In this document: positions 1-64,000 of the stretch, one piece after another
Layout of the letters: every line of letters begins with the position of its first letter
Position numbering within the stretch: position 1 is the stretch's first letter
Source of the DNA: Patescibacteria group bacterium
GTDB taxonomy: Bacteria; Patescibacteriota; Patescibacteriia; UBA9570
Direction of reading: 5' to 3'
DNA length: 64,000 bases
Assembly (NCBI GenBank): GCA_041665365.1
Contig: JBAYIY010000006.1
Span: forward strand, 19,602-83,601
The notes under the pieces: model-generated
Seen by the model: the letters and a program-made list of their open reading frames with translations, nothing else
Told to the model about the DNA's origin: nothing
Database searches by the model: none
Position numbers and translations under genes: made by a program

Positions 1-465
1 TGCGGTATCGCCACCACCAATCACAATAATATCTTTCTTGCGATAGAAAAAACCATCACAAGTAGCACAAGTTGATACTCCTTTACCTATCAACTCAGTT
101 TCACCTGGAGCATTGGTCATACGTGACCTTGTACCAGTAGCGATAATAACAGTTTTACTTTGGTATGAAGCATCACTAGTGGTGATAGTAAAAGGCTGTT
201 TAGAAAAATCTACTCCAGTCACTACGGAAGATTTCATCTCAGCACCAAATCGAGCCGCTTGTTTTTCCATGTTCTGCATTAGTTCATTACCATCAATACC
301 ATCAGCATAACCAGGCCAATTTTCAATTATCGTAGTGGTGGTTAATTGGCCGCCTGGTTGTTGCCCCTTTAATACCAGTACAGATAAATTAGAGCGCGCT
401 GCATAAATAGCGGCGGTATATCCAGCTGGCCCAGACCCAACAATAATTGTGTCAAAAACCGCCAT
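1..465 (-). CDS. trxB: Thioredoxin-disulfide reductase, N-terminal part (gene runs off window start)
   Basis: Reverse-strand translation from ATG at 465: MAVFDTIIVGSGPAGYTAAIYAARSNL...GVSTCATCDGFF...IIVIGGGDTA. FAD GxGxxG motif and CATC redox-active disulfide are present. Confidence 0.85.
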   Translation of the reverse strand, partial: MAVFDTIIVGSGPAGYTAAIYAARSNLSVLVLKGQQPGGQLTTTTIIENWPGYADGIDGNELMQNMEKQAARFGAEMKSSVVTGVDFSKQPFTITTSDASYQSKTVIIATGTRSRMTNAPGETELIGKGVSTCATCDGFFYRKKDIIVIGGGDTA

Positions 466-466
466 G

Positions 467-1273
467 CTATTTCAAATGACTATCCAAGACAGCGGCCACT
501 GAATCATACGGTAAGGCACCTTCAAGTACATCAACAATCTTGCCGTCTTTATCTAAAATCAAACCATAAGGCGTTCCTTGTGCACCAAACTTCTGGGCTT
601 CAGCGGCATCAGCGTTGACACGATCTTTGGTGGCACCGTTATCAACACAGTCTTTAAACTTAGCACCATCGGCTCCAACATCACTAGCAATAGTATAAAT
701 TTGTTCATCTGGTAAACTATTGTTTGATTCAGTTCGTTCCATCATTAAATCAAGATATTCCCAGAATTTACCTTGGTCGGCCGCACACTCAGTACCCATC
801 GCCTCTTTTTGCGCCTTAGAATGTAAACTGGTCAATGGTAATTGTTTATAGGCCCAGGCTACTTTACCGTCATAACTCTTCATGACTTGTTGCAAGGTAC
901 TATGAAAACGTTTGCAGAATGGACATTCCGGATCAGAATATTCCAGAATCGTTAAATCACCAGTACCTCGTTTATTATGTAATGAGGCTGGATCAACTGT
1001 CCCTGATGGAATGGTCGGAGCTGCTGGATCAGCTGCAGCTGCAGCATTGGTATTCGCATTACTGTTGGCATTAGCACTTTTTTCTTTTTCGGTTGGCAAT
1101 TCAACCCCTTTATACATCAACACGAGCAACACGATAAACCCAACGGCAAAGATCAGCGCGGCACTCACTAGCACTCCAGCAAAAAAGGCTAACCGGGCTG
1201 GAATACCATCAATCATCTGCATGGTACTTTTTGGTTCATCGTCCATTTTTTTAACTTCATCATCCATGATCAT
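467..1273 (-). CDS. Membrane-anchored DsbA-like thiol:disulfide oxidoreductase (thioredoxin fold, CPFC active site)
   Basis: 268 aa ORF with an N-terminal TM helix, a low-complexity linker and a CPFC motif (EYSDPECPFCKRFH). True start may be the internal Met (MQMIDGIP...). Confidence 0.65.
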   Translation of the reverse strand: MIMDDEVKKMDDEPKSTMQMIDGIPARLAFFAGVLVSAALIFAVGFIVLLVLMYKGVELPTEKEKSANANSNANTNAAAAADPAAPTIPSGTVDPASLHNKRGTGDLTILEYSDPECPFCKRFHSTLQQVMKSYDGKVAWAYKQLPLTSLHSKAQKEAMGTECAADQGKFWEYLDLMMERTESNNSLPDEQIYTIASDVGADGAKFKDCVDNGATKDRVNADAAEAQKFGAQGTPYGLILDKDGKIVDVLEGALPYDSVAAVLDSHLK

Positions 1274-1349
1274 ACTTTAAATAAATTAATTGCTACTTAT
1301 ATATAATATTTACTACTACAGTCTATAGTAGGGAGATTATCCGGTCAAG

Positions 1350-2858
1350 TTATCCTAGACTTCTCCTTAATTTACCAGCTTGCAACACCACTTCGGTAAT
1401 ATCTTGCTGCTGACGTTGTAAATAGACAATATCCGATGTGGCATTGCGATGTAAAAATTCCGTTGGGCTAATCGGGCCTAAGGTGAATCCAAAATACTCT
1501 TCCAGATAATTTATATCACTTTGAATGGCGCGCCAACCGGCAGACCGCTTAGCGAAATATTGTAGATTCTCTTTATTAAGGTAGCGCCCAGCTAATCGTA
1601 AATCATGTTCTAAACAATGGTAAGCTTGATGAACCAGTTCTCCTTCTCCTTTAGAGAGCTCCCGTAACGTTCTACCTGTACCGATTAGTTCTGGTGGTAC
1701 ACCTAATGAATACATAGCGGCAGTGAAGGTGATGGCGCGAGGAAATTGCTGTTTGCCAATTGTTCGACCATAACCTAATAAGCCAATGTGTAATCTTCGT
1801 TCGCGCCGTTTTGGTATATAGGGTGTAATTTTAAATAAATCAGACGAAATCGCTGTCACGGCCGAACGATAGTGTTGTTCAGCTTGTTGGACAATATTAT
1901 TGAGAATTTTTTTATCACTAGCAGCAAATTTTTGTGGAACAGTTTTAGCTAGTTGTTGTTGTAATTGTTTAATAGCTCGTTTCACTTGAACTGGTGGGTA
2001 GTCATACCGAAAAGCTGATTGGATTGTGACGGTTCGTACGCCCCGATATTCTTCCAAAAACTGTTTGATATTATCTGGTGCGAGTGAGCCACGAAATGGC
2101 AAGGACCCGGTGCCAATAATTGGATAAACTGGAATGCCGGTATTATCACTCCACTGATACAACTCAGATAAGGCTACTTTATTTCCTAATACCGCCGGAA
2201 TTAAACCAGACACAAGAGCCGGATCACTCCGTGCTAAAAATGGCCGAATATATTTTGGATATTGCTGATAGTATTTTTTATGTTGTTGCACATACCGCTG
2301 CAACAAATTTTGGATCGAGAACATTTGCTGCACTTCTTCCACTAGAGGAATAATCTCAATATAGTTAAATGAACTAGTGTTATCAGTAAATAAGCGGTGT
2401 TTAACTTTGGCTAATTTAGTAAAGGTAGTTTGAATATGTAACATTTGTTGAGCAGATGATGTCATAGGCAGAATCACCTCAAATAATGGTTTTTCACCCA
2501 CTGCCATATCTTTGGCCATGTCGGCAGCCGTTAAAATGGCCATAAAGGCCCGCGCGAGTGAATAACCTTTTTCCTGCCAAATATTGGGAATGCGAAAAGT
2601 TAGGAATTGATCGCGTCCTAAATGATGCTTTTTGAAGTATTGATGATGTTCCGTTAACAAACGCTCGACGACAGCCTCATCCACATACTTACCTTCCCAA
2701 TCCCACATGTACTCATTAACTCCTAAATCAGCATAGGCCGAATAGGCTTCGGCTACCTCCTCTTGGGCCGAAACAAAGCCATCGCCATCTTGCTCCCAAT
2801 ATGGGGCCGAGGCATTGTCGGGGTGTTGCGTAGCCATTACGGCTGGTATGTGACGCAT
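1350..2858 (-). CDS. ppcA: Archaeal-type phosphoenolpyruvate carboxylase (PepcA family)
   Basis: 502 aa, N-terminus MATQHPDN is the hallmark motif of the roughly 500 aa archaeal-type PEPC. Confidence 0.75.
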   Translation of the reverse strand: MRHIPAVMATQHPDNASAPYWEQDGDGFVSAQEEVAEAYSAYADLGVNEYMWDWEGKYVDEAVVERLLTEHHQYFKKHHLGRDQFLTFRIPNIWQEKGYSLARAFMAILTAADMAKDMAVGEKPLFEVILPMTSSAQQMLHIQTTFTKLAKVKHRLFTDNTSSFNYIEIIPLVEEVQQMFSIQNLLQRYVQQHKKYYQQYPKYIRPFLARSDPALVSGLIPAVLGNKVALSELYQWSDNTGIPVYPIIGTGSLPFRGSLAPDNIKQFLEEYRGVRTVTIQSAFRYDYPPVQVKRAIKQLQQQLAKTVPQKFAASDKKILNNIVQQAEQHYRSAVTAISSDLFKITPYIPKRRERRLHIGLLGYGRTIGKQQFPRAITFTAAMYSLGVPPELIGTGRTLRELSKGEGELVHQAYHCLEHDLRLAGRYLNKENLQYFAKRSAGWRAIQSDINYLEEYFGFTLGPISPTEFLHRNATSDIVYLQRQQQDITEVVLQAGKLRRSLG

Positions 2859-2897
2859 GGCCGTATTGTATAAGGGATATTGACAAAAAGCCAGTTA

Positions 2898-3617
2898 TTA
2901 ATCGCGACGTTCCCATGGCGCTGGATTAGGTTTGCGAAAAATAAACGTGCGTATCCAATTCACAAACCAAGTCCACAAGACTTTGTTCCAACCTTCCACT
3001 CGAAAACGACGTGGTGAAATTTCTACATAAAACTTCCAGCTTAATCTGGTTTTACCTAAACGACTGAGCCGAAAAAATAAGTCGTGATCCTCATTACTGG
3101 TTAACTGTTCATTAAACCCATGAATTTGCATAAATGTCTCACGCCGTACAATTAAACACTCGCCGGAACCTTGCCCTAAACCAAGAATATTAGTCACCCA
3201 AATCAGCCAATTGCGCTGACCGAGCCAAAAATGATCAACTAATTTTCGTTCGCCAGCATAAACGTAGCTGTGGACTGTTAAACCAACTAATTCAGGATCG
3301 GCTGTAAATTGCTGCTGAACATAAGTTAACGCCGCTGGTAAGTTTGGAATACTGGAATCACAATCAAGAAACCACAACACATCTCCAGACGCTTGTTTTG
3401 CCCCACGATTACGACAAGTTCCAATGGTACTGTGCGGTTGGCTTAAGAGCACAATCTCATCAACCAGTGGTCGAGCATGGGTACAAGTTTTATCAGAACT
3501 GCCATCATCACTTAATATTATTTCGACATCTTTTCCACGCACACATTGCAAAGATCGTAGTGTTCGTAACACTAACTTTTCCTCATTGAGTGCTGGTATA
3601 ATAAATGAAATTTTCAT
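2898..3617 (-). CDS. Family 2 glycosyltransferase
   Basis: 239 aa; MKISFIIPALNEE... with DDGSSD motif, GT-A fold GT2 signature. Confidence 0.7.
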   Translation of the reverse strand: MKISFIIPALNEEKLVLRTLRSLQCVRGKDVEIILSDDGSSDKTCTHARPLVDEIVLLSQPHSTIGTCRNRGAKQASGDVLWFLDCDSSIPNLPAALTYVQQQFTADPELVGLTVHSYVYAGERKLVDHFWLGQRNWLIWVTNILGLGQGSGECLIVRRETFMQIHGFNEQLTSNEDHDLFFRLSRLGKTRLSWKFYVEISPRRFRVEGWNKVLWTWFVNWIRTFIFRKPNPAPWERRD

Positions 3618-3618
3618 A

Positions 3619-4341
3619 CTAACGTCGTGCCTCCCAATCAGTCTTAGCTATCTTACCAAATACAACTTGTGTAAACCAATTTTTAAACCACTGCCATAAC
3701 ACCTTCGGCCAACCATCGCGCCGATAACGCCGGGGTGACATAGCCACAGTATGGTACCAGAAAAAATTTACTTGGCCTAATTGACCAAGACGTTTATATA
3801 ATTCAAAATCTTCCGAACTACGTAATTCTGGCCTAAAACCAGATAGCTGAGTAAAGGCTGATCGCCGGATAATCATACAATCTCCCGCTGATGTACCAAC
3901 TTTTAACACGCGGTTTTGTAACCAAATAAAATAATTAAATAAGTACCACACTACTCGATCAAGCCAAATGCTCTCTGTTGGATAAATAATAATCCGCATG
4001 GTGGCTGCAACTGTTCCAGAATTTTTTTCAAAATAAGCGCTCACCTCTGATACAGTTTTCATGATATTGGTAATCCTCACATCGGCATCAATAAACCATA
4101 AGATATTACCCTGAGCCACGCGCGCCCCGCGGTTACGACACTCACCAATTGAGGTTCGTTCAGCACCGGGTCGTTCCACCACTTTAGCACCTAACTGGCT
4201 AGCCAGTGTTCTAGTTGTATCTGTACTGCCGTTATCTGAAACAATTATCTCATAATCTATCCCTGTTAACACCAAAAATTGTTGTAATGTTTCAGTGATG
4301 ACTTTTTCCTCATTATAGACGGGAATAATAAACGATATCAT
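3619..4341 (-). CDS. Family 2 glycosyltransferase (tandem paralog)
   Basis: Paralogous to the previous gene (MISFIIPVYNEE..., SDNGSTD). The ORF-track start at 4410 overlaps tRNA-Cys, so the internal Met at about 4341 is preferred. Confidence 0.65.
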   Translation of the reverse strand: MISFIIPVYNEEKVITETLQQFLVLTGIDYEIIVSDNGSTDTTRTLASQLGAKVVERPGAERTSIGECRNRGARVAQGNILWFIDADVRITNIMKTVSEVSAYFEKNSGTVAATMRIIIYPTESIWLDRVVWYLFNYFIWLQNRVLKVGTSAGDCMIIRRSAFTQLSGFRPELRSSEDFELYKRLGQLGQVNFFWYHTVAMSPRRYRRDGWPKVLWQWFKNWFTQVVFGKIAKTDWEARR

Positions 4342-4396
4342 CTGGACATGATAGGCGTTTTTTGGTACGGTAGCAAATGCTTTGCAACGTTTTGTT

Positions 4397-4468
4397 GGCG
4401 TGGTAGCCAAGTGGTAAGGCAGGAGTCTGCAAAACTCTTATGCGCCGGTTCGAATCCGGCCCACGCCT
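4397..4468 (+). tRNA. tRNA-Cys (GCA)
   Basis: Cloverleaf: acceptor ggcgtgg/ccacgcc, anticodon loop ctGCAaa, T-loop ggttcgaatcc. Confidence 0.8.
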
Positions 4469-4528
4469 CCGTTTATTGACAGCCAATCAAGTTTTACTTA
4501 TTATACTCTGACTACACCCCGCCCAGGA

Positions 4529-4600
4529 CTAGCGAGTTTACTCGCCGAAGTCCCGAGGCTTCTAAGGGAACCTAGGCGAGTTTACTCGCCGAAGTGAAAC
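4529..4600. repeat. Two copies of a short hairpin (gcgagtttactcgc) between tRNA-Cys and tRNA-Gly
   Basis: ctagcgagtttactcgccgaagt and cctaggcgagtttactcgccgaagt; each has an 8 bp stem and 4 nt loop. Confidence 0.5.
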
Positions 4601-4605
4601 GTAGG

Positions 4606-4679
4606 CGAGAGTAGCTCAGTTGGTAGAGCGTCTCCTTGCCAAGGAGAAGGTCGCGGGTTCGAGCCCCGTTTCTCGCTCA
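4606..4679 (+). tRNA. tRNA-Gly (GCC)
   Basis: gcgagagtagctcagttggtagagc...ccttGCCaagg...gggttcgagcccc...ctctcgc; anticodon GCC. Confidence 0.8.
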
Positions 4680-4948
4680 TATGTCATCTATTGCCATAGG
4701 CGCCAATTATATTCAGCAATGTCGCACTTTAGGGTTTAGCGATTCAGTTATTGCCCAAGCGCTCCAGAAATCTGGCTGGATGCCAGCCGATATCCAAACC
4801 GCCATGCAGCAAGCCAACATCCACTCTAAAAAAACTAAGAGTACAGCTTGGTTATGGATAGCGCTGACTATACTGATAGTGGTAGCGTGGCTTTCATTGA
4901 CTGCTTGAAAGTTTCGCTGTATAACAGTGAAGGTTCTTTATTATTTAA

Positions 4949-5035
4949 GCCGGGATGGTGGAACTGGTAGACACAACAGACTTAAAATCTGTCGGGAGTA
5001 ATCCCATGAGGGTTCGATTCCCTCTCTCGGCACCA
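4949..5035 (+). tRNA. tRNA-Leu (TAA), type II long variable arm, encoded CCA
   Basis: gccgggatggtggaactggtagacac...cttAAaatct, long variable arm, T-loop ggttcgattcc, acceptor tctcggc + acca. Confidence 0.8.
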
Positions 5036-5085
5036 CATTGTTGATTGATTAAATTTAAAAAAACTAATCTTACTTTAAGTGGTTC

Positions 5086-5664
5086 TTAAGTTTTCTTTGC
5101 ACGATACCTGGACCAATAGTGCGATAAAAAGAACACTTTATTGTTTGGCTTATTACGAATTTCCTCCAGTTGTTTAAAAAAAGCTTCAAGTCGTAATAGA
5201 CTATCGTCTGTTTCGGGTAGATTAATAATATCGTTCACTTGTTTACTCACAACATAATAGTTTTCTAAAAAAGTATTAAAGATGTCTGCAAACTCCTCTG
5301 CGGATATTCCAACAATTTCCATGATATGTGAATAATTTTCCTGGGCTTGCGAAACAGTGATGTGGTCTTGATCATGAGTAATGGCTCCCCCCGGACTATA
5401 CCAATTTCGTACCATGAACATCTCTTCGTATGTTTTGAGAATTTTATGACGTAATTTTATAAATGTAGTAGCTGATTCTGGAACTTCATGTCGTTTTTTC
5501 CAAGCCTGTAAAATCAATAAATCAGGATTACTTTCTTCATCCTCCCAAGACGTTATGGATAACAGCCCCATTCTCTCGGCTACTTCATACTCAGCTTTTT
5601 GAGCTCTCTCTATCTCTCTTCTACTCCGAGGTTCATGTCCATCTCTTCTGCTGTCCATAATCAA
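5086..5664 (-). CDS. Hypothetical protein
   Basis: 192 aa ORF, no recognisable motifs; gene-dense context on the same strand. Confidence 0.4.
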   Translation of the reverse strand: MIMDSRRDGHEPRSRREIERAQKAEYEVAERMGLLSITSWEDEESNPDLLILQAWKKRHEVPESATTFIKLRHKILKTYEEMFMVRNWYSPGGAITHDQDHITVSQAQENYSHIMEIVGISAEEFADIFNTFLENYYVVSKQVNDIINLPETDDSLLRLEAFFKQLEEIRNKPNNKVFFLSHYWSRYRAKKT

Positions 5665-6455
5665 ATCTTCTTCTGTTTGATTACTTTCAAAATTTGTTTG
5701 TGCACTTTGCCATTAGTGGCGACTAAACCATTCTTGGCGATACCATTTGGATTACCATCAAAATCTGTCACCATCCCACCGGCTTCACGCACCATTAACA
5801 TACCAGCCGCCACATCCCAAATGCGCACCGGTGGGGTGATAATCATACCGTCTACCCGACCAGCCGCCACAAAGGCTAATTCTAAAGACGATGAACCGAA
5901 ATGTCGCATCGAGCGGGCTTCAAATTCAAAGTGTTGGTAAGCCGCCACGGCGCGTTGTAAGGATTTCTTTTCATGGGAGTAAGCAAAACACAGAAATGAC
6001 GTTCTTAATTTATCCTCATTAGACACATGCATGCGCATTTCATTACGCCGCGCTCCCTTCCCCTTTTCCGCCACAAATAACTCTCGCGTATAAGGTGAGT
6101 AAATAATACCAATAATCGGATCGCCGTCTTTTAATAAAGCGATAGTGGTAGTAAAAAAAGTGTGCCGCATGATGAAATTAGTGGTGCCATCTAATGGATC
6201 GACTACCCATTGATACCCACTATTTTTCGCCGTCCCCTTTTTAAACCCTTCTTCCTCCGATAAAATATTATGGGTCGGATAAGCTTCACGGATTTTTTCC
6301 ACTAAAAAATGATTCACTTTAACATCATGATTAGTGACTAATTCCCGTTTGTCTTTAAACCGAATTTGTTCTGGGGACAAAGCGCGAAAATCCTTCATCA
6401 GCATATTCCCTGACCGCAGTGCCAATCCGATCGCAAACTCTTTCATCACATGCAT
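5661..6455 (-). CDS. Inositol monophosphatase family protein (SuhB/IMPase)
   Basis: WVVDPLDGTTNF and WDVAAG motifs. Confidence 0.75.
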   Translation of the reverse strand: MHVMKEFAIGLALRSGNMLMKDFRALSPEQIRFKDKRELVTNHDVKVNHFLVEKIREAYPTHNILSEEEGFKKGTAKNSGYQWVVDPLDGTTNFIMRHTFFTTTIALLKDGDPIIGIIYSPYTRELFVAEKGKGARRNEMRMHVSNEDKLRTSFLCFAYSHEKKSLQRAVAAYQHFEFEARSMRHFGSSSLELAFVAAGRVDGMIITPPVRIWDVAAGMLMVREAGGMVTDFDGNPNGIAKNGLVATNGKVHKQILKVIKQKKI

Positions 6456-6456
6456 A

Positions 6457-7173
6457 TTATAGATCTATAGTCATTAATTCTTTAGCAATAACCAGTGTAC
6501 CATTAAATGGCATGTTTGTCTTAGTTAAATCGTAACCATAGTGGGTTAACACTAATTGTTTAACCTTAGCTTGTGTAGCAATATCACTACACTGTTCTGG
6601 GTTCAAATGTTGTGCGGATATCTGACCAGGTTGATTGGAACATTCCAATAATAAAACATCGGTTTGCCGAGCTAATGATACTATATTTTCGTTCATACCG
6701 GTGTCACCAGAATAAACCACACTATGACCGGCTTGTTCAAAACGAAAGGCCGTAGCTGGAACATTGTGCTTCATCACTGCGGTAGTCACTGTAACATCAC
6801 CAATTTCTATAGCTGTCAGAGGTTGTTCATAAATAGTTATTTTGGTAGGGACTGGTTCTAATACCAAATCAACCATAGTTTTAAACCATTGTTGAATACC
6901 CACTGGACCAACAATAATCAAAGGTTTATCAGCACACGTATTGAAAAAGATCTGAAAAAATGTTAACAAGTCTGCAATGTGATCTGGGTGTAGATGACTA
7001 ATACAAATAGCATCAATATCACCAACTTGTTTGCCTAATTTGGTAAGAGAATATAAACAACCTCGCCCAAAATCCACTAAGATGTTAACACGCTCTGTTT
7101 CAATAAGGTTACCAGTTGAATTATAATTGGCTGTGATATTAAACCGACCACACCCTAATATAGTTAATCTCAT
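6457..7173 (-). CDS. MBL-fold metallo-hydrolase
   Basis: HLHPDH (HxHxDH) motif, 238 aa. Confidence 0.65.
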   Translation of the reverse strand: MRLTILGCGRFNITANYNSTGNLIETERVNILVDFGRGCLYSLTKLGKQVGDIDAICISHLHPDHIADLLTFFQIFFNTCADKPLIIVGPVGIQQWFKTMVDLVLEPVPTKITIYEQPLTAIEIGDVTVTTAVMKHNVPATAFRFEQAGHSVVYSGDTGMNENIVSLARQTDVLLLECSNQPGQISAQHLNPEQCSDIATQAKVKQLVLTHYGYDLTKTNMPFNGTLVIAKELMTIDL

Positions 7174-8015
7174 ATTTGTCTGAATTTTTTTAAAATAGCA
7201 ACATCATCGGCGCGACCAGCAGCGGGGGTTTCTAGAATAAAATCTTGGTCTTTTAATTTTGGATGATTAAGTAAATATTTAAAAGCTGCCTGACCAATTT
7301 TACCCAGGCCAATATGTTCGTGTCGGTCTTTCTTACTATTAAAATCAACTTTTGAATCATTCACCTGAATACAGATTAGTTTTTTTAAACCTAAATATTT
7401 ATCAAATTGTGAGATTGTCTCGTTTATTAATGCTTCACTTCTTAGATCATACCCAGAACCAAACGCATGTTGGGTGTCTAAACAAAAACCAACTTGGGCA
7501 TGTTTAGCTTTTTCTATACCGGAATATAATTGTTTCAATTCTGGAAAAGTGCACCCTAAAACACTGCCACTGCCCGCGGCATTTTCTAATAATAATAAAC
7601 ATGTTCCGGTATAACCAGCTAAAACTTGATTCAAACTTTTAATCGCTACGGCTACACCGGTGGCTCGATCTGGCTGGCTGGCGGCACTGCCGGTGTGAAA
7701 CATTACTCCCTTAACACCAAGTCGCGACCCTCTATCTAGTTCTTGTCTTAACATAGTAATTGAGGCGTGACGTAAACTAGGTTTAGCTGAGGCGAGATTT
7801 AATAAATAGGGCGCATGAACATAATAATTCGTGTAACCACATTGTTGCACAGTATCTTTAAATTTTGTCACAGCTTCCGCAGTAAGCTCAGGACACTTGA
7901 AAGATTGTGGTGGACGAGAAAACATTTGAAAGGTTTCTAAACCCTCGGCTTTGGCGTTAAGCGCGGCATTATATAAACCACCAGCAGCTGAAACATGGGC
8001 ACCAATTTGTGACAT
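7170..8015 (-). CDS. nfo: Deoxyribonuclease IV (endonuclease IV)
   Basis: MSQIGAHVSAAGGL...HAPYLLNLAS, TIM-barrel AP endonuclease 2 family. Confidence 0.8.
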   Translation of the reverse strand: MSQIGAHVSAAGGLYNAALNAKAEGLETFQMFSRPPQSFKCPELTAEAVTKFKDTVQQCGYTNYYVHAPYLLNLASAKPSLRHASITMLRQELDRGSRLGVKGVMFHTGSAASQPDRATGVAVAIKSLNQVLAGYTGTCLLLLENAAGSGSVLGCTFPELKQLYSGIEKAKHAQVGFCLDTQHAFGSGYDLRSEALINETISQFDKYLGLKKLICIQVNDSKVDFNSKKDRHEHIGLGKIGQAAFKYLLNHPKLKDQDFILETPAAGRADDVAILKKFRQI

Positions 8016-8080
8016 GTCGGTATTATATATGATTTATGGTATAATTGTAATAATTATATATTATTAATAATAAAATATTT

Positions 8081-9019
8081 ATGCCTGGAAAAGTAACAAT
8101 CATAGGGGCGGGTAATGTCGGCACCGCGACAGCCTTTGCCCTGGCTATAGACGGCTCAGCTAATAACATCGTTTTGCTAGACCGAAATTTAGAAAAAGCT
8201 AAAGGCGAGATTATGGATATTGAACATGGCAGCGCCTTTATGCCTCACACTGAATTCATGGGTTCAAAATCATATAAAGATATTAAAGATTCTGATATTG
8301 TTGTGATTACCGCCGGTGCGGCTCAAGCACCCGGTGAATCTAGATTACAGTTATTACAACGTAATGCCGGCATTCTCAAAGGCATTATGAAAGATATAAA
8401 AACTTACTCACCAGATAGTATTGTTATTGTCGTTACCAACCCAGTGGATGTACTGACCTACTTAGCTCTTAAATACTCACATTTTCCGCACAATCGTGTG
8501 TTTGGTACTGGCACGGTGTTAGATTCAGCTCGGTTTAGGTCTTACTTGGCAAAATATTTTTGCGTCAACGCTCATAATGTTCATGCGCACATTTTAGGTG
8601 AACATGGCGATAGTTCTTTCCCAGCTTTGAGTACAGCTAATATTGGTTCTATCCCACTCAGAAAAATGCCGCATTACAATGAAAAAGCGATGTGGGCGAT
8701 TCATCATACCGTTCGCACCGTAGTTTACGATATTATTAAAAAGAAAGGTTCTACTAACCTCGCTATTGCTACCTGTGTCACACAATTAGTGCATGCCATT
8801 CTCAATGACACGCATGAAATATTCCCGGTATCTTCGGTGTTACGCGGTGAATATGGCATCCATGATGTGGCTGTCAGCACACCATCAGTTTTAGGAAAAT
8901 GCGGCATTATTCAAGAATTAGAGATACCGCTTGACGCCAAAGAAAAAGCCGCCTTGAAAAAATCCGTCAAGATTTTAAAGAAGGCGATTCGATCGGTACA
9001 CCATCCTGTCTCTCGATGA
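8081..9019 (+). CDS. ldh: L-lactate dehydrogenase (LDH/MDH superfamily)
   Basis: VTIIGAGNVGTATAFALA Rossmann motif, ITAGAAQAPGESRL with Gln at the substrate-specificity position (LDH-like), GEHGDS motif. Confidence 0.75.
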   Translation: MPGKVTIIGAGNVGTATAFALAIDGSANNIVLLDRNLEKAKGEIMDIEHGSAFMPHTEFMGSKSYKDIKDSDIVVITAGAAQAPGESRLQLLQRNAGILKGIMKDIKTYSPDSIVIVVTNPVDVLTYLALKYSHFPHNRVFGTGTVLDSARFRSYLAKYFCVNAHNVHAHILGEHGDSSFPALSTANIGSIPLRKMPHYNEKAMWAIHHTVRTVVYDIIKKKGSTNLAIATCVTQLVHAILNDTHEIFPVSSVLRGEYGIHDVAVSTPSVLGKCGIIQELEIPLDAKEKAALKKSVKILKKAIRSVHHPVSR

Positions 9020-9116
9020 CTCGAGACATCCTTCCTATTGTAGGAAGAATAAGATAAAGAAATAGATTTTTTCTTACTCCCTCCTACAATAGGAGGGCTG
9101 GGGAGGTGTTTCCGGG
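9019..9116 (+). mobile_element. About 100 bp MITE-like repeat element, copy 1 (two internal hairpins ccttcctattgtaggaagg and ccctcctacaataggaggg)
   Basis: Near-identical to the reverse complement of 57472..57568. Lies between the convergent ldh and tig genes. Confidence 0.7.
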
Positions 9117-9121
9117 ATGGT

Positions 9122-10399
9122 TTATATCGCCAATTCCTTTAATTTATTTACCGCCTGCTCATTTCGTAATATCGTTCGAACATAACCACGATAATCTAAA
9201 CCGTCTAAATGTTTCAGCATATCCGGTTGGTTTTTATACTGTGTCTTACGACGCTCCACCTCAGCATTGATGGCATCTTCGGTAACAGTAATGTTTTCTT
9301 GCTCCGCTACTTGTTTAATAATCAAAGCACCTTGCACACGTTTTGTGGCTGGTTCTTTCCAGCTGGCTCGTAATTCTTCGGCAGTTTTTTTGATATGGGT
9401 AAAATAGTCGGCTAATTTTCCACCCTGATCTTCCACTTGTTCTTTCAGTTCTTCCATCATCCGATCGATTTCGTAATCCAACATCAATTGTGGAATTGGT
9501 TCAAAGTCGGCCTGTTTAATTATGGCTTCAATCACTTCTGATTCAAATTTCTGTTCGGCTTTTTGTTCTAATTCTTTCACTAGGTTCTGTCGAATTTGAT
9601 CTTTTAATTCCTGTAGTGAAGCAAAGTTAAGGCCCTTAGCAAAGTCATCATTCAATTCCGGCAATACTACTTTAGACACTGATTGCACAGTGGCAGTAAC
9701 ATCACATTGTTTACCGGCTAAATGCTTAGCTCCGTAATCATCCGGAAAAGTTACTTGATACTGTTTAGTCTCATGAGCTTTCATTCCCACTAAGGCATCT
9801 TCAAAACCGGGAATAAAATTTTTCTCACCCAGCACTACCGGAGTCGCTTTACCTTGACCACCTTCGATTGAAACACCGGCTAATTTTATATCGAAATCGA
9901 TCACAACTTGATCGCCTAATGCAGCGGCGCGCTCAACTGGTTCATGTTTGGTGCGCAACTTTTTTAAATCCAGCATGGTTTTTTCCAGACGTTTTTCATC
10001 AACCACTTCAACTACCTTCTTTACTGTCACCTTTTGGTAATTTTTCAAATCAACCTTGGGCATAATAGCAAACGTTGCAGTATACACTAATGGGTTGCCA
10101 GGAGCCAACGTATCTAGATTAACATTTGGTTTACCAACAAAATCAATGGTTTCTTGTTTCACGGCATCTGGCAAAGTTGCTGACAATACATCGTCTACTG
10201 CTTCTTGATAAATAGCCATTTCGCCAGCTTTATTTTTTACCATGTCATACGGTGCATGCCCTGGCCGAAAACCAGGAATCGTAATTGATTTCGAAATTCT
10301 TTTGGCGGCCTTTTCCAGGTGTGGTTTTAACTCTTCGACAGAGACCTCAACCTTGAGCAAAACCGTTGTTTTGTCTTGAACAGTTTTAGTAATTTGCAT
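9122..10399 (-). CDS. tig: Trigger factor
   Basis: 425 aa; ITIPGFRPGHAPYDMV ribosome-binding motif region, PPIase middle domain. Confidence 0.85.
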   Translation of the reverse strand: MQITKTVQDKTTVLLKVEVSVEELKPHLEKAAKRISKSITIPGFRPGHAPYDMVKNKAGEMAIYQEAVDDVLSATLPDAVKQETIDFVGKPNVNLDTLAPGNPLVYTATFAIMPKVDLKNYQKVTVKKVVEVVDEKRLEKTMLDLKKLRTKHEPVERAAALGDQVVIDFDIKLAGVSIEGGQGKATPVVLGEKNFIPGFEDALVGMKAHETKQYQVTFPDDYGAKHLAGKQCDVTATVQSVSKVVLPELNDDFAKGLNFASLQELKDQIRQNLVKELEQKAEQKFESEVIEAIIKQADFEPIPQLMLDYEIDRMMEELKEQVEDQGGKLADYFTHIKKTAEELRASWKEPATKRVQGALIIKQVAEQENITVTEDAINAEVERRKTQYKNQPDMLKHLDGLDYRGYVRTILRNEQAVNKLKELAI

Positions 10400-10402
10400 A
10401 TG

Positions 10403-12409
10403 TTAGGCTAGTAAAACAACCAATAAAAGCGCCACTATATTTAGGACTTTAATCATTGGGTTAATGGCTGGGCCGGCGGTGTCTTTATAAGGATCACCTA
10501 CGGTATCACCAGTCACAGCGGCGGCATGAGCGGTTGAACCTTTACCGCCGTAATGACCTTTCTCAATATACTTTTTAGCATTGTCCCACGCACCACCACC
10601 AGTGGTCATAGAAATAGCTACAAACATACCGAGCACAATTGAACCCATCAAGACTCCCCCCACCGCGACTGGGCCAAGTAACGCCCAGACGATCACTGGC
10701 GTGAAAACAACTAACACTACTGGCAAGATCATTTGCCGTAAGGCAGCTTTGGTTACTAGATCAACACACGCCGCATAATCTGGTTGCGCGGTTCCTTCCA
10801 TAATGCCGGGAATACTTTTAAATTGACGGCGCACTTCTTTGACCACACTACCGGCCGCTTTACCGACGGCTTCCATACACAGAGCGGTAAAGTAATACGT
10901 AATCATGCCACCAATAAATAAACCAACAATTACTTTCGGATCTTCCAAACTAAATTTTAAAGTCTCACCTGACCGGGCTAAATAATCTTGTGTAAATGCC
11001 GCGAACAATACCAAGGCTGCCAAACCGGCTGAACCAATGGCGTACCCTTTAGTGACGGCTTTAGTGGTGTTACCAACCGCATCAAGCGCATCAGTAATTT
11101 CACGCACCTCATCTGGTAATTTAGCCATTTCCGCAATGCCACCGGCATTATCTGTAATTGGTCCAAAAGCATCTATTGTCACAATAATGCCAGCCAAAGA
11201 TAACATTGCCATGGCCGCTACAGCGATACCGTATAAACCGGCTAAACTGTAGGCAAATAATATAGCGATAACAATCACAAATACTGGGGCTAAGGTTGAT
11301 TTCAAAGAAATAGCTAAACCTTGAATCACGTTAGTACCATGGCCAGATTGTGACGCAAAGGCGATTGAGCGCACTGGTCGATAACTAGTTGAAGTGTAGT
11401 ATTCAGTAATCAAAACTAACAAGGCCGTCACGACTAAACCAACTAAAGCCGAACCATATAATTGACCGATTGAATATAATCCATTGTCGAGCATTAACCA
11501 TTTTGTTACCGGATAAAACACAATCGCCGACAGAACACCAGACACAATCAACCCCTTATACAACGCTCCCATAATTTTATTGGATCCCCCTAATCGAATA
11601 AACCAGGTACCAATAATTGAACAAATAATCGCGGCACCACCTAAGACTAACGGGTAAAGTAAAGCTAAATCTTTCGCTTCACCTTTGAAAATAAGTGAAC
11701 CAAGCAACATCGCTGCCACCGTTGTTACCGCATAAGTTTCAAATAAATCAGCGGCCATACCGGCATCATCACCGACATTATCGCCAACATTATCCGCAAT
11801 CACAGCTGGATTACGCGGATCATCTTCCGGAATACCGGCTTCAACTTTACCAACCAGGTCAGCCCCGACATCGGCGGCTTTGGTAAAGATACCACCACCG
11901 ACACGAGCAAACACAGAAATCAAACTACCACCAAAACCTAAACCAATTAAGGCATCAACATTATTTCCAGTGGCCCAAGCAAAACCGGCCACACCTAATA
12001 AAGCTAAACCAACCACCAACATACCAGTCACCGTGCCACCTTGCACACCAACTTTCATGGCTGCACCTAAACCTTGACGCGCCGCTTCAGCCGTTCTGAC
12101 ATTGGCGCGCACGGCTACATTCATACCAATATAACTAGCAATCGAAGATAGCACGGCTCCCACTAAAAAGCCGGTCGCCATTAAAATTCCCAATAACCAC
12201 CACAGTAATAAAAATAAACCAATGGCAATTACAGCAATAGTGCGGTATTGTCGATTAAGATAAGCCGAAGCACCAGTTTGAATCGCTTTGGCAATGCGCT
12301 GCATGTCTTCATTACCGGCTGGTTTCTTATTTATTTGAACGATTAAAACTACGCCATAGATAATAGCCACTACAGCGGTGCTTAATGAAAATATTATTCC
12401 TGGATGCAT
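10403..12409 (-). CDS. hppA: Membrane-bound proton/sodium-translocating pyrophosphatase
   Basis: 668 aa polytopic protein with [10 protein letters not shown] and DxxGDxxKG motifs typical of H+-PPase. Confidence 0.9.
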
Positions 12410-12412
12410 ATA

Positions 12413-13630
12413 TTATTCAGTTTTAGTTGATTCAATTTTTTCTACTTCTTTCTCTTCTTTTTTTTCAGCGTCTTCAGCTCGAATGATATCAATCGACCAA
12501 CCGGTTAAGCGGGAAGCTAACCGGACATTCTGACCACCCTTACCAATCGCTAAGGAGAATTGATCTTCTGGAACTTCAGCGGTGGCAATTTTTTTACCGT
12601 CTACTTCTTTCAATGAAACACTAGTAATTTTAGCTGGAGATAATGCATTGATAATAAACTTAACAGCATCGTCATCATAATGAATGATATCAATTTTTTC
12701 ACCACCAAGTTCTGTAATCACAGTTTGTACGCGGGTACCACGTTGACCAACACATGAACCAATTGGATCAATACTTGGGTCGGTTGCGGCCACGGCAATT
12801 TTGGTACGCGAACCGGCTTCACGGGCAATCGCTTTAACCACCACACTGCCGGAACCAATTTCCGGCACTTCAGCAGCAAACAAAGCCGATACTAAATTAG
12901 CATTGGAGCGTGAGGCAATAATTTCAGGCCCACGGTGCGTTTTTTCGATTGATAGTAATAATACTTTTATGCGTTGACCGGGTTTATATACTTCACTGCG
13001 CACCTGTTCGGCTGGAGGCATAACCGCCACGGCTTGACCCAGATCAACAAAAACCACTTTACCTTCCACCCGTTGAATCATAACGTTGATCACTTCGCCC
13101 ACACGATCTTGATACAACTTGAAGAGTGTTTCCCGTTCGGCTTCACGCAATTTTTGAATAATCACTTGTTTGGCTGTTTGTGCGGCCATTCGACCAAATT
13201 CAGCCGGCACTTCTACTTCATCACGAATTTCATCACCTAATTCAATATCAGCAATTTCCTCTTTCGCTTGGGTATAAGGAATATCTGTTTTAGGATTAAA
13301 GCGTTTTACCGGTTCACCTTTGTCATCTAACGCTGGAGCACTTTCTACTAAACCAGTCGTAGCGTCTTTATCTTTTTGATATTGCTCATATAAAGCATCT
13401 TCCACTACAGTGGTCACTTCAAATATACGCATCGAGCCATCATTAGGGTTAAATTCCACGCGAATGTCTTTTCCCTTCTGGCCCATCTCTTTACGGTAAG
13501 CTACCGCTAAAGCGGTTTCAATTGTTTCTACCACGGCTTCAAACGGAATGCCTTTTTCTTCGCAAATCTGTTTGATGGCCGCACCGACTTCTTTTGGATC
13601 TGGCATAAATATAGAATTGGTTAGAGACAT
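12413..13630 (-). CDS. nusA: Transcription termination/antitermination factor NusA
   Basis: 405 aa; N-terminal domain, S1 and two KH domains. Start codon lies inside a family-A palindrome. Confidence 0.9.
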   Translation of the reverse strand: MSLTNSIFMPDPKEVGAAIKQICEEKGIPFEAVVETIETALAVAYRKEMGQKGKDIRVEFNPNDGSMRIFEVTTVVEDALYEQYQKDKDATTGLVESAPALDDKGEPVKRFNPKTDIPYTQAKEEIADIELGDEIRDEVEVPAEFGRMAAQTAKQVIIQKLREAERETLFKLYQDRVGEVINVMIQRVEGKVVFVDLGQAVAVMPPAEQVRSEVYKPGQRIKVLLLSIEKTHRGPEIIASRSNANLVSALFAAEVPEIGSGSVVVKAIAREAGSRTKIAVAATDPSIDPIGSCVGQRGTRVQTVITELGGEKIDIIHYDDDAVKFIINALSPAKITSVSLKEVDGKKIATAEVPEDQFSLAIGKGGQNVRLASRLTGWSIDIIRAEDAEKKEEKEVEKIESTKTE

Positions 13631-13644
13631 GCCATGGCATGTCT
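13625..13644. repeat. Family-A palindrome, partial copy (agacatgccatggcatgtct) overlapping the nusA start codon
   Basis: 20 bp perfect palindrome identical to the core of copies at 19469, 20783, 53613 and 54114. Confidence 0.7.
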
Positions 13645-13711
13645 TATAAATAAAAAAAGTAGTATTTTTAATACTACTTCACATTAGTCTGTAAAGAGTA
13701 TGGCGGATGGG

Positions 13712-14077
13712 TTAGTTCTTGTCAATACTAGGAAGAAACATAATGTTTTGCCCGATGATACCGATGGCACCAATCGCTAAACCAGTATAGGTTAGGTGAT
13801 GATCTGTCACGTAGGTTAAGCCTAGTCGCCGCAGCATACAGCGTTTACGTCGACCAATCGCATGAAATGGGTGCCCATAGCGCCAACCCGATCTAGTTTT
13901 GACTTCAAAAAAATATATCACCGTATCTTTTTTAGCGATAATATCAATCTCTCCACTGCGCCTGCTCCAGTTTCGTTCCAAAATGGTATAACCTAGTTTT
14001 AGTAGGTATTCGGTCGCTTGGTTTTCACCGGTTTTCCCAGTTTCATGTCTAGCATACATAAAAAACGCTTCCCACAC
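13712..14077 (-). CDS. yraN: YraN family (UPF0102) endonuclease-like protein
   Basis: GE..A..YL...GY.IL.RNW....GEIDIIA...FFEVKTR pattern. Confidence 0.6.
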   Translation of the reverse strand: MWEAFFMYARHETGKTGENQATEYLLKLGYTILERNWSRRSGEIDIIAKKDTVIYFFEVKTRSGWRYGHPFHAIGRRKRCMLRRLGLTYVTDHHLTYTGLAIGAIGIIGQNIMFLPSIDKN

Positions 14078-14113
14078 ACAATAGGCAGCGCTTGTCCGAG
14101 CATGGTAGCACGC

Positions 14114-14662
14114 TTACTTCACGAACACAAGTCCCCAGTGGTATGGTCCGGCGTTAAATTCAGCGGTTAATTGCATGTGTAGATCTTCGGCTATTTTTTT
14201 CACCTCCTCTGGATGTACGCGCATGTCATTAACTGGCCCCAGTGGCGCTGTGACATCTGGTTTCCAATCAACCACAATCAGTTTTCCACCTGGTCGAACC
14301 ATGCGATGACATTCTTGAACCATTTTCGCGCGTTGTTTAGATTGAAACAGAACTGTTACCATAAAACCGACCATCAAGCTGTTATCCCGAATCGCTTTAG
14401 TAGCACCATAGATTTCTAAATCACTCCACACCGTTTGCACATTATTCAAACCATGCATTTTGGCTTTATTTTGTACGGCCGGCAAAATAGTTTTAACCAC
14501 ATCAACTGCATAAACGATACCATTTTTGCCCACTTGCGCCGCCGCTGGCAAAGCGAGCTTGGCCTCACGCCCAGTACCAAAATCGGCCACATAATCACCC
14601 AATTTTAATTGGGCATGATACAAAATTGTTTTTACATCAATCATCGGACTATTCATTTGCAT
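14114..14662 (-). CDS. Class I SAM-dependent methyltransferase
   Basis: VADFGTGRE (motif I) and RMVRPGGKLIVVDW (motif post-II) pattern. Confidence 0.5.
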   Translation of the reverse strand: MQMNSPMIDVKTILYHAQLKLGDYVADFGTGREAKLALPAAAQVGKNGIVYAVDVVKTILPAVQNKAKMHGLNNVQTVWSDLEIYGATKAIRDNSLMVGFMVTVLFQSKQRAKMVQECHRMVRPGGKLIVVDWKPDVTAPLGPVNDMRVHPEEVKKIAEDLHMQLTAEFNAGPYHWGLVFVK

Positions 14663-14665
14663 GGC

Positions 14666-15238
14666 TTAAGTATAAAGCAGCTTGTGAATCGGAGCAAATG
14701 ATTTTCTATGATAGGGGCTAATTCCATATTTTTTTAATTGTTGTTGGTGTAAAGCTGTACCGTACCCTTTATGTTGGCCAAACATGTATTTACCATCAAC
14801 TGTATCAAGATAGTGCATTAAAGTATCTCGCACCACTTTGGCCACAATCGAGGCGGCACCAATTGTATAATTAGTTGCATCACCATGAATAATTTTCTTG
14901 ATTGGTAAATAATGATGCAAGACAAAACCGTCTACTAAAATAAGCTCTGGCGCTGGATCAAGGTGGGTAATGCAGTAAGATAGAGCAAACATATTGGCTT
15001 GATGCACACCCAACTGATCAATATCCGTTTGCGGCACAGACACAACCACACAGCTAATGGCCGTCGAGACTATTTTTGGAAATAATTTGATTCTTTGTTG
15101 GTGTGATAACTGCTTAGAATCAGCCACACCGGTAATTCGTTTTCCTTGTGGCATAATAATGGCACAAGCCACTAATGGCCCAGCCCAGGCACCTCGCCCG
15201 ACTTCATCAACCCCGGCAATTAGATGATAACTTTCCTT
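14666..15238 (-). CDS. rnhB: Ribonuclease HII
   Basis: GVDEVGRGAWAGPLVACAII motif. The ORF-track 5' extension to 15355 is probably spurious. Confidence 0.85.
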   Translation of the reverse strand, partial: KESYHLIAGVDEVGRGAWAGPLVACAIIMPQGKRITGVADSKQLSHQQRIKLFPKIVSTAISCVVVSVPQTDIDQLGVHQANMFALSYCITHLDPAPELILVDGFVLHHYLPIKKIIHGDATNYTIGAASIVAKVVRDTLMHYLDTVDGKYMFGQHKGYGTALHQQQLKKYGISPYHRKSFAPIHKLLYT

Positions 15239-15298
15239 CATCTTTTTAGTATACACCCATGCCCTGTTACTTGACCTGAAAAAATAGTATGATAACAT

Positions 15299-16135
15299 GT
15301 GACACCTATGGCGAAACGAATTGGTAAGGATCGACTCACTATCACCATGCGACAAGATGTCTTAGCTGCGCTTGATAGCTTCATTAATGGTGATACCATT
15401 CGTAATCGTTCTCAAGCCATCGAACATATCGTTGCCCGTCATCTTGGCACTGGCATTGATACTTGTGTGATTTTAGCCAGTGGCCGTGAAGATCAATCGA
15501 TCAAATGTTTAAAACGCGTGCAAAATCGGCCTGTGATTGCCTATACCATTGAGATGTTGCGTCTGGCTAACATTCACAACATCATTATGGTAATAAATAA
15601 GAAATGTCCGGATATAAAACAATATTTGGGTAACGGTTTACAATACAGAGTTAATATTCAATATATTGAAGAAGACAATCCGACTGGCACGGCACAATCG
15701 TTGCAGAAGGTAAAAGGTCTGATCGATAAAACATTTTTATTGTTATATGGTGATGTACTGGCCGATATAGATATTCAGGAATTGGTTAGATTTCATCATG
15801 ACATGGATCATATTATAATGACCCTAGCCGTGACCGCCGCCACTAATCCATCTTTGTATGGTGTGGCCGAACTACAAGGTAAACGAATTTATCGCTTAAT
15901 CGAAAAACCAACTCAACTAAAAAAGAGTAATCTCGTCGTCGCTGGTGTGGCTGTGTGTGAACCTGAACTGTTTAAAGAAATACCAGAGCATTGTGAAAAT
16001 AAATATTTAGCCCGAGACATCCTCCCAGATTTAGCCCACCGTGGACAAATTGGCGGTTATCCTTTTTCCAACAAATGGTTTGATGTGTCCCATGAGGATG
16101 AATACACCCGCGCGCAAGCGGAGTGGGTGGAATAA
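15299..16135 (+). CDS. Ribbon-helix-helix (CopG-like) domain fused to a sugar-phosphate nucleotidyltransferase domain
   Basis: N-terminus RLTITMRQDVLAALDSFI... resembles an RHH domain. The rest (ILASGREDQ..., NPTGTAQSL, LLLYGDVLADIDIQ) resembles the NTP_transferase fold. Confidence 0.55.
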   Translation: MTPMAKRIGKDRLTITMRQDVLAALDSFINGDTIRNRSQAIEHIVARHLGTGIDTCVILASGREDQSIKCLKRVQNRPVIAYTIEMLRLANIHNIIMVINKKCPDIKQYLGNGLQYRVNIQYIEEDNPTGTAQSLQKVKGLIDKTFLLLYGDVLADIDIQELVRFHHDMDHIIMTLAVTAATNPSLYGVAELQGKRIYRLIEKPTQLKKSNLVVAGVAVCEPELFKEIPEHCENKYLARDILPDLAHRGQIGGYPFSNKWFDVSHEDEYTRAQAEWVE

Positions 16136-16683
16136 AACATTTTTTTTGGATTGTTATAAATATATTGCCGGGTATAATCCAATTGCCGTGGTGTGCGAAT
16201 AATTTCATCGTAATACCGGGGTTGCCAATGGAAATATTGATCCGGTTGTTTTTTTCGAATATAAAACGTGGTGACACCTTTATACCATCGAATTATATGC
16301 GGTAACGATGTGGGATGTAACATTGGATTATTTTGTTTTGTCACCCCACCGGTTTGATGAAACCCTCTGGTAGAGACGCGATTAATCGCGTCTCTACCAG
16401 AGGGTTTCATGTACACAATCCCATGCATGTGATCCGGCATGATCACAAACGCATCCAATTGCATATGTGGAAAATGTTCCGGAATGTTTAACCAATATTG
16501 ATGGGCTGTTTCACCAATATCCGATAAACACATATAACCGTTTTTAATAAAACCAAATGGGTTTTTGTATCGCTGTTTTACGCAAATCGTAATAAAATAC
16601 CACCCCGGTGTGGCATAATTCCAACCGGTTAATCGAATTGATGGTGTAAAATACCGTTGCCTATATAACATAAAACGCCCCAT
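16057..16683 (-). CDS. IS200/IS605-like HuH-Y1 transposase (REP-associated tyrosine transposase, RAYT-like), copy 1, with in-frame palindrome insert
   Basis: YFITICV...FVIMPDHMHGIV (HuH motif) and RQYIYNNP (catalytic Tyr region). A 52 bp perfect palindrome at 16358..16409 is translated in-frame as GRDAINRVSTRGF. The C-terminal tail probably reads into the convergent gene. Confidence 0.65.
   Translation of the reverse strand: MGRFMLYRQRYFTPSIRLTGWNYATPGWYFITICVKQRYKNPFGFIKNGYMCLSDIGETAHQYWLNIPEHFPHMQLDAFVIMPDHMHGIVYMKPSGRDAINRVSTRGFHQTGGVTKQNNPMLHPTSLPHIIRWYKGVTTFYIRKKQPDQYFHWQPRYYDEIIRTPRQLDYTRQYIYNNPKKMFYSTHSACARVYSSSWDTSNHLLEKG
16358..16409. repeat. Family-A palindrome variant (TGAAACCCTCTGGTAGAGACGCGATT|AATCGCGTCTCTACCAGAGGGTTTCA), 52 bp perfect
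   Basis: Read directly; inside RAYT copy 1. Confidence 0.9.
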
Positions 16684-16773
16684 AAGGCGGCGCTTTTCAT
16701 GAACAGGTTATCACAAATAATTGGTTTACACAATGTTTGATATATAACGTAAACAATCAACCTGGTATATGAC

Positions 16774-16831
16774 GTCGACAATCATCCGGTAGAGACGCGA
16801 TTAATCGCGTCTCTACCGGATGATTGTCGAC
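16774..16831. repeat. Family-A palindrome variant, 58 bp perfect (GTCGACAATCATCCGGTAGAGACGCGATTAATCGCGTCTCTACCGGATGATTGTCGAC)
   Basis: Read directly. Followed by direct repeat ccggatgattgt. Lies at the left edge of the GC-rich island. Confidence 0.9.
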
Positions 16832-17105
16832 CGGATGATTGTTCATTTTAACGGGTGATTTTACGATTCCCCCATTCAGGTGTGACAATCCACCTGGACA
16901 ACCAAAACCAATCCCTGTACAAATGGTGGGTCTTGTTCTTTTTATCGTGGTACACCCGCATTTTTATTGATCACAATTACTGATGTGAGGTGAGTTTGGT
17001 GATGAGTGAAAGTGAGGGTGTACCCAAAAAGTTCCCCCTGCACGGTCCAGTGGGATCGTGTTTTCGTGTACAAAGAAAATCAACCTGAACAAGAAGGAAT
17101 GACAA

Positions 17106-18560
17106 GTGGCCCCCAACAACCTCCCCGTGTACGACAACGGGGATATCTTGAAGTTGACCGTCGCGGTCGACCCGAACATCGTTCGGGCTGACATGCCGGC
17201 GGTGAATCGCACGTCTGCGGAACTCAAGAACCTGGGCACGATCGTCCAGGACGCCCTGATCGAAGAGGGCAAGGAACTGGTGCAGGCCGGAATCGGCGAT
17301 GCCAACACGGAGTACACGCTCCGTGATTTGGCTGAGGCCATCAACTCGGCGGCACACCGGGATGTGCTGCCAATCTCTGGCCTCGTCACGCCGGACGCAC
17401 CGGCGTTCCACCTCGAGTACGGCGATGTTCGGGGTATCCACGCCCTGATCACTGTGCTCAAAAACTTCCTCGGCGTCCTCCTCGGCATCGAGGTTCGCGA
17501 CTACGTGACGATCACCCACGGTGGGCGCTCGGCGGTCTTTATGGCCGTCCGTTCATTCACGCAGTTCATGGTCGCTACCCTGAAGTCGATGGGCGTCGAG
17601 GGACCGCCAATGGTGGCGGTTCCAGTGGAAACCTGGGGAACCTACCCCAACATCGTCGCCCAGGCGCTGGGCGACGGGGTATTCCACCCGATCCCCTGCA
17701 GAGACGGCCTGCTCGACGCCGAAGCACTCGACGAAGCGTGCACGCGCAACCCGCGCATTCGCATGCTCATCTTCTGCAATCCGGTGAATCCGAGCGGCCG
17801 GACGTATGGATCCGATCGCATGGCGCGGATCGCCAGGATCGTGGCCAAACACAAGTTGTGCGTCCACGCCGATGACATGTACGCGATGTTTGCGTGGGTT
17901 CACCCCCATCGCAGCATCCTGCGCGCTGCCGCGGCGCTGGCGCACTCGGGTGAAAAGGAGGTTGGAGAGTGGGTCGCATCCCACACCACCCTCCTCACGG
18001 GTGTCATGAAGGCCGGGGGCTCGGGTTCCCGTGTGAACTTCATGGTCATCCCGAACGACAATCTGCGGGCTCGCTTCGTCGCGAACCAGGGCGACCTGTA
18101 CGGTCCGCCGAACATGATGGGGCAGCTGTTGCAGCTCGCCTTCATCAAGCACGGTGGGCCGGAGCGCGTCTGGCTCGAGATGAAGGAGCGGCGTGATGCC
18201 CTCCAGGCCAAGCTGACCGAGGTCGCCGGACGTATCACCGGCTGCCCGATCACCCTGACCTGGAGTGCTATGGAAGGCGGTTTCTACACCGCCATGCACC
18301 TCAACGGCATCGGTGGAATGAAGTACACCGATCGCAGCGGTACCTCCCGGGTCATCATGACGGGCGAGGATATGGCTCGGTTCCTCGTCCAGCGGGCTGG
18401 CATCGTCGCCACGCCCGATGTCGCGGCGTGCGTCGGTGACGTCACCTTCGCGCGCATCGCGTATGGCATGATGCGTCCGGAGACCGTCGAGGTTTTCGGC
18501 AACCAGTTGGCAGACGCCGTGATCGGGCTGTGCGCCGAAAACGGCCACAACCCGAAGTAG
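17106..18560 (+). CDS. PLP-dependent aminotransferase (class I/II fold) on a GC-rich, foreign-looking island
   Basis: 484 aa, GTG start with AGGA 8 nt upstream. NPSG, ADDMY and a VMKAGGSGSRVNF (SxSK..G.R.G-like) lysine motif. Codons are strongly GC3-biased, unlike the rest of the window. Confidence 0.6.
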   Translation: MAPNNLPVYDNGDILKLTVAVDPNIVRADMPAVNRTSAELKNLGTIVQDALIEEGKELVQAGIGDANTEYTLRDLAEAINSAAHRDVLPISGLVTPDAPAFHLEYGDVRGIHALITVLKNFLGVLLGIEVRDYVTITHGGRSAVFMAVRSFTQFMVATLKSMGVEGPPMVAVPVETWGTYPNIVAQALGDGVFHPIPCRDGLLDAEALDEACTRNPRIRMLIFCNPVNPSGRTYGSDRMARIARIVAKHKLCVHADDMYAMFAWVHPHRSILRAAAALAHSGEKEVGEWVASHTTLLTGVMKAGGSGSRVNFMVIPNDNLRARFVANQGDLYGPPNMMGQLLQLAFIKHGGPERVWLEMKERRDALQAKLTEVAGRITGCPITLTWSAMEGGFYTAMHLNGIGGMKYTDRSGTSRVIMTGEDMARFLVQRAGIVATPDVAACVGDVTFARIAYGMMRPETVEVFGNQLADAVIGLCAENGHNPK

Positions 18561-18792
18561 CTTCCCTAGGTTCGCCGTTGAGGTAAAAGGTGGGAAGTAC
18601 GCTCTCCCCCTGGTCACGCGCACTTGACCGCGCGAAAGTGACCACCCCAACGGCGGCCTTTGGGGAAGAACAAGACAACGAGGAGAACAAGTGTGTGTGC
18701 TATATCCAGCGGGACGTAGCACACCGAATGTTCTCCTCCCTTCAGCAATCTGTATCAATTTATTGGTACAGATTGATTAGGGAAAAAATATA

Positions 18793-18837
18793 AAAACCCG
18801 GTAGAGACGTTGTATGCAACGTCTCTACCGGGTTTTT
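18793..18837. repeat. Family-A palindrome variant (AAAAACCCGGTAGAGACGTTG-tatg-CAACGTCTCTACCGGGTTTTT)
   Basis: Read directly: 20 bp arms with a 4 nt loop. Confidence 0.85.
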
Positions 18838-18855
18838 GTGATTATTATGTGTATG

Positions 18856-18903
18856 GTCGGGGGTGAGCGCATGATGTGTGGCGCTCAAACCCCCGAACCT
18901 GTG
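18856..18903. repeat. GC-rich roughly 48 bp hairpin-forming direct repeat, copy 1
   Basis: ggtcgggggtgagcgcatgatgtgtggcgctcaaacccccgaacctgt; second copy at 19174. Confidence 0.6.
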
Positions 18904-19173
18904 TGTGATCAATATCGCTGTGATTTCGGGATCCCGTGATCTAGAACCTCGTATGACCCCCTCTCTGCAGGGGCCACTTCCTGTTGTTCCGGCAATCTCC
19001 GATAAGCGAATCCAAGAAACTCCCCATCCCAATCCCAGGGGTCAGACTCTTGATCTGAGCCGTTTTTTTCACTTTCGTTTTCAGGTTTCTTTTCAGGCAC
19101 ACAGCCTCCTTTGGCTGAGCCATATTAGTTTATAATCATAAAAAAAACAAACACCTTTGTAGGTGTTGTGATG

Positions 19174-19222
19174 TCGGCCAGGGGTGAGCGCATGCTATCT
19201 GCGCTCGAACCCCCGGCCTGTT
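19174..19222. repeat. GC-rich roughly 48 bp hairpin-forming direct repeat, copy 2
   Basis: gtcggccaggggtgagcgcatgctatctgcgctcgaacccccggcctgt. Confidence 0.6.
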
Positions 19223-19468
19223 GCTCAGCAGTAGCACGGTTCGTCGGACGTAGTCCAACGAGGTTTCACGATTTTTTCCCCGTTTTCGGCGGGAGTTTTT
19301 GCCAGCTGAATCGCCGGCTCAGTCTCCAGCCTCAGTGGGGTTTTCTCGATCTTTTTGTCGTTTTCTTTCGCCACATGTCCTCCTATGAGCTGGGGTATCG
19401 TAATAAAAAATATCATCATGTCAAACCAAAAAAGTATGATGAATGCCAAAATAATAACAATGTGTACA

Positions 19469-19514
19469 TTAAAAACAGTAGAGACATGCCATGGCATGTC
19501 TCTACTGTTTTTAA
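19469..19514. repeat. Family-A palindrome, 46 bp perfect (TTAAAAACAGTAGAGACATGCC|ATGGCATGTCTCTACTGTTTTTAA)
   Basis: Read directly. At the right edge of the GC-rich island. Confidence 0.9.
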
Positions 19515-19529
19515 TTGGGGAAGGTATGT

Positions 19530-20774
19530 CTACCCGTTGGCAATCCCCTTGGCTAACATCGCTTGTTCGATGCGTTTGGCGGCATGAATGTAGGCCGCAG
19601 TACGCATTTCACAGTTATATTTTTCTTTAATCGCCCAAATGGCATTGAACGAATCAACCATAATTGGTTCCAATTTGGCTAACACTTCTTTTTCTGACCA
19701 ATAATAATTGTAGGCATTTTGTACCTGTTCAAAGTAAGATACTGTGACACCACCGGCATTAGACAAAATATCGGGTACTAAAATGATGCCTTTCTTGGCT
19801 AAAATTTCATCGGCTTCAGGAGTGGTTGGACCATTGGCTAATTCCACAATGGCTTTACATTTCAATTGGCCAGCATTTTCTGCCAAGATTTGATTCTCCA
19901 AAGCGGCTGGTACCAAAATATCACAGGCCGTAGTTAACACTTGGGCATTGGTGACATTTTTGGCACCGGGGAAATTTTGCACACCGCCAGTTTTGGCTTT
20001 GTGTTTTTCTACAGCCACTGGGTCTAATCCTTTTTCGTTAACAATACCACCGCGGGAATCTGACAAACCAACAATCTTATAACCTTGTTTGGTTAAAATC
20101 TTCGCCATGTAAGAACCGGCATTGCCGAAACCCTGAATCACCACTGTGGAGCCTTTCTTAAATTTCATTTTTTTGGCTAGCTCTAACATGACATACACAC
20201 CCCCTTGCGCGGTAGAATAACCACGACCTGCAGAACCACCAACAGCAATTGGTTTACCAGTAATCACACCGGGCATTTGGTGACCATGTAGAGTATTAAA
20301 TTCATCAAGCATCCAAGCCATAATCTGTGGTGTGGTATACACATCTGGCGCTGGCACATCAATATCTGGACCAAGATCACCACGTAAGCCACGAATAAAG
20401 CCACGGGATAATCTTTCTAATTCACGCACCGATAATTCTTTTGGATTAACCGTCACACCACCCTTACCACCACCTAATGGAATACCGACCGTCGCACACT
20501 TAAAAGTCATCCAGAAAGCTAAGGCTTTTACTTCATTGATATCGGTATCTTGATGAAAGCGAATGCCACCTTTGTTAGGACCACGGGAATTATCATACTG
20601 TACGCGATAGCCTTCATAAACCTTAATATCGCCATTGTCCATCCGAATTGGAATAGAAAAATGAATTTCGCGCTTGGGTTGTTTCAAACGAGCATGCACA
20701 CTGGCATCCAACCCCATTAGTGTAGCGGCTTTATCGAGTTGTTTCTGCGCCGATTGAAACGGATTAACTTTCAT
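19530..20774 (-). CDS. gdhA: Glutamate dehydrogenase (NAD(P)+)
   Basis: 414 aa; KGGIRFH and GGGKGG motifs, C-terminal Rossmann GFGNAG. Confidence 0.9.
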   Translation of the reverse strand: MKVNPFQSAQKQLDKAATLMGLDASVHARLKQPKREIHFSIPIRMDNGDIKVYEGYRVQYDNSRGPNKGGIRFHQDTDINEVKALAFWMTFKCATVGIPLGGGKGGVTVNPKELSVRELERLSRGFIRGLRGDLGPDIDVPAPDVYTTPQIMAWMLDEFNTLHGHQMPGVITGKPIAVGGSAGRGYSTAQGGVYVMLELAKKMKFKKGSTVVIQGFGNAGSYMAKILTKQGYKIVGLSDSRGGIVNEKGLDPVAVEKHKAKTGGVQNFPGAKNVTNAQVLTTACDILVPAALENQILAENAGQLKCKAIVELANGPTTPEADEILAKKGIILVPDILSNAGGVTVSYFEQVQNAYNYYWSEKEVLAKLEPIMVDSFNAIWAIKEKYNCEMRTAAYIHAAKRIEQAMLAKGIANG

Positions 20775-20782
20775 AGATATTT

Positions 20783-20811
20783 GTTACAGACATGCCATGG
20801 CATGTCTTTAC
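20783..20811. repeat. Family-A palindrome, one-mismatch copy (GTTACAGACATGCCATGGCATGTCTTTAC)
   Basis: Between the aminotransferase stop and the gdh start; likely terminator hairpin. Confidence 0.8.
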
Positions 20812-20837
20812 TAATTAAAGACGCGCCTATTATATGC

Positions 20838-22031
20838 CTAGCTATTATATTCTGCAAGGGCTAATTTTATTAGTTCTAATGATCTCTTTAAAGCAGTAGT
20901 GTTTAACATGAAAGCTAACCGCACTTCTTTTTTACCTTTACCCGGAGTAGCGTAAAAACCAGCGGCTGGTGCTAATAGAACAGTTTCATTATGATCCTGG
21001 AATTCATTAATCATCCAAGCGGCAAAGTTATCGGCATCATCAATCGGTAAACCAATAATGATATAAAAAGCTCCTTCTGGTTTGGAAAAAGTGATGTTAG
21101 GAATCTTTTTTAAACCTTGGTACACCACCTCACGTCGCTTTCTAAATTCTTTAGTCATGATGCTGGTGTATTTTTTTGGATTCTGTAATAACGGTATTAA
21201 AGCCAGTTGTTCAATCGAGGCGACTGATAATCTAGCCATGCCCATTTTTAACACAGCGGCAATTACCGCTTTGTTTTTTGAAGCGACTGTCCCGACCCGC
21301 GCCCCGCACACATTAAATCGTTTTGACGCACTATCTAACACCACGGCTTGTTGCTGAATCTCTTTAAACTCCATGATCGAATAACATTTAGATTCAAAGG
21401 CAAACTCACGATAAACTTCATCCGATAAAATAAATAAACCATGCTGCTTAGCTAACTTAACTAAGCGACCTAATTCTTGTTTTGAAAAAATTGTTCCAGT
21501 CGGATTAGATGGATTACAAATCAAAATGGCTTTAGTTTTTTTAGTAATGACTTTTTTTATCTCTGCATCGGTTGGTAAGTGAAAGCCGTTTTTGATATCC
21601 AAAGTAACTGGTTTTAATGTCACATTAGCCAGCGCGGCAAAACTATTATAGTTAGTATAAAATGGTTCAAATACTATTACTTCATCACCCGGATCACAGA
21701 CTGCTTCTAAGGCAAAAATGATACCTTCTGATCCACCGGATGTAATAATAATATCTTCCGGTTCAAATGGGATATGATTCTTTTTATAATACACACTCCA
21801 GGCTTCTAAGGCTGGTTGTAAACCATTCGATGGCGCATAAGACAAAGTCGGCTCAGAGTATTGTTTGATCGCTTTAAACACATCCGGATGAGTGGGTAAA
21901 TCCGGTTGACCAATATTTAAGTGATAAACTTTGATTCCTTTTTTCTTGCGCGCCTCAGCGGCGGCGGCTAGTTTACGTAAAGGTGACGCTTGTAAGTTTG
22001 TACCACGTGTCGAAATATTTGGAATACTCAT
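20838..22031 (-). CDS. Class I/II PLP-dependent aminotransferase (aspartate/aromatic aminotransferase-like)
   Basis: 397 aa; SASKRFNVCGARVG (SxSK..G.R.G) motif. AT-rich codon usage, so native. Confidence 0.8.
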   Translation of the reverse strand: MSIPNISTRGTNLQASPLRKLAAAAEARKKKGIKVYHLNIGQPDLPTHPDVFKAIKQYSEPTLSYAPSNGLQPALEAWSVYYKKNHIPFEPEDIIITSGGSEGIIFALEAVCDPGDEVIVFEPFYTNYNSFAALANVTLKPVTLDIKNGFHLPTDAEIKKVITKKTKAILICNPSNPTGTIFSKQELGRLVKLAKQHGLFILSDEVYREFAFESKCYSIMEFKEIQQQAVVLDSASKRFNVCGARVGTVASKNKAVIAAVLKMGMARLSVASIEQLALIPLLQNPKKYTSIMTKEFRKRREVVYQGLKKIPNITFSKPEGAFYIIIGLPIDDADNFAAWMINEFQDHNETVLLAPAAGFYATPGKGKKEVRLAFMLNTTALKRSLELIKLALAEYNS

Positions 22032-22037
22032 ATTTTT

Positions 22038-23027
22038 TTATGATCTTATAAAATGTTCATTTGATGATACTTTCCAATCTTGATTAACTGACACATTCTT
22101 CCCATCTTTTGTACCTAAATATGTGTAACACGCCAAGGCGGCTTTACATCCTTCACCGGCGGATACTACTACTTGTTTACAATTACTCGTCGTCACATCT
22201 CCAGCCGCAAAAATTCCAGTTTTTGAAGTTCGACAATCTGCCGTCACAATCACTTCATGTTTTTCACTCATATCTACCAACCCATCCAAAAAATTAGTCT
22301 TAGACATAAACCCAGCGTTAATACACACTGCATCTACCACAATAGTCCGCTCAGCTTTCCCTTCTTGTTGTACAACTATGCCGGTAACATTATTTTCACC
22401 AGCAATTTGTTTTAATTGGGCATTCAATACTTGGGTGACATTTTTACATTGCGCCATGGTTTCTAACAAAACAGCTTCAGCGCGAAATTTATCCCGACGA
22501 TGAACCAAATACACTTGCTTAGCTACAGCGGCTAATACATTCACTGATTCAATGGCAGAGTTACCACCGCCAATCACCGCGACAGTTTTTCCACGTAATG
22601 TATCGACTACAGCGGCAGCACTATAAGTTACACCTTTACCAACTAGTTCCGCCTCACCCGGTACATTCAAACTACGCGGTGTTAAACCAAAGGCTAAAAT
22701 AATACTGCGTGTTTCTATTTGTTCAGTATTGTAATCTACAATAAATTTATCCTCAGCTTGTTGTGTAATTTTGTGTACTTCCCCTAACTTAAATTCTGCA
22801 CCAGATGAAACTGCTTGATCACGAAACTTTTTCATTAACTCAAAGCCATCAATGGCACCAACCCCAGGATAATTTTCTATCACCGATGTGGTGGCGGCTT
22901 GCCCACCTAGATCTTTGGAAATTATGACAGTACTTAAATTACGCCGCGCGGTATACAAAGCGGCGGTGAGCCCTGCTGGACCACCGCCGATTATTACTAC
23001 ATCATACTGTTTATCAGATGAGGCCAT
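22038..23027 (-). CDS. Thioredoxin-reductase-like FAD/NAD(P)-binding oxidoreductase lacking the CxxC redox disulfide (ferredoxin-NADP reductase type 2 / YumC-like)
   Basis: DVVIIGGGPAGLTAALY and GKTVAVIGGGNSAIE motifs. The position of CATC is replaced by AAAV (GVTYSAAAVVD). Confidence 0.65.
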   Translation of the reverse strand: MASSDKQYDVVIIGGGPAGLTAALYTARRNLSTVIISKDLGGQAATTSVIENYPGVGAIDGFELMKKFRDQAVSSGAEFKLGEVHKITQQAEDKFIVDYNTEQIETRSIILAFGLTPRSLNVPGEAELVGKGVTYSAAAVVDTLRGKTVAVIGGGNSAIESVNVLAAVAKQVYLVHRRDKFRAEAVLLETMAQCKNVTQVLNAQLKQIAGENNVTGIVVQQEGKAERTIVVDAVCINAGFMSKTNFLDGLVDMSEKHEVIVTADCRTSKTGIFAAGDVTTSNCKQVVVSAGEGCKAALACYTYLGTKDGKNVSVNQDWKVSSNEHFIRS

Positions 23028-23949
23028 CTAAAGCAGCTTTAAGATCTGCTTTTGTCTGCATCCCAATCATCTGTTGCACTGGTTTACCATTCTGGAAAAA
23101 AATTAGTGTTGGAACAGACATCACTTGATACTGCGCAGGTGTGCTTTCATTTTCATCCACTTCCATTTTACCAATCTTCACAGCCTTGCCTTTATACTCT
23201 TCGGCTAATTCCTCAATTAAAGGACCAAGCAATTTACATGGACCACACCAACTCGCCCAAAAATCAACTAGTACCGGAACGTCAGATTGCAGAACCTCCT
23301 GTTTAAAATTTGCGTCTGTAAAAGCTTGTGCCATAGAAGCAGTATATAATGCCCGTCCTAATCTTACAATAGTTGCCCCCTCGGCCACTGCTATCGACCA
23401 ATCGTCTGACATACCCATTGATAATTCAGGTAGCTTATACTGTATTTGAAGCTGCTTCATGGTTTTAAAATCCTGTCTGGTTTGTTCAGGTGACTGTTTA
23501 GCGGTAATTGTCATAAGACCGGATAGTTGGAGATGTTGGAATTGCTCGAATTGCGGGATAATGTGGGGAAGTTGTTCGAGGAGAAAACCATATTTATTAG
23601 AATCACGACTTATATTGACCTGAAGAAATACGGGCATGATTCTTTTAAGCTCACTGGCTGCCTGGTTAATAGCTTGAGCCAAGTTTAAAGTATCAACTGT
23701 TTCAATAACATCAAAAGCCTCAACGACTGGTTTAGCTTTATTAGTCTGTAAGTGTCCTATGAAGTGTTTTTCAATATTAGTAGGCAGAAATGGCAGTTTA
23801 CCTTTGGCCTCCTGCCAACGATTTTCTCCAATTAATGTTATGTCATAGTGCTTGAGGATCGATAAAATACGTTCTACAGAAATGTTTTTGGTTACGGCCA
23901 TGATTCTGTATTTATTGTGAGACTCTTTAATATGTGTAATGTTAGGCAT
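23014..23949 (-). CDS. Fusion protein: YggS-family PLP-binding domain with C-terminal thioredoxin domain
   Basis: N-terminal part (LIGENRWQE, IGHLQTNK, SMGMSDDW) matches YggS/alanine-racemase-N-terminal fold. C-terminal part (VLVDFWASWCGPCK...VPTLIFF) is a canonical thioredoxin with WCGPC. Confidence 0.65.
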   Translation of the reverse strand: MPNITHIKESHNKYRIMAVTKNISVERILSILKHYDITLIGENRWQEAKGKLPFLPTNIEKHFIGHLQTNKAKPVVEAFDVIETVDTLNLAQAINQAASELKRIMPVFLQVNISRDSNKYGFLLEQLPHIIPQFEQFQHLQLSGLMTITAKQSPEQTRQDFKTMKQLQIQYKLPELSMGMSDDWSIAVAEGATIVRLGRALYTASMAQAFTDANFKQEVLQSDVPVLVDFWASWCGPCKLLGPLIEELAEEYKGKAVKIGKMEVDENESTPAQYQVMSVPTLIFFQNGKPVQQMIGMQTKADLKAALDGLI

Positions 23950-23985
23950 TTATTTGTAATAGATATATTGAATCAATCATCGTGT

Positions 23986-24040
23986 CCATGTGTTCCATGC
24001 AGTGGACGAATAATATTCGTCCACTGCATGGAACACATGG
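23986..24040. repeat. Family-B palindrome, 55 bp perfect (CCATGTGTTCCATGCAGTGGACGAATA-A-TATTCGTCCACTGCATGGAACACATGG)
   Basis: Read directly. Immediately upstream of RAYT copy 2. Confidence 0.9.
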
Positions 24041-24115
24041 TTACACACATGCATCCACACAATTTTATCAAACATACGTTACCATATCCCCCATTATTGT
24101 TCCACGTGGAACAAT

Positions 24116-24750
24116 TTGACAGCACCGTGTTTCTACGATACATTCACCAAAGAAAAGCGCCCGCCTATTTGGGGCGTTTTTATGTATCAACCAAAAATCA
24201 GAAAACAATTACGCCTTAATGGTTATGATTATTCATCATCTGGTTGTTATTTTATTACGATTTGCACTCGTTTTATGCAACATTGGTTTGGTGAAATTAA
24301 TAATCGTAAGATGAATCTCAATACATATGGAAAAATTGCACACAACTATTGGCTCGAAATTCCAAAACATTATACAAATGTTTCAATTGATGAATTTGTC
24401 ATCATGCCGAATCACATACATGGAATCATTGTCATTAAACCGTCGGTTAACGAACGAATTGGAGGAGTGGACGAATAATATTCGTCCACTCCTCCAATTC
24501 GTTCGTCCATCAATGTTGCCCGCACATGTACATCCACAACATATAATTCCGCATCCCCGAATTACGGATTAATATCCAAAATTGTAAAATCATACAAACA
24601 TGTTGTCACACGAACAATGAAATTAACGAACTCATGTGCGCAATTTTCCTGGCAACGCTCATATTACGATGATATTATCAGAAATGACCACCATTTTAAT
24701 AATGTTCGTAAATACATCCATAACAACCCAATTAAATGGAAACATTAATT
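24116..24750 (+). pseudogene. IS200/RAYT-like HuH-Y1 transposase, copy 2, disrupted by a palindrome-borne stop and a frameshift
   Basis: N-terminal part YFITICT...FVIMPNHIHGII ends at a TAA inside the family-B palindrome 24450..24506. Homology to copy 1 continues in another frame (SMLPAHVHPQHII) and then a third frame (SKIVKSYKHVVTR...RSYYDDIIRNDHHFNNVRKYIHNNP). Confidence 0.6.
24450..24506. repeat. Family-B palindrome, 57 bp perfect (ACGAACGAATTGGAGGAGTGGACGAATA-A-TATTCGTCCACTCCTCCAATTCGTTCGT)
   Basis: Read directly. Lies at the same relative position (after the KPS motif) as the palindrome inside RAYT copy 1. Confidence 0.9.
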
Positions 24751-24806
24751 CTTTGTGGATTTATTCACCGAAGCTCACTGACGCCGAAGGCTAAGGTGAA
24801 CGAAGG

Positions 24807-24879
24807 TGGACCTGAGCGGACTCGAACCGCTTACCTCAGCAATGCGAATGCTGCGCTCTACCAGATGAGCTACAGGCCC
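24807..24879 (-). tRNA. tRNA-Ala (CGC)
   Basis: Reverse complement gggcctgtagctcatctggtagagcgcagcattCGCattgctg...ggttcgagtcc...caggtcca; G3:U70 pair present. Confidence 0.75.
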
Positions 24880-24885
24880 AAATAA

Positions 24886-24959
24886 GTGGACCGACGGGGA
24901 TTCGAACCCCGGACCTTTCCCATGCCATGGGAACGCTCTACCAACTGAGCTATCGGCCC
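24886..24959 (-). tRNA. tRNA-Ala (GGC)
   Basis: Reverse complement gggccgatagctcagttggtagagcgttcccatGGCatgggaa...ggttcgaatcc...tcggtcca; G3:U70. Confidence 0.7.
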
Positions 24960-24960
24960 T

Positions 24961-25030
24961 TAAGCGAAACAATCTACCAACTGCCTGTCCGCCAAAGCTC
25001 GAGTCTTCGAGAGCGTCGGCGGAAGCTATC
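24961..25030 (-). pseudogene. tRNA-derived fragments (scrambled partial tRNA-Ala-like segments)
   Basis: Contains ggggccgatagct and cagttggtag pieces matching the adjacent tRNA-Ala. No complete cloverleaf. Confidence 0.35.
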
Positions 25031-25109
25031 GGCCCCTACAAAAAGGATCATTTATCTAAACCTTGAGGACTATATACCAACTTACTAAAAAGATCAAATG
25101 TACTGCCTG

Positions 25110-25181
25110 TGCCCCAGAAGAGAATCGAACTCCCATCTCTCCCTTAGGACGGGATTGCTCTATCCATTGAGCTACTGAGGC
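25110..25181 (-). tRNA. tRNA-Arg (CCT)
   Basis: Reverse complement gcctcagtagctcaatggatagagc...tccc gtCCTaa ggga...gggagttcgattctc...ctggggca. Confidence 0.65.
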
Positions 25182-25417
25182 TAATATTAGAATATTAATT
25201 GCGTCGCAAAACTATTCTAGGAAATTAACCTATGAAATAAGTCTTTTGAAAACTGCCCTAATACATTTGTCTTACTGTCATACACGTATAACCCAACGAC
25301 ACTGCTTAAGACAATCGTCAAAATTATTGTGTAGACCACTAGATCTTTTTTCATTGCCCTATTCTAGCAATGTTATGCACAGTAGACAACGTCTCTAGAT
25401 TAAGATATACAGAACAC

Positions 25418-25789
25418 ATGTCTAAATTTTTTAATAATAATGAAGTTGATATGGATGCACAACCTAGTACCGTCATCGGTGATGGCGTCAAAGTCGAAGG
25501 AAAATTTACTGGTAACGGCCCCATCACAGTTCTGGGTGAGGTTGTTGGCACCTTAAGTACAAAAGATGATTTGTTAGTTGAAGACAGCGCCAGAATAGAG
25601 GCCGATGTTGAAGCCAACAATATCACTTTAGCGGGTGAAATTAAAGGTAATGTTTTATGCCATGGAAAATTGCATATTATGGCGTCTGGAAAAGTTTTTG
25701 GCGATGTCACAACCAATATTTTATCCGTAGAAACTGGAGCTATTTTGAAAGGTCAATGTACTACTGGTGCAGATAGCCAAACTGCTTAG
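25418..25789 (+). CDS. Bactofilin family cytoskeletal protein
   Basis: Beta-helical repeat pattern VIGDGVKVEGKFTGNGPITVLGEVVGTL...ITLAGEIKGNV...GKVFGDVTT typical of the bactofilin (DUF583) domain. Confidence 0.65.
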   Translation: MSKFFNNNEVDMDAQPSTVIGDGVKVEGKFTGNGPITVLGEVVGTLSTKDDLLVEDSARIEADVEANNITLAGEIKGNVLCHGKLHIMASGKVFGDVTTNILSVETGAILKGQCTTGADSQTA

Positions 25790-25794
25790 GAATT

Positions 25795-26517
25795 ATGTTC
25801 TTTTATCTGTACGATAATTTCGTACTTGATAAAAAATATACCGGGATCTTGGATCACATGGAAGCTAGGGTGATTGAGCTTGGTATTAACGGCCGGGTTG
25901 AGAAGCTGTTGCCTTTGCGCAACATGAAGGAGTTGATTGAACACGGTATCAAACAAGGTGCTCATACTGTTGTAGTAGTTGGTAATGACCACACTTTTTT
26001 ACGCGCCTTACAAGTGGTGGCCCAGTATGATTGCAGTATGGGATTTTTACCCTTTGGTGAAACTAAGCTCGGTGCCTGGTTCGGGGTAACTGATGCACTT
26101 GATGGTTGTGATACATTATCGCGCCGCATTACTAAACAACTCCCACTCGGCAAAGCTAATCAAATATATTTCTTAATCACTGCTACAGCAATATTGCCAA
26201 TAAACACCCAGCTAATGTGCAATAATAAATGGACAATCAGTACTCAAACTGAGGCAGTTGCTTGCTCAATTACAATATTTGATCAAACGCATATTAAGTT
26301 GTTTATTAAACCGATCGGCCAAACTGGGGGATTGTTCCGAAAAGCCAAGACCTATCATCCCACCGAGCTGGTGGTTGAACGCCTAGCCTTGGAGCACCCT
26401 GGACAATCTCTGCCCGTTACATTAGATGGTGTCACCGTTGTCAAAACTCCAGTAATAATAACAGCTAAACCTAAGGCTATAAAAGTTATCGTTGGCAAGC
26501 ACCGTCAATTGACATAA
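25795..26517 (+). CDS. Hypothetical protein with degenerate diacylglycerol-kinase/NAD-kinase-like catalytic domain
   Basis: HTVVVVGNDHTF at the position of the GGDGT motif. Confidence 0.35.
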   Translation: MFFYLYDNFVLDKKYTGILDHMEARVIELGINGRVEKLLPLRNMKELIEHGIKQGAHTVVVVGNDHTFLRALQVVAQYDCSMGFLPFGETKLGAWFGVTDALDGCDTLSRRITKQLPLGKANQIYFLITATAILPINTQLMCNNKWTISTQTEAVACSITIFDQTHIKLFIKPIGQTGGLFRKAKTYHPTELVVERLALEHPGQSLPVTLDGVTVVKTPVIITAKPKAIKVIVGKHRQLT

Positions 26518-26546
26518 GCGCCTAAAATCGCTAGAGTAAGCCGACT

Positions 26547-28538
26547 ATGAATGTATCAGAAATCATTCGGGAGTTGAAGATGAATAAAGATGAATTTTTT
26601 CCGCTGGCGGTACAGCTTGGTTTTGATATTGGTGAACGTGCCATCAAGGTAGACGATCAAGTGGCTATTAAGCTTATTACCGCTATTAAAGGCCACCGCA
26701 AACAACAACAACGTAAAAGTTTATTTGCGCACGAAGAAAAGACAGAGGTTAAGACAGATTTAGCCACAGACACTGCCCGTGTCTTAGAGGTACCTGACCC
26801 CATTACAACCAAACAATTTGCTGATCTATTACACAAACCAGTCACCGATGTTATCAGTGTATTATTGCGTAATGGCATCATGGCAACAATTAATGAAAAT
26901 TTGGATTTTGTCACAGCTACAATTATTGCGGAAGATTTTGGCTACACCACACAAAAAGTTGCTTCCACCACGAATGCTCTTGAATTAGGCCGTGAAGAAC
27001 GCCTAAAAACTGCTCTAGCAGCCGATATTCAATCTAATTTACAATCCCGCCCACCAGTCATTGTTGTCATGGGTCATGTTGATCATGGTAAAACCACCTT
27101 GCTCGATGCCATTCGAAAAACCAACATTGCTGGCCATGAAGCTGGGGGAATCACTCAAACAATTGGCGCTTATCAAATTGATTACAAAGACCGTAGTATT
27201 ACTTTCATAGATACCCCGGGTCATGAGGCTTTTACCGCCATGCGCTCGCGTGGTGCCAATGTGGCCGATGTCGCTATTCTAGTGGTCGCAGCCGATGATG
27301 GTATGAAACCACAAACTATCGAAGCCATTGCTATATTAGAAAAAGCCAACCTGCCTTTTGTGGTGGCCATCAATAAAATGGATAAATCAGGGGCTGATAT
27401 TGAACGCGTAAAAAAGGAATTGTCGGAAGTTAATTTAGTACCGGAAGATTGGGGTGGAAAAACTATTTGTGTCCCAATTTCTGCAAAAACCAACCAACAT
27501 ATTGATGAATTGCTCGACATGGTGTTGCTCGTGGCCGACATGAATCAAACTAAACTACAAGCCAACCCAAATCGCAGTGCCGTCGGAACGATTATTGAAT
27601 CACGGGTTGATAAAGATTCTGGGGCTGTAGCTACTGTTCTGATTCAAACCGGCACTTTACATATTGGCGATATTGTTGAAGTTGGTGAGGTGGTTGGTAA
27701 AATCAAAGCCCTTTCTTCCTGGCGTGGTACCCCTTTGAAAACAGCCGTCCCATCTACGCCGGTAAGATTTTTGGGTTTAAAAAATGCTCCTGTAGTTGGT
27801 GATATATTAACCATTTGTACCGATCCTAAAGCTCTTAAACGGAAACAAAAAAAATCATACCAGAGTTTTGCCTACTCCCATCATAAAGCTGAAATTAATC
27901 AAACCGATAAACCCCGCTTATCCATTATCGTGAAGGCTGATACCCACGGTTCACTGGAAGCTCTGATTGGTGCTATTGATAAACTGTGTTTCAAAGATGT
28001 CACAGTTGATATTGTAAAACGCGGTTTAGGCGACGTTACAGAAAAAGATATCGATCAGGCAGTGGCTAGCAAAGCACGACTGATTGGTTTTAATGTTTCC
28101 ACCACAGCAGCGGCCGCTGCTTATGCGCTCGGCACACAAACAACCATTCAACATTTTACAGTTATTTATAAATTGCTCGAGTACATTGAACAAGAACTAC
28201 AAAATTTATTACCACCGGATATTTCGTATAATAAACTGGGTGAAGTGAAATTGTTAGCTATTTTCCGCGTCACCGGTAAGCATGCCATTGTTGGCGGCAA
28301 GGTTCAATCTGGTAGTATTCAACAAAGAGCCATTTGCAAAATTGTCCGGGCTAGTGCCACAGTGGGAGAGGCGACTATTACTCAATTACAAAGTAATAAA
28401 AAAGATGTCGCTGCCGTAGACAACGGTACTGAGTGTGGTCTAAAACTTGATACCACCATTACGCCTCTGGTTGGAGACATCGTTGAGGCCTACACCACTA
28501 GTGAAAAACCACGCGCTTTAGAAAAAATCATTGCTTAG
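26547..28538 (+). CDS. infB: Translation initiation factor IF-2
   Basis: 663 aa; G-domain VVMGHVDHGKTTLLD, DTPGHEAF, NKMD. Confidence 0.95.
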   Translation: MNVSEIIRELKMNKDEFFPLAVQLGFDIGERAIKVDDQVAIKLITAIKGHRKQQQRKSLFAHEEKTEVKTDLATDTARVLEVPDPITTKQFADLLHKPVTDVISVLLRNGIMATINENLDFVTATIIAEDFGYTTQKVASTTNALELGREERLKTALAADIQSNLQSRPPVIVVMGHVDHGKTTLLDAIRKTNIAGHEAGGITQTIGAYQIDYKDRSITFIDTPGHEAFTAMRSRGANVADVAILVVAADDGMKPQTIEAIAILEKANLPFVVAINKMDKSGADIERVKKELSEVNLVPEDWGGKTICVPISAKTNQHIDELLDMVLLVADMNQTKLQANPNRSAVGTIIESRVDKDSGAVATVLIQTGTLHIGDIVEVGEVVGKIKALSSWRGTPLKTAVPSTPVRFLGLKNAPVVGDILTICTDPKALKRKQKKSYQSFAYSHHKAEINQTDKPRLSIIVKADTHGSLEALIGAIDKLCFKDVTVDIVKRGLGDVTEKDIDQAVASKARLIGFNVSTTAAAAAYALGTQTTIQHFTVIYKLLEYIEQELQNLLPPDISYNKLGEVKLLAIFRVTGKHAIVGGKVQSGSIQQRAICKIVRASATVGEATITQLQSNKKDVAAVDNGTECGLKLDTTITPLVGDIVEAYTTSEKPRALEKIIA

Positions 28539-28541
28539 TTT

Positions 28542-28886
28542 ATGCCAAAACAACGCATGCGCCAAATCAATACCCAGCTGCGTGATTATTTCGCCACGGC
28601 TATTATGCGCTTAATTGAATTCCCTCAGGGTGTCGTAGTTAGCGTTACTAAAGTCCACACCACCGCTGATTTACATTACTGCACCGTGTATGTTTCGGTT
28701 GTTCCGGATAGTCAATCAGGTTCAACTTTACAACTGATTAAACGTCACTTGGTTGACCTAGTTGATGATGTGGCAGCTCGAATTACTTTTCGATCAGTGC
28801 CGCATTTTCGCTTTGTCCTAGATGACACAGAGAGGAAAGCCGTTCCCATTGAACAATTACTTGACAGCCTGCTTGAAACCCAGTAA
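28542..28886 (+). CDS. rbfA: Ribosome-binding factor A
   Basis: 114 aa, KH-like RbfA pattern; directly downstream of infB. Confidence 0.8.
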   Translation: MPKQRMRQINTQLRDYFATAIMRLIEFPQGVVVSVTKVHTTADLHYCTVYVSVVPDSQSGSTLQLIKRHLVDLVDDVAARITFRSVPHFRFVLDDTERKAVPIEQLLDSLLETQ

Positions 28887-28897
28887 GGTAGCGCGTT

Positions 28898-29875
28898 ATG
28901 TTTAACGCCATCCACACTGAAATTATTACAGCACTACAACAAGCCAACCATGTGTTGATTATCTCGCATCGCAAACCGGATGGAGATACGATTGGGGCCG
29001 GTCTGGCTATTCGTCATTACTGTCACTCCCTAAATAAACCGGTCCAAAACTATTGTCTTGATCCAGCGGCTGATTATTTTCATTTTTTGCCCGAAGCCAA
29101 TACTTTAGGCCCACAAAATAATGTCTGGCTAGATAAATCTATTGATGTAATTGTAGTAGTTGATGCTGGTGATTTAGGTTACGCTGGTGTCGCCGAACAG
29201 ATTGCCGGACTACCTCAGAAATATACTTTAATAAATATTGATCACCATGTTACCAATACTAACTTTGGTCAAATAAATTTAGTTGCTAGTACGGCTTCCT
29301 CAGCTTGTGAGGTGGTTTATCATCTTTTAGAAAGTGTCCGTGCGATTGACCATACCATTGCCACTTGTTTGCTAACTGGATTAATTACTGACACAGGAAA
29401 TTTAACCAATCTTGCTACAACTGCTAGTGCGGTACAAGTCGCTTCGAGGCTTGTTTCTAAAGGAGCTAATCTAGCACACATTACAAAACAGGCTTTGAAC
29501 CATCGTACCTATACCACCCTAAAATTATGGGGCAGGGCTCTCCAACGTCTACATGAAGATGCAAAAACAGGCATGGTTGTAACAACGTTGACTTTAGAAG
29601 ATTTACTTGACTGCCAAGCTGATGATGAAGACATCTCGGGCATCTCCAATTTTTTAAATGGCCTGGATCAATCTGCTGATAAGGCCATATTGGTACTTGT
29701 CCAAACGGCGCCTGATGTGATTAAAGGTAGTTTGCGCACCACTAATCCTTTACTCGACGTGACTGAGTTTGCTAAGCTCTATGGTGGTGGCGGCCATAAA
29801 AAAGCGGCCGGCTTCACCACTAGCGGAACGTTAACATTAACTCCAACTGGTTATGCCATCACCCCAAGCAATTAA
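28898..29875 (+). CDS. nrnA: DHH-family phosphoesterase (NrnA-like oligoribonuclease / pAp phosphatase)
   Basis: [14 protein letters not shown] (DHH motif I), NIDHH (motif III), GGGH C-terminal DHHA1 motif. Confidence 0.8.
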
Positions 29876-30446
29876 CCTAATACCGTCAGTTATTGAAAAA
29901 TCCTTTGACGGTGAACGCGTCTATGATATTTATTCACGCCTACTAAAAGATCGCATTATATTTCTCGGTACCACCATTGACGATATGGTGGCCAATAGCA
30001 TTATTGCTCAATTATTATTCTTAGAATCACAAGATGCCAAGCAAGACGTTACCTTATATATCCACTCACCCGGTGGTTATGTCACAGCTGGTTTGGCTAT
30101 CTACGATACCATGCAGTACATAAAATGCGATGTCTCTACTGTGGTGATTGGTACGGCCGCTTCCATGGCCGCTTTACTCTTAGCTGGTGGTGCGACAGGT
30201 AAACGTTATTCCTTACCAAATGCCGAAATAATGATTCATCAACCATTGGGTGGGGCTGAAGGGCAGGCCTCCGACATAAAGATTCGCGCTGAACATATTT
30301 TGCGCACGCGCGATCGTCTAAACAAGATTTTAGCTAAACACACACAGCAAGAATTGAAACGAATCGAGGTTGATACTGATCGGGATAAGTTCATGAGCGC
30401 CGAAGAAGCCAAGAAATACGGCATTATTGACAAAGTGATTACTTAG
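29853..30446 (+). CDS. clpP: ATP-dependent Clp protease proteolytic subunit
   Basis: [25 protein letters not shown] (catalytic Ser), MIHQP (His). Confidence 0.9.
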
Positions 30447-30525
30447 CTGATAAGGTAGATTTGTCGGGCGTGTCTGGTTCCGCGACGACATTGCTTAATT
30501 CGAACCCAACCTTAGGAAAAAATTT

Positions 30526-32070
30526 ATGTCCCTATCCATACTGGGCCCAATTATTCTGGGTCTAATAGTGTTCGTGGTGGCCGTTGTTGTTGGCGGCCTA
30601 ATCGGTTACTGGTACCGTAAACAAGTAGCCGCTAAAACAACTAGCTCGGCCGAGGCCAAGGCTGAAACTATCATGCAAGACGCTAAACAAAAGGCGCAGT
30701 CTTTTTTGTTAGAGGCTAAAGATAAAGGCTTGAAAATTTTAGATGATTCCAAGCGCGAAGAAAATGAGCGCCGTCAAGAAGTGACCGCTGCCCAACGCCG
30801 CCTGGAGAAACGTGAAAGCATGTTTGATGAAAAACTGTTGGATTTAGAAAATAAACACACCAAATTACAAGATAAAGCCAAAGAATTGGAAAAACTCAAA
30901 GAAGATATCAATACTGTTAAAACCGAACAAGTGGCCCGCTTAGAAAAAGTGGCCGGAATGAATCGGGCTCAGGCGGTACAACTACTGGAAAAACGCGTGG
31001 AAGAGCAATCTAAAGAAGCCTTATTATCGCGTTTACGTAAAATGGAAGAACAGGGTAGTGAGGAACTGGAGCGTAAAGCCAATGAACTAATGTCGGTGAT
31101 TATCCAACGCTGTTCTACCAGTCATGCCACCGACACAACGACTACCTCAGTTCATCTTACTAGTGACGATATGAAGGGACGCATCATTGGTAAAGAAGGG
31201 CGCAATATTAAACGCATCGAGGAATTAACCGGCGTAGAGATATTAATCGATGATACCCCGCAAACTATTGTTGTCTCTGGCTTTTCCCCAATTCGTCGCC
31301 ATCTAGCCAAGCGCGCTTTGGAAATGCTGATGGAAGACGGTCGTATTCATCCGGCTAGAATTGAAGACTGCGTCGAACGAGCCAAACGAGATTTAGCTAT
31401 CGATATTAAAAAGGCTGGTGAAGATGCTTTATATGAAGTCGGTGTAACTGGCTTCGATCCAAAATTGGTATCTATTTTAGGCCGTTTAAAATATCGCACA
31501 TCTTTTGGACAAAATGTGTTACGCCATTCAATTGAAGTGTCTTTTTTAGCTGCGATGTTAGCCGAACATCTTGGCGCTGATGTCAATGTGGCACGTAAAG
31601 GTGGTTTGTTGCATGATATTGGTAAATCAGTTGATCATGAAGTGCAGGGAACCCATCCTGAAATCGGTCGTGATATTGCCAAAAAATTTGGTCTCACTGA
31701 TGCGGTTATTGCACCAATTCTCTATCACCACGATGATTATCCACCCACTCTTGAGGCTGTGATTGTGAAAGCCGCTGATGCTATTTCTGGTTCGCGCCCC
31801 GGTGCCCGTAAAGATACTTATGAAAATTATATCCAACGTTTGGAAGAACTAGAAAATGTCGCTTTAACTTTCCCTGGTATTGATAAAGTGTATGCTATTC
31901 AAGCTGGTCGAGAAGTGCGCGTGTTTGTACGCCCAGATCAAGTGGATGATTACACCGCCAATAAATTAGCCCGTGATATTGCTCTAAAAATTGAGCAAGA
32001 ACTCAAATACCCCGGTGAAATCCGTGTGACAGTAATTCGTGAAACCAGAGTGGTTGAATACGCTCGTTAA
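30526..32070 (+). CDS. rny: Ribonuclease Y
   Basis: N-terminal TM, coiled coil, KH domain (GRIIGKEGRNIKRIE), HD domain (LLHDIGK). Confidence 0.9.
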   Translation: MSLSILGPIILGLIVFVVAVVVGGLIGYWYRKQVAAKTTSSAEAKAETIMQDAKQKAQSFLLEAKDKGLKILDDSKREENERRQEVTAAQRRLEKRESMFDEKLLDLENKHTKLQDKAKELEKLKEDINTVKTEQVARLEKVAGMNRAQAVQLLEKRVEEQSKEALLSRLRKMEEQGSEELERKANELMSVIIQRCSTSHATDTTTTSVHLTSDDMKGRIIGKEGRNIKRIEELTGVEILIDDTPQTIVVSGFSPIRRHLAKRALEMLMEDGRIHPARIEDCVERAKRDLAIDIKKAGEDALYEVGVTGFDPKLVSILGRLKYRTSFGQNVLRHSIEVSFLAAMLAEHLGADVNVARKGGLLHDIGKSVDHEVQGTHPEIGRDIAKKFGLTDAVIAPILYHHDDYPPTLEAVIVKAADAISGSRPGARKDTYENYIQRLEELENVALTFPGIDKVYAIQAGREVRVFVRPDQVDDYTANKLARDIALKIEQELKYPGEIRVTVIRETRVVEYAR

Positions 32071-32073
32071 ATC

Positions 32074-32877
32074 ATGGAGCCATTACGTTTACTCTATATC
32101 GGTGATGTCGTTGGCAAGGCCGGTCGTCGCGCCGTTCAGACATTAGTGCCGAGCTTACGTCATGAACTCAAACTTGATGCTGTATTCATGAATGCCGAAA
32201 ATATGGCGCACGGTAATGGTGTGTCACATACCACAGTTGAAGACATGTTGACCGCTGGCGTAACTTTTTTTACGTCTGGTAATCATGTGTTTGATAATAA
32301 AGATGGGGTAGAATATTTGAAACGATCCGATAGTAAAGTGTTACGCCCGGCCAATTATCCAGCAGTGGCTCCAGGACGAGGACATACTGTCATTGAAATA
32401 GGCACTAAAAAAGTTTTGTTAATTAACCTGGCCGGACAAGTGTTTATGCCCCAACAAGTTGATAGCCCGTTTTATTGTCTGGATAATATTCTCAAACAAT
32501 ATAAATTAGATGATCTAGCCGCCGTGATTGTTGATGTTCATGCTGAAGCCACCAGTGAAAAACAAGCTCTGGCCTGGTATGCCGATGGTCGCGCCTCACT
32601 GGTAGTTGGTACTCATACTCACGTACCAACGGCCGATCTCCGTATTTTAACGCACGGCACTGGTCTGGTGTGTGATCTTGGTTCAGTCGCCGCAGCTGAT
32701 TCAGTGATTGGAGCCGATAAACATAAAGTGCTACAAAGATTCTTAACCCAAACACCCATTGCTCTTAGTCCAGCTGAAACCGGCGAGGTTATTTTTAATT
32801 CGGTCTATATTGAAATCGATCCTACCACAAAACACACTGTACAATTACAACGGGTTGATCGTATACTACCGGCATGA
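32074..32877 (+). CDS. ymdB: YmdB-like metallophosphoesterase (TIGR00282 family)
   Basis: MEPLRLLYIGDVVGKAGR...GNHVFD pattern; conserved rny-ymdB adjacency. Confidence 0.8.
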   Translation: MEPLRLLYIGDVVGKAGRRAVQTLVPSLRHELKLDAVFMNAENMAHGNGVSHTTVEDMLTAGVTFFTSGNHVFDNKDGVEYLKRSDSKVLRPANYPAVAPGRGHTVIEIGTKKVLLINLAGQVFMPQQVDSPFYCLDNILKQYKLDDLAAVIVDVHAEATSEKQALAWYADGRASLVVGTHTHVPTADLRILTHGTGLVCDLGSVAAADSVIGADKHKVLQRFLTQTPIALSPAETGEVIFNSVYIEIDPTTKHTVQLQRVDRILPA

Positions 32878-33152
32878 AAAAACTTGCCTTGATTACATTG
32901 GTAGCCGAAAAAGCCCGAGTTAATAGAAAAACCGCCGAGGAGGTGGTCGATGCGTTACTGGCTACCATCACAGAACAAATCAAACAAGGTGAAGAAGTCG
33001 CTCTCACCGGTTTTGGTCATTTCTCATCTCGTCTCCGCTCCGCTCGCTTAGGTGTTGATCCGTTACATCCTACTCAAAAAATCCACATGCCAGCCGTACT
33101 GGTGGTTAAATTCAAAGCCGGCAAGGCTTTAAAAGACGCGCTGAAAAAGTAG
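32874..33152 (+). CDS. hup: HU family DNA-binding protein
   Basis: 92 aa; KTAEEVVDALLATITEQIKQGEEVALTGFGHF...VKFKAGKALKDAL. Confidence 0.8.
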   Translation: MKKLALITLVAEKARVNRKTAEEVVDALLATITEQIKQGEEVALTGFGHFSSRLRSARLGVDPLHPTQKIHMPAVLVVKFKAGKALKDALKK

Positions 33153-33174
33153 TTTTTGTAATACCGTCTATAAA

Positions 33175-33441
33175 TTAACGTGTCCGAACTTGTTCTTTGG
33201 TTTTTTCAAACAACATGTGTTTCATCAATGATTGATAGGGCACATCTTCTTTATGAGCCAATAATTTGATTTCTTCCAGTAAAAAGACTGGTAACCGCAA
33301 AGCAATTGTTTCTGTGGATGGTTTTAGGTTTGGAAACCGAACCGATTTAGCCTGATCGATTTTGAAATAATCAGTGGCATCGTGGTCACTCCAAAAATCA
33401 CGTTCTTGATCTTCAGTTTTAAAATTAGGTATTTTTTTCAT
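33175..33441 (-). CDS. brnA: BrnA-like antitoxin (type II TA system)
   Basis: 88 aa; DFWSDHDATDYF...ALRLPVFLLEEIKLLA pattern, 4 bp overlap with upstream brnT. Confidence 0.6.
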   Translation of the reverse strand: MKKIPNFKTEDQERDFWSDHDATDYFKIDQAKSVRFPNLKPSTETIALRLPVFLLEEIKLLAHKEDVPYQSLMKHMLFEKTKEQVRTR

Positions 33442-33718
33442 AGGCGTTTCGTTCTTTTTTAGACATTGATCGAGCTGAGATAATGCGAATATATTGCTTT
33501 CTAATAGTAAAAATAATGGTTAAAAATTCTTTGGTATTTGTTTGGCCGAGAGCGACCCATCGTTGTTCTTGTGTACTGGAATGAATTTGATCTTCTGCTA
33601 TCACTAGCGGTTTGTTAAAAAGCACTTGTTCGGCTTCAGCGTTGGTAATATGGTGTTTTAACCAGTTTTTCTCAAGGTTACCATCATCCCATTGAAACCC
33701 GATAATATCAGTAAACAT
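33425..33718 (-). CDS. brnT: BrnT-family (DUF497) ribonuclease toxin
   Basis: FQWDDGNLEKNWLKHHIT matches the FEWD..K...N..KHGV signature of DUF497. Confidence 0.7.
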   Translation of the reverse strand: MFTDIIGFQWDDGNLEKNWLKHHITNAEAEQVLFNKPLVIAEDQIHSSTQEQRWVALGQTNTKEFLTIIFTIRKQYIRIISARSMSKKERNAYEKNT

Positions 33719-33863
33719 ACGTTTGTTTCATGTATATCTCTATTATATACATTAAGTTGGGTGGTGTCAAATCCATTTTTTTGGTATTTTCAACGTATAG
33801 CCAGCCCCAAGACAGGTTACCCAACGGAATACTTCACCGGAGGGAAACAAATAGATATTGTAT

Positions 33864-34625
33864 TTATTGCCCAGCTAGGTTGTTTAAATGTTCCAGATTG
33901 CCGCCTTTATTAACATATACTTCATTTAGTAGCAGTAAATATTGTTTGGGGTCGCCGAGGTTTTTCCGAAAAAAATCTTTCAAACTAATATGCATCTCTA
34001 TCAAATTAGATTCATATAATATTTCTTTAGAATACCGAGGAGCTTTATTGTCTAAAACCCTGAGTGAATCCATGTCTCCTAACACAAAATCTAACCGCTC
34101 TTGTTTTTCACGATCTATAAAAAAGAATGGCATATCGCACATAATGTTTATATGTGCTCTAGTTGCTAGCTCGGCTTGATCAAGGACGCCGTCAATAAAT
34201 CTAGTTGTACCCTCATCTGGTTTGATCATTAATTCTCGCCCAGTTACGTTTTTGACAATGTCTGATCCTTTATTGCTTCCAATACAAATCCACTCATCGG
34301 TGTCGCCTAGGGTCATTAGTATTTTGTTTTCCGCATCATTCAAACGGTAGGTCGGAAACACGCGTAATCCGGCCGCTTTGGCAATAGCATAATTTTCCAT
34401 CGCTCGCTTAGCATGTTTATATTCTAGTCCGGGATTTTTTTCTCTAGTATGAAAATCCTTTACGGCCATTGTTTTGTGGCGCGTTCTTCCATCGGCTGCA
34501 CTTACCTCAACGTCAGCTAAAAAAACTCGACCGTACCAACCGCTTCCTAAAACGCGCTGTCGTGTAATATTAACTTCGTGTGGTTTTAATCCAGTGGCAC
34601 GCTCTGGAACAAAATGTTCTGACAT
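33864..34625 (-). CDS. Hypothetical protein with protein-kinase-like N-terminal motifs
   Basis: Glycine-rich loop VLGSGWYGRVFLADVEV followed by MAVKDF (beta3 Lys-like). Downstream catalytic-loop and DFG-equivalents are not canonical. Confidence 0.35.
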   Translation of the reverse strand: MSEHFVPERATGLKPHEVNITRQRVLGSGWYGRVFLADVEVSAADGRTRHKTMAVKDFHTREKNPGLEYKHAKRAMENYAIAKAAGLRVFPTYRLNDAENKILMTLGDTDEWICIGSNKGSDIVKNVTGRELMIKPDEGTTRFIDGVLDQAELATRAHINIMCDMPFFFIDREKQERLDFVLGDMDSLRVLDNKAPRYSKEILYESNLIEMHISLKDFFRKNLGDPKQYLLLLNEVYVNKGGNLEHLNNLAGQ

Positions 34626-34645
34626 ATAGTTATTTATAACATTGT

Positions 34646-34717
34646 GCCCCCGACTGGATTTGAACCAGTGACCGTTCGCTTAAGAGGCGACTGCTCTACC
34701 GACTGAGCTACGGAGAC
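34646..34717 (-). tRNA. tRNA-Lys (CTT)
   Basis: Reverse complement gtctccgtagctcagtcggtagagc...ctCTTaa...ggttcaaatcc...cgggggca. Confidence 0.7.
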
Positions 34718-34727
34718 TTGTTTTTTG

Positions 34728-34799
34728 TGCCCTCGGCAGGAATCGAACCCACGTCCCTGGTTCCGAAGACCAGTGCTCTATCCGTTGAGCTACGGGGGC
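34728..34799 (-). tRNA. tRNA-Arg (TCG)
   Basis: Reverse complement gcccccgtagctcaacggatagagcactggtctTCGgaaccag...gggttcgattcc...cgagggca; one C-A mismatch in the acceptor stem. Confidence 0.6.
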
Positions 34800-34844
34800 A
34801 GCGGGCAGTCTGACAAAAAGCTCGGTTACTGTAACGAATTCGCT

Positions 34845-35906
34845 CTAGTTAGGCAAGAGCTCCGGATTCATCATGTATGATCGAGCCACTACTTCAGTGA
34901 TCACCTTGTCATTATAAAGCCGTTTCAAATCTTGATCGATGGTGAACATATGTTCTTGCGCTGAGGTCTGCATGACGGTTTTTAATTGCGCGATTTTGTT
35001 TTCTCTAATCAAGTTTGATACAGCCGGTGTGTTCATCAGTATCTCACGAGCGGCCACGCGCCCACCATCAACATTGGGAATTAAAATTTGAGAAATAACC
35101 GCTCGTAATTCACTTGATAATTGATAACGTATTTGGTGTTGTTGGTGTGGTGGAAAAACATCAATAATCCGATCAATGGTTTCCGCTGCACCATTGGTAT
35201 GCAATGTCGCTAACACTAAGTGACCGGTTTCCGCTACCGTTAGTGCCGCTGCAATGGTTTCCAAATCACGCATTTCACCTACCATTATTACATTAGGATC
35301 TTGCCGCACAATGTGTTTTAAGGCTTCAGCAAAGGATAAGAAATCACGGTGTAATTCTCTTTGTCTAATAATGCTTTTATTTGATGTAAATAAAAACTCA
35401 ATTGGATCTTCTAGTGTAATTATGTGTGTTGAACGTGTTTGATTGATTTGTTCAATCATGGCGGCCAAAGAAGTCGACTTGCCACACCCAGTTGGACCGG
35501 TGACCAAAACTAATCCTTGATGTAAATTAGTTAACTGTGAAACAGTTTCATTCAAACCAAGTGCCTGCAAGGTTGGGGGATTAACATTAATCGCTCGAGC
35601 CACTAACCCCATATAGCCACGTTCCCAATGAGCATTAACACGAAAGCGAGCAATTTGTTTTACAGCATAGGCAAAATCTAACTCACGTTCTTTGGATAAT
35701 TGTTGTTGCTGTTCATCGTTCAACAGTGATAAAACAATATTTTGTGTATCTTCTGGAGTTAAGATCGGTTCCCCTGGGGCATCCAACAGTTGTCCGCTGA
35801 TGCGAAACAATGGGGGGTGACCAGCAATAATATGAACATCAGAAGCTCCATGTGAGACAGCGGCCACTAATAGTGTTTCGATACGATCTGGACGAATTTG
35901 AGCCAT
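34845..35906 (-). CDS. pilT: Type IV pilus retraction ATPase PilT
   Basis: 353 aa; Walker A LVLVTGPTGCGKSTS, Asp box, Walker B, His box; PilT length. Confidence 0.8.
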   Translation of the reverse strand: MAQIRPDRIETLLVAAVSHGASDVHIIAGHPPLFRISGQLLDAPGEPILTPEDTQNIVLSLLNDEQQQQLSKERELDFAYAVKQIARFRVNAHWERGYMGLVARAINVNPPTLQALGLNETVSQLTNLHQGLVLVTGPTGCGKSTSLAAMIEQINQTRSTHIITLEDPIEFLFTSNKSIIRQRELHRDFLSFAEALKHIVRQDPNVIMVGEMRDLETIAAALTVAETGHLVLATLHTNGAAETIDRIIDVFPPHQQHQIRYQLSSELRAVISQILIPNVDGGRVAAREILMNTPAVSNLIRENKIAQLKTVMQTSAQEHMFTIDQDLKRLYNDKVITEVVARSYMMNPELLPN

Positions 35907-35925
35907 ATGTTTATACTAATATATC

Positions 35926-36384
35926 ATGAAAAAAGTCGTTTGTCAATCATCTAGCGCTGGTGTTACTCACGCTTTTGCAGAAAAATTAGTGGCTAACCTC
36001 GCACACGGAGGTTTAGTTTTGCTCAGTGGGGAGCTAGGTGCCGGTAAAACCACCTTCGTACAAGGCATTGCCCAGGCTTTACACATCGATCGCTCCATAA
36101 CGAGCCCAACCTTTACACTAATGAATGTATATGAGACTTCTCATCTAATCATTCGCCAGCTTGTTCATATTGATCTTTATCGTTTGTCAGACAATGCAGA
36201 ACTAACCACGCTTGATATTCCAACTTGGCTAAGCAATCCGGCCGCTTTAGTTATTATAGAATGGCCAGAACGAGCCCCAGACTTATGGTCAAATGCTCTG
36301 GGTACAATTCAGTTTGGTTTGGGAGACACAGTCAATCAACGAACTCTAACTATGACTGGGTCACTGGCGGCTTATTTTGCCTGA
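35926..36384 (+). CDS. tsaE: tRNA threonylcarbamoyladenosine biosynthesis protein TsaE
   Basis: LLSGELGAGKTTFVQGIAQAL P-loop and SPTFTL motif. Confidence 0.8.
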   Translation: MKKVVCQSSSAGVTHAFAEKLVANLAHGGLVLLSGELGAGKTTFVQGIAQALHIDRSITSPTFTLMNVYETSHLIIRQLVHIDLYRLSDNAELTTLDIPTWLSNPAALVIIEWPERAPDLWSNALGTIQFGLGDTVNQRTLTMTGSLAAYFA

Positions 36385-37150
36385 AAAAATACAGTTGTTG
36401 TACGATGCTAAATAACGTTGAAGTCAACCAATACAGTGCCAAGCCAGCCGGAAACTGATAGCCAAAAATGGTCGTCATAATTGGCATCATATACATCATT
36501 TGTTTGTTTATACTAGCGGCCATATCTTCATCTTTACTGCCTTCGGTTTTAATAACCGGCCGCTTCGCTTGCATCATACGAATTTGCACAAAAGTGGCTA
36601 ACCCGGTTAACCCGGCAAATATGACATTTTTTGATTGCGCTAAATCTACTATACCGAAAAAGGACATGTTTATAGAGGTTGTGGTGTAAATATCACGTAG
36701 AAAGCCATACAGATGATTAACTTGCTCCACATTGAGCAGGTGAGTGGTCGGATCGATTTGTAAACCGTGCAAAAAGGCTTGGTATAAAGCAATTAAGATA
36801 GGTAATTGTATGATTAATGGTAAACAAGACGAAAACGGATTAACTTTATTATCTTTGTAGAACTGCATGAGTTGCTTGCCCAACTCTTCTTTATTATCTT
36901 TGTATTTCTCGCGAATGGCATTTATTTTTGGTTGTGTTTCTTGCAACTTCTTTTGTGATTTTAAAGCAGAAAAAGCTGGCCAAAATAATAATGATTTAAT
37001 GACTAATGTTAATACAATAATGGCCACACCCATATCGTGACCGGGCAAAAAATAATACAGCCACATCAAGGCATTAAAAATTGGTTCGTATAATATTGTG
37101 TTGTAGAGTTGTCCAAGCATATAATATTTATGGTACTGGGTCGTAACCAC
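36350..37150 (-). CDS. yidC: Membrane protein insertase YidC (short form)
   Basis: 266 aa polytopic protein in the rpmH-rnpA-yidD-yidC context. Confidence 0.8.
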
Positions 37151-37382
37151 CCGAAGTGAATGGGGTACAACGCAATATTCGTTTACTGCCTAAATAGGTG
37201 CCCTTGATTATGCCATAGCGCTCTACGGCTGTATAGGCATACTCCGAACAGCTTGGTTTAAAACGACACCCCATCAAAGTTAGCCCTCTAAGCAAGCCAT
37301 GATCTGGAGAAATGGTCTTTTGATATAGTCTAATTACCCACAATAATGCATGTCTAGGCCATAATCTAACTAATTCAATCAT
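37128..37382 (-). CDS. yidD: Membrane protein insertion efficiency factor YidD
   Basis: 84 aa; GC.F.PSCS.YA motif. Confidence 0.8.
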
Positions 37383-37678
37383 AATAGCTGCAATTTATGA
37401 AATACTTGATTTATGGCTATGGAAAATTCTTTCGCGGCCACACCAACGGCTTTCTGTTTTACTACCACCACTACATCGTATGGTTTTTTGTGAAGTTTCC
37501 GAATAATGGCTCTTAGTTGTCTCTTTATACGATTACGCACTACAGCATGTTTATGGACTTGTTTTGATACTACCACAGTAAATTGAGGCTCGGTTGAAGC
37601 TAGAGCGTGTAAACGAAAAAAGGGGTGGTGAGCCACGACGCCTTTTTTATACACGGCTTGGATATCCCGATTTTTCAC
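37379..37678 (-). CDS. rnpA: Ribonuclease P protein component
   Basis: 99 aa basic protein, [10 protein letters not shown] motif. Confidence 0.85.
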
Positions 37679-37685
37679 GGTAAAA

Positions 37686-37826
37686 TTATTGCGCTAGACG
37701 CTTCCGACCTTTGCGGCGGCGGCTGACCAAAATCTTTCGTCCACTGGGAGTGCCTGATCTTTTTCGGAAACCATGTTCCTTAGTACGAGTCCGTTTTTTG
37801 GGTTGATAGGTTCGTTTAGTTGACAT
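37686..37826 (-). CDS. rpmH: 50S ribosomal protein L34
   Basis: Not in the ORF track (46 aa). Reverse translation [23 protein letters not shown]...GRKRLAQ. Confidence 0.9.
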
Positions 37827-37883
37827 AGCGGCACTATACACAGTTTCTCCACATGCTGTCAACAGTGTCTTGGTTTACATAGT

Positions 37884-39284
37884 GTGGTAGGATATCGGCC
37901 TATGAATTCCACACAACTCTGGGAAGCCTGCATGGCAGAACTTGAACTCACTCTAACCAAGGCCAATTTTACGACCTGGTTCAAACATACTTTTATTGTT
38001 GAATATAACGATCAATCTGTCACGGTGGGAGTACCTAGTGGTTTTATTAAAACCTGGATTGAAAATAAATACCATCACAGTATTTTAAAGTCATTGCAAA
38101 AAATTACTGATGGGAAGATAAAGCAGATTCTCTACAAAGTAGCGCCATTTAGTAAGCGCGAAGTGGTTAGCTTGCCTGAGGCTGCTCCACAAACACCGGT
38201 GGTACCTCCGGTAGTTCAACCATCCAAACCTGTTATTGCGCCTACTGCTACACCTCCAAAACAGGCCGAAATAAATGCGCGCTATACTTTTGATACCTTT
38301 GTGGTTGGCAAGAAAACCGAGTTAGCCTATGCGGCTTGTCGCGCAGTTAGTGAGAGCCCGGCCACGATTTATAACCCGTTGTTTATATATGGTGGAGTTG
38401 GTCTAGGAAAAACTCATTTAATGCAAGCTGTCGGCAATGCTATTCTACAGAAATTCTCCAATAAACGTGTGCTATATACTCCTTGTGAAACCTTCACTAA
38501 TGAATTTATTAAATCAGTTAAAGCGGGTCAACCGGATACATTTACGAACAAATACCGATCAGTTGATGTTTTACTGGTTGATGATATTCAGTTCTTGGCC
38601 GGTAAAGAGGGTACACAAGAAGCTTTTTTCCATACCTTCAATTTCTTACACCAAAACAATAAACAGATTGTGATTAGCTCTGATCGCCCTCCTAAAGCCA
38701 TTCCAACCTTGGAAGATCGTTTGGTGTCACGCTTTGAGTGGGGAATGATCGTTGATGTTGGTGCACCGGATTTAGAAACTCGGATTGCTATTTTGCAAAC
38801 CAAGTGCCAGGAAAAAAACATTCAGTTAGCCGACGATATCGTCCAATACATTGCCAGTGTGATTCAAAACAACATTAGAGAGCTTGAAGGCGCTTTAAAT
38901 CGTGTTATGGCTGCCACTCAGTTGACTAATACCAAACCAACGGTTGATAGTGTAAAGGGTCTACTGTCCTCCTTAGTACAAGCCCCCAAACATGGTGCTA
39001 TTACCACAAAACAAGTCCTCCTGGCAGTAGCTGAGTATTACACAGTAGCAGTTTCTTTACTTACTAGTAGCTCACGCAAAAAAGAATTGGTTTTCCCCAG
39101 ACAAATAGCCATGTTTATTATGCGCGAAGAAATGAATGCATCATATCCTGCTATTGGTGAAGAATTAGGAGGGCGCGATCACACCACAGCGATGCATGCT
39201 TATAACAAAATAAAACAAGATATGGAATTAAATGAGAAATTAGTACAAGACATTACTTTAATTAGACAAAAACTTTATTTATAA
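37884..39284 (+). CDS. dnaA: Chromosomal replication initiator protein DnaA
   Basis: AAA+ Walker A GGVGLGKTHLMQA, DDIQFLAGKE, C-terminal DnaA-box-binding domain. True start may be an internal Met. Confidence 0.95.
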   Translation: MVGYRPMNSTQLWEACMAELELTLTKANFTTWFKHTFIVEYNDQSVTVGVPSGFIKTWIENKYHHSILKSLQKITDGKIKQILYKVAPFSKREVVSLPEAAPQTPVVPPVVQPSKPVIAPTATPPKQAEINARYTFDTFVVGKKTELAYAACRAVSESPATIYNPLFIYGGVGLGKTHLMQAVGNAILQKFSNKRVLYTPCETFTNEFIKSVKAGQPDTFTNKYRSVDVLLVDDIQFLAGKEGTQEAFFHTFNFLHQNNKQIVISSDRPPKAIPTLEDRLVSRFEWGMIVDVGAPDLETRIAILQTKCQEKNIQLADDIVQYIASVIQNNIRELEGALNRVMAATQLTNTKPTVDSVKGLLSSLVQAPKHGAITTKQVLLAVAEYYTVAVSLLTSSSRKKELVFPRQIAMFIMREEMNASYPAIGEELGGRDHTTAMHAYNKIKQDMELNEKLVQDITLIRQKLYL

Positions 39285-39505
39285 CCTGCGGATAAGTTGT
39301 GCAGTGAGTGTGTGTGAAAAGTGTAATAAATTAAGCGGTAAAATTCATCCACTGGACATGCACAACTCTACACACAGTCTATTCCATCAACCAAGCAACA
39401 TATAATTCAACTATGTTAACACTAACTACCATTATCCACTTATTAACACCCCTTATTATTGTTATTATCTATTTATTTATATAATTTAATTAAGATACAG
39501 ATGTT
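39285..39505. promoter_or_regulatory. Candidate oriC (DnaA-box-like motifs plus AT-rich unwinding element) between dnaA and dnaN
   Basis: TTATCCACT, TCATCCACT and TTATCCGCA (as tgcggataa) box-like 9-mers, and the AT-rich stretch tattattgttattatctatttatttatataatttaatt. Confidence 0.5.
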
Positions 39506-40609
39506 ATGAAATTTTCCTGCACCCAAGAAAATTTAAAGCACGGCCTACTCATCGTCAGTCGAGTAGCTAATAAAAATGCGAACTTACCTATCCTGCAAAA
39601 TGTTTTAATTAAAGCCCAGGACAATAAAATAGTTTTAGCCGCTACTAATTTAGAAATTGGTGTCCAAGCAACATTGCGTGCCAAGGTGGACACTGATGGA
39701 TCATTTACATTACCAGCGCAACTATTTAGTAATTATGTAGCTTTATTAACAACTGAGAAGATTGATTGTGAATTACAGCAAAACGAATTAAGGGTCACAG
39801 CTAATGGCCAGGCTACAGTATTAAAAGGAGAGGGTGCGGGCGACTTTCCAATTCTACCAACCGTGGAAGGTGGGCAACATTATTCTCTAGTACGAGGTGA
39901 TTTAGAGGTGGCTTTGCAACAGACCATTTTAGCAGCCGCCATTGATGAAACCCGCCCAGAGATCGCCGGGATTTGTTTAATGTTCAGCGATAAAAATTTA
40001 AAGCTAGCAGCAACCGATAGCTATCGTCTCGCGGAAAGAACGGCGCCTTTAACACAGGTGGGGGAGAGTATGAAAATAATTCTACCACAACGCTCGGCGC
40101 ATGAATTATTACGCTTAATACAATTCATTCAAATAGAAACAGTTGATTTATTTGTCACTGAAACACAAATTGCTTGTCGGTTGGGTGAAGTTGAGTTTAT
40201 CTCTAGATTAATCGAAGGAAAGTTTCCTGATTACGAACAGATTATTCCTAAAGCCGGACAAACTACGGTGAGTTTAGATAAGAATGATCTAATGAAAGCA
40301 GTTAAAGGAGCAGCCTTGTTTAGTAAAACTGGAGTAAATGATATCAATTTGACCTTTAATGCCACCGATCAAACATTGCAAATAAAGGCAGTTAATACCC
40401 AACTCGGGCAAAACGTTACTACCTTACCAGCTCAGGTGGCAGGCGATGATGTGACTATAGTGTTTAATTACCGCTTCTTACTGGATGGGCTGCAATGTTT
40501 AATTGGTAATGAGGTGATTTGTTTATTAAATGGTCAACTTAGCCCGGCGTTAATAAAAGGTGGAAGTGACGATCTGTTTAATTATATTATCATGCCAATT
40601 AAGCAGTGA
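39506..40609 (+). CDS. dnaN: DNA polymerase III subunit beta
   Basis: 367 aa, three-domain sliding-clamp pattern; follows dnaA. Confidence 0.9.
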   Translation: MKFSCTQENLKHGLLIVSRVANKNANLPILQNVLIKAQDNKIVLAATNLEIGVQATLRAKVDTDGSFTLPAQLFSNYVALLTTEKIDCELQQNELRVTANGQATVLKGEGAGDFPILPTVEGGQHYSLVRGDLEVALQQTILAAAIDETRPEIAGICLMFSDKNLKLAATDSYRLAERTAPLTQVGESMKIILPQRSAHELLRLIQFIQIETVDLFVTETQIACRLGEVEFISRLIEGKFPDYEQIIPKAGQTTVSLDKNDLMKAVKGAALFSKTGVNDINLTFNATDQTLQIKAVNTQLGQNVTTLPAQVAGDDVTIVFNYRFLLDGLQCLIGNEVICLLNGQLSPALIKGGSDDLFNYIIMPIKQ

Positions 40610-40902
40610 TGCAGGCCATTTCAAAACAAGACATTCTCAAGCGTCTTAACCAGGCTGGAGTGGCTAACACGGTGCAAGCTGCCATGGTGGTTGAAGCCTT
40701 TCAGCTATATTTGGCCAGTGAATTTCCAGATATTAATGCTAATGATTGCACGCCGTTATTTGTTCAAGGTGGTGTGCTAGTAGTGCGCTCAACTCATCCA
40801 GAATTAATGCACTGTTTACGCGATCGTCAGACCGATATCTGTGAATATGTTTTAAAAACCACTGGAAAAATTATTACGCGCCTACAATTTCGCACGAGTT
40901 AA
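40606..40902 (+). CDS. DUF721-like small protein (possible DciA-type helicase loader)
   Basis: 98 aa, translationally coupled to dnaN. Size and position match the DUF721/DciA genes common next to dnaA-dnaN. Confidence 0.4.
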   Translation: MMQAISKQDILKRLNQAGVANTVQAAMVVEAFQLYLASEFPDINANDCTPLFVQGGVLVVRSTHPELMHCLRDRQTDICEYVLKTTGKIITRLQFRTS

Positions 40903-43559
40903 TTGCCAGCATTTTTATTGCCGTTCGTGTTTTTATTTGTATTGCTGTTCTTATTGCTAGGTGAGTTGGTATTATTGGAGTTTGAATTTTTGTTACTGTT
41001 TGTATTACTATTATTTGTGTTAGTGTTGGTGCTACCAACACTGTAAGAAAACGACACGGTACTGGAAGTAACATTATCACGGTCGTTTGTTACGCGAACT
41101 GTTAATGAATGATTACCAGTGGTCAGAGAGGTTGGTACATAAGTGCTGGTAAAAGGTTGACTGGTTTTAGTATCAACTGGAATATTATCAATAATATATT
41201 CAACTTTTTTTATACTGCGATTTGTGCCCGGATTAATTCTAGCCGCCAATAAAAATGTTTTGCTAGTCAGTTTATCTCCACTAGCCGGAGAAATTATAGT
41301 AACAGTAGGGCTTTGATCAGCCGAGCGGAGATTACAATCTTCATATTCGGTTTTTTCTGTAATATAATCTGACTGTCCTTCCGCCCAGGCTTGAATAGCC
41401 TTTTCCCAAGATGAATACATTGGATCACTCTCTGGTTTGTCTGGTGCGGAACCAAGTGGGTCTTCTTTGCGCAGATACTGTAAGATGGTGTGTACTTCTT
41501 TAAACTCTTTCTTGACTTTAAACTCGGCTGGATATGTGTTCACACAACTATCTGGAATAATATGTTGTGTACCCTTATCAACATATTTTTCAACTGTCTC
41601 ACCAATTGCGCCGCTTAAAACTGGCTTGTTAGCCTTAACCGCATCTGGGGCGGTAAAAGATTCATTCGGTAAACCCTCAAGAATCCGACTCATGTAGTCA
41701 TTGGCAATTGGGGCGGCAATGATAACACCATCAGCCATATAATCCATCGCGTCATTATTGTTATTACCCGTCCAAATACCCGTGGCAAACGACGGTGTAT
41801 ACATTAATGTCCAAGCATCATGAAAATCTTGACTGGTGCCGGTTTTACCAGCAATCGTTTTTCCAGATATATTTAAAGCCGAAAAACCAGAGCGCGCGCC
41901 TTGGTCGGTTAAAACACTATTCAATTGTTTAACGGCATTTTTATCAACCACTTGAGAAGCAGAGTCGGTCCATTCATATAACACCTTACCAGTGCGATCT
42001 TCTACTTTTAAAATACTGGCTGTGGGATGGCGCTCACCTTCTCGAGCAAAGGTGGCAAAAGCCGAGGTGTGTTCTAATAATTTTACTTCACCACTCCCTA
42101 GCGCTAAAGCCAAACCATAAGTATCGCGATTTCCCAATGTGGTATAACCAAGACTATCGGCGGTATCGAGCACTTTATCTTTGCCAACCAAGTAGAGAGT
42201 TTTAACGGCAGGGATATTGAGAGATTGCCCCAAAGCGCGACGCATAGTAGTAGGACCAGAAGTACCCATACTGAAATTATGTGGGTGATAATTACCGCTT
42301 TCAGTTGGAAAATCAGTTTCTACATCAAACAAAGCAGTATTAGGATTGTAACCATTGGCAAAGGCGGTGGTATAGACAATAGGCTTAAAGGAAGAACCAG
42401 GTTGGCGCAGGCTGGTAGCGACATTAACTTGTCCATCATAATCAGCAGCATAATAATCTTTTGAACCAACCATGGCTAATATTTGACCCGTCTTGGCATC
42501 AAGAGAAACTAACGCGGCGTTGCTACCACCATATTTTTCAACCTTGACCATACCATCGGTAATAACCTGTTCAGCAATGGCCTGTTTATCATAATCCAGG
42601 GTGGTGGTTACTTTGAGACCTTGATTGATAAAGTTACTGCCAAAATCATCTTCTAGTTGGGTGATAACATAATCAACAAAATGTGGGGCATCTTTTTTGG
42701 CGGCGGTTTGCTTAATATCAACTGGTTCAAGCTTAGCGGCATCAGCCTGTTCTAGGGTGATGTATCCTTCCTCGGCCATACGCTCTAAAGTGAAATCTTT
42801 CCGTTCCAACAAAGCCTCCATTCCAGAATCAATTCGGCTGGGTTTTTGTGGTATGGCTGCCAAAAAAGCCGCTTGAGCCAAAGTCAGGTCAGCCGGACTC
42901 TTTTCAAAATAACTTTGGGCGCCAGCGGCCACGCCTAAATTTATACCACCATAAGACGCTTCGTTTAAATAAAATTCCAAAATCTGATCTTTACTGTATT
43001 TACGTTCTACCTCGATAGCCAAAATAAGCTCTTTTATTTTTCGCGACAGGCTTGATTCGTTACCAACAATAGCTAATTTAACAAATTGTTGAGTGATAGT
43101 TGATCCACCAACGCGACGTTCTGAAGATAAGGTAATGCCGGCGGAGCGGAGCAAAGCCAATGGGTCAAAACCGTGATGATTGTAAAAATTCTTATCCTCC
43201 AAGGCCACCGTCGCCTGTTTGAGATAAGGTGAAATAGCATCAATTTTTGTATAGGTGCGCCGGACGTCACGACCGGTTTCATAGAGCATGTGTTCACCAC
43301 TGCGATCGTAGATTTTTGTACTCTCAGCAATCACGCGATTTTGTAATTCTTCAGTACTGGGTAGATCTTTGGCAAAATAGGCAAATACAGCGATGCCGGC
43401 TATCACCACCAAGGCTGTACCAATTAGTCCAATTAATACTAAACGTTTTAACCATTTTTTCCAGTTTTTCTTCACGTGTCCCTTAAATCCCTCTCGGCGT
43501 TTACTGGGGTGTGTTTTATCCATAGATAAAACACACTGTAGCAGAAAATGAGCGATCAT
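40899..43559 (-). CDS. Class A penicillin-binding protein (PBP1A; transglycosylase + transpeptidase) with C-terminal Ig-like region and N/S/T-rich low-complexity tail
   Basis: GT51 motif EDKNFYNHHGFD, transpeptidase SSFKP / SLN / KTGTS, C-terminal TNTNTNNSNTNSNKNSNSNNTNS. Confidence 0.85.
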   Translation of the reverse strand: MIAHFLLQCVLSMDKTHPSKRREGFKGHVKKNWKKWLKRLVLIGLIGTALVVIAGIAVFAYFAKDLPSTEELQNRVIAESTKIYDRSGEHMLYETGRDVRRTYTKIDAISPYLKQATVALEDKNFYNHHGFDPLALLRSAGITLSSERRVGGSTITQQFVKLAIVGNESSLSRKIKELILAIEVERKYSKDQILEFYLNEASYGGINLGVAAGAQSYFEKSPADLTLAQAAFLAAIPQKPSRIDSGMEALLERKDFTLERMAEEGYITLEQADAAKLEPVDIKQTAAKKDAPHFVDYVITQLEDDFGSNFINQGLKVTTTLDYDKQAIAEQVITDGMVKVEKYGGSNAALVSLDAKTGQILAMVGSKDYYAADYDGQVNVATSLRQPGSSFKPIVYTTAFANGYNPNTALFDVETDFPTESGNYHPHNFSMGTSGPTTMRRALGQSLNIPAVKTLYLVGKDKVLDTADSLGYTTLGNRDTYGLALALGSGEVKLLEHTSAFATFAREGERHPTASILKVEDRTGKVLYEWTDSASQVVDKNAVKQLNSVLTDQGARSGFSALNISGKTIAGKTGTSQDFHDAWTLMYTPSFATGIWTGNNNNDAMDYMADGVIIAAPIANDYMSRILEGLPNESFTAPDAVKANKPVLSGAIGETVEKYVDKGTQHIIPDSCVNTYPAEFKVKKEFKEVHTILQYLRKEDPLGSAPDKPESDPMYSSWEKAIQAWAEGQSDYITEKTEYEDCNLRSADQSPTVTIISPASGDKLTSKTFLLAARINPGTNRSIKKVEYIIDNIPVDTKTSQPFTSTYVPTSLTTGNHSLTVRVTNDRDNVTSSTVSFSYSVGSTNTNTNNSNTNSNKNSNSNNTNSPSNKNSNTNKNTNGNKNAGN

Positions 43560-43573
43560 GCTAGTGTAATATT

Positions 43574-44740
43574 ATGGACATATTATTAGAAAGAGGCGTT
43601 GATACAATTTACCCATCACTAAAAAAACTCAAAGAAAAACTGGCCACTGGCGATAAACTTACCCTATATTTAGGAGTGGATCCAACCGGGGCATTATTAC
43701 ACATCGGTCATACAATACCTTTACGAAAACTAGCTCAATTTCAACAGGCGGGGCACAAAGTGATTTTATTAATGGGCGACTTTACGGCCGTTATTGGGGA
43801 TCCGACTGGGAAAGATAAAACCCGTGTTCCTCTAACATCAGGGCAGATTTTAAAAAATGCCGAAACCTATAAAGAGCAAGCCAGTAAAATTTTAGATTTT
43901 AATCACCCAATCAATCCAGTTGAAATTCGTTATAACAGTACCTGGTTGGCCAAACTTACTTTCACTGAGGTTATAAAACTGGCCGCACATTTTACCGTGC
44001 AACAAATGTTAGAACGAGACATGTTTGAACGGCGCATTAAACATGGGCAGCCCATTTCACTGCATGAGTTTTTGTATCCTTTGATGCAGGGTTATGATTC
44101 TGTGGCGATGGATGTTGATTTAGAAGTTGGTGGGACAGATCAAACGTTTAATATGTTGGCCGGAAGAACTTTACAACGCGAAATCAATCAACGGGAAAAA
44201 TTTGTTATCACCGTGCCGTTATTGGCTGATGCCAATGGAGTAAAAATCGGCAAGTCAGAAGGTAATGTGATTGCCATTACGGCTAAACCGGCCGATTTAT
44301 ATGGCAAAATTATGGCTTTAGGTGACGATGTAGTAGAACAGTGTTTTGAATTATGCACCGATCTACCCATGACTGAAATTAAACAAATTGTTCAAGGCAA
44401 TCCGAAACAAGCCAAGATGAGATTAGCTCGTGAAATTGTTACTATTTATCATTCAGCTGAAGCCGCGGCGCAAGCTGAACAGGAATTTAACACAGTGTTT
44501 TCCAAACACGGTAAACCGAGTGACATACCAAACAAATTAATTCCAAACACTACTGAGCCACCGGCGATACTTGTGGAACTAGCTCTGGCCGAAAATAAAT
44601 CTGCGGCGAAACGATTATTTGAACAAGGGGGAGTAAAAATAAATGATCAAAAAATAACCGATTGGAAAAAACCGTTAGTGTTAAAATCCGGCGATGTGAT
44701 TCAAGTTGGAAAAAGAAATTTTATCGCAGTGTACGAATAA
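43574..44740 (+). CDS. tyrS: Tyrosine--tRNA ligase
   Basis: HIGH (LHIGHTIPL) and KMSKS-like (KIGKSEG) motifs, C-terminal S4 domain. Last five codons and the stop lie in a family-B palindrome. Confidence 0.9.
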   Translation: MDILLERGVDTIYPSLKKLKEKLATGDKLTLYLGVDPTGALLHIGHTIPLRKLAQFQQAGHKVILLMGDFTAVIGDPTGKDKTRVPLTSGQILKNAETYKEQASKILDFNHPINPVEIRYNSTWLAKLTFTEVIKLAAHFTVQQMLERDMFERRIKHGQPISLHEFLYPLMQGYDSVAMDVDLEVGGTDQTFNMLAGRTLQREINQREKFVITVPLLADANGVKIGKSEGNVIAITAKPADLYGKIMALGDDVVEQCFELCTDLPMTEIKQIVQGNPKQAKMRLAREIVTIYHSAEAAAQAEQEFNTVFSKHGKPSDIPNKLIPNTTEPPAILVELALAENKSAAKRLFEQGGVKINDQKITDWKKPLVLKSGDVIQVGKRNFIAVYE

Positions 44741-44757
44741 TATTCGTACACTGCGAT
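44723..44757. repeat. Family-B palindrome, short copy (ATCGCAGTGTACGAATA-A-TATTCGTACACTGCGAT)
   Basis: Between convergent tyrS and galT; supplies the tyrS stop codon. Confidence 0.85.
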
Positions 44758-45723
44758 TTACAAATGTACTCTATAAAAGTTCGCAGCTTCTTCCGGTGGG
44801 ATCGGATTTATAATTAAACCAGACCCGATTTCAACGCCAGCCCACGCCGAACCACGTGGGATTATCTTCATGTAGAGATGTTGATCGGGGTCGGCGACTA
44901 ATTGATGAAAATAATAATTGTACGGTAAATGCAATTCATGATTAATGGTGCGCAATAATTTCTTCATAATATTTGCCCATGAATAACGCTCGGAATGCGT
45001 TAGTAGGGTGATATTGTCACGGTGCTGCTTAGGCAATATCCAAACCTCGTAATTATGCATGGAAGCATATGGGCAAAAGGCGATCACATTTTTATCAGCC
45101 CAAACAAAACGAGCACTGACAGCCTCTTTCTTAATAACGTCACAATAAATACAATCTCCAAACATGGAGCGATGAATTTGCACACGATTGGATTTATCTA
45201 AGATATGGGGTGGTACAAACTCTGTCGCGAAAATTTGTGAGTGGGAGTGACAGAGTGATGCTCCGGCTCGACCACCGGCATTCTTAAAAATCAACACATA
45301 ACGCAAACGCTTATTTTTAGCTAAACTTTTGGTGCGGCGCGCATAACACTCCAGAATTTCAGCCACTTGTTTGGTGGGTAAATCTTCCAGATGAGTGTTT
45401 GGATCAGGTGTTTCAATTACCAGTTCCTGTTCTCCATAAGCCTGATCATTATCCGGGGAAACTGCCGGGAAGCCATTTTTAATAACACACACGCGCCAAT
45501 GTTTTTTTCCGCCAACCACCAGCAGCATGGTTTCATGAACAATATTGTGTGGTGAAAAGCGACTATCTTCCGGACGCACTAACGGGCACTCATCGCCAGA
45601 CGAATCATTGAATTGATTAGGACGCAAAATTCGACCCGGCGCAATTAAGACATATTTTTCTTGGATGTAATCTTTACGAATTTGCGCCCTAAGCTTCTTC
45701 ATAATCACTCTTGGTTGGATCAA
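44758..45723 (-). CDS. galT: Galactose-1-phosphate uridylyltransferase-like (HIT-superfamily, GalT type)
   Basis: 321 aa; CHSHSQIF (HxHxQ) active-site motif and zinc-ligand Cys/His pattern. Confidence 0.65.
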   Translation of the reverse strand: MIQPRVIMKKLRAQIRKDYIQEKYVLIAPGRILRPNQFNDSSGDECPLVRPEDSRFSPHNIVHETMLLVVGGKKHWRVCVIKNGFPAVSPDNDQAYGEQELVIETPDPNTHLEDLPTKQVAEILECYARRTKSLAKNKRLRYVLIFKNAGGRAGASLCHSHSQIFATEFVPPHILDKSNRVQIHRSMFGDCIYCDVIKKEAVSARFVWADKNVIAFCPYASMHNYEVWILPKQHRDNITLLTHSERYSWANIMKKLLRTINHELHLPYNYYFHQLVADPDQHLYMKIIPRGSAWAGVEIGSGLIINPIPPEEAANFYRVHL

Positions 45724-46168
45724 TTAAAAAACCGGCCAAATCTTTTTTGCCCACCAACACAGGATAAATTAGTATTTTTCGATCAACTAAACTAGCAATT
45801 GTATCGATATGGCGATTACGTAAATGGAGGTGCAATTTAACATACGGCCGAACACTGATTCCATTAGTGGCCGGGATAACACGAATATCATACAAGCCCG
45901 GGATTTGTTTACGCAGTTTTGGCGTAATGGTGGTACGAATGGTTTCGCGAACTTTTTGAAAATTATGTTTTGTCAGTTCTAATTTAGGAAACAATTTTTT
46001 GAATTGAGTATAAACAGTATATAAACCCAATTTTTTTGCAACAGAAATATCTATGGCCGTGGTGCGAGCGCCAGTATCAATTTTGGCTTTACGGCGAATA
46101 AATTTTTTGGTACCAGGTAAAAAAATTTTTACTTCTTCGGCTAGACCAATAATAGTTTTTTTTGGCAT
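45689..46168 (-). CDS. RimK-associated retropepsin-like (putative ATP-dependent zinc protease, DUF785-like) protein
   Basis: 159 aa; IDTGARTTAI (D-T-G-A) and C-terminal VGKKDLAGFLIDP. Paralogous to the C-terminal domain of the next gene. Confidence 0.55.
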   Translation of the reverse strand: MPKKTIIGLAEEVKIFLPGTKKFIRRKAKIDTGARTTAIDISVAKKLGLYTVYTQFKKLFPKLELTKHNFQKVRETIRTTITPKLRKQIPGLYDIRVIPATNGISVRPYVKLHLHLRNRHIDTIASLVDRKILIYPVLVGKKDLAGFLIDPTKSDYEEA

Positions 46169-46172
46169 AAAA

Positions 46173-47552
46173 TTATTTCTTATTACGGTTAGGGTTAATC
46201 AAAAAACCGGCTAGATCTCTGCGGCCAATCACCATGGGATGAGATAATTTATTATCCAAAGCGACCGCGACGGTACTAGTTAAACGGCGACCACCTAAAT
46301 CGAAAGCGAGCGGCAGTTTAGGGCGAATAAGATATTGACCCTCAGACCGAACCGCCGCCACATCTACCCAATCGGACTGGAGGGCTAATATTTTAGTGCG
46401 AAAATTATCTTCGGCGGCTTGAGCTCGATCAACGGCCACGCTAGCGGGTAGCTGCAGGGTTTGTATAGCTGCCAGTGCCTCCGTAAAACCTAATTTAATA
46501 GCGGTATCTTTTGTGATGGTGGTTGATGTTAAACCGGTATCAATGAGGGCACGTACCGGCATGGCTATAGCATTTTTACCCTGTACTGTAACCGGTTCAT
46601 AAATTCCCAAGACCGGATTCAACAGATCGCTTTCACCATCTTGTTTGGCGAATAACTGTTTGCAAACACTCAAGCCTTTAGTAGCACTGGTAATAGTTAA
46701 GCCAGCCACGCGGTCAAGCCGATCACGCAAGGTAATCCGATTGGCATTTTGAATCTCTAAACCAGGATGAGCATTAACTTCTAAAATCATCGGCCCATAC
46801 TGTTTATCTAAAACAATATCAACACCCGCATAACCTAAACCAACTGCCTTAGCTGCTTCAATGCTGATACGCAGAATATTATCCCAATCTGGAATTTTAA
46901 TATTACTCAGTGGTGTATTAAAATCTGGATGCAGACTGATTTGCCCCAATTGTTTAGCTGTCGCAAAGGTGGTCGTGCCATTAACTAAATCAACTCCAAC
47001 GCCAATGCCACCTAAATGCAAATTAGCTTTTCCGTCAGATTGCTTGGTCGGTAGCCGCAGCATGGCCATAACTGGAACTGAGTTAAACACTAATATTCGA
47101 ATATCCGGTACCCCTTGATATGAGACATTTTTAAATACCTCAGCTAACCGTAACCGCTCTTCACAGTAGGCGATATCAGGAATATTCGATAAAGAAAAGT
47201 TACCATCTAAAATATTACTGGTATGCCGCTGTAAATCGGCAATATCATAAACGTTTTCGCCGGTACTAATCCAGTGGCCTTGTTTATCTTTGCCATAGAG
47301 AATCACAATACCACCACCACCCAAACCGAAGTTTGGTTTCAAAACAAAGCTGCTCGGTAAACTTGACCAATCAAAATTAAATAATTCTTTACGATTTTTA
47401 ATAACGCCGAATAACTTAGCCGAAGGCAAACCGGCGGCAAATAATTTTTCTTTTGTGGCCAATTTGTTATTAGCCGTTTTGACGGCCTGACCACTGTTGT
47501 ATGGGTGGATGAATACCAAGTTTCTGGCATTCATACCGAGAACCTTGCCCAT
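46173..47552 (-). CDS. RimK-family ATP-grasp ligase (alpha-L-glutamate-ligase-like) fused to a C-terminal retropepsin-like domain
   Basis: N-terminal ATP-grasp pattern (LKPNFGLGGGGIVI..., EVNAHPGLE). C-terminus LIDTGLTSTTI...VIGRRDLAGFLINP matches the preceding gene. Confidence 0.65.
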   Translation of the reverse strand: MGKVLGMNARNLVFIHPYNSGQAVKTANNKLATKEKLFAAGLPSAKLFGVIKNRKELFNFDWSSLPSSFVLKPNFGLGGGGIVILYGKDKQGHWISTGENVYDIADLQRHTSNILDGNFSLSNIPDIAYCEERLRLAEVFKNVSYQGVPDIRILVFNSVPVMAMLRLPTKQSDGKANLHLGGIGVGVDLVNGTTTFATAKQLGQISLHPDFNTPLSNIKIPDWDNILRISIEAAKAVGLGYAGVDIVLDKQYGPMILEVNAHPGLEIQNANRITLRDRLDRVAGLTITSATKGLSVCKQLFAKQDGESDLLNPVLGIYEPVTVQGKNAIAMPVRALIDTGLTSTTITKDTAIKLGFTEALAAIQTLQLPASVAVDRAQAAEDNFRTKILALQSDWVDVAAVRSEGQYLIRPKLPLAFDLGGRRLTSTVAVALDNKLSHPMVIGRRDLAGFLINPNRNKK

Positions 47553-49117
47553 TAGGGTTGTTGTTTACCAATAAAAAGTTTGCGGAAGCGGAAGTATTCG
47601 ATGACGCGTAAACCGGAGAAGCGACCCAACACGATATTAATCACTAAAGTTAATAGAATCAATTCCGGATAACCCATTAACAAAGTCGAGAACTCATCCC
47701 AAGTGATAATCAAATAACTAATGATGGCCAGAGCTAAGGTTTCGGCCGTTAGAAAAATAGCTTGGCGATTACCTTGTTCAATTTGCACTTCAACAAACTT
47801 TTCTGTTAGCGTCATCATCACCAAGATCGGGAAAATAGAAATAGCTAAAATGTCAGTCTCACCATACAGGGCAGATAATATTAAGGCACCGAACAAAGTT
47901 ACACTGACAATGGTTAGAACAATGGCCATACGGGGTAAATACAAAATGCGTAACCGCCGCGCAGCGATCCGCGCTAGCGTAGCGGCCCCCAAGAGCAGCA
48001 AAAATGCCAAAACACCATATCTTAATCCGGTGATTGTAAAAGATAGCGTCATAACGGTGGGCACATATATACCAAAAGCCTTCACTCCCACCACTTGCCG
48101 ACCAAAGGAAATCAATGTCGCTACCACTGGTAAAGCCAGTAATAAAAATATTGTGTCCGAACCGACACCATTGTTGATCAAATAATTTACACCGTAGGAA
48201 ATAAAGTTAAACGGTGTAATCTGCTCCAAAGCGCGTTGGCTATGACGGCCGATCAATTGATAATCAATATTTTCTTGTTGTAGCCCTCCAACCAACTGGT
48301 CAACGGTCGGGTTAGCCAGAATAGATTCTAAAGCCGGCGGGGTAGTTAACATTATGTACTGTGGTACCAGCGCATTGTAAGTCGTTTGGGCGATACGGCC
48401 CAAAGCGCCACTACTAGGACGATCACTAATTTGGATGATGGCTTTTTGGGCAAAACTAATCATGCCTGACGTATCAGCTGAGCCACTACTGTTTAATATT
48501 CGACCCAACTCGGCGAGAGAATCTAATCCAATATTCTGCGCCGTCCAGACAATTACCACCTTGGCTTGAGAAATATCAGTTTCAGAAGATACTAACTGTT
48601 CAGCAATATTACGGGTTAGAACGTAATCTAAGTTTGAATCATTGCGCGGCCGAACTATTACTAACAAAGTACCATTACGTTGGGCATATTGGCGGTAGTA
48701 TCTAGCCTGATCACGACTGACGCTATCATCGGTAATAAGTAAAACGACATCTTTGGCGACAGAAACAAGTAAATCATCTCGTACCGTTTGATCGCCAGAG
48801 GTAATAGTTAAGTTGGCTTTATATGTACCGGATTGAGCATAAATATGAGACGCATCGATACCTTGAAAGCTTTGGCCATCACCAAAATCCCATTTATAGG
48901 TTAACGTGCTATCACTCGGGCCGCTGGAAGCGGATGCATCAAATAATACGTTTCGACCCACGGCCACGTTTTTATCCGGGCCAGCATTGGCAATTAATGG
49001 TGCTGGCGTAATTATTTCCTCTACTACACTGTCTGTTTGTGCTGACGTGAGTATCGGTACATACAAAAGTGCCGATAAAATAATGTATCTAGACATGTTT
49101 TTAGGCCAATGAAACAT
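47552..49117 (-). CDS. Secreted PKD-domain plus 7TM membrane protein (7TM/inactive-transglutaminase-like family associated with RimK operons)
   Basis: Signal peptide, PKD-like region (TYKWDFGDGQSF...GTYKANLTI), a roughly 170 aa extracytoplasmic domain, then seven predicted TM helices. Stop/start junction with the ATP-grasp gene. Confidence 0.45.
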   Translation of the reverse strand: MFHWPKNMSRYIILSALLYVPILTSAQTDSVVEEIITPAPLIANAGPDKNVAVGRNVLFDASASSGPSDSTLTYKWDFGDGQSFQGIDASHIYAQSGTYKANLTITSGDQTVRDDLLVSVAKDVVLLITDDSVSRDQARYYRQYAQRNGTLLVIVRPRNDSNLDYVLTRNIAEQLVSSETDISQAKVVIVWTAQNIGLDSLAELGRILNSSGSADTSGMISFAQKAIIQISDRPSSGALGRIAQTTYNALVPQYIMLTTPPALESILANPTVDQLVGGLQQENIDYQLIGRHSQRALEQITPFNFISYGVNYLINNGVGSDTIFLLLALPVVATLISFGRQVVGVKAFGIYVPTVMTLSFTITGLRYGVLAFLLLLGAATLARIAARRLRILYLPRMAIVLTIVSVTLFGALILSALYGETDILAISIFPILVMMTLTEKFVEVQIEQGNRQAIFLTAETLALAIISYLIITWDEFSTLLMGYPELILLTLVINIVLGRFSGLRVIEYFRFRKLFIGKQQP

Positions 49118-49604
49118 ACTGTTGTGTGGTTAAGGCGATAGCTAAGGCATCCGCGGCATCATCGGGTTTGGGTAGTTCACTCAAACCAAAGGTTGCCTGC
49201 ACCATATATTGTATCTGTTGTTTGTCGGCTTTGCCATAGCCAGTCATACAGTGTTTAACTTGCAGGGGGGTGACTTCCAATAACGGAATGTTATGCAAAG
49301 CGATATTTAAAAGTATTATGCCTCGAGCCTGACCAACATCGAAAGCAGTGGTAACGTTACGCGCAAAGAATAGTTTTTCGCAACCAGCTCGACTGATGGT
49401 GTAGCGCGAGAGTAGATTTTGTAACTGTTCATTGAGTAGAACTAAACGTTCACTAAGGGAATGTTTGGCCGGGGTGCGCAAGACACCATATTCCAAAACT
49501 GTTTTATCTTGAATAATGCCATAGCCGGTAATAGCCAAGCCAGGATCAAACCCAATCACAATATCACTTTTGGGCATTGTGTGAGATGTCGACGACGTCT
49601 TCAT
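49101..49604 (-). CDS. ruvC: Crossover junction endodeoxyribonuclease RuvC
   Basis: IVIGFDPGLAITGYGII and catalytic Asp/Glu pattern. Confidence 0.85.
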   Translation of the reverse strand: MKTSSTSHTMPKSDIVIGFDPGLAITGYGIIQDKTVLEYGVLRTPAKHSLSERLVLLNEQLQNLLSRYTISRAGCEKLFFARNVTTAFDVGQARGIILLNIALHNIPLLEVTPLQVKHCMTGYGKADKQQIQYMVQATFGLSELPKPDDAADALAIALTTQQYVSLA

Positions 49605-50094
49605 TATCTGTTAATTCTTCGAGTAAGTCGGCAAATTTTTGTAACACAACTGGATCAGTTAAGGGAACAGTGTAAGTTGGTTGATCTTTAGTTTGAAATA
49701 AGTAGCTAACCGAACCTGGACCGCCGAGTTTTCCACCGTACGAATGTAAGGTAGTTTTGATAAATCCGGCGGTACGATTGGTGTTATCTGTGGCACATTG
49801 TACCAGCAAGGCCACTCCACCCGGACCATAGCATTCATAGACGATTTCTTCGATTTGTTGACCGGGCAGCTCACCAGCGCCCCGTAAAATGGCGCGTTCA
49901 ATTACATCCTTAGGCATGTTGCTTTCGCGAGCCGTATCAATGGCTAATCGTAGGCTAGAATTCATGGCGGGGTCTTTGCCTTTCTTCGCAGCAATGCTAA
50001 TATTTTTCGAGAGCTTGGTAAACAAAGCCCCGCGCTTATTATCAGCTGCGCCCTTTGATCGCTTAATAGTTGCCCATTTAGAGTGTCCAGACAT
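49564..50094 (-). CDS. yebC: YebC/PmpR-family transcriptional regulator
   Basis: MSGHSKWATIKRSKGAADNKRG start. Shorter than typical YebC, so the C-terminus may be reduced. Confidence 0.75.
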   Translation of the reverse strand: MSGHSKWATIKRSKGAADNKRGALFTKLSKNISIAAKKGKDPAMNSSLRLAIDTARESNMPKDVIERAILRGAGELPGQQIEEIVYECYGPGGVALLVQCATDNTNRTAGFIKTTLHSYGGKLGGPGSVSYLFQTKDQPTYTVPLTDPVVLQKFADLLEELTDNEDVVDISHNAQK

Positions 50095-50141
50095 AAAAAT
50101 TAACCCCAGTATACTCAGTTTATTACTAAAGATCAATATCT

Positions 50142-51137
50142 ATGCTCGATAGCCAAAACATGTTGTCATCAATTGATATGTTAGCCCAGCAAGTTAGTCA
50201 TGCCTGGAAGGATACAGCCAACTTACAATTATCGATTCCAACTAAATCGATTCAACAAGTAGTCTTGTTTGGTATGGGTGGTTCTGCTTTAGGTATGGAT
50301 GTAGTGCAACATTTATATACTGAACAGACTAAAGTACCTTTACTGATAGTTAATGACTATAAAGTACCTGGTTATATTAATGAACACACTTTAGCGATCT
50401 TTTCCAGCTATTCCGGCACAACCGAAGAAACGCTCATGGCCGCGAAAATTGTCCAACAACGCACCAAACATGTCGCCGTCATCACGACCGGTGGATCACT
50501 GGCGCAATTACCTGGGTATATTATCAACCCAACCTATAATCCCTGTGGGCAACCACGGATTGCCGTTGGTTATGCCGTCACTGGTTTGTTACGGATTTTA
50601 CAGCGTGCTGGAATTATTCAGATAACTGATCAGGACATAGACAATGCCATCCATTTTATTGATGGTAATCGGGAGCTATTAAATGATGCGGCCAAGGAAA
50701 CAGCGGAACGGTGTAAAAATAAATTATTACTTTTCATTGGGAGCGAACACTTACTGGGCAATGTTCATATTGTGACCAACCAAACCAATGAAAATGGCAA
50801 ACACTTTGCTGGATATTTTGCCATCCCAGAACTCAACCATCATTTATTAGAGGGTTTAAGCAATCCGGCTGCCACTAAACAATTACATCTGGTCTTGATT
50901 GAATCAAATTTATATCACGAGCGCGTACAAAAACGCTATGACATTACCAAGCAGGTCTTAGATAAACAGGGGATTAGTCATGAACAATTTATTACTACGG
51001 CCACCACCCCATTACAACAATCATTTGAAGTCTTACAATGGGGCAGTTATTTGAGCTTTTACATCGCGGCTGCGCACAACATTGATCCGTCGCCGATTCC
51101 ATGGGTAGATTATTTTAAACATGCGTTGGCTAAATAA
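50142..51137 (+). CDS. Bifunctional phosphoglucose/phosphomannose isomerase (SIS domain, archaeal type)
   Basis: 331 aa; two SIS-domain pattern (VLFGMGGSALG, SYSGTTEE). Confidence 0.6.
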   Translation: MLDSQNMLSSIDMLAQQVSHAWKDTANLQLSIPTKSIQQVVLFGMGGSALGMDVVQHLYTEQTKVPLLIVNDYKVPGYINEHTLAIFSSYSGTTEETLMAAKIVQQRTKHVAVITTGGSLAQLPGYIINPTYNPCGQPRIAVGYAVTGLLRILQRAGIIQITDQDIDNAIHFIDGNRELLNDAAKETAERCKNKLLLFIGSEHLLGNVHIVTNQTNENGKHFAGYFAIPELNHHLLEGLSNPAATKQLHLVLIESNLYHERVQKRYDITKQVLDKQGISHEQFITTATTPLQQSFEVLQWGSYLSFYIAAAHNIDPSPIPWVDYFKHALAK

Positions 51138-52650
51138 GCTTGGTCCAAGCGCAGTCTTAGGGTTAACCATTGGGCTGTTTATTTGGTATCAATCGATTCA
51201 GACTTTTCCTGACCCCGATGCGTATTATCATGCCAGACTTGCGGCTATCATGCTGCAATCTGGTCTGCCCACCACATTTCCCTGGCTGCCATTAACAACC
51301 TTATATCAACATTTTGCTGATCACCATTTACTGTATCATGTAGCCTTAATGCCCGCTGTGGCATTATTTGGTCCAATTATTGGGGTTAAATTAATGCAAG
51401 TTATATTTGCTAGTTTAGTGATAATTATTTGTTATTTTATTTTGCGCCGGTGGCATATTCCATACCAAGCCCCAGCTCTTTTGCTGTTACTTAGTAGTTA
51501 TCCCTTTCTAGTAAGGATTAATTTAGTAAAAGCTTCCGCCGTGGCGATTTGTTTATTTTTATTGATTCTATATTTTTTATTGCAAAAACGGTATGGGTTA
51601 GTAGGCATTCTAACACTAATTTACACGCTAACTCACGGTGGATTTATTTTAGCAGTGGTTTTAGCGACTGCCGTTTGGTCGGCCGACAGTATCGCCCAAA
51701 TATTTAAAGCAAAACAATATAAACCTATCTTACCAACGGGAATATTTGTTGTGTGGGCAGCCATCATTATTGGAATATTAATCAACCCATCGTTTCCAAA
51801 TAATCTGGCTTTTTTGTGGGCGCAAGTATTTCAGATTGGGGTGGTTAATTATCAGTCGGTGATCTCAGTTGGGGCGGAATGGTACCCATTTCCACTAACC
51901 GAATTAGTCGAAGCGATTAGTGTATTATTAATCGGTGTAGTGGCCACCATTCCAGTGTGGCTGAGGCAGTGGCGTAAAGTGTTAAGTGATGAAAAAGCGG
52001 TGTCTTTATTATTACTCACCCCAGTTTTTTTTATTTTAACTTTACGCTCACGCCGGTTTGTTGAATATTTTATCCCATTACTGTGGTTGTTGATTTGTTT
52101 ATTAGTGCTACCGGCTTGGCAGGCGGGCATTATTCAACCGGTTTGGCAAAGCATCACGCGCCGGCTTGGGCACTGGGCGAAGCTATTAAATATGTACATC
52201 GTAGTCACAACTATTGGTACAATCGTGATTGGTGTAATCGGGATCGGACGCAGTTTTTATCAAGCAAAACCAATTGATCGGTTTGCCCAAGCCGGTGCTT
52301 ATTTACAAAGTGTAGCCGAACCAAATGAAATAGTATTTCATGGGCGGTGGGATGACTTTCCGGCGCTATTTTATTATGCACCGAAAGCGTCATACATGGC
52401 TGGGCTTGATCCAACTTTCCTGTATTTAGCTGATAAAAATTTATATCAACACTGGAATGATATTGCCACGGGCAGGGCTAAACAACAAACGGCTAGTAAC
52501 ATCCGTGATTATTTTCAAGTGCGCTATGTTGTGGTAGATGAATCTGATTCACATACGCAATTAATGTTAGCTTATTTGTTGCGTGATAAAACCGCCAAGC
52601 TAGTTTTTCATCAGAAACCAATGGCAATTTTTAAATTAGTTGAATTATGA
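51121..52650 (+). CDS. Polytopic membrane protein, GT-C-fold glycosyltransferase-like (paralog 1)
   Basis: About 12 TM helices with a C-terminal soluble domain. First extracytoplasmic loop FPDPDAYYH (DxD-like). Shares blocks (RINLVKA, THGGFIL, FPNNL, AEWYPF, DDFPAL, GLDPTFLYLA) with the next gene. Confidence 0.4.
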   Translation: MRWLNKLGPSAVLGLTIGLFIWYQSIQTFPDPDAYYHARLAAIMLQSGLPTTFPWLPLTTLYQHFADHHLLYHVALMPAVALFGPIIGVKLMQVIFASLVIIICYFILRRWHIPYQAPALLLLLSSYPFLVRINLVKASAVAICLFLLILYFLLQKRYGLVGILTLIYTLTHGGFILAVVLATAVWSADSIAQIFKAKQYKPILPTGIFVVWAAIIIGILINPSFPNNLAFLWAQVFQIGVVNYQSVISVGAEWYPFPLTELVEAISVLLIGVVATIPVWLRQWRKVLSDEKAVSLLLLTPVFFILTLRSRRFVEYFIPLLWLLICLLVLPAWQAGIIQPVWQSITRRLGHWAKLLNMYIVVTTIGTIVIGVIGIGRSFYQAKPIDRFAQAGAYLQSVAEPNEIVFHGRWDDFPALFYYAPKASYMAGLDPTFLYLADKNLYQHWNDIATGRAKQQTASNIRDYFQVRYVVVDESDSHTQLMLAYLLRDKTAKLVFHQKPMAIFKLVEL

Positions 52651-54077
52651 AATGGTATGTGTGGCTGAGCATTGTGCTGCTGGCACTTGGTTTGTGCAGC
52701 TTACAAGGCACAGTTGTTTTTCCTGATCCAGATGCGTTTTACCATGTTGGCGTGGCCCAACATTTATGGGAGTTTGGCTTTGCTAAAACATTTTCCGGAT
52801 TGCAACCCACTACTTTAGGGCAACACTTTGTCGATCAGCATTTCTTATTACATTTTACCCTAGCACCATTTGTGTGGATGATGAGCCCTGGAGTTGGCAC
52901 CAAAGTATATATGGTAGTTGTAGTATTAGTCTGTTTAAGTGTCATGTCTTACATGCTATATTGGATCAAAGCACAGACTTGGTGGGTTGGAGTTATGCTT
53001 TTGGTAGCAACTAACGCCTGGTTATTTCGTATAAATTTAGTAAAGGCCACGCCGTTGGCTTTGATTTTGTTATTTTTATCACTGCTAGCTTTACAAACAA
53101 AAAAATATAAATGGTTACTGCTAATAGGTGGTCTCTATGTCTGGACACACGGTGGGTTTATTTTATTGCCCATTCTAGTTGGAGTTTGGAGCCTGTTAGC
53201 CAAACAATGGAAACCGGTCGCGTATGTATTATGTGGAATCAGTGTGGCTATTTTAGTCCACCCAGCCTTTCCAAATAATCTATTATTTTATTGGGAACAA
53301 CTTGTTCAAATCGGCGCAGTTAATTATCAAACTGTGATTGGGGTAGGAGGAGAGTGGTATCCCTATGAACCCGGTTCATTAGTATTTGGTCATACTATAA
53401 TTTTTTCCATTCTAATAATTAGTCTTGTCCTGCATGTCTTACAAAGACGTCCGTTTACTGTGGCGCAAATATGTTTTTCTATTTACACCGTAATATTTTT
53501 CATTCTCACATTAAAATCCAAAAGATACGTGGAATATTTTTCACCCATGTTAGCCTGCACAGCGGCATTGTATGTGCCAACGGTGATAAAATCAAAAGTA
53601 GAGACACACAATAAAGTAGAGACACGCCATGGCATGTCTCTACTTTTGATTCCCACGGCAATTATGATTGTTGTCCTGGTACCGGTTGTAATTCAAGAAA
53701 TTATTACCGCAAAAACTGATTTGCAATCTGGCCAAGCGTTAACCTATTTACATGGAGCCGGAGAATTTTTAGATACTTTACCACCAGGGCAAGTCGTTGC
53801 CCCCAGTGATTGGGATGATTTTCCAGCTCTGTGGCGAGCCGCACCACACCAACAATTTTTAATTGGATTAGATCCGACTTTTCTATATCTGGCTAATCCT
53901 ACTCGTTATGAAGCTTGGCGCGCCCTCACCTTAGGTGAAGACAATGATGTTGATACAGTAGGGGCAGATTATTATGTGGTAGCCAAAGACCATAAATCTA
54001 TGCATAAACATTTGGTAAAAATTGATGCCGTGACGGTTTATGAAGACGATGAGGCTTGGGTGTTAACAACCCCATAA
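52647..54077 (+). CDS. Polytopic membrane protein, GT-C-fold glycosyltransferase-like (paralog 2), with in-frame palindrome-encoded insert
   Basis: Same conserved blocks as paralog 1. Residues KSKVETHNKVETRHGMSLLLIP are encoded by a family-A palindrome at 53594..53648. Confidence 0.4.
   Translation: MKWYVWLSIVLLALGLCSLQGTVVFPDPDAFYHVGVAQHLWEFGFAKTFSGLQPTTLGQHFVDQHFLLHFTLAPFVWMMSPGVGTKVYMVVVVLVCLSVMSYMLYWIKAQTWWVGVMLLVATNAWLFRINLVKATPLALILLFLSLLALQTKKYKWLLLIGGLYVWTHGGFILLPILVGVWSLLAKQWKPVAYVLCGISVAILVHPAFPNNLLFYWEQLVQIGAVNYQTVIGVGGEWYPYEPGSLVFGHTIIFSILIISLVLHVLQRRPFTVAQICFSIYTVIFFILTLKSKRYVEYFSPMLACTAALYVPTVIKSKVETHNKVETRHGMSLLLIPTAIMIVVLVPVVIQEIITAKTDLQSGQALTYLHGAGEFLDTLPPGQVVAPSDWDDFPALWRAAPHQQFLIGLDPTFLYLANPTRYEAWRALTLGEDNDVDTVGADYYVVAKDHKSMHKHLVKIDAVTVYEDDEAWVLTTP
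53594..53648. repeat. Family-A palindrome (one mismatch) with partial tandem duplication, inserted in-frame in a CDS
   Basis: aaagtagagacaca + aaagtagagacacgccatggcatgtctctacttt. Confidence 0.85.
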
Positions 54078-54080
54078 AAA

Positions 54081-54111
54081 ATAACACCCGGTTTCATACT
54101 GGGTGTTATTT
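54081..54111 (+). terminator. Hairpin (aataacaccc-loop-gggtgttatt) after the membrane-protein pair
   Basis: 10 bp perfect stem directly after the stop codon, followed by T-rich sequence. Confidence 0.5.
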
Positions 54112-54113
54112 TG

Positions 54114-54141
54114 TAGAGACATGCCATGGCATGTCTCTACT
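54114..54141. repeat. Family-A palindrome, 28 bp perfect core (GTAGAGACATGCCATGGCATGTCTCTAC)
   Basis: Read directly; between convergent genes. Confidence 0.9.
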
Positions 54142-54148
54142 GTTTTTA

Positions 54149-54559
54149 TCAACCAGTACTGACTGAACTGGCACCGGTGAAGTTTAACAAATTGTTAATC
54201 ACATACACAGATACGCCCCAACCAGCCAAAATGATAACTAAACCAATCAAAGCAGCGTAGAGAGTTTTCTTCGCTCCTTCGACTTTTTCTTCATTACCAC
54301 CGGCTGTCATCCAACGGAAACCACCGACTAAAATTAAAACAACTGCGATTAAGGCAAGAATACCCAAAACCCAGTTAATAACACTAATCACCAAAGCTTC
54401 TGGGCTAGCATTGCCTAGAATCATGGCATCAGTGATGCCGGTATTGTCTAACTGATCGACTGTTAACGAGCTAGCGTTGGTGGCCGCAGCAGTTAACATA
54501 CCCACGGCACCTATTCCAAGATAGGCGAAACGGGTGACTGTACTTTTGAACTTATTCAT
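54149..54559 (-). CDS. Secreted pilin-like protein with C-terminal two-TM hairpin module (family member 1)
   Basis: Signal peptide, then INWVLGILALIAVVLILVGGFRWMTAGGNEEKVEGAKKTLYAALIGLVIILAGWGV. Confidence 0.55.
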   Translation of the reverse strand: MNKFKSTVTRFAYLGIGAVGMLTAAATNASSLTVDQLDNTGITDAMILGNASPEALVISVINWVLGILALIAVVLILVGGFRWMTAGGNEEKVEGAKKTLYAALIGLVIILAGWGVSVYVINNLLNFTGASSVSTG

Positions 54560-54667
54560 AGTGTTCTTTAAGTATTAAATTAATTATTAATGGAACTATA
54601 CATAGATTAAACGATTTTGTAAAGACTAGGTTGACTTCTCGGGAATTGTAATGGTAAAGTACACACC

Positions 54668-54982
54668 ATGAAACGCTTGGCTTTTAGTTTGGAGTTCGAT
54701 TCAGATAAAACGCTGCAAACCTATACGAAGCTTGGAAATACCGATCCGGTATCCATTGTGTTCACAATTGTAAATACAGCCTTAGTATTTTTAGGTGTAG
54801 TAACATTAGTACTTATTATAGTGGCTGGCTTCTTATGGCTAACGGCCGGTGGTAATGAAGAACAAATTAAAAAATCCAAAGACATTATGAAAGGTGCTGT
54901 GATTGGTTTGGTGATAGTGTTAGGTTCCTACGGTATTGCTCAATATCTCTTTACCGCCATTCAATTAGCCACTACTAGTTAA
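54668..54982 (+). CDS. Pilin-like two-TM hairpin module protein (member 2, no obvious leader)
   Basis: VNTALVFLGVVTLVLIIVAGFLWLTAGGNEEQIKKSKDIMKGAVIGLVIVLGSYGIAQYLF. Confidence 0.5.
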   Translation: MKRLAFSLEFDSDKTLQTYTKLGNTDPVSIVFTIVNTALVFLGVVTLVLIIVAGFLWLTAGGNEEQIKKSKDIMKGAVIGLVIVLGSYGIAQYLFTAIQLATTS

Positions 54983-54985
54983 TTT

Positions 54986-55387
54986 ATGCACATACGTTTA
55001 CCTCTATTATTATCGTCACTGACCATCATGGTTGGTGTAACATTAAGCTCTATATCAGTAGATGCCGCGAGTATTTCAATCGACCCATTAGGAGGTACTG
55101 AGTTTTACGGCAGTCTAAGTGATACTGGTTTAGGTACAGCCGATCCGGTCACGGTAGCGTCACAGATTGTGAATGTGTTCTTACGTTTGTTAGGAGCCAT
55201 TACCGTTATGTTAATGATTTACGGTGGTTGGACATGGATTTGGGCGCGTGGTAATCAAGAAGAGGTTACCAAAGCCAAAGAAATTATTACCGGTGCTGTA
55301 ATTGGCCTAGTGATTGTACTGGCATCATTTGGTATTATGCAATATCTGTTTTATTATTTGACCAAAATTACCAATGCGGTTAAGTAG
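54986..55387 (+). CDS. Secreted pilin-like two-TM hairpin module protein (member 3)
   Basis: Signal peptide, then IVNVFLRLLGAITVMLMIYGGWTWIWARGNQEEVTKAKEIITGAVIGLVIVLASFGIMQYLF. Confidence 0.55.
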   Translation: MHIRLPLLLSSLTIMVGVTLSSISVDAASISIDPLGGTEFYGSLSDTGLGTADPVTVASQIVNVFLRLLGAITVMLMIYGGWTWIWARGNQEEVTKAKEIITGAVIGLVIVLASFGIMQYLFYYLTKITNAVK

Positions 55388-56228
55388 ATGGATTTTTTTG
55401 GTTTGTTTGCTAGTAGCGCCAGTTTGGGTTAGAGCCGCCGATGCACCCTCTGACACTGAAATTGAAATGAGCGCCGGTTCTACTTCTGCCACAGCTGGTG
55501 TACAATTTGATCCGTCAAAAAATATTATTGGTAATCCGGATAATGATCAAAAATTATCAGTTGGATCAGTTTTGAGATTAACTTATTTATCCGGTGCATC
55601 AGATCCGTTATCTATTACCATCAATGTAATAAATGTGGCTTTAAGTTTTTTAGGATTAACATCATTAATAATGATGTTATATGCAGGATTAAAGTGGTTT
55701 TTTGCTCGGGAAAATGAGGAAGAAGCCACCAAGGCCAAAGAGATTATTATTGGTGCCGTGATCGGCTTGGTCATTACACTGGGGTCGTACGGTATTGTAC
55801 AACTATTATTTAGTCAATTTACAATTGCTACAGCATTTATCAAATCGATCATTCCGATAGCTTATGCTGATAGCGGAGTGACAATAGAACCAGCGACATT
55901 GCCATTTGATCCAAGTAAGGCCTCTGGTGGCTATGTGGCCGTAACTAGGGCAAGCTTAGTGCCAATTACAGGCATTAATTTAGGAAAAACTGATCCTTTA
56001 TCTGTAACCATTAATGTGGTTAATATTTTACTATCATTATTAGCCACTGCCTTTTTGGGTTTGATGTTGTATACTGGTGGTGTGTGGGTTTGGGCACGAG
56101 GTAACGAAGAAATAATCTTGCGGGCGCGGGATACATTGTTTCGGGCTGTGCTCGGGTTAGTTATTGTGCTCGGAGCATACGGCATTGCTGAATTAGTGTT
56201 TACTTTAATTAGTCAGCAAACAACCTAA
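55374..56228 (+). CDS. Secreted protein with two tandem pilin-like hairpin modules (member 4)
   Basis: Module a: NVALSFLGLTSLIMMLYAGLKWFFARENEEEATKAKEIIIGAVIGLVITLGSYGIVQLLF. Module b: VNILLSLLATAFLGLMLYTGGVWVWARGNEEIILRARDTLFRAVLGLVIVLGAYGIAELVF. Confidence 0.55.
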   Translation: MRLSRWIFLVCLLVAPVWVRAADAPSDTEIEMSAGSTSATAGVQFDPSKNIIGNPDNDQKLSVGSVLRLTYLSGASDPLSITINVINVALSFLGLTSLIMMLYAGLKWFFARENEEEATKAKEIIIGAVIGLVITLGSYGIVQLLFSQFTIATAFIKSIIPIAYADSGVTIEPATLPFDPSKASGGYVAVTRASLVPITGINLGKTDPLSVTINVVNILLSLLATAFLGLMLYTGGVWVWARGNEEIILRARDTLFRAVLGLVIVLGAYGIAELVFTLISQQTT

Positions 56229-56234
56229 TTTATT

Positions 56235-56639
56235 ATGATGCGAAGAATAATATTAAGTGGTTTTATCCTATTAGTTAGTGCCCAACAGACACTGGCAGTT
56301 GGTTTTCTGCCAACCAATGATGATACTGGGTTGCTAAACACAACAGCTTCAAACTCATTAGCCTTAGGGAAAGCTCAACCAACCACAGTGGCGTTAAATC
56401 TAATAAATGCCGGACTGTCATTGTTGGCGGCGGTGTGCGTGGGGTTATTAATTTATGCTGGGTTCTTATGGGTGTGGGCCAGGGGAAATACAGAAGAAGT
56501 AAAAAAAGCCAAAGATATTCTCACTGGTACAGTACTTGGTTTAATTGTAATATTGGCGTCATTGGGAATAACTCGATTTGTGTTTACGACAGTAGGAAAC
56601 ATTACCGGCGCAACCATCGTTAATAACGCATCTGAATAA
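56235..56639 (+). CDS. Secreted pilin-like two-TM hairpin module protein (member 5)
   Basis: LINAGLSLLAAVCVGLLIYAGFLWVWARGNTEEVKKAKDILTGTVLGLIVILASLGITRFVF. Confidence 0.55.
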   Translation: MMRRIILSGFILLVSAQQTLAVGFLPTNDDTGLLNTTASNSLALGKAQPTTVALNLINAGLSLLAAVCVGLLIYAGFLWVWARGNTEEVKKAKDILTGTVLGLIVILASLGITRFVFTTVGNITGATIVNNASE

Positions 56640-56648
56640 GATACATAT

Positions 56649-57026
56649 ATGATAAAAAAAATATCCTCAATCTTAATAACTAGTTCATTAATCGCATTGC
56701 CGTTGTTATCACTGGCTGAATATACTCCACAAGCCGTGGTGTTCGATCCAAACTCAAATGTGGAAAGAAACACTGGTTTAGGAAACGCTACACCAGGTGG
56801 TATTGCCGCCGGCGTAATTAATTGGGTATTGGGTATACTAGCCTTACTAGCGATTTGTTTAGTAATTTACGGTGGAATTTTATGGATGACATCGGCCGGC
56901 AATGAGGAACAAGTGAAAAAAGCCAAAGATATACTTTTTGGTGCGTTAATTGGCGTGGTAATTATTTTAGCATCCTATGGTGCTACCCAATATGTCTTTA
57001 CGAACCTGGTCGATATTACTACTTAA
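56649..57026 (+). CDS. Secreted pilin-like two-TM hairpin module protein (member 6)
   Basis: VINWVLGILALLAICLVIYGGILWMTSAGNEEQVKKAKDILFGALIGVVIILASYGATQYVF. Confidence 0.55.
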   Translation: MIKKISSILITSSLIALPLLSLAEYTPQAVVFDPNSNVERNTGLGNATPGGIAAGVINWVLGILALLAICLVIYGGILWMTSAGNEEQVKKAKDILFGALIGVVIILASYGATQYVFTNLVDITT

Positions 57027-57390
57027 CTTTTTATTAGTTGGTGTTTTACCAATTATTCCGGCGTTGGCTTATGAACAGCGGCCGTTGGATTATTATCAAA
57101 ATGATATTCAGGTCAATACCGGCTTAGGTGGCTATGATAATGTTGGTAGTGAAGGGCCAGTGGAGACAGCCTCGCGGGCAATCAATATATTACTTGGTTT
57201 ACTAGGTACATTAACTTTGTGTTTAGTTATTTACGCCGGCTTTTTGTGGATGACAGCACAAGGTAATGAGGAACAAGCCAAAAAAGCCAAAGATATTTTA
57301 TCTGGTGCTGTGATTGGAATAGTCATCATTCTCGCCTCCTACGGAATAACCAATTACGTTTTTAGGAGTTTAGTGAATATCACAAACTAA
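56977..57390 (+). CDS. Secreted pilin-like two-TM hairpin module protein (member 7)
   Basis: AINILLGLLGTLTLCLVIYAGFLWMTAQGNEEQAKKAKDILSGAVIGIVIILASYGITNYVF. The start probably lies at an internal Met (MSLRTW...), given the overlap with member 6. Confidence 0.5.
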   Translation: MVLPNMSLRTWSILLLNFLLVGVLPIIPALAYEQRPLDYYQNDIQVNTGLGGYDNVGSEGPVETASRAINILLGLLGTLTLCLVIYAGFLWMTAQGNEEQAKKAKDILSGAVIGIVIILASYGITNYVFRSLVNITN

Positions 57391-57408
57391 CACTACAAAT
57401 AATAAGCC

Positions 57409-57437
57409 AAATATCTGTAGTAGTACTACAGATATTT
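57409..57437 (+). terminator. Perfect palindromic hairpin (AAATATCTGTAGTA|GTACTACAGATATTT) after the pilin-like gene run
   Basis: Read directly, 17 nt after the stop codon. Confidence 0.4.
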
Positions 57438-57471
57438 TGATAAAATTCTGTAGTTTCACTAAATTAATCTT

Positions 57472-57568
57472 CCCGGAATACACCTCCCCAACCCTCCTAT
57501 TCTAGGAGGGAGCAAGAAATAATCTAATTCTTTATCTTACCCTTCCTACAATAGGAAGGGTGCTCGAG
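57472..57568 (-). mobile_element. About 100 bp MITE-like repeat element, copy 2 (inverted relative to copy 1 at 9019)
   Basis: Reverse complement aligns along nearly its whole length with 9019..9116, including both internal hairpins and the aagataaagaa spacer. Confidence 0.7.
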
Positions 57569-57678
57569 TCCGCGAGGGCGGGATGGTGTTCTGAGATTCA
57601 AGACTTCAAGTTGACAGTACTGATTTTTATTGATAACCTTTATCAATAAAGAGCGCCACCTAAGATTGGGGCGCTTTT

Positions 57679-58050
57679 ATGTATATACGATCGTCGAATC
57701 GAAATATTCTTCAATATGATCAGAAGCTTAGATGGATTGCAAAATCATTGAGAAAAAATGCTACAGAAGCTGAACGGTTACTCTGGCAAGAATTACGATC
57801 CAGAAAACTTGGTTACAAGTTTAGACGTCAACATGCACTCCATGGTTACATTGTTGATTTTTATTGTTACGCAAAAATGTTAGTAATTGAAGTTGATGGA
57901 TCTATTCATGATGCTAAAATAGATCATGATCGCTCAAAAGATGACATTTTAAAATTAAACGGTTTCAAAGTGATTCGGTTCACAAATGAAGCAGTTATAT
58001 ACCATCTCACAGAAGTCACAAATACCATACAGCATTATCTAGCTCAATAA
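57679..58050 (+). CDS. DUF559 (Vsr-like / restriction-endonuclease-fold) domain protein
   Basis: LWQELRSRKLGYKFRRQHALHGYIVDFYCYAKMLVIEVDGSIHD...KDDILKLNGFKVIRFTNEAV, the typical DUF559 pattern. Bracketed by copies of the ccttcctacaataggaagg hairpin. Confidence 0.7.
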   Translation: MYIRSSNRNILQYDQKLRWIAKSLRKNATEAERLLWQELRSRKLGYKFRRQHALHGYIVDFYCYAKMLVIEVDGSIHDAKIDHDRSKDDILKLNGFKVIRFTNEAVIYHLTEVTNTIQHYLAQ

Positions 58051-58098
58051 ATGCTCCTGCTCCCTTCCTACAATAGGAAGGGCTGGGGATGGTGTACT
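58050..58098. repeat. Partial copy of the MITE-like element (ctcccttcctacaataggaagggctggggatggtgtactc)
   Basis: Shares the hairpin and the ggctgggga(t)ggtgt tail with copy 1. Confidence 0.65.
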
Positions 58099-58725
58099 CT
58101 AAGCCCCCGTCGCTGTTTGGAATATACTAAACGTGAAACTGAGTAAGGCGTAGCTAGCTAGCACTACGGCTAATCCAATTACTGCCCAAATTAGTATTTT
58201 TTTGCCTTTAGTGACCATTTCTTCATTTCCATGGGAAAAGATTAAATTCATTCCGCCCCACACAAACATCAACAAAGCTAGTGAACCAACAATACCCAAT
58301 AATATTTGAATAAGAATCGCAATTATTACGGTGATAGAGGCTTGTGATGTTGAACCAAACGGTGGTTTCAAGAAAGTAGGTTTTGTAACGGAAGTGGGTG
58401 TAGTTGGCGTTGTAGTAGTGGTAGTAGTCGTTGGACTAATTGTACAAGAACTACACGTGGTATCGCATGCAGAAGTATCATTAAGTGGATCACACTTATC
58501 AGTATAACATGCAGTTAGATCGAATGTTGGATCGAAACTGGGATCGGTCGGGTCAAGATCTAAAGCGTCGCAGGTAGCTTCACAGGACGCTACTTCTGCC
58601 GCTGCTTTATCTTCACATTTATTCAGACAATCTTTGCATTCGTCAGCCTGTACGGGTGCTTTTGGTACGCCAAGCAACACAACTACTAGGCTTAATAAAA
58701 GTGGAAACAAGAATTTGTATGGCAT
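58099..58725 (-). CDS. Secreted Cys-rich / poly-Thr protein with C-terminal pilin-like hairpin module (member 8, subfamily 2)
   Basis: Signal peptide, Cys-rich region (ECKDCLNKCEDK...CDTTCSSC), TTTTTTTPTTPTS linker, then QILLGIVGSLALLMFVWGGMNLIFSHGNEEMVTKGKKILIWAVIGLAVVLASYALLSF. Confidence 0.5.
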   Translation of the reverse strand: MPYKFLFPLLLSLVVVLLGVPKAPVQADECKDCLNKCEDKAAAEVASCEATCDALDLDPTDPSFDPTFDLTACYTDKCDPLNDTSACDTTCSSCTISPTTTTTTTTPTTPTSVTKPTFLKPPFGSTSQASITVIIAILIQILLGIVGSLALLMFVWGGMNLIFSHGNEEMVTKGKKILIWAVIGLAVVLASYALLSFTFSIFQTATGA

Positions 58726-58735
58726 GGTCTTACAA

Positions 58736-59086
58736 TTAAGCGCCGGAGGCGGTTTTTAATATTCCAAAAACGAAGCTGGTTAGGGCATAGGCACTTAAAA
58801 CAATCACTAAACCAATGGTTGCCCAGATGAGAGTACTTTTCCCTTTTTTGAGATTTTCTTCATTACCACCGGAAAACACCATGTGTAATCCACCCCAAAT
58901 AAACATTAACAAAGCCCCAGAACCAACTATGCCGAGTAATACTTGAATAATAATGGCTATAACGGTTGTAATGGTGACACTGGCAGCATCACCAACTGGC
59001 GAGAAACCGGTGTCGGTAGCCAAGGTGATCAGTGGAACCAAGAAACCAATAGATGTAATTAATATGGGTGGTAGTTTGGATTTCAT
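58736..59086 (-). CDS. Secreted pilin-like two-TM hairpin module protein (member 9, subfamily 2)
   Basis: IQVLLGIVGSGALLMFIWGGLHMVFSGGNEENLKKGKSTLIWATIGLVIVLSAYALTSFVF. Confidence 0.55.
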   Translation of the reverse strand: MKSKLPPILITSIGFLVPLITLATDTGFSPVGDAASVTITTVIAIIIQVLLGIVGSGALLMFIWGGLHMVFSGGNEENLKKGKSTLIWATIGLVIVLSAYALTSFVFGILKTASGA

Positions 59087-59889
59087 TTTAGTTTGGCACA
59101 GATTGTATCAGGTTTCGCACACGTTACCGTAGTATTAAAATCGTACTTAGTATTACTTTTTACTGTAGTTGCATCAACACAGTCATATCCTGTATGACCT
59201 TCAAGGACAAATTGTTGACAACCATCTATACAAGCACATTGATTCTTCGTATTTTTAGTGGAATCTTTAATCAGACTCATATCGGTTGTATCTTCACCGC
59301 TACATTTTACATCGGCTGTTGTATTAGCACGCCAACAATAACAAGTTGGATCTTTTATATTTTTACATGTGCCTATGCTGCACTTATCACTAATATTATG
59401 AGTCATACACTGTGCCGGTGCTGGTGGATTGCAGGCGCCAAGATCCCACCAGTTGTTACTGAATACTTTGGTGGTGGAAGTCCCGCCGGATAGGGCGGCA
59501 GCGCGGACAATAATATTAACTGCCAACCAGGCAATAAACACAATGGCTAAACCGGTCACCGTACCAATTAATATTTTTTTGCCGGTTTCAACGCGGGTTT
59601 CAACACCGGCTGAAAAAATCAACATGAGTCCACCGGCCACAAACATCAATAAGGCCAAACCTCCCAAGATACTGGCAATCAAGTTAGCGGCATTTACGAA
59701 GACACGAGTGATATCACAAATATCGCAACCACCGGCATCTTGGCATTCTTTTGGAACAATATTTATCCAACTGCTAGGGCTACTGGTGGTAGCGGTAGTC
59801 GGCACTTGAGCTAGAGCTGTCTGAGATAATCCAAAAACAAAAAAAACTGAGCCAGTAACAAGTAAACAGAATCTGGAAAACTTATTCAT
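59083..59889 (-). CDS. Secreted protein with N-terminal pilin-like hairpin module and C-terminal Cys-rich domain (member 10, subfamily 2)
   Basis: ANLIASILGGLALLMFVAGGLMLIFSAGVETRVETGKKILIGTVTGLAIVFIAWLAV, followed by a roughly 130 aa domain with many Cys (CMTHNISDKCSIGTCKNIKDPTCYCW...). Confidence 0.5.
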   Translation of the reverse strand: MNKFSRFCLLVTGSVFFVFGLSQTALAQVPTTATTSSPSSWINIVPKECQDAGGCDICDITRVFVNAANLIASILGGLALLMFVAGGLMLIFSAGVETRVETGKKILIGTVTGLAIVFIAWLAVNIIVRAAALSGGTSTTKVFSNNWWDLGACNPPAPAQCMTHNISDKCSIGTCKNIKDPTCYCWRANTTADVKCSGEDTTDMSLIKDSTKNTKNQCACIDGCQQFVLEGHTGYDCVDATTVKSNTKYDFNTTVTCAKPDTICAKLK

Positions 59890-61252
59890 AGGTTAATTCT
59901 ACCTTACTGGCGGTATTTTCAACAGCGGTGAGAATATCTAATCGGCCAGCGTTAACAATATCAATCATATCGGCAAAAGCCTGCTCGGTTTCGGCTGGTT
60001 TTTTGCCCGCATACCAGCTTTGGGCAGTTAAAGTTTCGTTAGCAAAGACAGCTAGATCAAAATTGTCTTTTTGGCTCTCCAATAAACTGCGTAGAGCGGT
60101 TGGTTTTGGATTTTTATCAAGCATGGCTTTTACATTCGTCTCAGAAGTAGTTAGAGCCTGAATAAAAGCCCAAGATTCATTGGGGTGAGCTGAGTTTACC
60201 GACACAGACTCTAACCAGTAGTTGGCGTAATTAATAGCGGTCAGCGGGTCAGCCGTTACTTGTGGAACCGGAGCGATGCCGATATCAAGTTGATCACCAC
60301 TATTTTTCATGGAGTCTTTATTGTAGTAATAACCAAAGTAATAGACTAATTTACCGGCTAAAAATTGTTCTAAAGCATCGGGCTGATCTTTATTCCAGCT
60401 GTACCAATCAACGGCTGGGTTAGCAAAACTGGTATAAAAATCTACGGCTTGAACACCGGGGGTGACTTCATCATTGCGGTTCTCACCTTGAGCAAATGTC
60501 ACATTAGTTCCCGAACTCATAGTGGCGCCATTTTGCATCATCAAAAGCGAAACAATATCAAACATTCTTGGAACGTTTTCGCTGGTACCCAAAGCTGCGC
60601 CAGCTTGAATAATATTGTCATTGACGTCAGTTAGGGTAAGTTGGGGTACCTGTTTAACGAAATCATCCCAAGTAGTGGCTGGTTGTGGAATATTCGCCGC
60701 ATCTAGTAGTGTTTTGTTGTAGTACAATACCAATGTATCCATACTTAACGGTAAACCATACACTTGACTAGTACCAGTGGCACTAGATTTAACCACATCA
60801 TCGTATACTACTTGTGGGAATAATACGTTTACATCTTGAGCAGTAGTTCCTTTCAATGCTTCACTCGCTACGACGGTATTTTTTTGGCCAAGTGATTGTG
60901 TCACAGTGACGGACGTTAATTTTAATGAGCTAGGCATTGGCGAAATCAGGTTTTGAAATGAGCCAATATGACTATTGGGTACAGAAAACATATCTGGTCC
61001 TTTACCCTGCGCCCACGCCTCGATAAGCTTACCTTCATATTCATCTTGCCGGAAGGTTTTTATTTCAACAGAGATATAAGGATATTTAACAGCAAAAGCA
61101 TCGATGACTGGTTGAATATCTTCACTCGATGTGTAAACTGTCCAGTACTCTAAAGTAAACGGAGCCGGTTGTGTACCAGAACCGCGGCAAACGGCGCCAC
61201 TTGAGATTAACCAAACGCACATTAAACTTAAACCAATCAGCGAGCGTTTCAT
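59882..61252 (-). CDS. ABC transporter extracellular solute-binding protein (family 1, sugar-type), lipoprotein
   Basis: Lipobox-like N-terminus (LISSGAVC), 456 aa, periplasmic binding protein pattern. Confidence 0.65.
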   Translation of the reverse strand: MKRSLIGLSLMCVWLISSGAVCRGSGTQPAPFTLEYWTVYTSSEDIQPVIDAFAVKYPYISVEIKTFRQDEYEGKLIEAWAQGKGPDMFSVPNSHIGSFQNLISPMPSSLKLTSVTVTQSLGQKNTVVASEALKGTTAQDVNVLFPQVVYDDVVKSSATGTSQVYGLPLSMDTLVLYYNKTLLDAANIPQPATTWDDFVKQVPQLTLTDVNDNIIQAGAALGTSENVPRMFDIVSLLMMQNGATMSSGTNVTFAQGENRNDEVTPGVQAVDFYTSFANPAVDWYSWNKDQPDALEQFLAGKLVYYFGYYYNKDSMKNSGDQLDIGIAPVPQVTADPLTAINYANYWLESVSVNSAHPNESWAFIQALTTSETNVKAMLDKNPKPTALRSLLESQKDNFDLAVFANETLTAQSWYAGKKPAETEQAFADMIDIVNAGRLDILTAVENTASKVELTYE

Positions 61253-61254
61253 GG

Positions 61255-62379
61255 TTAATACTGTAGCAAATTTAGCAATTTTTTAAAAGCCGGATGTTGT
61301 TTAGCGGCGTCTAAATCTGCTAAACGTTTAATTGGCCAAAACCGTTGTAACCGGTTAACCAACACATATTGCGATGGCAGATCAACATCACAGGCAAAAC
61401 GTTCGAGTTGAATCACGTTACCCTCAGTGATAGTTTTTTCAGCCAGCACCCAAGGCAGGTCGTTATCAAATTTTAGTAAATCAGATAATGTAAACCAAAA
61501 AGTATTTGTGTTTAGCCAAGGAAGGGCGGCATAATCAAAATCTGGCGGAAATTTCATTTGTTCAACAATGGTCATTTTACCATCTACTAAGCACGGCACA
61601 CCACCTTGATCAGCAGCTGATTTGTCTACTATCTCAACGGTTCGCCCGAGCTGACTTTTAATATGTTGTCCTAGTAGAACAACATCTAATGTAGCAGCAA
61701 TATTATCAATGTTAGAAAAAAATAAATATTTTACATTTGGAATTTGTTCATGTGCTAAATAATCACGCAACAGGTAAACGAAATCACCGTGGCCACAAGG
61801 CGCCCAGGATAATTTTCCTTGTTGGTCAACAAACACATCAATGTCTTCACGCACAGCGGTGTTGGTAAAGCGCGGGATATGTTCTTGCTGCACAACAAAA
61901 TGAATGCGCGTTGGATCAAGCGCAGAATATTTTTTATACAACATGTCTAAATGTTCACGGGTTGGTTGATCAGTTACAAAACTGTTCATGATTACAACCG
62001 GTGGATGACTTGCTAGGTGATGAGTTTTAGTTACTCTTAATAAATCAAGTATCTTTAACTCTAAATAACTAATGTCATCAATTACTGGGCTAACACCCTT
62101 AGCTAGATTTGAACCATATCTGGTAGCGGCGCCGCCGTTTAACCAGAATAATAATAACTCATCATGTTTTAGAGCGGTTATACCAATGTTACTAGAACCA
62201 GCATCATATTGGACAATATTTTTTGGCTCCGGAACCAGTAATTGAGTAGGCGATAACACAAAACTCGTCTGATCTAGTTCACCGGACTGTAGTTTAATAT
62301 GTAAGGCTTTAATGTGAGCCGGATCAACCCCTTTAGTCAGTAATTGTTGTTTAATTTCAGCCTGATCTATATGCAACAT
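61255..62379 (-). CDS. UDPGP-family UTP--sugar-1-phosphate uridylyltransferase-like protein
   Basis: WLNGGAATRYG resembles the LNGGLGT.MG nucleotide-binding loop of eukaryotic-type UDP-sugar pyrophosphorylases. Confidence 0.55.
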   Translation of the reverse strand: MLHIDQAEIKQQLLTKGVDPAHIKALHIKLQSGELDQTSFVLSPTQLLVPEPKNIVQYDAGSSNIGITALKHDELLLFWLNGGAATRYGSNLAKGVSPVIDDISYLELKILDLLRVTKTHHLASHPPVVIMNSFVTDQPTREHLDMLYKKYSALDPTRIHFVVQQEHIPRFTNTAVREDIDVFVDQQGKLSWAPCGHGDFVYLLRDYLAHEQIPNVKYLFFSNIDNIAATLDVVLLGQHIKSQLGRTVEIVDKSAADQGGVPCLVDGKMTIVEQMKFPPDFDYAALPWLNTNTFWFTLSDLLKFDNDLPWVLAEKTITEGNVIQLERFACDVDLPSQYVLVNRLQRFWPIKRLADLDAAKQHPAFKKLLNLLQY

Positions 62380-62425
62380 GCCGCCAATTATACCAAAAGT
62401 AAAATATATAGTATACTATCAGGGT

Positions 62426-62641
62426 ATGCGTAAGATTAGTGCCACTGATAAGGCACAAAAAACAAAAACACTACAACTGGTGCAAGATAATTTTGGAACG
62501 GCCACGGCCAAGTTGTATCGCTCAACTTTTACCGGCTTGCCGATTGATTATTTTGAAAAAGCAGTGGATAAGTTATTAGTAGATCAGCTTGGCTATCAAG
62601 CGGCGTATCATTTAATTCATCAAACTAATAAAAAGCCGTGA
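62426..62641 (+). CDS. Hypothetical small protein
   Basis: ORF in the native AT-rich codon context. Start chosen at the internal Met (MRKISATDK). Confidence 0.3.
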   Translation: MRKISATDKAQKTKTLQLVQDNFGTATAKLYRSTFTGLPIDYFEKAVDKLLVDQLGYQAAYHLIHQTNKKP

Positions 62642-63378
62642 CTTTGCTAAACCGTTTTTTGTCGATTGCTCTCGTTGCCACAGTCGTTGGAACGATTTGG
62701 TCGTATTGGTTATTGTCTTCAGAAACATACTTTACTAATGGGTGGCAAATATTTGTTGGGTTAGCTGCACCAGCCTTAGCCGTGTGTGCTGGCATTTTGG
62801 TTATATCGGTAGTCGGGTTAGATTCCATCCAGGGACGAATCTTAGGTCTAATCGTTGGGGGAACAATGCTGTGGGCTGTTGGAGAATTATTTGGTGGATT
62901 CAACCTGTTTTCATTGTTAGCTTACCCATTAGTTTTAATGGGTTTTTGTCAACAAATACGTTATTTAAAAAATGTTCGTTCTACCGCGACGGGTTTTTTC
63001 ATAACTACTGTGGTGTTAACCGCGATCATTGGCTGGGCAGTAATATATTTAATATTTGTCCCGAATGTAATATTTTGGGGTGGTGTCACCAGCACGGTAA
63101 TAATAATTTTAGAATTAATGTGTGTGACGATTATTTGTGCAGTACGCGGCGGTAAATTATTTTATCCTTGGTTAGCACTCGGTCTGGGTTTTGGACTCAT
63201 TTTTTCAGCCGGTATAGAATCGATTTGTTTAAATGGTGCAGTTTTAGTTGGAGTAAAAGTTTTAGGGTATCTGTTGATTGGTTATGGGTTTAACCAATTC
63301 GTGGTACTAATCTATGCAGCACAAAACTCAGTAAAACTAGCCGGTAAATATAAAGCTAAATTAAAGTCTTTAAAATAG
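62638..63378 (+). CDS. Hypothetical polytopic membrane protein
   Basis: 246 aa with 7 to 8 hydrophobic helices. Confidence 0.4.
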   Translation: MTLLNRFLSIALVATVVGTIWSYWLLSSETYFTNGWQIFVGLAAPALAVCAGILVISVVGLDSIQGRILGLIVGGTMLWAVGELFGGFNLFSLLAYPLVLMGFCQQIRYLKNVRSTATGFFITTVVLTAIIGWAVIYLIFVPNVIFWGGVTSTVIIILELMCVTIICAVRGGKLFYPWLALGLGFGLIFSAGIESICLNGAVLVGVKVLGYLLIGYGFNQFVVLIYAAQNSVKLAGKYKAKLKSLK

Positions 63379-63451
63379 AATGGACTTGATAACTCCATAA
63401 TATAGGGGATTCGGGATGCTTCGGGGAACAGCGCAGTAATCGTACTGCTGC

Positions 63452-63922
63452 TCACCCAGGCGCACCCCATGCTTGCAACCCCTTCAACCGCCGATGCTGA
63501 ATCTTCTCCGTCTTCGTGTTGAAGACAAGAAGCTCTCCATTTTGGAATAAGAAGAACCACTTGCCCTTGAAGAAGTATGCCTCAGCAAGGGTGGTGTTGT
63601 GGAGGACATGTGGTTCACTCCACATGAACCTACCCGGAACCATTTCCACGTACTGGATATAGTTCGTGGGATAGGTGTCGAGCTCGTCCCCATTGAGGGG
63701 GATCCAGTGCCCCACATAGACACAGATCTTCTCGTGATCCATGTAGGGCTCGACGATCATGACCCTAGTTGTATGAACCTTATACAGGAACTTGAGGGTG
63801 TTCAACTCGAACAACCACTCATGATCACAGAGACCCCCCTGCTTGGGCGGGTCGGCGGCCAACACGAAGTTAGGGCAGAAGAACACGAACAGGAACACCA
63901 TGACCGTCATGACGTGACGCAT
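63452..63922 (-). CDS. Hypothetical secreted protein on a compositionally distinct, GC-richer segment
   Basis: 156 aa with signal peptide (MVFLFVFFCPNFVLAA). Codon usage (ttc, aag, gag, ctc) is unlike the rest of the window. Confidence 0.35.
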   Translation of the reverse strand: MRHVMTVMVFLFVFFCPNFVLAADPPKQGGLCDHEWLFELNTLKFLYKVHTTRVMIVEPYMDHEKICVYVGHWIPLNGDELDTYPTNYIQYVEMVPGRFMWSEPHVLHNTTLAEAYFFKGKWFFLFQNGELLVFNTKTEKIQHRRLKGLQAWGAPG

Positions 63923-64000
63923 GTGAATTCTCCGGGTCGTGCGGGTTGAGTAGTGTGCACGACTGACAAGTTTTTAGATGAAAAATGGGTTTTTGTCAAG

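Follow-up and report, generated by a model that had tools for sequence, protein, structure and literature searches.

REP/REPIN–RAYT systems consist of short palindromic repeats scattered between genes, mostly at gene 3' ends, together with a low-copy gene for a small nuclease that is bracketed by such repeats; the gene-less copies outnumber the gene, and no target-site duplication is seen. The enzyme of these systems is an HUH/Y1 transposase and the repeats carry a GTAG head. MITEs are fold-back structures with terminal inverted repeats, whose gene-less copies have their ends in common with a gene-bearing parent insertion sequence. Orphan palindromic families, such as BoxC of E. coli and the rhizobial intergenic mosaic elements (RIME), are GC-rich imperfect palindromes of 50-130 bp found in tens of copies per genome, for which we know of neither an origin nor a mobilising enzyme. 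BoxC is 56 bp long and present in 22-32 copies (PMC2267715). IS200/IS605 elements are very small, have subterminal hairpins that matter for recognition and make no target-site duplication; they use an HUH single-strand transposase, lack terminal inverted repeats and insert beside a specific tetra- or pentanucleotide. The EDxHD homing endonuclease I-Bth0305I (PDB 3R3P), in turn, is an intron-encoded selfish enzyme of 266 aa with N-terminal NUMOD DNA-binding repeats, which cuts a pseudopalindromic site (PMC3239194).

Here, we analyse a stretch of 64,000 nucleotides from a Patescibacteria group bacterium (hereafter, the window) that carries a predicted nuclease gene of the DUF559 family between hairpin-rich inverted repeats. 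Our findings make it very likely that gene and repeats form a genuine DUF559 cassette, one that has been duplicated, varies in position and has gene-less derivatives. The cassette shares with REP/REPIN–RAYT systems the features of repeats and gene listed above, but its enzyme is a predicted Vsr-like PD-(D/E)XK hydrolase rather than an HUH/Y1 transposase, its ends read ACACC.../...GGTGT as C-rich/G-rich terminal inverted repeats without a GTAG head, and the duplication took in gene and ends together. The window also holds, at 16.0-16.85 kb, a separate candidate REP/Y1-transposase system (Y1_Tnp match at 16057-16683), which shows that the two systems are distinct; GTAG heads occur in the window only in another repeat family, GTAGAGAC....

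Like MITEs, the elements described here are small (72-120 bp), carry terminal inverted repeats, can fold back on themselves and include gene-less derivatives that have their ends in common with a gene-bearing element, in this case the DUF559 cassette. They differ from MITEs and their parent insertion sequences in that they have neither a DDE nor any other known transposase (DUF559 is not one), that no target-site duplication is detectable and that their one gene is short, with a product of only 123 aa. The resemblance to IS200/IS605 lies in small size, hairpins and the lack of a target-site duplication. The catalytic fold and the conserved E/D/H/D residues are those of EDxHD homing endonucleases, and by analogy we propose that a selfish lifestyle and a preference for (pseudo)palindromic sites may be shared as well; in contrast to I-Bth0305I, the window protein is free-standing, being composed of the nuclease domain and a short N-terminal helical region, and its gene is accompanied by inverted-repeat and hairpin ends of its own. 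BoxC and RIME have only architecture and polarity in common with the window module, their sequences being unlike it.

An earlier note on this DNA had described a MITE-like element of about 100 bp in inverted copies. The inverted copies are real, since a repeat finder pairs 9027-9116 with 57473-57562 as inverted arms of 90 nt with 88% complementarity, but their size is closer to 120 bp. In a wider alignment, copy 1 runs from 8998 to about 9117-9121 and its counterpart, copy 2, from 57590 down to about 57468. They are two copies of a 120-bp module, with ~88% identity between 8998-9117 and 57471-57590 in reverse complement. Its plan consists of C-rich/G-rich terminal inverted repeats (ACACCWTCCCC ... 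GGGGAKGGTGT) enclosing three short hairpins, and the hairpin pattern CCYTCCTANWNTAGGARGG occurs five times in the window (9030, 9079, 57492, 57541 and 58063), the expectation from 100 shuffles being 0.

Copy 1 (8998..9121, + strand), delimited by alignment, repeat finder and RNA fold, is a gene-less module. It begins with the left terminal repeat ACACCATCC (8998-9006), followed by hairpins hp0 (9011-9026) and hp1 (9030-9048), an A/T-rich spacer, hp2 (9079-9097) and the right terminal repeat GGGGAGGTGT (9100-9109) with a TTCCGGGATGG extension. In the predicted RNA fold (z = -5.0) ACACCATCC and GGGGAGGTGT pair with each other; like a MITE, the 120-bp module is a small non-coding element with terminal inverted repeats. 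Both strands of the long module copies fold well (z -3.3 to -5.4). Copy 2 (57468..57590, - strand) is a full module, inverted with respect to copy 1, in which a C-rich terminal repeat ACACCTCCCC (57480-57489), hp2 (57492-57510), hp1 (57539-57561), hp0 (57562-57580) and a G-rich repeat GGGATGGTGT (57580-57589) follow one another. The partial third copy reported before is also real, and corresponds to a half module at 58061..58098 (+ strand) with hp1 CCCTTCCTACAATAGGAAGGG (58061-58081), the terminal repeat GGGGATGGTGT (58085-58095) and ACT (58096-58098). Positions 58061-58095 of this copy 3 read CCCTTCCTACAATAGGAAGGG-CT-GGGGATGGTGT, that is, hp1 and the tail end of copy 2 without its 17-nt inner hairpin. 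Looser terminal-repeat searches in the window returned false positives within coding regions, such as GGGATAGGTGT at 63668, and a role of GGGGAGGTGT as Shine-Dalgarno sequence of a small ORF was dropped because the downstream ATGs differ between copies.

Copy 1 had been placed downstream of ldh and convergent with tig. Pfam identifies both genes, on opposite strands (ldh at 8081-9019, + strand; tig at 9122-10399, - strand), but the module overlaps the end of ldh instead of following it: it starts with ACACCATCC within the last ldh codons, and its left end constitutes the final six codons and the stop codon of the gene. Five ldh orthologs are 307 aa long and terminate in ...AIRSV[K/R/N]; in the window, the ldh product terminates in ...AIRSVHHPVSR.

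Copies 2 and 3 are the left and right ends, respectively, of a cassette of ~630 bp (57468-58098) composed of a full module, an 88-bp leader, the DUF559 gene and a half module. As had been observed, the gene (57679..58050, + strand, 123 aa) lies between the two copies. Its product matches Pfam PF04480 with E = 3e-33 and 114.4 bits (cut-off 20.6) over profile positions 3-108 of 109, and PDB 3HRL with E values of 4e-17 as single sequence and 1e-27 as profile; the profile also matches 3R3P (I-Bth0305I) at E 8e-6. Residues E32, D60, E71, D73, H77, D84 and D88 are invariant among seven homologs, and the 3R3P alignment places D60 at the position of the mutated D196 and D84 at D222 of I-Bth0305I, whose residue roles are taken from PMC3239194. 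These results place the protein among the Vsr-like (EDxHD-type) nucleases and show that its catalytic residues are intact. Pfam detects no NUMOD or HTH N-terminal region, the only matches being DUF559 and the related MTES_1575 nuclease model over the same stretch, and there is no intron or intein around the gene, which is free-standing; elsewhere, DUF559 genes sit between operon genes (sufB-sufC, paaD-paaZ) or within the alr 3' end. A connection to the Vsr recognition site (CTWGG) through the CTAGG of some loops was considered and dropped, being inconsistent across copies.

The leader (57591..57678, + strand, 88 bp) contains a promoter-like motif, TTGACA...GATAAC, and a conserved stem-loop, AAAGAGCGCC...GGGGCGCUUUU, that stops directly at the ATG. 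The motif is not called by a promoter consensus scan, which makes the evidence for a promoter weak. The leader is 87% identical to that of the second cassette described below, and the stem-loop is also predicted in this cassette (L081) and in four of the distant relatives (L084, L086, L087 and L088), folding clearly above shuffled sequence in the window, L084 and L086 only.

On another contig (L081) we found a second cassette, with a DUF559 paralog of 86% amino-acid identity and the same brackets of one full and one half module. Identity between the two cassettes is 87-95% within them and falls to 41-51%, the random level, in the flanks; copy 2 is 89% identical to L081 9790-9912 and copy 3 is 95% identical to L081 10373-10418, with homology stopping just past copy 3. 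Homology thus ends at the outer inverted repeats of two otherwise unrelated loci, in support of the small mobile cassette suspected in the earlier note. Between the two genes dN/dS is 0.12, and the non-coding ends, at 89-95% identity, are better conserved than synonymous sites (pS = 0.40); gene and ends are both under purifying selection. The NCBI protein accessions of the two cassettes are only 129 apart, suggesting that both belong to the same metagenome-assembled Patescibacteria genome (MAG). Near the second cassette, at L081 8998-9069, lies a 72-bp gene-less derivative, so that ~87 kb of the MAG hold four module copies: two full, one half and one of 72 bp.

The SpoIIM-TsaD-PCC-HD-LeuRS gene block allows the position of the cassette to be compared among genomes. 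In L081 the cassette precedes HD and the 72-bp module lies at the PCC 3' end; in L088 a DUF559 element sits between TsaD and PCC; and L089 is without a DUF559 element in this block, with a TsaD-PCC gap of 9 bp. Among these related genomes with the same gene order, the position of the DUF559 element varies. The target-site duplications that the earlier note had suggested looking for were not found: on direct reading, no direct repeat adjoins any of the four copies whose ends are defined, and the best direct alignments between flanks of the two cassettes score only 12-17. No clean empty site was found either, the ldh-tig spacer of a relative (L102) holding a simpler hairpin followed by GGGGGTTGGTGT, a similar tail.

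In Patescibacteria from other samples, five more DUF559 genes (L083, L084, L086, L087 and L088), with 48-63% identity, have the same termini and keep the order of terminal repeat, hairpin, leader, gene, final hairpin and terminal repeat. From L083 to L087 the final hairpin overlaps the DUF559 stop codon, while in L088 the reading frame passes through the hairpin and stops at the terminal repeat. An identical TAT/ATA insertion is present at both ends of the L087 element, and the two ends of one element co-vary. When the hairpins are aligned, pairing holds in 90% of cells, with compensatory change in four of the ten pairs; none of 500 shuffles matches this. The earlier note had reasoned that its reading would fall if no further copies existed and other DUF559 genes lacked the hairpins; the paralog with its cassette, the 72-bp derivative and these five relatives with the same termini argue the opposite.

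The association extends to other phyla: in Proteobacteria, Deinococcus and cyanobacteria, too, DUF559 genes have versions of the module on their flanks, each particular to its lineage. Mutually similar upstream and downstream flanks at z > 7 were found at 15 of 27 DUF559 loci, compared with 3 of 62 window genes, the DUF559 gene itself among them, at the laxer threshold of z > 6. Polarised hairpins reach 4.09 per kb beside DUF559, a ~35-fold enrichment over the remainder of these loci (0.116 per kb). The pairing of gene and module is conserved from Patescibacteria to these three groups. Recognisable modules are absent at some DUF559 genes, namely in the phage-like L090, in P. aeruginosa (L113) and on the left side of E. 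coli ycjD; a scan of viral contigs gave only three DUF559 loci, and the phage-like L090 is without modules.

In S. meliloti, the module flanking the DUF559 gene recurs at no fewer than 39 places in one replicon; these repeats may be RIME. In E. coli, the repeat between ycjD (DUF559) and fabI is a hairpin followed by TTAGGGTGAGGGG, with a median of 16 per genome, and is presumably BoxC, an identification supported only by copy number. Gene-less modules are thus more numerous than DUF559 genes. The window variant itself is rare, as deduced from scans of 596 Gb of genomes and JGI metagenomes (a collection outside which the JGI sample of the same strain lies) with the exact pattern TAGGARGGN{1,3}TGGGGAN{0,1}GGTGT. 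They returned 23 genome and 55 metagenome single matches, nearly all due to chance (without hairpin, in unrelated GC-rich taxa) and none with a DUF559 gene nearby; the sole clear gene-less relative is in the Gottesmanbacteria MAG MFJL01000039 (L009, the same sequence as L028).

Taken together, these comparisons lead us to regard as probable, with a good deal of room for doubt, that the repeats of ~100 bp are gene-less copies of a compact selfish element driven by the nuclease that its full version encodes. The basic unit comprises an ACACCWTCCCC repeat, one to three palindromic hairpins with a pyrimidine-rich 5' arm (CCCTYCCTA-nnn-TAGGRAGGG) and a complementary GGGGAKGGTGT repeat; full-length members carry the single gene for the 123-aa Vsr-like DUF559 nuclease between module ends. 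Gene-less members (8998-9121 in the window, 8998-9069 in L081) would then relate to the full element as MITEs do to an insertion sequence, or REPINs to the RAYT gene. The link between nuclease and module is correlative, and from it we infer how the element may move. Within its own module family, the nuclease would recognise the palindrome together with the terminal repeat and nick or cut there, and the break would be repaired by copying an element-bearing copy, in a homing-like gene conversion. In this way gene-less modules would acquire the gene, which would also pass from one genome to another where flanking homology exists. Cleavage of this kind may, in addition, set off the copying of modules to new sites near gene 3' ends. 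For gene-less modules, the nuclease would act in trans. As far as we know, Vsr-type nucleases are purely hydrolytic and lack strand-transfer activity, so that insertion at new, non-homologous sites is not accounted for. The missing target-site duplications and clean empty site, the mere four module copies in ~87 kb, the rarity of this sequence variant and the DUF559 genes without recognisable modules also count against the nuclease-driven reading.

A competing explanation, which we consider unlikely but worth serious attention, is that DUF559 is a free-standing homing endonuclease directed at palindromic repeats that were already dispersed, as an independent, REP-like family with other means of spread. 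The gene would home into the repeat centre, so that a palindromic target split into halves would look like a pair of terminal repeats. Among characterised selfish enzymes the closest relative is indeed I-Bth0305I, whose pseudopalindromic site (PMC3239194) counts for this explanation, and simple elements, e.g. in Deinococcus, resemble a module split by the gene; in the window, however, the cassette gene lies beside a complete module, not in a module centre. In L103, the alr 3' end is present on either side of the element, in two copies (137 bp) that have diverged by 9 synonymous and 3 non-synonymous codon differences. This points to recombination as the route by which the element and foreign flanking DNA were acquired, which suits the nuclease-driven element and the homing explanation alike. 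The IS200-like Y1 transposase fragment of the window could in principle move hairpin repeats, but it goes with a different palindrome family, GTAGAGAC...GTCTCTAC. Moreover, although its sequence changes from phylum to phylum, the module remains attached to DUF559, which speaks for obligate partnership and against opportunistic targeting. Homing and the nuclease-driven selfish element overlap, because both need the nuclease to cut the module.

Much less probable is the idea that the hairpins are host regulatory structures, either bidirectional terminators or mRNA-stabilising stem-loops, kept alike by gene conversion, with DUF559 as an ordinary repair gene that happens to lie between two of them. 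Every copy does lie at gene 3' ends or between convergent genes, the long copies fold well on both strands, and the window has other repeated palindromes that resemble terminators, with T-runs. However, read directly, the sequence has no T-run after hp1 or hp2, and a terminator scan of 57300-58200 calls none at the module hairpins, its sole call being an unrelated hairpin at 57409-57437. Rfam assigns no family at gathering score to any module, finding only tRNAs in the window, L081, L088 and L089. The duplication of the 630-bp unit, gene included, with sharp ends at an unrelated locus, its varying position between genomes of the same gene order, the co-variation of the two ends within each element and the copy that overwrites the ldh end all speak against a regulatory origin. 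Finally, a chance effect of C-rich/G-rich palindromes or an assembly or binning artefact, for which the compositionally simple arms (C/T versus G/A) and the chance singles of the pattern scans might be cited, is refuted by the five hairpin matches where none of 100 shuffles gives even one, the 88% identity of copies over 90-120 nt, flank z-scores far above shuffles and control genes, the duplicated cassette and the identical sequence in two independent assemblies (ENA ERZ27249449, JGI 3300037810).

Our literature searches found no published description of an association between DUF559 and such repeats, BoxC and the rhizobial families included. The family is large, with 19,127 clusters at E <= 1e-10 in a representative library and > 38,000 clusters at 50% identity, and we know of no function for its members, E. 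coli YcjD among them, although one structure in the family has been solved (3HRL). The same pairing of gene and hairpin repeat in many unrelated bacteria may give this large uncharacterised family a role. Tentatively, and with somewhat more doubt than belief, we propose that DUF559 nucleases are dedicated enzymes of selfish palindromic-module elements across bacterial phyla, paralleling REP-RAYT on a Vsr-like hydrolase. The link provides a testable hypothesis in a model organism, i.e. that YcjD cuts or binds its neighbouring repeat family.

The elements rewrite gene 3' ends, as seen for ldh in the window and alr in L103, and create spurious fused or extended reading frames, which is relevant to the annotation of small Patescibacteria genomes. 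If our proposal is true, it would account for how orphan repeat families, E. coli BoxC and the rhizobial mosaic elements among them, arose and spread; YcjD and its relatives would gain a function through a mobility mechanism not yet described for any transposable element, and a hydrolytic Vsr-type nuclease would join the few enzymes that power small mobile elements.

The inverted copies of a repeat near 9 kb and 57.5 kb of the window, described in the earlier note, were confirmed by the repeat finder, which returned arms at 9027-9116 and 57473-57562 (90 nt, 88% complementary), by a shuffle test, in which the hairpin pattern CCYTCCTANWNTAGGARGG had five matches in the window and none in 100 shuffles, and by a wider alignment, which set the left edge of copy 1 at 8998, its right edge at about 9117-9121 and copy 2 at about 57468-57590. 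The partial third copy also holds, as hairpin hp1 plus the tail GGGGATGGTGT at 58061-58095. Read in the direction of copy 1, the module consists of a terminal repeat on the left, ACACCATCC(C); the inner hairpin hp0; CTCGAG; hairpin hp1 (CCCTTCCTA-TTG-TAGGAAGGG); some 30 nt of A/T-rich spacer; hairpin hp2 (CCCTCCTA-CAA-TAGGAGGG); and CT, after which come the right terminal repeat, GGGGAGGTGT, and TTCCGGG. The module ends are inverted repeats and are paired in the predicted fold, with z between -3.3 and -5.4 for either strand of the long copies. Between 57.5 and 58.1 kb, read on the + strand, a full module, inverted with respect to copy 1, is followed by an 88-bp leader, the DUF559 ORF (57679-58050), 10 nt, hp1 and the terminal repeat; the outer ends of this ~630-bp cassette are therefore again ACACCTCCCC...GGGGATGGTGT. 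The window sequence lies within an 87.6-kb metagenome contig (ENA ERZ27249449 k141_139995), and a near-identical 3.4-kb contig is found in JGI 3300037810. NCBI's naming of the protein, together with at least six Pfam T4SS_pilin paralogs near the cassette, assigns the contig to a Patescibacteria (CPR) bacterium.

The observation is thus real, and its reading as a small mobile cassette is supported and considerably extended. The unit is present at two loci, and its position varies among relatives. A protein search returned a paralog, P0002, 86% identical to the window DUF559 protein and located in the same hairpin-flanked cassette on another contig of the same sample (locus L081; JGI copy L082). 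The accessions MFA6475300.1 and MFA6475429.1, 129 apart, suggest that both belong to one MAG. The neighbourhood of L081 (TsaD, PCC, hypothetical gene, DUF559, HD, LeuRS) differs from that of the window, and aligned homology spans (AAYCWTCYCGGAWN)CACCTCCCC to GGGGATGGTGTA, with none outside: identity is 89% in the left module, 87% in the leader, 87% in the coding sequence and 95% at the right end, whereas the flanks show 51% and 41%, a random level. Between the two paralogs, the DUF559 gene has a dN/dS of 0.12 and a synonymous difference of 0.40; since the non-coding ends are better kept than silent sites, the ends themselves are under constraint. Selection acts, then, on both the DUF559 gene and the element ends. 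A gene-less derivative of 72 bp that shares the cassette's termini lies at 8998-9069 of L081 as well, overlapping the 3' end of the PCC gene.

Orthologs of the HD protein (77-78% identity) occupy the same HD/LeuRS gene block in relatives. L088 has a DUF559 element between TsaD and PCC (terminal repeats AAACCTTCCC and GGAGAAGGTTT) and none before HD; L089 lacks DUF559 in the block, with 9 bp separating TsaD from PCC. A 504-bp non-coding stretch between PCC and the HD gene of L089 (4498-5000) has no Rfam match and appears more G+C-rich than its surroundings. At the site of copy 1, five ldh orthologs (77-81% identical) end in ...AIRSV[K/R/N] at 307 aa, and the ldh product of the window ends in ...AIRSVHHPVSR, its extra codons and stop being module sequence. 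Gene order at ldh/tig is identical in L102, where the 58-bp spacer (3425-3482) contains AAACCAAAA, a single hairpin (CCCCCTTTCG-agaaa-CGAAAGGGGG) and then TTGGTGT, with the hairpin tail GGGGGTTGGTGT. Where the window has the 120-bp version, L102 has the module in minimal form, with one hairpin; given this hairpin and GGGGGTTGGTGT, the site holds a simpler relative and is not strictly empty. Target-site duplications, for which a search had been proposed, were not found by flank alignment or direct reading of the ends. The cassette is a discrete, duplicated and positionally variable unit.

DUF559 homologs 48-63% identical, from other samples (L083, L084/L085, L086, L087 and L088), share one plan: left terminal repeat, variable inner hairpin, hp1-type hairpin, leader with a conserved stem-loop finishing at the ATG, gene, final hairpin and right terminal repeat. 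In L083-L087 the stop codon falls within the final hairpin, whereas the L088 reading frame passes through that hairpin and stops at the terminal repeat. The element ends co-vary, being ACACCTATCCCC and GGGGAGATAGGTGT in L087, and in an alignment of 12 hairpins 90% of the cells are paired, with compensatory change in four of ten pairs (0 of 500 shuffles as good). In the window, the stem-loop AAAGAGCGCC...GGGGCGCUUUU (57649-57678) abuts the DUF559 start codon and leaves no obvious Shine-Dalgarno free; found at the same position in L081, L084, L086, L087 and L088, it resembles a terminator or translational block ahead of the nuclease gene, and folds clearly above shuffled sequence in only three of six loci. 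In L103, a metagenome contig of 42% G+C, a DUF559 element lies within the 3' end of alr (alanine racemase), with a 137-bp alr stretch on both sides (1161-1297 and 1991-2127, 90% identical). The copies differ by nine synonymous and three non-synonymous codons, indicating that the two diverged in separate genomes, each in a functional gene, and were joined only later; the element apparently came in along with a foreign version of the gene end.

The window protein matches Pfam DUF559 (E = 3e-33) and PDB 3HRL (4e-17 with the single sequence, 1e-27 with the profile), and its profile also reaches I-Bth0305I (3R3P), a Vsr-like homing endonuclease, at 8e-6. Residues E32, D60, E71, D73, H77, D84 and D88 are invariant and correspond to EDxHD residues (PMC3239194). 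The family comprises 38,333 clusters at 50% identity (E <= 1e-3). The 150 top-ranking hits include some proteins with DUF559 domains in tandem, two or three of them, and some long ones in which the domain is embedded (in the representative library, P0362, of 377 aa with three DUF559 stretches, and P0363, of 1214 aa). Such proteins may reflect tandem elements, or host ORFs whose frame continues through an element inserted in them.

The pairing of gene and module holds across phyla. We examined DUF559 genes from viral contigs (L091, L092) and a plasmid collection covering, among others, Azospirillum, Sinorhizobium, Shinella, Sphingomonas, Methylobacterium, Neisseria, Klebsiella, Photobacterium, Deinococcus, Picosynechococcus, Pseudanabaena and Synechocystis, and most are bracketed by lineage-specific forms of the same module plan, such as CCCTCACCCCAA-CCCTCTCCCGCAAGCGGGAGAGGG...GGGTGAGGG in L091 and CCCACCCCCCTCCC-GG-hairpin...hairpin-CT-GGGAGGGGGGTGG in Deinococcus (L097). 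Similarity between upstream and downstream flanks exceeds z = 7 in 15 of 27 DUF559 loci; as a control, three of 62 window genes, the DUF559 gene among them, pass a laxer cut of z > 6. Within 200 nt of the DUF559 ORF ends (21 of 28 loci), perfect hairpins with the pyrimidine arm first reach 4.09 per kb; the remainder of those loci has 0.116 per kb. No modules were seen in the phage-like L090 or in P. aeruginosa L113, and E. coli ycjD has a module on one side only.

One S. meliloti replicon has gene-less modules in at least 39 places, and the repeat beside ycjD has a median of 16 copies per genome across the full set of 5,426 complete E. coli genomes. The latter repeat is probably BoxC, the agreement being in copy number only (PMC2267715). 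In L100, about 46 bp of the ycjD 3' end recurs some 70 bp downstream of the gene (980-1017 and 1086-1125), followed by this multicopy repeat, a hairpin plus TTAGGGTGAGGGG (1195-1262). The ycjD-fabI spacer (MG1655 1351039-1351407) has no annotated feature in the MG1655 RefSeq record. Elsewhere, DUF559 stands between adjacent operon genes (Sphingomonas sufB-sufC, L110; Deinococcus paaD-paaZ, L107; gatB/yqeY-dnaG, L094), a placement in conserved operons that suits a selfish gene that has inserted there better than a housekeeping one.

Other repeats share the window. A second palindromic family, with core GTAGAGAC...GTCTCTAC and unrelated to the module, lies mostly at gene 3' ends, often beside T-runs (16057-16831, 13621-13656, 18801-18836, 19478-19513, 20784-20819, 53616-53651 and 54113-54148). 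Perfect 27-29-bp palindromes of this family (16357-16410, 16774-16831) occur inside and beside an ORF at 16057-16683 (-) with a partial IS200-like Y1_Tnp match (E = 4.5e-7), and together they look like a REP/REPIN system with its RAYT gene, possibly decayed, in a Patescibacteria genome. This transposase fragment adjoins a G+C island (16000-20000; 51% versus 39-44% in the rest of the window) with long ORFs on both strands that lack a Pfam match (e.g., 17553-18758). A third family consists of long perfect palindromes, GCAGTGGACGAATAATATTCGTCCACTGC (23986-24040, 24450-24506 and 44726-44754), two of which lie on either side of an ORF of 120 aa with a TTG start (24116-24478); this ORF lacks a Pfam match and scores as high as the DUF559 gene in the flank-similarity control (z about 11). 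The DUF559 cassette itself sits between convergent pilin genes, in the middle of a cluster of small genes in both orientations (54149-59889) with at least six clear Pfam T4SS_pilin (PF18895) matches and three weaker ones; the 3' halves of these genes share DNA repeats (repeat finder families D3, D5 and D6).

In its workings the element resembles a REP/REPIN-RAYT pair, or a MITE and its parent insertion sequence, but it lacks what defines these two systems: a Y1 or DDE enzyme, a GTAG head and target-site duplications. With the EDxHD homing endonucleases it has the fold and catalytic motif in common, but not their intron or intein setting or their NUMOD domain. In a homing-like step, the DUF559 nuclease would recognise the palindrome and terminal repeat of its own module and cut there; repair from the element-bearing copy would spread the gene into gene-less modules and, given flanking homology, between genomes. 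This step is favoured by the kinship with I-Bth0305I and by the L103 element lying between two alr 3'-end copies. The weakest link is the arrival of modules at new, non-homologous sites, for which a purely hydrolytic enzyme would not account.

The literature searched, which covers few subscription journals, yielded no description of an association between DUF559 and repeats, and an earlier account is possible. Together, our findings identify a small selfish element with an associated nuclease, and the chance is considerable that it exemplifies a widespread class not yet described.

Follow-up and report, generated by a model that had tools for sequence, protein, structure and literature searches.

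The window, i.e. the whole 64-kb stretch of Patescibacteria DNA considered here (the analysis as a whole covered ~76 kb of the genome), carries two paralogous RAYT genes less than 8 kb apart, each with one copy of its own palindrome family in frame in the linker that separates the HuH and Tyr motifs, and a second copy just upstream. RAYT1 (16057–16683, minus strand) encodes a Y1 HuH transposase of the TnpA_REP subclass 2.4 type with PDHMHG, WQ, and YIYNNP motifs, and RAYT2 (24182–24748, plus strand) is of the same type (PNHIHG, WQ, and YIHNNP). Both open reading frames match Pfam Y1_Tnp (PF01797) above the cut-off, and both show WQ, YIxNNP, and a variable linker when aligned with homologs. The top NCBIfam match is REP_Tyr_transpos, with RAYT1 scoring below the cut-off, and the top PDB match is TnpA_REP 4ER8, at marginal similarity (E 0.002). 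In RAYT1, DHMH stands where the subclass has NH[IFV]H by consensus, and the C-terminal tail is altered; the 3′ end of the gene overlaps a convergent NTP-transferase gene, and the conserved Trp after NNP is missing. RAYT2 is broken by an in-frame TAA (24476–24478), supplied by the center of its internal REP, and because of this stop it is probably a pseudogene. The DHMH motif and altered tail of RAYT1, together with the stop codon of RAYT2, make an active enzyme in the window uncertain. No REP is present downstream of either RAYT in the window, so the REPtron arrangement is incomplete.

The first palindrome family (A) has the form GTAGAGAC-N12-GTCTCTAC, with 6 exact matches in the window (starts 16370, 16789, 18801, 19478, 53616, and 54113) and none in 100 dinucleotide-preserving shuffles (0 expected), while the 8-mer arm occurs 14 times (0.63 expected). 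As a sequence-only reading of this DNA had proposed, the family is real and dispersed, and 4 copies are perfect palindromes over 46–58 bp: 54 nt (16357–16410), 58 nt (16774–16831), 48 nt (19468–19515) and, with a 4-nt loop, 46 nt (18792–18837). Copies in the window fold into hairpins of −12 to −35 kcal/mol (z −6 to −13.6). The same reading had at least 8 copies sharing the arm; we find only 6 full GTAGAGAC copies, plus one half-arm and 2 decayed remnants. The remnants, at 13625 and 20783/20788, no longer have intact GTAG/CTAC feet (at least 3 mismatches) and keep just AGACATGCCATGGCATGTCT, the inner palindrome of 20 nt, and what had been listed as a separate copy at 53594 is in fact the half-arm GTAGAGACA (53598–53606) beside the copy at 53616. 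Six of the 8 copies and remnants lie within ~4 kb of RAYT1. An occurrence of GTCTCTAC at 30132 was rejected as a family member; it lies inside clpP, lacks a partner arm and is chance-like.

The copy inside RAYT1 (16357–16410) consists of a core at 16370–16397 (GTAGAGAC GCGATTAATCGC GTCTCTAC) between two mirrored flanks of 13 nt. As DNA it folds at −31.4 kcal/mol (z −13.6), and it is translated on the minus strand as MKPSGRDAINRVSTRGFH; the in-frame peptide GRDAINRVSTRGF previously read there is correct. A second copy (16774–16842), 91 nt before the RAYT1 start, comprises the 58-nt palindrome (core 16789–16816, −35.4 kcal/mol), whose center is identical to that of the internal copy, and after it CGGATGATTGT (16832–16842), which directly repeats the 11 nt at the start of its right arm. 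The commonest dispersed center, ATGCCATGGCAT, differs from the RAYT1-associated GCGATTAATCGC, and the enzyme mobilizing copies with the former may be elsewhere in the genome, or lost.

Further family A copies lie in or beside other genes. The copy at 18792–18837 (center GTTG-tatg-CAAC, flanks AAAAACCCG/CGGGTTTTT), on the right edge of a high-GC island, receives a terminator score on each strand and looks like a bidirectional intrinsic terminator. The copy at 19468–19515 (center ATGCCATGGCAT, flanks ATTAAAAACA/TGTTTTTAAT) lies 15 nt downstream of the gdh stop, where a related organism has an ordinary hairpin terminator. The terminator role suggested earlier for copies between convergent genes holds in part: some copies do sit at convergent or 3′ gene ends, and a T-tract is missing from most. 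The copy at 54113–54140, also between convergent genes, is a core without flank extension; a separate terminator hairpin (54075–54115) adjoins it. Inside a membrane-protein gene (52647–54077), the copy at 53590–53651 (core 53616–53643, flanks AATCAAAA/TTTTGATT) includes the additional half-arm and is translated as IKSKVETHNKVETRHGMSLLLI. The peptide KVETRHGMSLL was read correctly and in frame; the center of the copy is ACGCCATGGCAT, with one mismatch. The nearest homologs of this protein (at most 55% identical) have an unrelated loop of equal length and no REP peptide, and they give no empty site at base level. One decayed remnant (20783–20812, inner palindrome 20788–20807) lies between an aminotransferase gene (20838–22031) and gdh. 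The other (13620–13649, inner palindrome 13625–13644) overlaps the ATG that opens the longest nusA reading frame, and nusA had been thought to start in it. This is doubtful, as only the longest frame begins there (ATG 13630). Solved NusA N-termini align to residues 7–11 of that frame, such that a start at the second ATG (13606) fits better.

A second family (B), GTGGACGAATA-A-TATTCGTCCAC, was absent from the earlier list. It has 3 members, at 24002, 24467, and, with 2 mismatches, 44729, where 0 are expected. One (23986–24040, core 24002–24024 = GTGGACGAATA A TATTCGTCCAC) has 16-nt mirrored flanks and lies 142 nt upstream of RAYT2; another (24450–24506, core 24467–24489), perfect over 57 nt, lies within RAYT2 at the linker position that family A takes up in RAYT1. 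The variant GTGTACGAATAATATTCGTACAC (44723–44757, core 44729–44751, 6-nt mirrored flanks) provides with its central TAA (44738–44740) the stop codon of the TyrRS gene (43574–44740).

As had been read, the palindromes are dispersed hairpin repeats of a mobile type and some copies are translated in frame, which had been considered unusual and possibly selected. Selection is not needed, however. On both strands the core is stop-free in 2 of 3 frames, and the third contains TAG in family A and TAA in family B; this third-frame stop is seen twice, at the end of TyrRS and in the premature stop of RAYT2. Since 2 of the 3 frames are open, in-frame tolerance is largely compositional. Nor is it unusual, as REPs inserted in tnpA_REP with the frame undisturbed (PMC6006769), as well as intragenic REPs and REP ends that provide stop codons (PMC3733652), were published in 2018 and 2013, respectively.

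A contig search (genome_contigs) returned 586 RAYT relatives, and among the loci of the best 80 of these the HuH motif was located in 77, from over 12 phyla. Roughly three in four of these have a REP-like palindrome after the motif (i.e. a perfect stem of at least 8 pairs, 26–113 nt downstream of the motif's first base), GTAG-footed where intact. A GT[AG]G foot within a perfect stem is found at 32 loci, 22 of them in frame 0 and 10 in frame 1. The hairpin peptides of homologs include RDAINRVST, ETRLIASL, RDVACNVST, VETLHATSL, and VGAQHAAPL, and protein subfamily co-varies with REP center. Five metagenome contigs carry the ATGCCATGGCAT-center REP in frame in the RAYT linker (VETCHGMS). RDAINRVST, the translation of the palindrome, is near-invariant at the linker position in RAYT homologs of many phyla, in a set that is biased toward this motif because it was gathered via shared 5-residue words; homologs found by flanking motifs alone have the same DNA hairpin read in other frames. 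The same core also recurs widely, in unrelated genomes and metagenome contigs that number in the hundreds, the GTAGAGAC core occurring in cyanobacterial, Bacteroidota, and other genomes. A hairpin read in differing frames across phyla is a conserved DNA feature of the RAYT family, rather than a recent hit on RAYT1. The copy had been taken for an insertion into RAYT1; its presence at this position in homologs indicates that it is native to the gene family and no lineage-specific hit. The literature still terms RAYT-internal copies insertions. Overall, the sequence-only reading is partly confirmed.

Palindromes in the window also extend outward from the core. Eight of the 9 full copies of both families have a copy-specific perfect extension of 6–17 nt: 13, 15, 9, 10, and 0 nt in family A, 16 and 17 nt in family B, and, in addition, ~8 nt at 53590–53651 (counted from the outer half-arm) and 6 nt at 44723–44757. 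The resulting perfect palindromes span 35–58 bp, their boundaries are sharp, and their outer arms differ in every copy. Among control copies, 15 of 143 (6/70 and 9/73; ~10%) are extended by at least 4 nt, compared with a chance expectation of 0.4%. At 16774–16842 the order is L, core, rc(L), and old right flank, with the 11 nt that open this flank matching the inner part of L in reverse complement, as 2 successive flank-copying insertions, one per side, would give. This single locus is the support for an insertion form of the extension. In RAYT1, replacement of one flank is favored over pure insertion, because an added 13 or 26 nt would break the frame. Flank-mirroring extension of REPs looks new, and we found no description of it in the literature searched.

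We consider it likely, with good confidence, that the palindromes are "double-foot" REPs (5′ GT[AG]G, stem, 3′ C[TC]AC), the cognate hairpins of subclass 2.4 (Bertels group 4) RAYT/TnpA_REP, belonging to 2 systems, with flanks that were later mirrored. By its position in and upstream of the genes, family A pairs with RAYT1, and family B with RAYT2. We infer mobility from dispersal, from presence and absence between relatives, and by analogy with studied systems. By the precedent of E. coli TnpA_REP and IS200/IS605, the palindrome would fold on single-stranded DNA at the replication fork, and the RAYT would recognize the GT[AG]G foot and lower stem, nick, and rejoin the strand, such that the hairpin would occasionally be copied to new sites, mainly nearby. 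Copies landing after genes could serve as, or replace, transcription terminators or RNA-stabilizing stems, and those in coding DNA would survive only in loops or linkers and in the 2 stop-free frames, the third ending the protein. A second process, perhaps unusually active in this lineage, would convert one flank to the reverse complement of its counterpart, with the palindrome growing outward. In the model we prefer, a nick at the foot would let the 3′ end of the snapped-back hairpin prime synthesis along its own 5′ flank; an equivalent replication template switch is the alternative.

Other origins for the outer arms and for the hairpins themselves were weighed. REPs might preferentially have entered the center of existing palindromes or hairpin loops without any flank copying. 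REPs within palindromic "targets" are reported (PMC3733652), and both 18792 and 19468 have terminator-like A-tract/T-tract pairs as outer arms. However, A/T-only arms would form no hairpin if the REP were absent, no two copies share their outer arms (2 of which lie in coding linkers of different RAYT genes), these arms lack the GT[AG]G feet of nested REPs, the 64 kb hold just one REP-free zero-loop palindrome of at least 20 nt (24096–24115), and the direct repeat at 16832–16842 fits copying better; we regard such pre-existing arms as unlikely. The long perfect palindromes have next to no probability of being assembly or amplification artifacts. Palindromes do confuse de Bruijn assemblers, and Logan k=31 contigs end at palindrome centers near 16802, 18825, and 19486, as expected of real long palindromes. 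An ENA contig, in contrast, equals the window base for base over 13530–26774, including all REPs there, and a JGI contig is identical over 17720–26774, covering the REPs from 18792 to 24506, with the RAYT1-internal and -upstream copies outside it. Unique sequence also runs on either side of each palindrome, and a graph error would not yield arms of 6–17 nt followed by unique DNA.

A free-living hairpin that recently inserted into RAYT1, the membrane-protein gene, and the nusA start, and was selected in frame, as first proposed, would account for copies that are dispersed and translated in frame and for a membrane-protein peptide missing from homologs, and published usage likewise calls RAYT-internal copies insertions. 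We find it quite unlikely, given that the RAYT-internal copy recurs throughout the family, at one and the same linker position in different phyla, that base composition leaves 2 frames open with a third-frame stop observed twice, and that the second ATG of nusA is the better start. Immobile intrinsic terminators or operators that evolved in place, alike through a shared binding protein, would explain why several copies follow genes, why 18792–18837 is terminator-like on both strands, and why 19468–19515 occupies a terminator position. Yet the same 28-nt core lies within 3 coding regions and recurs in those hundreds of genomes and contigs, it is linked to RAYT genes, and most copies have no T-tract, which makes this origin very unlikely. 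Finally, the near-invariance of RDAINRVST could mean a functional transposase motif, with the palindrome as its by-product and dispersed copies as RAYT fragments. This is highly improbable: the alignment is biased as described, homologs found by flanking motifs use another frame (ETRLIASL, VETLHATSL) or another center or stem (VGAQHAAPL), dispersed copies have no RAYT sequence beyond the palindrome, and published structural modeling puts the region in a peripheral loop (PMC6006769).

Under the preferred reading, the closest known systems are the "double foot" REPs of subclass 2.4, described by Quentin, Siguier, Chandler, and Fichant (2018) with HuH NH[IFV]H, WQ, and YIxNNP motifs (PMC6006769). 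The window palindromes share their GT[AG]G 5′ foot, C[TC]AC 3′ foot, and ~28-nt palindrome, and the RAYTs share WQ, YIxNNP, a variable linker, and a distribution over many phyla with subclass 2.4/Bertels group 4, which is common in Cyanobacteria, Chlorobia, and Caldilineae (PMC5581495). Unlike the subclass as described, the host is a member of the Patescibacteria (CPR), a group for which we found no paper on RAYTs in the literature searched, and 2 systems lie within 8 kb; most window copies have copy-specific extensions of 6–17 nt, RAYT1 has DHMH, and a downstream flanking REP is missing. The E. coli REP/TnpA_REP system (4ER8; Ton-Hoang 2012 and Messing 2012, as cited in PMC6006769) likewise combines a Y1 HuH enzyme with a GTAG-footed hairpin, and its single-strand nick-and-rejoin chemistry is presumably shared here. 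E. coli REPs differ, however: their GTAG foot is single and unpaired, their GC-rich stems are imperfect, and they lie outside the gene and belong to subclass 2.2.

Pseudomonas REPIN-RAYT systems (Bertels and Rainey 2011, PMC3116915) are similar in their nonautonomous, RAYT-tied hairpin repeats and long hairpin-forming units, but a REPIN is built from 2 inverted REPs and a spacer, has sequence common to all copies, and depends on a single-copy group 2/3 RAYT. The long palindromes of the window each have a single core, and their outer arms are not shared between copies. Rickettsia palindromic elements (RPEs) are ~100–150 bp long and not GTAG-footed, and we know of no RAYT for them. RPEs, as cited in PMC3733652, resemble the present copies as palindromic repeats tolerated in frame in coding genes. 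Quasi-palindrome correction by template switching (Lavi et al. 2018, PMC5941160), a replication process that perfects inverted repeats, is a candidate for the process behind flank mirroring, although it corrects mismatches inside existing inverted repeats, whereas the window palindromes appear to have grown outward into unrelated flanks around a mobile hairpin. Set beside these systems, the palindromes would be small bacterial repeats of a type already known, present here in a Patescibacteria genome and with one unusual trait, i.e. flank mirroring that brings the longest copies to 46–58 bp.

The repeat feature is real. A search of the window with the pattern GTAGAGAC-N(8-16)-GTCTCTAC, with 100 dinucleotide-preserving shuffles as control, returns six copies of family A, the 28-nt palindromic core laid out as arm-N12-arm (16370, 16789, 18801, 19478, 53616, and 54113; N = 12 in all). 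None of the 100 shuffles returns a match, and the 8-mer arm occurs 14 times in the window vs 0.63 expected. Two further sites, at 13625 and 20788, retain the inner 20 nt (AGACATGCCATGGCATGTCT) alone, with decayed feet (i.e. the GT[AG]G 5' and C[TC]AC 3' ends of a REP). The sequence-only reading claimed at least eight copies with a common arm; this holds for the six exact copies, but the sites at 13625 and 20788 are foot-less remnants, and the copy it placed at 53594 is an extra half-arm beside the one at 53616. A lone GTCTCTAC at 30132 sits in clpP without a partner arm, and we judge it to be there by chance. Family B, with arms around a central A (GTGGACGAATA-A-TATTCGTCCAC), is exact at 24002 and 24467 and recurs with two mismatches at 44729, with 0 expected. 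Copies or remnants in the 64 kb number eight for family A and three for family B, and no REP copies were found in the further ~12 kb of contig beyond the window.

The ends of family A read GTAG...CTAC in six copies, i.e. a double foot, while those of family B read GTGG...CCAC in two copies and GTGT...ACAC in the third. Folded as single-stranded DNA, the REPs reach -12.2 to -35.4 kcal/mol (z -6 to -13.6), which no shuffle equals. In a hairpin scan, perfect palindromy exceeds the 28-nt core, covering 54 nt at 16357-16410, 58 nt at 16774-16831, 46 nt with a 4-nt loop at 18792-18837, and 48 nt at 19468-19515. Rfam 15, run over the whole window at gathering score, returns tRNAs only; at a permissive E-value over 16700-19600, it returns only sub-threshold look-alikes of miRNA hairpins around the REPs. 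Separately, GTAG-footed hairpins with the stem GTAGTA...TACTAC lie at 13657-13679 and 57409-57437; they may have arisen by chance or represent a third REP-like family of minor extent. After the former comes a T-run on the minus strand, and this hairpin is probably the terminator of a UPF0102/YraN-like gene.

Each family is paired with its own RAYT, a TnpA_REP-type Y1 HuH transposase gene (RAYT1, 16057-16683, minus strand; RAYT2, 24182-24748, plus strand). The two RAYTs match Pfam PF01797 at 30.4 and 34.1 bits vs a cut-off of 23, and their top solved structure is E. coli TnpA_REP (4ER8). The top match of both in NCBIfam is NF047646 (REP_Tyr_transpos), at 46.2 and 60.7 bits; because these scores lie below the curated cut-off of 80, we leave the genes out of that equivalog and place them only in the broader RAYT superfamily. 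TnpA_REP subclass 2.4, which corresponds to Bertels group 4, was defined by Quentin et al. (2018; PMC6006769) and has the motifs NH[IFV]H (HuH), WQ, and YIxNNP, a variable insertion after the HuH motif, and REPs that are "long" and "double foot", with 5' GT[AG]G and 3' C[TC]AC. RAYT2 fits this subclass in full (NHIH, SWQ, and YIHNNP). RAYT1 carries DHMH, a variant of NH[IFV]H, with HWQ and YIYNNP; DH instead of NH is also present in several homologues of our RAYT protein alignment (A1), in which the linker after the HuH motif, between beta3 and alphaC, is highly variable.

The two genes are 40% identical paralogues with different hairpins. Specifically, a family A copy lies in frame within RAYT1 (16357-16410, read MKPSGRDAINRVSTRGFH) and a family B copy in frame within RAYT2 (24450-24506, read NERIGGVDE-stop-YSSTPPIRS). 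One second, cognate copy stands just upstream of each gene (16774-16831, family A, for RAYT1; 23986-24040, family B, for RAYT2), and no REP copies were found downstream of either in the window. The centre GCGATTAATCGC is common to both RAYT1-associated copies, while the dispersed copies have other centres, among which ATGCCATGGCAT dominates here.

Some features of these and related loci stand apart. At its 3' end, RAYT1 overlaps a convergent NTP-transferase gene (15299-16135) by 79 nt (16057-16135), and in place of the conserved W..D tail of the homologues it has MFYSTHSACARV..., indicating that the C-terminus has been remodelled. Upstream of RAYT2, a 20-nt zero-loop palindrome at 24096-24115 (ATTGTTCCAC|GTGGAACAAT) resembles a tail-to-head fusion of the family B right and left arms (8/10 matches for each arm). 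Directly next to it is a promoter-like TTGACA-17-TACATT (24116-24144), and the palindrome may represent an operator or the relic of a junction. In Calothrix sp. NIES-4105 (10610-11477 of a fetched homologue locus, L008), eight identical GTAGAGACGCGATTAATCGCGTCTCTAC REPs form a tandem array directly downstream of a RAYT homologue, with a spacing of 118-121 nt, mostly 120-121 nt.

The hairpin in the RAYT linker is conserved across the family as DNA. In A1, which holds RAYT1, RAYT2, and 36 homologues, including ones named from Patescibacteria, Cyanobacteria, Bacteroidota, Omnitrophota, and Calditrichota, the peptide RDAINRVST (the translation of AGAGACGCGATTAATCGCGTCTCTAC) is nearly invariant; a literature search for this peptide found no paper. 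Because A1 was gathered via shared 5-residue words and is biased toward RDAINRVST, we searched genome_contigs by flanking motifs only (MP[ND]H[IVM]HGI and ...RWYKG). This yields 586 confirmed relatives; we retained the best 80 loci, from more than 12 phyla, and the HuH motif can be located in 77 of these. In about three-quarters of the 77, counting from the first base of the HuH motif, a REP-like palindrome, i.e. a perfect stem of at least 8 pairs, lies 26-113 nt downstream, and in 32 a GT[AG]G foot is within the perfect stem (frame 0 in 22, frame 1 in 10). Depending on the frame, the centre GCGATTAATCGC is read as RDAINRVST or ETRLIASL, and the centre GTTGCATGCAAC as RDVACNVST or VETLHATSL; the GTAGGGGCGCAGCATGCTGCGCCCCTAC hairpin is read as VGAQHAAPL. 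Since one DNA hairpin appears in differing frames and as differing peptides, what is conserved is the hairpin and not the peptide. Its type follows the protein subfamily, with a different hairpin for each of ...IIRWYK, ...ISPKPGSLSTIIRSYK, and ...SLGAVIRSFK, and five metagenome contigs carry the ATGCCATGGCAT-centre variant in the RAYT linker, read in frame as VETCHGMS. Many RAYT homologues (P0010, P0038, P0053, and P0042 in A1; fetched loci L015 and L037) also have linkers with runs of partial, decayed REP-encoded peptide, for example RDAINRDAIGRDAIGRDAIGRDAINRVST or repeated ETRLIAS, a pattern suggesting that half-hairpins were duplicated locally, more than once, within the RAYT gene.

What a copy does within a gene depends on its frame. 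On both strands, two frames of the family A core are stop-free (VETCHGMSL and RDMPWHVS) and the third has TAG, and the family B core has two open frames, with TAA in the third. Open-frame copies occur in RAYT1 and in a membrane protein gene (52647-54077). The TAA of family B provides the stop codon of TyrRS (44738-44740) and also breaks RAYT2 at 24476-24478, and because it interrupts the gene there, RAYT2 is probably a pseudogene. With both open-frame and stop outcomes observed, the proposed selection for in-frame insertion is unneeded beyond the loss of disruptive copies. GTAG REPs within ORFs, and stop codons supplied by REP ends, have been described (Di Nocera et al. 2013, PMC3733652), and published REP/RAYT biology mostly explains what the sequence-only reading found unusual, namely a mobile hairpin that tolerates, or is selected for, insertion in frame. 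The residues that the REP encodes in the membrane protein occupy a variable loop between hydrophobic segments; in the nearest homologues, which are Kerfeldbacteria-like and 51-55% identical, this loop is equally long and unrelated in sequence. Judged from these proteins, the REP peptide is lineage-specific, and because homologues at this distance have an unrelated loop of equal length, the comparison fits insertion or replacement alike. A nusA start codon within a REP (ATG 13630), also suggested earlier, is unproven: solved NusA N-termini align to residues 7-11 of the long nusA ORF, and ATG 13606 is more natural by this alignment. For annotation, RDAINRVST, VETRHGMSL, and ETRLIASL are to be taken as translated hairpins, not as protein motifs, and start or stop codons within REPs call for caution.

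Some intergenic copies plausibly act as terminators or RNA stabilisers. For the copy at 18792-18837 (AAAAACCCG-core-CGGGTTTTT), the terminator scan gives a hit on either strand. That at 19468-19515 lies 15 nt past the gdh stop and is followed by TGTTTTTAAT; like the copy at 54113-54140, which sits between convergent genes beside a separate terminator hairpin, it has a TGTTTTT tail and a zero-loop stem, a type that the terminator scan does not score. The coding copies carry no T-tract tails. In the contig of a related organism (L200), where gdh is 85% and the aminotransferase gene 75% identical to the window at the DNA level, there is no REP, and an ordinary hairpin terminator occupies the gdh-proximal position; the intergenic DNA is too diverged for a base-level comparison with an empty site and shows only that a different hairpin is at the terminator position. 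A further small hairpin, (A)CCCTTCCTACAATAGGAAGGG(T), occurs twice in a cluster of pilin genes (57539-57561 and 58062-58082), and a similar one, CCCCTTTCCTGTATAGGAAAGGGG, is the gdh terminator in L200 (about 2050-2080); such hairpins may be a lineage-typical terminator family.

The window comes from a Patescibacteria MAG; its G+C content is 40-43% except for one island, and it is rich in Patescibacteria-type T4SS pilin genes. The island (17050-18750; gene 17106-18560) has 60-67% G+C, adjoins RAYT1, and lies between the REPs at 16789 and 18801. The product of its gene is a PLP aminotransferase from a very rare family: 5.8 billion proteins include 12 close homologues, and one of these is in a PKS/NRPS cluster of 66% G+C. 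A chimeric assembly does not account for the island, as the same gene adjoins gdh in L200 too and the JGI assembly is in agreement; the shared position next to gdh indicates an inherited horizontal acquisition. Between the island and gdh, a GC-rich hairpin of ~45 nt (GGxCxGGGGTGAGCGC...GCGCTCxAACCCCCGxxCC) occurs twice with compensating differences (18855-18900 and 19176-19220), folds on the minus strand with z -5 to -6, and has no Rfam match. The dense cluster at 54149-59889 comprises ten or more small genes on both strands, with Patescibacteria T4SS-pilin domains (PF18895).

Beyond their feet, the REPs have flanks that are perfect reverse complements of each other. This extension measures 13, 15, 9, 10, and 0 nt in family A, about 8 nt in the compound family A copy at 53590-53651, 16 and 17 nt in family B, and 6 nt in the variant at 44723-44757. 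These outer arms have nothing in common between copies, and their complementarity ends abruptly. In control sets, 39 of 70 double-foot REPs from the best 80 genome loci have no extension and six have at least 4 nt, while among 73 from 80 metagenome loci the corresponding counts are 50 and nine, with a maximum of 12 nt; about 0.4% would be expected to reach at least 4 nt by chance. The excess in the controls, taken with that in the window, indicates that flank mirroring is a low-frequency general property of REPs that is very frequent in this genome.

The extension is not an assembly artefact: an ENA contig is identical to the window base for base over 13530-26774, all REPs there included. A JGI contig is identical over 17720-26774, which takes in the REPs from 18792 to 24506 and leaves out both RAYT1-associated copies. 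Logan k=31 contigs of SRR6484324 (L086 and L203) end at palindrome centres (window positions 16802, 18825, and 19486), as real long palindromes require, which again argues against an artefact. Perfect REP palindromes longer than k (46-58 bp) fragment short-k assemblies at their centres, and this could hide such loci. The outer arms lack GT[AG]G feet and are therefore not nested REPs, and insertion into pre-existing hairpins is unlikely, because two arm pairs occur within coding linkers, each of a different gene.

How the arms are gained is suggested by the order at 16774-16842, which runs L (GTCGACAATCATCCG), core, rc(L), and CGGATGATTGTTCAT, the first 11 nt of the last being the reverse complement of the inner 11 nt of L. 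From its sequence, this layout is as expected if two successive flank-copying insertions took place, one per side, and the direct-repeat signature of such an insertion is seen in this one of 23 extended copies. Since 13 or 26 nt added in RAYT1 would break the frame, one flank may instead be replaced in coding DNA, by template switching in register. The idea that inverted repeats become perfect through template switching is established (PMC5941160).

By analogy with the Y1 HuH chemistry of E. coli TnpA_REP and IS200/IS605, the RAYT would recognise the foot and lower stem on single-stranded DNA, and would nick and rejoin the strand, so spreading REP copies. With lower confidence, the outer arms may form when, after a nick at the foot, the snapped-back 3' end copies its own 5' flank before resealing; a replication template switch could have the same effect. 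We propose tentatively, and consider rather unlikely, that in this Patescibacteria lineage REPs grow, as one flank is repeatedly converted into, or extended by, the mirror image of the other, to perfect palindromes of 35-58 bp, even inside RAYT genes, and that the linker copy is a heritable master copy travelling with the gene between phyla. If true, mobile hairpins would have a new means of altering the DNA beside them, coding sequence included. Copy-specific growth, if confirmed, would offer a handle on the in vivo action of HuH enzymes or of replication at hairpins, and would bear on how long perfect palindromes persist in a genome that may lack the usual hairpin nucleases.

Group 4 RAYTs are common in Cyanobacteria, Chlorobia, and Caldilineae (Bertels et al. 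2017, PMC5581495), and our literature search for RAYT or REP in Patescibacteria found nothing specific. The elements of the window belong to a kind already described, here rediscovered in a host phylum on which our search found no report; what is new is this phylum and the presence of two adjacent systems, and the copy-specific growth of the palindromes merits follow-up. RAYT/REP systems with in-gene, double-foot REPs are therefore also present in very small Patescibacteria genomes, and two distinct ones can be just 8 kb apart. They differ from REPINs, in which two inverted REPs and a spacer are repeated as a whole unit: each element here is a single core, and its outer arms are unique to the copy and are unrepeated in 76 kb or in the fetched loci. 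They also differ from IS200/IS605, where tnpA lies between distinct subterminal left and right hairpins and moves as a multi-copy unit, as the RAYTs of the window have no such ends, score 20-22 bits against the NCBIfam transpos_IS200 cut-off of 55, and, being paralogues each with its own hairpin, are not a multi-copy unit.

Follow-up and report, generated by a model that had tools for sequence, protein, structure and literature searches.

Two transposase genes in the 64-kb window (the whole stretch of DNA that was analysed) are very probably paralogous RAYTs of subclass 2.4 (Bertels Group 4), with the palindromes around and inside them as their cognate double-foot REPs, GT[AG]G...C[TC]AC; this confidence refers to the explanation as a whole, including the inferred steps of its mechanism. 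The hairpin within the transposase is not a new system and is a hallmark of subclass 2.4 that has been documented since 2018. The in-gene REP was described as the defining oddity of this TnpA(REP) subclass (Quentin, Siguier, Chandler and Fichant, 2018, BMC Genomics 19:475; PMC6006769), the equivalent of Group 4 among the RAYTs (Bertels et al., 2017; PMC5581495). Its members combine the HuH motif NH[IFV]H with WQ and YIxNNP, and harbor in-frame double-foot REPs in the part of tnpAREP that separates HuH from Y (PMC6006769). A preliminary description of this DNA had proposed two Y1/HuH transposase genes at these places, and matches to Pfam Y1_Tnp and REP_Tyr_transpos were obtained for them; RAYTs and REPs had both been called correctly.

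Copy 1 is intact and probably starts at ATG 16671, which gives the 204 aa of NCBI protein P0001. It carries the motifs PDHMH (HuH), HWQ and YIYNNP. The score with the Pfam Y1_Tnp profile was 30.4 bits, above the cut-off of 23, and that with NCBIfam REP_Tyr_transpos was 46 bits, which is under the model cut-off of 80; copy 1 is longer than the NCBIfam profile by ~31 residues. In an AlphaFold2 model the protein adopted a TnpA(REP)-like fold, the top PDB match in Foldseek was 4er8_A (E = 2e-7), and the same entry was the sole match in a profile search of the PDB. 4ER8 is E. coli TnpAREP with a bound REP hairpin (PMC3479197). The REP-coded residues 96-113 were modelled with pLDDT <50; they follow strand 85-92 and precede the next helix. 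At its 3' end copy 1 adjoins an NTP-transferase gene, with which its final ~20 residues overlap in antisense, and copy 2 is followed by tRNA-Ala.

When all three frames were translated, copy 2 stayed in a single frame between ATG 24182 and the terminal stop at 24746-24748. The further frameshift that had been suggested for this gene is wrong, and the stop codon brought in by the palindrome was confirmed. The third base of this TAA is the central base of the in-gene palindrome. Copy 2 carries PNHIH, SWQ and YIHNNP, NCBIfam REP_Tyr_transpos matched both of its halves, and alignments with relatives covered 97-99% of its length with all invariant residues kept. The apex TAA is the sole defect of the gene. 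Its nearest relative holds a different REP, GTAGGGACAGAGCAATGCTCTGTCCCTAC (encoding VGTEQCSVPT), in the same loop and in the same codon phase. A third RAYT copy was not detected by profile search within the 64-kb window, and a Rfam scan returned tRNAs only.

Table 1. Positions of the RAYT genes, their leader hairpins and the REP palindromes in the window.
Feature	Position	Strand	Description
RAYT copy 1, intact	16057-16683	minus	ORF of 208 aa
Terminator-like leader hairpin, copy 1	16672-16697	minus	arms AAAAGCGCC..GGGCGTTTT; abuts start codon
RAYT copy 2	24182-24748	plus	single continuous frame, interrupted solely by TAA 24476-24478
Terminator-like leader hairpin, copy 2	24153-24180	plus	abuts start codon
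Family-C partial copy	13625-13644		
In-gene family-A REP (copy 1)	16357-16410		perfect palindrome, 54 nt
Family-A REP upstream of copy 1	16774-16831		perfect 58-nt palindrome; 28-nt core 16789-16816
Family-D REP GTAGAGACGTTGTATGCAACGTCTCTAC	18792-18837		core 18801-18828
Family-C REP GTAGAGACATGCCATGGCATGTCTCTAC	19468-19515		core 19478-19505; 10-nt A/T arms
Family-C degenerate copy	20778-20817		
Family-B REP upstream of copy 2	23986-24040		perfect 55-nt palindrome; core GTGGACGAATAATATTCGTCCAC at 24002-24024
In-gene family-B REP (copy 2)	24450-24506		perfect 57-nt palindrome; core 24467-24489
Family-B variant REP	44723-44757		between convergent genes
Family-C REP and half copy KVETHNKVETRHGMSLL	53598-53643		in frame in 476-aa membrane-protein ORF 52647-54077
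Family-C REP	54113-54140		directly past terminator of ORF 52647-54077

The window harbors 11-12 REPs of four sequence families, which are mostly intergenic or terminator-like (Table 1). REPs of families A, C and D have the form GTAGAGAC...GTCTCTAC over 28 nt and those of family B GTGGAC...GTCCAC over 23 nt, and all four families agree with the definition of a REP as a palindrome of 20-40 nt with 5' GT[AG]G and 3' C[TC]AC. Family A is present in only two copies in the 64 kb and family B in only three; none of 100 shuffles of the sequence contained any match to the family-A or family-B core. In seven of nine REPs the palindrome extends 6-17 nt into unique flanks. With an A-tract and a T-tract as arms, the family-D REP is shaped like a bidirectional terminator, and the apex TAA of the family-B variant doubles as the stop codon of tyrS (43574-44740).

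Each RAYT gene is accompanied by its cognate REP type both inside the gene and 90-140 nt upstream, and both genes are flanked by REPs on the upstream side only; the family-B palindrome ahead of copy 2, which had been noted before, was found again. The palindrome of copy 1 is in frame, as had been claimed. Its family-A double-foot core of 28 nt (GTAGAGACGCGATTAATCGCGTCTCTAC, 16370-16397) encodes GRDAINRVST, its 13-nt arms derive from local sequence, and its RNA fold was calculated at -47.5 kcal/mol (z = -14). Both in-gene REPs are extended to very stable hairpins (~-48 kcal/mol). The two palindromes had been placed at the same internal position. They indeed share one loop, which follows the HuH strand, but the core starts one codon past KPS in copy 1 and six codons past it in copy 2, and the codon phases differ.

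Both copies carry the W and Y motifs of subclass 2.4 (WQ, YIxNNP). The HuH motif of copy 2, NHIH, fits the listed NH[IFV]H, whereas DHMH of copy 1 deviates; the same D-for-N exchange occurs in the close relatives P0004, P0008, P0010, P0013, P0022, P0043 and P0116. The variable insert of the subclass between beta3 and alphaC, with its in-frame REP, is present in copy 1. Further agreement with subclass 2.4 (PMC6006769) lies in the length of ~190-200 aa, in double-foot REPs that occur around the gene as well as in frame inside it, in the GTAGAGAC foot of these REPs and in a patchy spread over many phyla; the closest named relatives belong to Cyanobacteria, Bacteroidota and 'various phyla', in line with the published range of this subclass. 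REPs given for subclass 2.4 in the supplement are GTAGAGACGCGAT... and GTAGAGACGTTGCAT[AG]CAACGTCTCTAC, and a REP from there is near-identical to family D, differing only in the 4-nt loop (PMC6006769). In contrast to the published members, the host here belongs to the Patescibacteria (CPR), a group absent from the text of the 2018 paper, the in-gene REP of copy 2 has a stop codon in apical position, locus-specific arms lengthen the palindromes to 54-58 nt, and the cores of families B and C are missing from the supplementary list of PMC6006769.

E. coli TnpA(REP) with its REPtron shares the HuH/Y1 fold and gave the best match in both structure and sequence; there, too, the RAYT gene adjoins its REPs, and the enzyme presumably acts on a GTAG-tagged REP hairpin. 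However, the E. coli enzyme falls into subclass 2.2 (DHLH, WE, YIHYNP), its gene contains no internal REP and its HuH-to-W spacing is about half as long. The E. coli REPs have only one foot, and a bulge makes their palindromes imperfect. An IS200/IS605 insertion sequence was ruled out by the YIxNNP motif, which differs from subclass 1.1 TnpA (Y[IV]ENQ, DH[VI]H), by the identity of only ~37-46% between the two proteins and by the NCBIfam transpos_IS200 score (19.9 bits; cut-off 55). Rickettsia palindromic elements are ~100-150 bp long and lie in frame in coding sequences, at surface loops, with no associated RAYT. They resemble the present REPs as in-frame palindromic repeats that are tolerated, here in the membrane-protein ORF and at the end of tyrS, but are longer, lack a RAYT and are unrelated in sequence.

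In both copies the predicted leader consists of a GC stem and a T-run directly 5' of the start codon, with a G-rich 3' arm. The stem arms AAAAGCGCC and GGGCGTTTT are common to the two leaders, and GGGG in the 3' arm of the copy-1 hairpin is a possible ribosome-binding site. Repression of IS200 tnpA by a terminator-like hairpin together with a stem that sequesters the RBS was reportedly described by Beuzon and co-workers in 1999. Both copies resemble the IS200 leader in arrangement only, by a terminator-like stem and T-run ahead of the transposase start; lacking element ends and multiple identical copies, they are not IS200 elements.

In an exhaustive HMMER search with explicit REP-foot patterns, a GTAG-foot REP peptide was found in the gene of 56 of the 150 best cluster representatives. 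These patterns replaced a generic scan for palindrome-encodable peptides, in which real proteins scored like shuffled ones. Within the same 150 representatives 58 of 59 REP-peptide occurrences fall between HuH and WQ, 8-64 residues from HuH and with flanks that show no conservation. No in-gene REP was recognisable in the other 94, and the trait is therefore common but not obligatory. Where other genomes hold an in-gene REP, it is the bare core with a 12-bp stem and no arms. RDAINRV was present in 17 of the 150 by exhaustive search; a first homologue list with RDAINRVST in 85 of 120 was inflated by the word-index search and was discounted.

At least 120 genome stretches contain the exact family-A 28-mer; they represent at least nine phylum-level groups (Cyanobacteria, Bacteroidota, Patescibacteria, Gammaproteobacteria, Spirochaetia, Myxococcota, Abditibacteria, FCPU426 and Altimarinota), and only 12 of 127 copies lay in or near a RAYT ORF. 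A cyanobacterium and Larkinella carry the same 28-mer within and around their RAYT genes, and in Larkinella two sequence variants of it are each found inside and outside the RAYT gene. Across phyla the family-A DNA is identical at synonymous sites, while the RAYT proteins are just ~45-50% identical; it is also intergenic, and is read in another open frame as VETRLIASL. REPs also lie in frame in unrelated ORFs, and REP insertions into unrelated genes have been cited (PMC6006769). The flanks of 130 REP copies showed only a weak T...A bias. It had been argued beforehand that a segment conserved in this subfamily, in genomes without the palindromes, would refute the earlier interpretation. The loop segment is conserved across the subfamily, but those genomes carry the dispersed palindrome as well, so that the segment is REP DNA and not an ordinary protein motif. 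The exact core of family B was found at only two metagenome sites; since both are away from any RAYT, a second family-B/RAYT pair could not be shown. Full-text literature searches with the peptides DAINRVST and ETRLIASL and with the DNA core yielded nothing relevant.

By analogy with the biochemistry of E. coli TnpA(REP) (PMC8266576), the RAYT would bind a folded single-stranded REP and then cut and rejoin it. As the enzyme would act locally, REP copies may build up around and inside the RAYT gene, and the survivors would be only those REPs that landed in an insertion-tolerant loop with the frame kept open. In copy 2 the phase and orientation of the REP would have put TAA at the apex, which would make this a recently inactivated gene with the rest intact. 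The hairpins may have been lengthened to 25-27 bp from the local flank by intrastrand template switching on the folded palindrome, which is the weakest step. If a REP of 28 or 23 nt had simply been inserted, neither the kept frame nor the 13-17-nt perfect arms of local sequence would be explained.

The aminotransferase gene at 17106-18560 (61-65% GC), which lies between REPs, was considered as RAYT cargo or as an assembly chimera. Both were rejected because a related contig (L127) keeps the same low-GC NTP-transferase beside a high-GC aminotransferase without RAYT or REP, and because a second assembly gives exactly the same sequence for the window.

Could the in-gene hairpin instead be a selected regulator, whose 25-27-bp stem, as mRNA or ssDNA, throttles RAYT expression? 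Ribosome stalling, RNase III cleavage or RAYT binding would be possible routes, and together with the leader hairpin repression would be layered. The stability of both in-gene copies, the start-abutting terminator-like hairpin holding GGGG in both genes and the frequency of in-gene REPs in RAYTs, far above chance insertion, speak for this. Nevertheless, we regard it as unlikely: most close relatives miss the in-gene REP, the in-gene REPs of other genomes consist only of the armless core, and the in-gene sequence always equals the dispersed REP of its genome, as expected of a by-product of REP mobility. Less likely still is a self-targeting hotspot, i.e. a specific target in the RAYT gene (near the KPS codons, for instance) recognised by REP insertion. 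The confinement of nearly all REP peptides to one loop and KPS just ahead of the palindrome in both copies fit such a target, but the distance from HuH varies widely, other relatives lack KPS, the weak flank bias is all that the 130 flanks share, and unrelated ORFs hold in-frame REPs too. The insertion sites sampled so far already point away from a common target motif. The preliminary description had offered a sequence-specific hotspot or a hairpin native to the RAYT lineage; the former is unsupported and the latter came nearer the truth, given the REP-coded loop peptides of the relatives.

It is hardly credible that GRDAINRVST reflects ordinary conservation of a protein motif and that the DNA palindrome is incidental. 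The near-invariance of the peptide in the first alignment was inflated by the word-index search, the segment was modelled as a low-confidence loop, and the identity at synonymous sites together with the copies that are intergenic or in the VETRLIASL frame refuted this idea. The in-RAYT REP could also be no passive passenger but the heritable master copy of a self-contained RAYT-plus-substrate unit, and the apex base of the odd-length family-B hairpin in copy 2 could toggle the gene on and off, since flipping the palindrome is all that separates TAA (stop) from TAT (Tyr); we consider this reading rather improbable. If it were true, the REP population would be co-transferred and re-seeded after horizontal transfer, which would explain the identical 28-mer in so many phylum-level groups despite the drift of the proteins.

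With this locus a small CPR/Patescibacteria genome joins the known range of subclass 2.4 and of GTAGAGAC-foot REPs, and does so with two paralogs that are each matched with their own REP type. REPs here affect genes in several ways: a RAYT is truncated, tyrS is supplied with its stop codon and a membrane protein gains an in-frame stretch. To our knowledge no enzyme of subclass 2.4 has yet been studied biochemically, and this small, well-defined RAYT/REP pair is therefore a reasonable test case. The occurrence of one exact 28-nt REP in at least nine phylum-level groups is unusual among REPs.

Both transposase genes were found where the preliminary description had placed them and were identified as REP-associated tyrosine transposases (RAYT, TnpA(REP)). 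Copy 1 scored above the Pfam Y1_Tnp cut-off, with a sub-threshold match to the NCBIfam model 'REP-associated tyrosine transposase', and copy 2 matched this model with each half separately. A search with a profile built from relatives detected no third RAYT in the window. The window belongs to a Patescibacteria metagenome-assembled genome; the copy 1 protein matches NCBI 'MAG: transposase [Patescibacteria group bacterium]' (P0001) at 100% identity, and over 20.3 kb the window is exactly identical to a second assembly (ENA ERZ27249449). The frameshift proposed earlier for copy 2 is absent, the gene being one frame with a single internal TAA. With this codon masked, the alignment to relatives spans 97-99% of its length, and every invariant residue is retained before and after the TAA. 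Since the TAA orientation of the family-B repeat is present in an otherwise intact gene, copy 2 reads as a recent knock-out. Its clade carries SKIxKSYK in place of the IIRWYKG of the copy 1 clade. Over 79 nt (16057-16135), copy 1 shares its sequence with the 3' end of a convergent NTP-transferase gene (15299-16135). Because its last ~20 residues, with pLDDT below 50, stand where relatives have a W..D ending, its native C-terminus has probably been lost.

Coordinates of the RAYT genes, their palindromes and leader hairpins, and the REP families of the window
Feature	Position	Strand	Description
Copy 1	16057-16683	-	intact 208-aa ORF
Copy 2	ATG 24182 to stop 24746-24748	+	single frame, one in-frame TAA at 24476-24478
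In-gene palindrome, copy 1	16357-16410		54 nt, perfect
In-gene palindrome, copy 2	24450-24506		57 nt, perfect
Palindrome upstream of copy 1	16774-16831		58 nt, perfect
Palindrome upstream of copy 2	23986-24040		55 nt, perfect
Leader hairpin, copy 1	16672-16697	-	terminator-like, arms AAAAGCGCC..GGGCGTTTT
Leader hairpin, copy 2	24153-24180	+	terminator-like, arms AAAAGCGCC..GGGCGTTTT
Family A			core GTAGAGACGCGATTAATCGCGTCTCTAC, 2 sites
Family B			core GTGGACGAATAATATTCGTCCAC, 2 sites and 1 variant
Family B variant	44723-44757		between convergent genes
Family C			core GTAGAGACATGCCATGGCATGTCTCTAC, about 5 sites
Family D			core GTAGAGACGTTGTATGCAACGTCTCTAC, 1 site

The palindromes reported previously, both in-gene ones and one upstream of copy 2, are real and perfect; that upstream of copy 1 had been missed. 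The window harbors 11-12 REPs of four sequence families, all intact ones of the form GT[AG]G...C[TC]AC, and the cores of families A and B did not occur in 100 shuffles of the window. Family B is an odd-length palindrome whose central base is a third codon base, so that it reads TAA in one orientation and TAT in the other. In the variant, the apex TAA (44738-44740) terminates the tyrS reading frame (protein end ...IAVYE*). A family-C REP and a half copy lie in frame at 53598-53643, reading KVETHNKVETRHGMSLL, within ORF 52647-54077, a 476-aa multi-pass membrane protein that gave no NCBIfam match. Two related stretches (18855-18880 and 19176-19201; 81% identical over 26 nt, GGGGTGAGCGCATG..., spacing 321 nt) are situated in a region of ~53% GC with a family-D REP on one side and a family-C REP on the other; neither matched Rfam.

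The two in-gene hairpins had been described as occupying the same internal position. This holds for the protein loop that they share, but their nucleotide position and codon phase differ. In the AlphaFold2 model of copy 1 (mean pLDDT 74, with the greater part of the core above 90), the REP-coded residues 96-113 form a loop of pLDDT below 50 leading from the HuH strand to the next helix. Among solved structures, 4er8_A (E. coli TnpA(REP) in complex with a REP hairpin) matched best, ahead of the ISDra2, IS200 and IS608 transposases. In the copy 2 clade, the loop that holds the REP in copy 2 often contains VGTE[QH]CSVPT, and some members have no insert whatever. In the nearest relative of copy 2, a further double-foot REP, GTAGGGACAGAGCAATGCTCTGTCCCTAC, codes for this peptide, in the codon phase of family B in copy 2. 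As the first homolog list inflates the frequency of the family-A peptide, the tool seeding on common 5-residue words, a fairer estimate was obtained by searching 1.84 billion cluster representatives exhaustively with HMMER, which yielded 18,950 relatives at E of 1e-3 or better. Among the best 150 of these, REP peptides with a GTAG foot occur in 56 (37%), including those of family C (VETCHGMSL) and family D (VETLHATSL), and 58 of 59 occurrences fall between HuH and WQ, 8-64 residues past HuH. Linker instability is extreme in a Saprospiraceae MAG (L101 2380-3008): the RAYT linker consists of tandem CCGGATGTATT repeats that surround a family-A REP bearing 18-nt arms, and decaying REP copies follow in an array. 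The linker of P0047, a RAYT of a Patescibacteria MAG (L128 1780-1885), holds ~2.5 family-A REPs (half, degenerate and intact), a pattern that repeated insertion or slippage within the loop could explain.

The in-frame reading of the family-A core, GRDAINRVST, is common to aligned relatives from Cyanobacteria, Bacteroidota, Omnitrophota, Patescibacteria and other phyla at an equal position, some with two copies or tandem half-copies. In two relatives examined at the DNA level, the same 28-mer occurs once in Myxacorys, within a RAYT gene, and five times in or around a RAYT gene of Larkinella rosea, in two sequence variants that are each found both inside and outside. In an exact-match scan of one genome per species, the 28-mer was detected in at least 120 stretches, complete isolate genomes included. 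Hosts among the matches listed were Cyanobacteria, Bacteroidota, several Patescibacteria lineages, Methylococcales/Crenothrix, Spirochaetia, Myxococcota, Abditibacteriaceae, FCPU426 and Altimarinota. Among these matches only 12 of 127 copies lie in or beside a RAYT ORF, and 47 of 130 are contained in ORFs of 150 aa or more, where both open frames are used (GRDAINRVST and VETRLIASL); the ORFs bearing it (L003-L122, stretches from other genomes) are unrelated to RAYT and reach 1292 aa. The few copies at RAYT genes and the use of both frames rule out a protein motif and identify the family-A palindrome, as judged from its distribution, as a dispersed mobile repeat. With about a third of the listed copies in such ORFs, this REP is often tolerated within coding sequence across phyla.

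In 7 of the 9 intact window REPs, perfect palindromy reaches 6-17 nt further into locus-specific flanks, compared to 16 of 130 listed 28-mer copies elsewhere (Fisher p = 4e-5). The arms of intergenic window REPs are A-tracts and T-tracts, shaped like bidirectional terminators, and those of both in-gene REPs are coding sequence. The latter points to a putative origin of the arms by intrastrand template switching on the folded palindrome rather than by insertion into a pre-existing hairpin. In Candidatus Opimibacter (L070 4965, 6776; L102 102, 1969), the family-A core carries fixed extra arms, GTTTCAAAA...TTTTGAAAC. Since these recur at several loci, the mobile unit seems to exceed 28 nt in some genomes.

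Between the copies lies a single PLP-aminotransferase gene (17106-18560, +) of 61-65% GC in a genome of 41% GC. A related contig (L127) has the same pair of low-GC NTP-transferase and high-GC aminotransferase with an equal GC contrast and with no RAYT or REP beside it, and a link of the aminotransferase gene to RAYT was therefore rejected. A more distant homolog is located inside an NRPS cluster of 67% GC (L126). The gene looks like an older horizontal acquisition that has not ameliorated, and copy 1 would have arrived beside it later.

The identity of the RAYT genes, that of the repeats and the pairing of gene and REP are direct observations. By analogy to E. coli TnpA(REP) (PMC3479197, PMC8266576), the RAYT would bind the folded single-stranded REP, then cut and rejoin it; REPs would accumulate close to and within the RAYT gene, and selection would retain only those in an open frame within a tolerant loop. 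TnpA(REP) subclass 2.4, equivalent to Bertels Group 4, has been described with the motifs NH[IFV]H (HuH), WQ (W motif) and YIxNNP (Y motif), a length of about 194 aa, 'double foot' REPs and a variable insert between beta3 and alphaC, modelled as a peripheral extension (Quentin et al. 2018, PMC6006769). Its supplementary table lists the REPs GTAGAGACGCGAT... and GTAGAGACGTTGCAT[AG]CAACGTCTCTAC in Calothrix, Flavobacterium, Cyanothece and another species; the cores of families B and C are not in that table. Group 4 RAYTs are common in Cyanobacteria and occur in 17 classes in all (Bertels et al. 2017, PMC5581495). The central point of the preliminary description, hairpins inside the transposase genes at a conserved site, was largely correct as an observation and partly right in its interpretation; as the trait is part of the published account of subclass 2.4 (PMC6006769), the finding rediscovers, in a host lineage that is new, what was already known of the family.

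The leader hairpins of both copies (about -14 kcal/mol, 3' arm with GGGG) end 1-2 nt before the ATG, and their arms were found at no further site in the window, nor in 124 other loci. IS200 has repressive leader structures, which the hairpins before both RAYT start codons recall, and they may act as an IS200-style transcriptional or translational block. This leader hairpin, common to both RAYT genes, and the arm extension of the window REPs are features outside the 2018 description of subclass 2.4.
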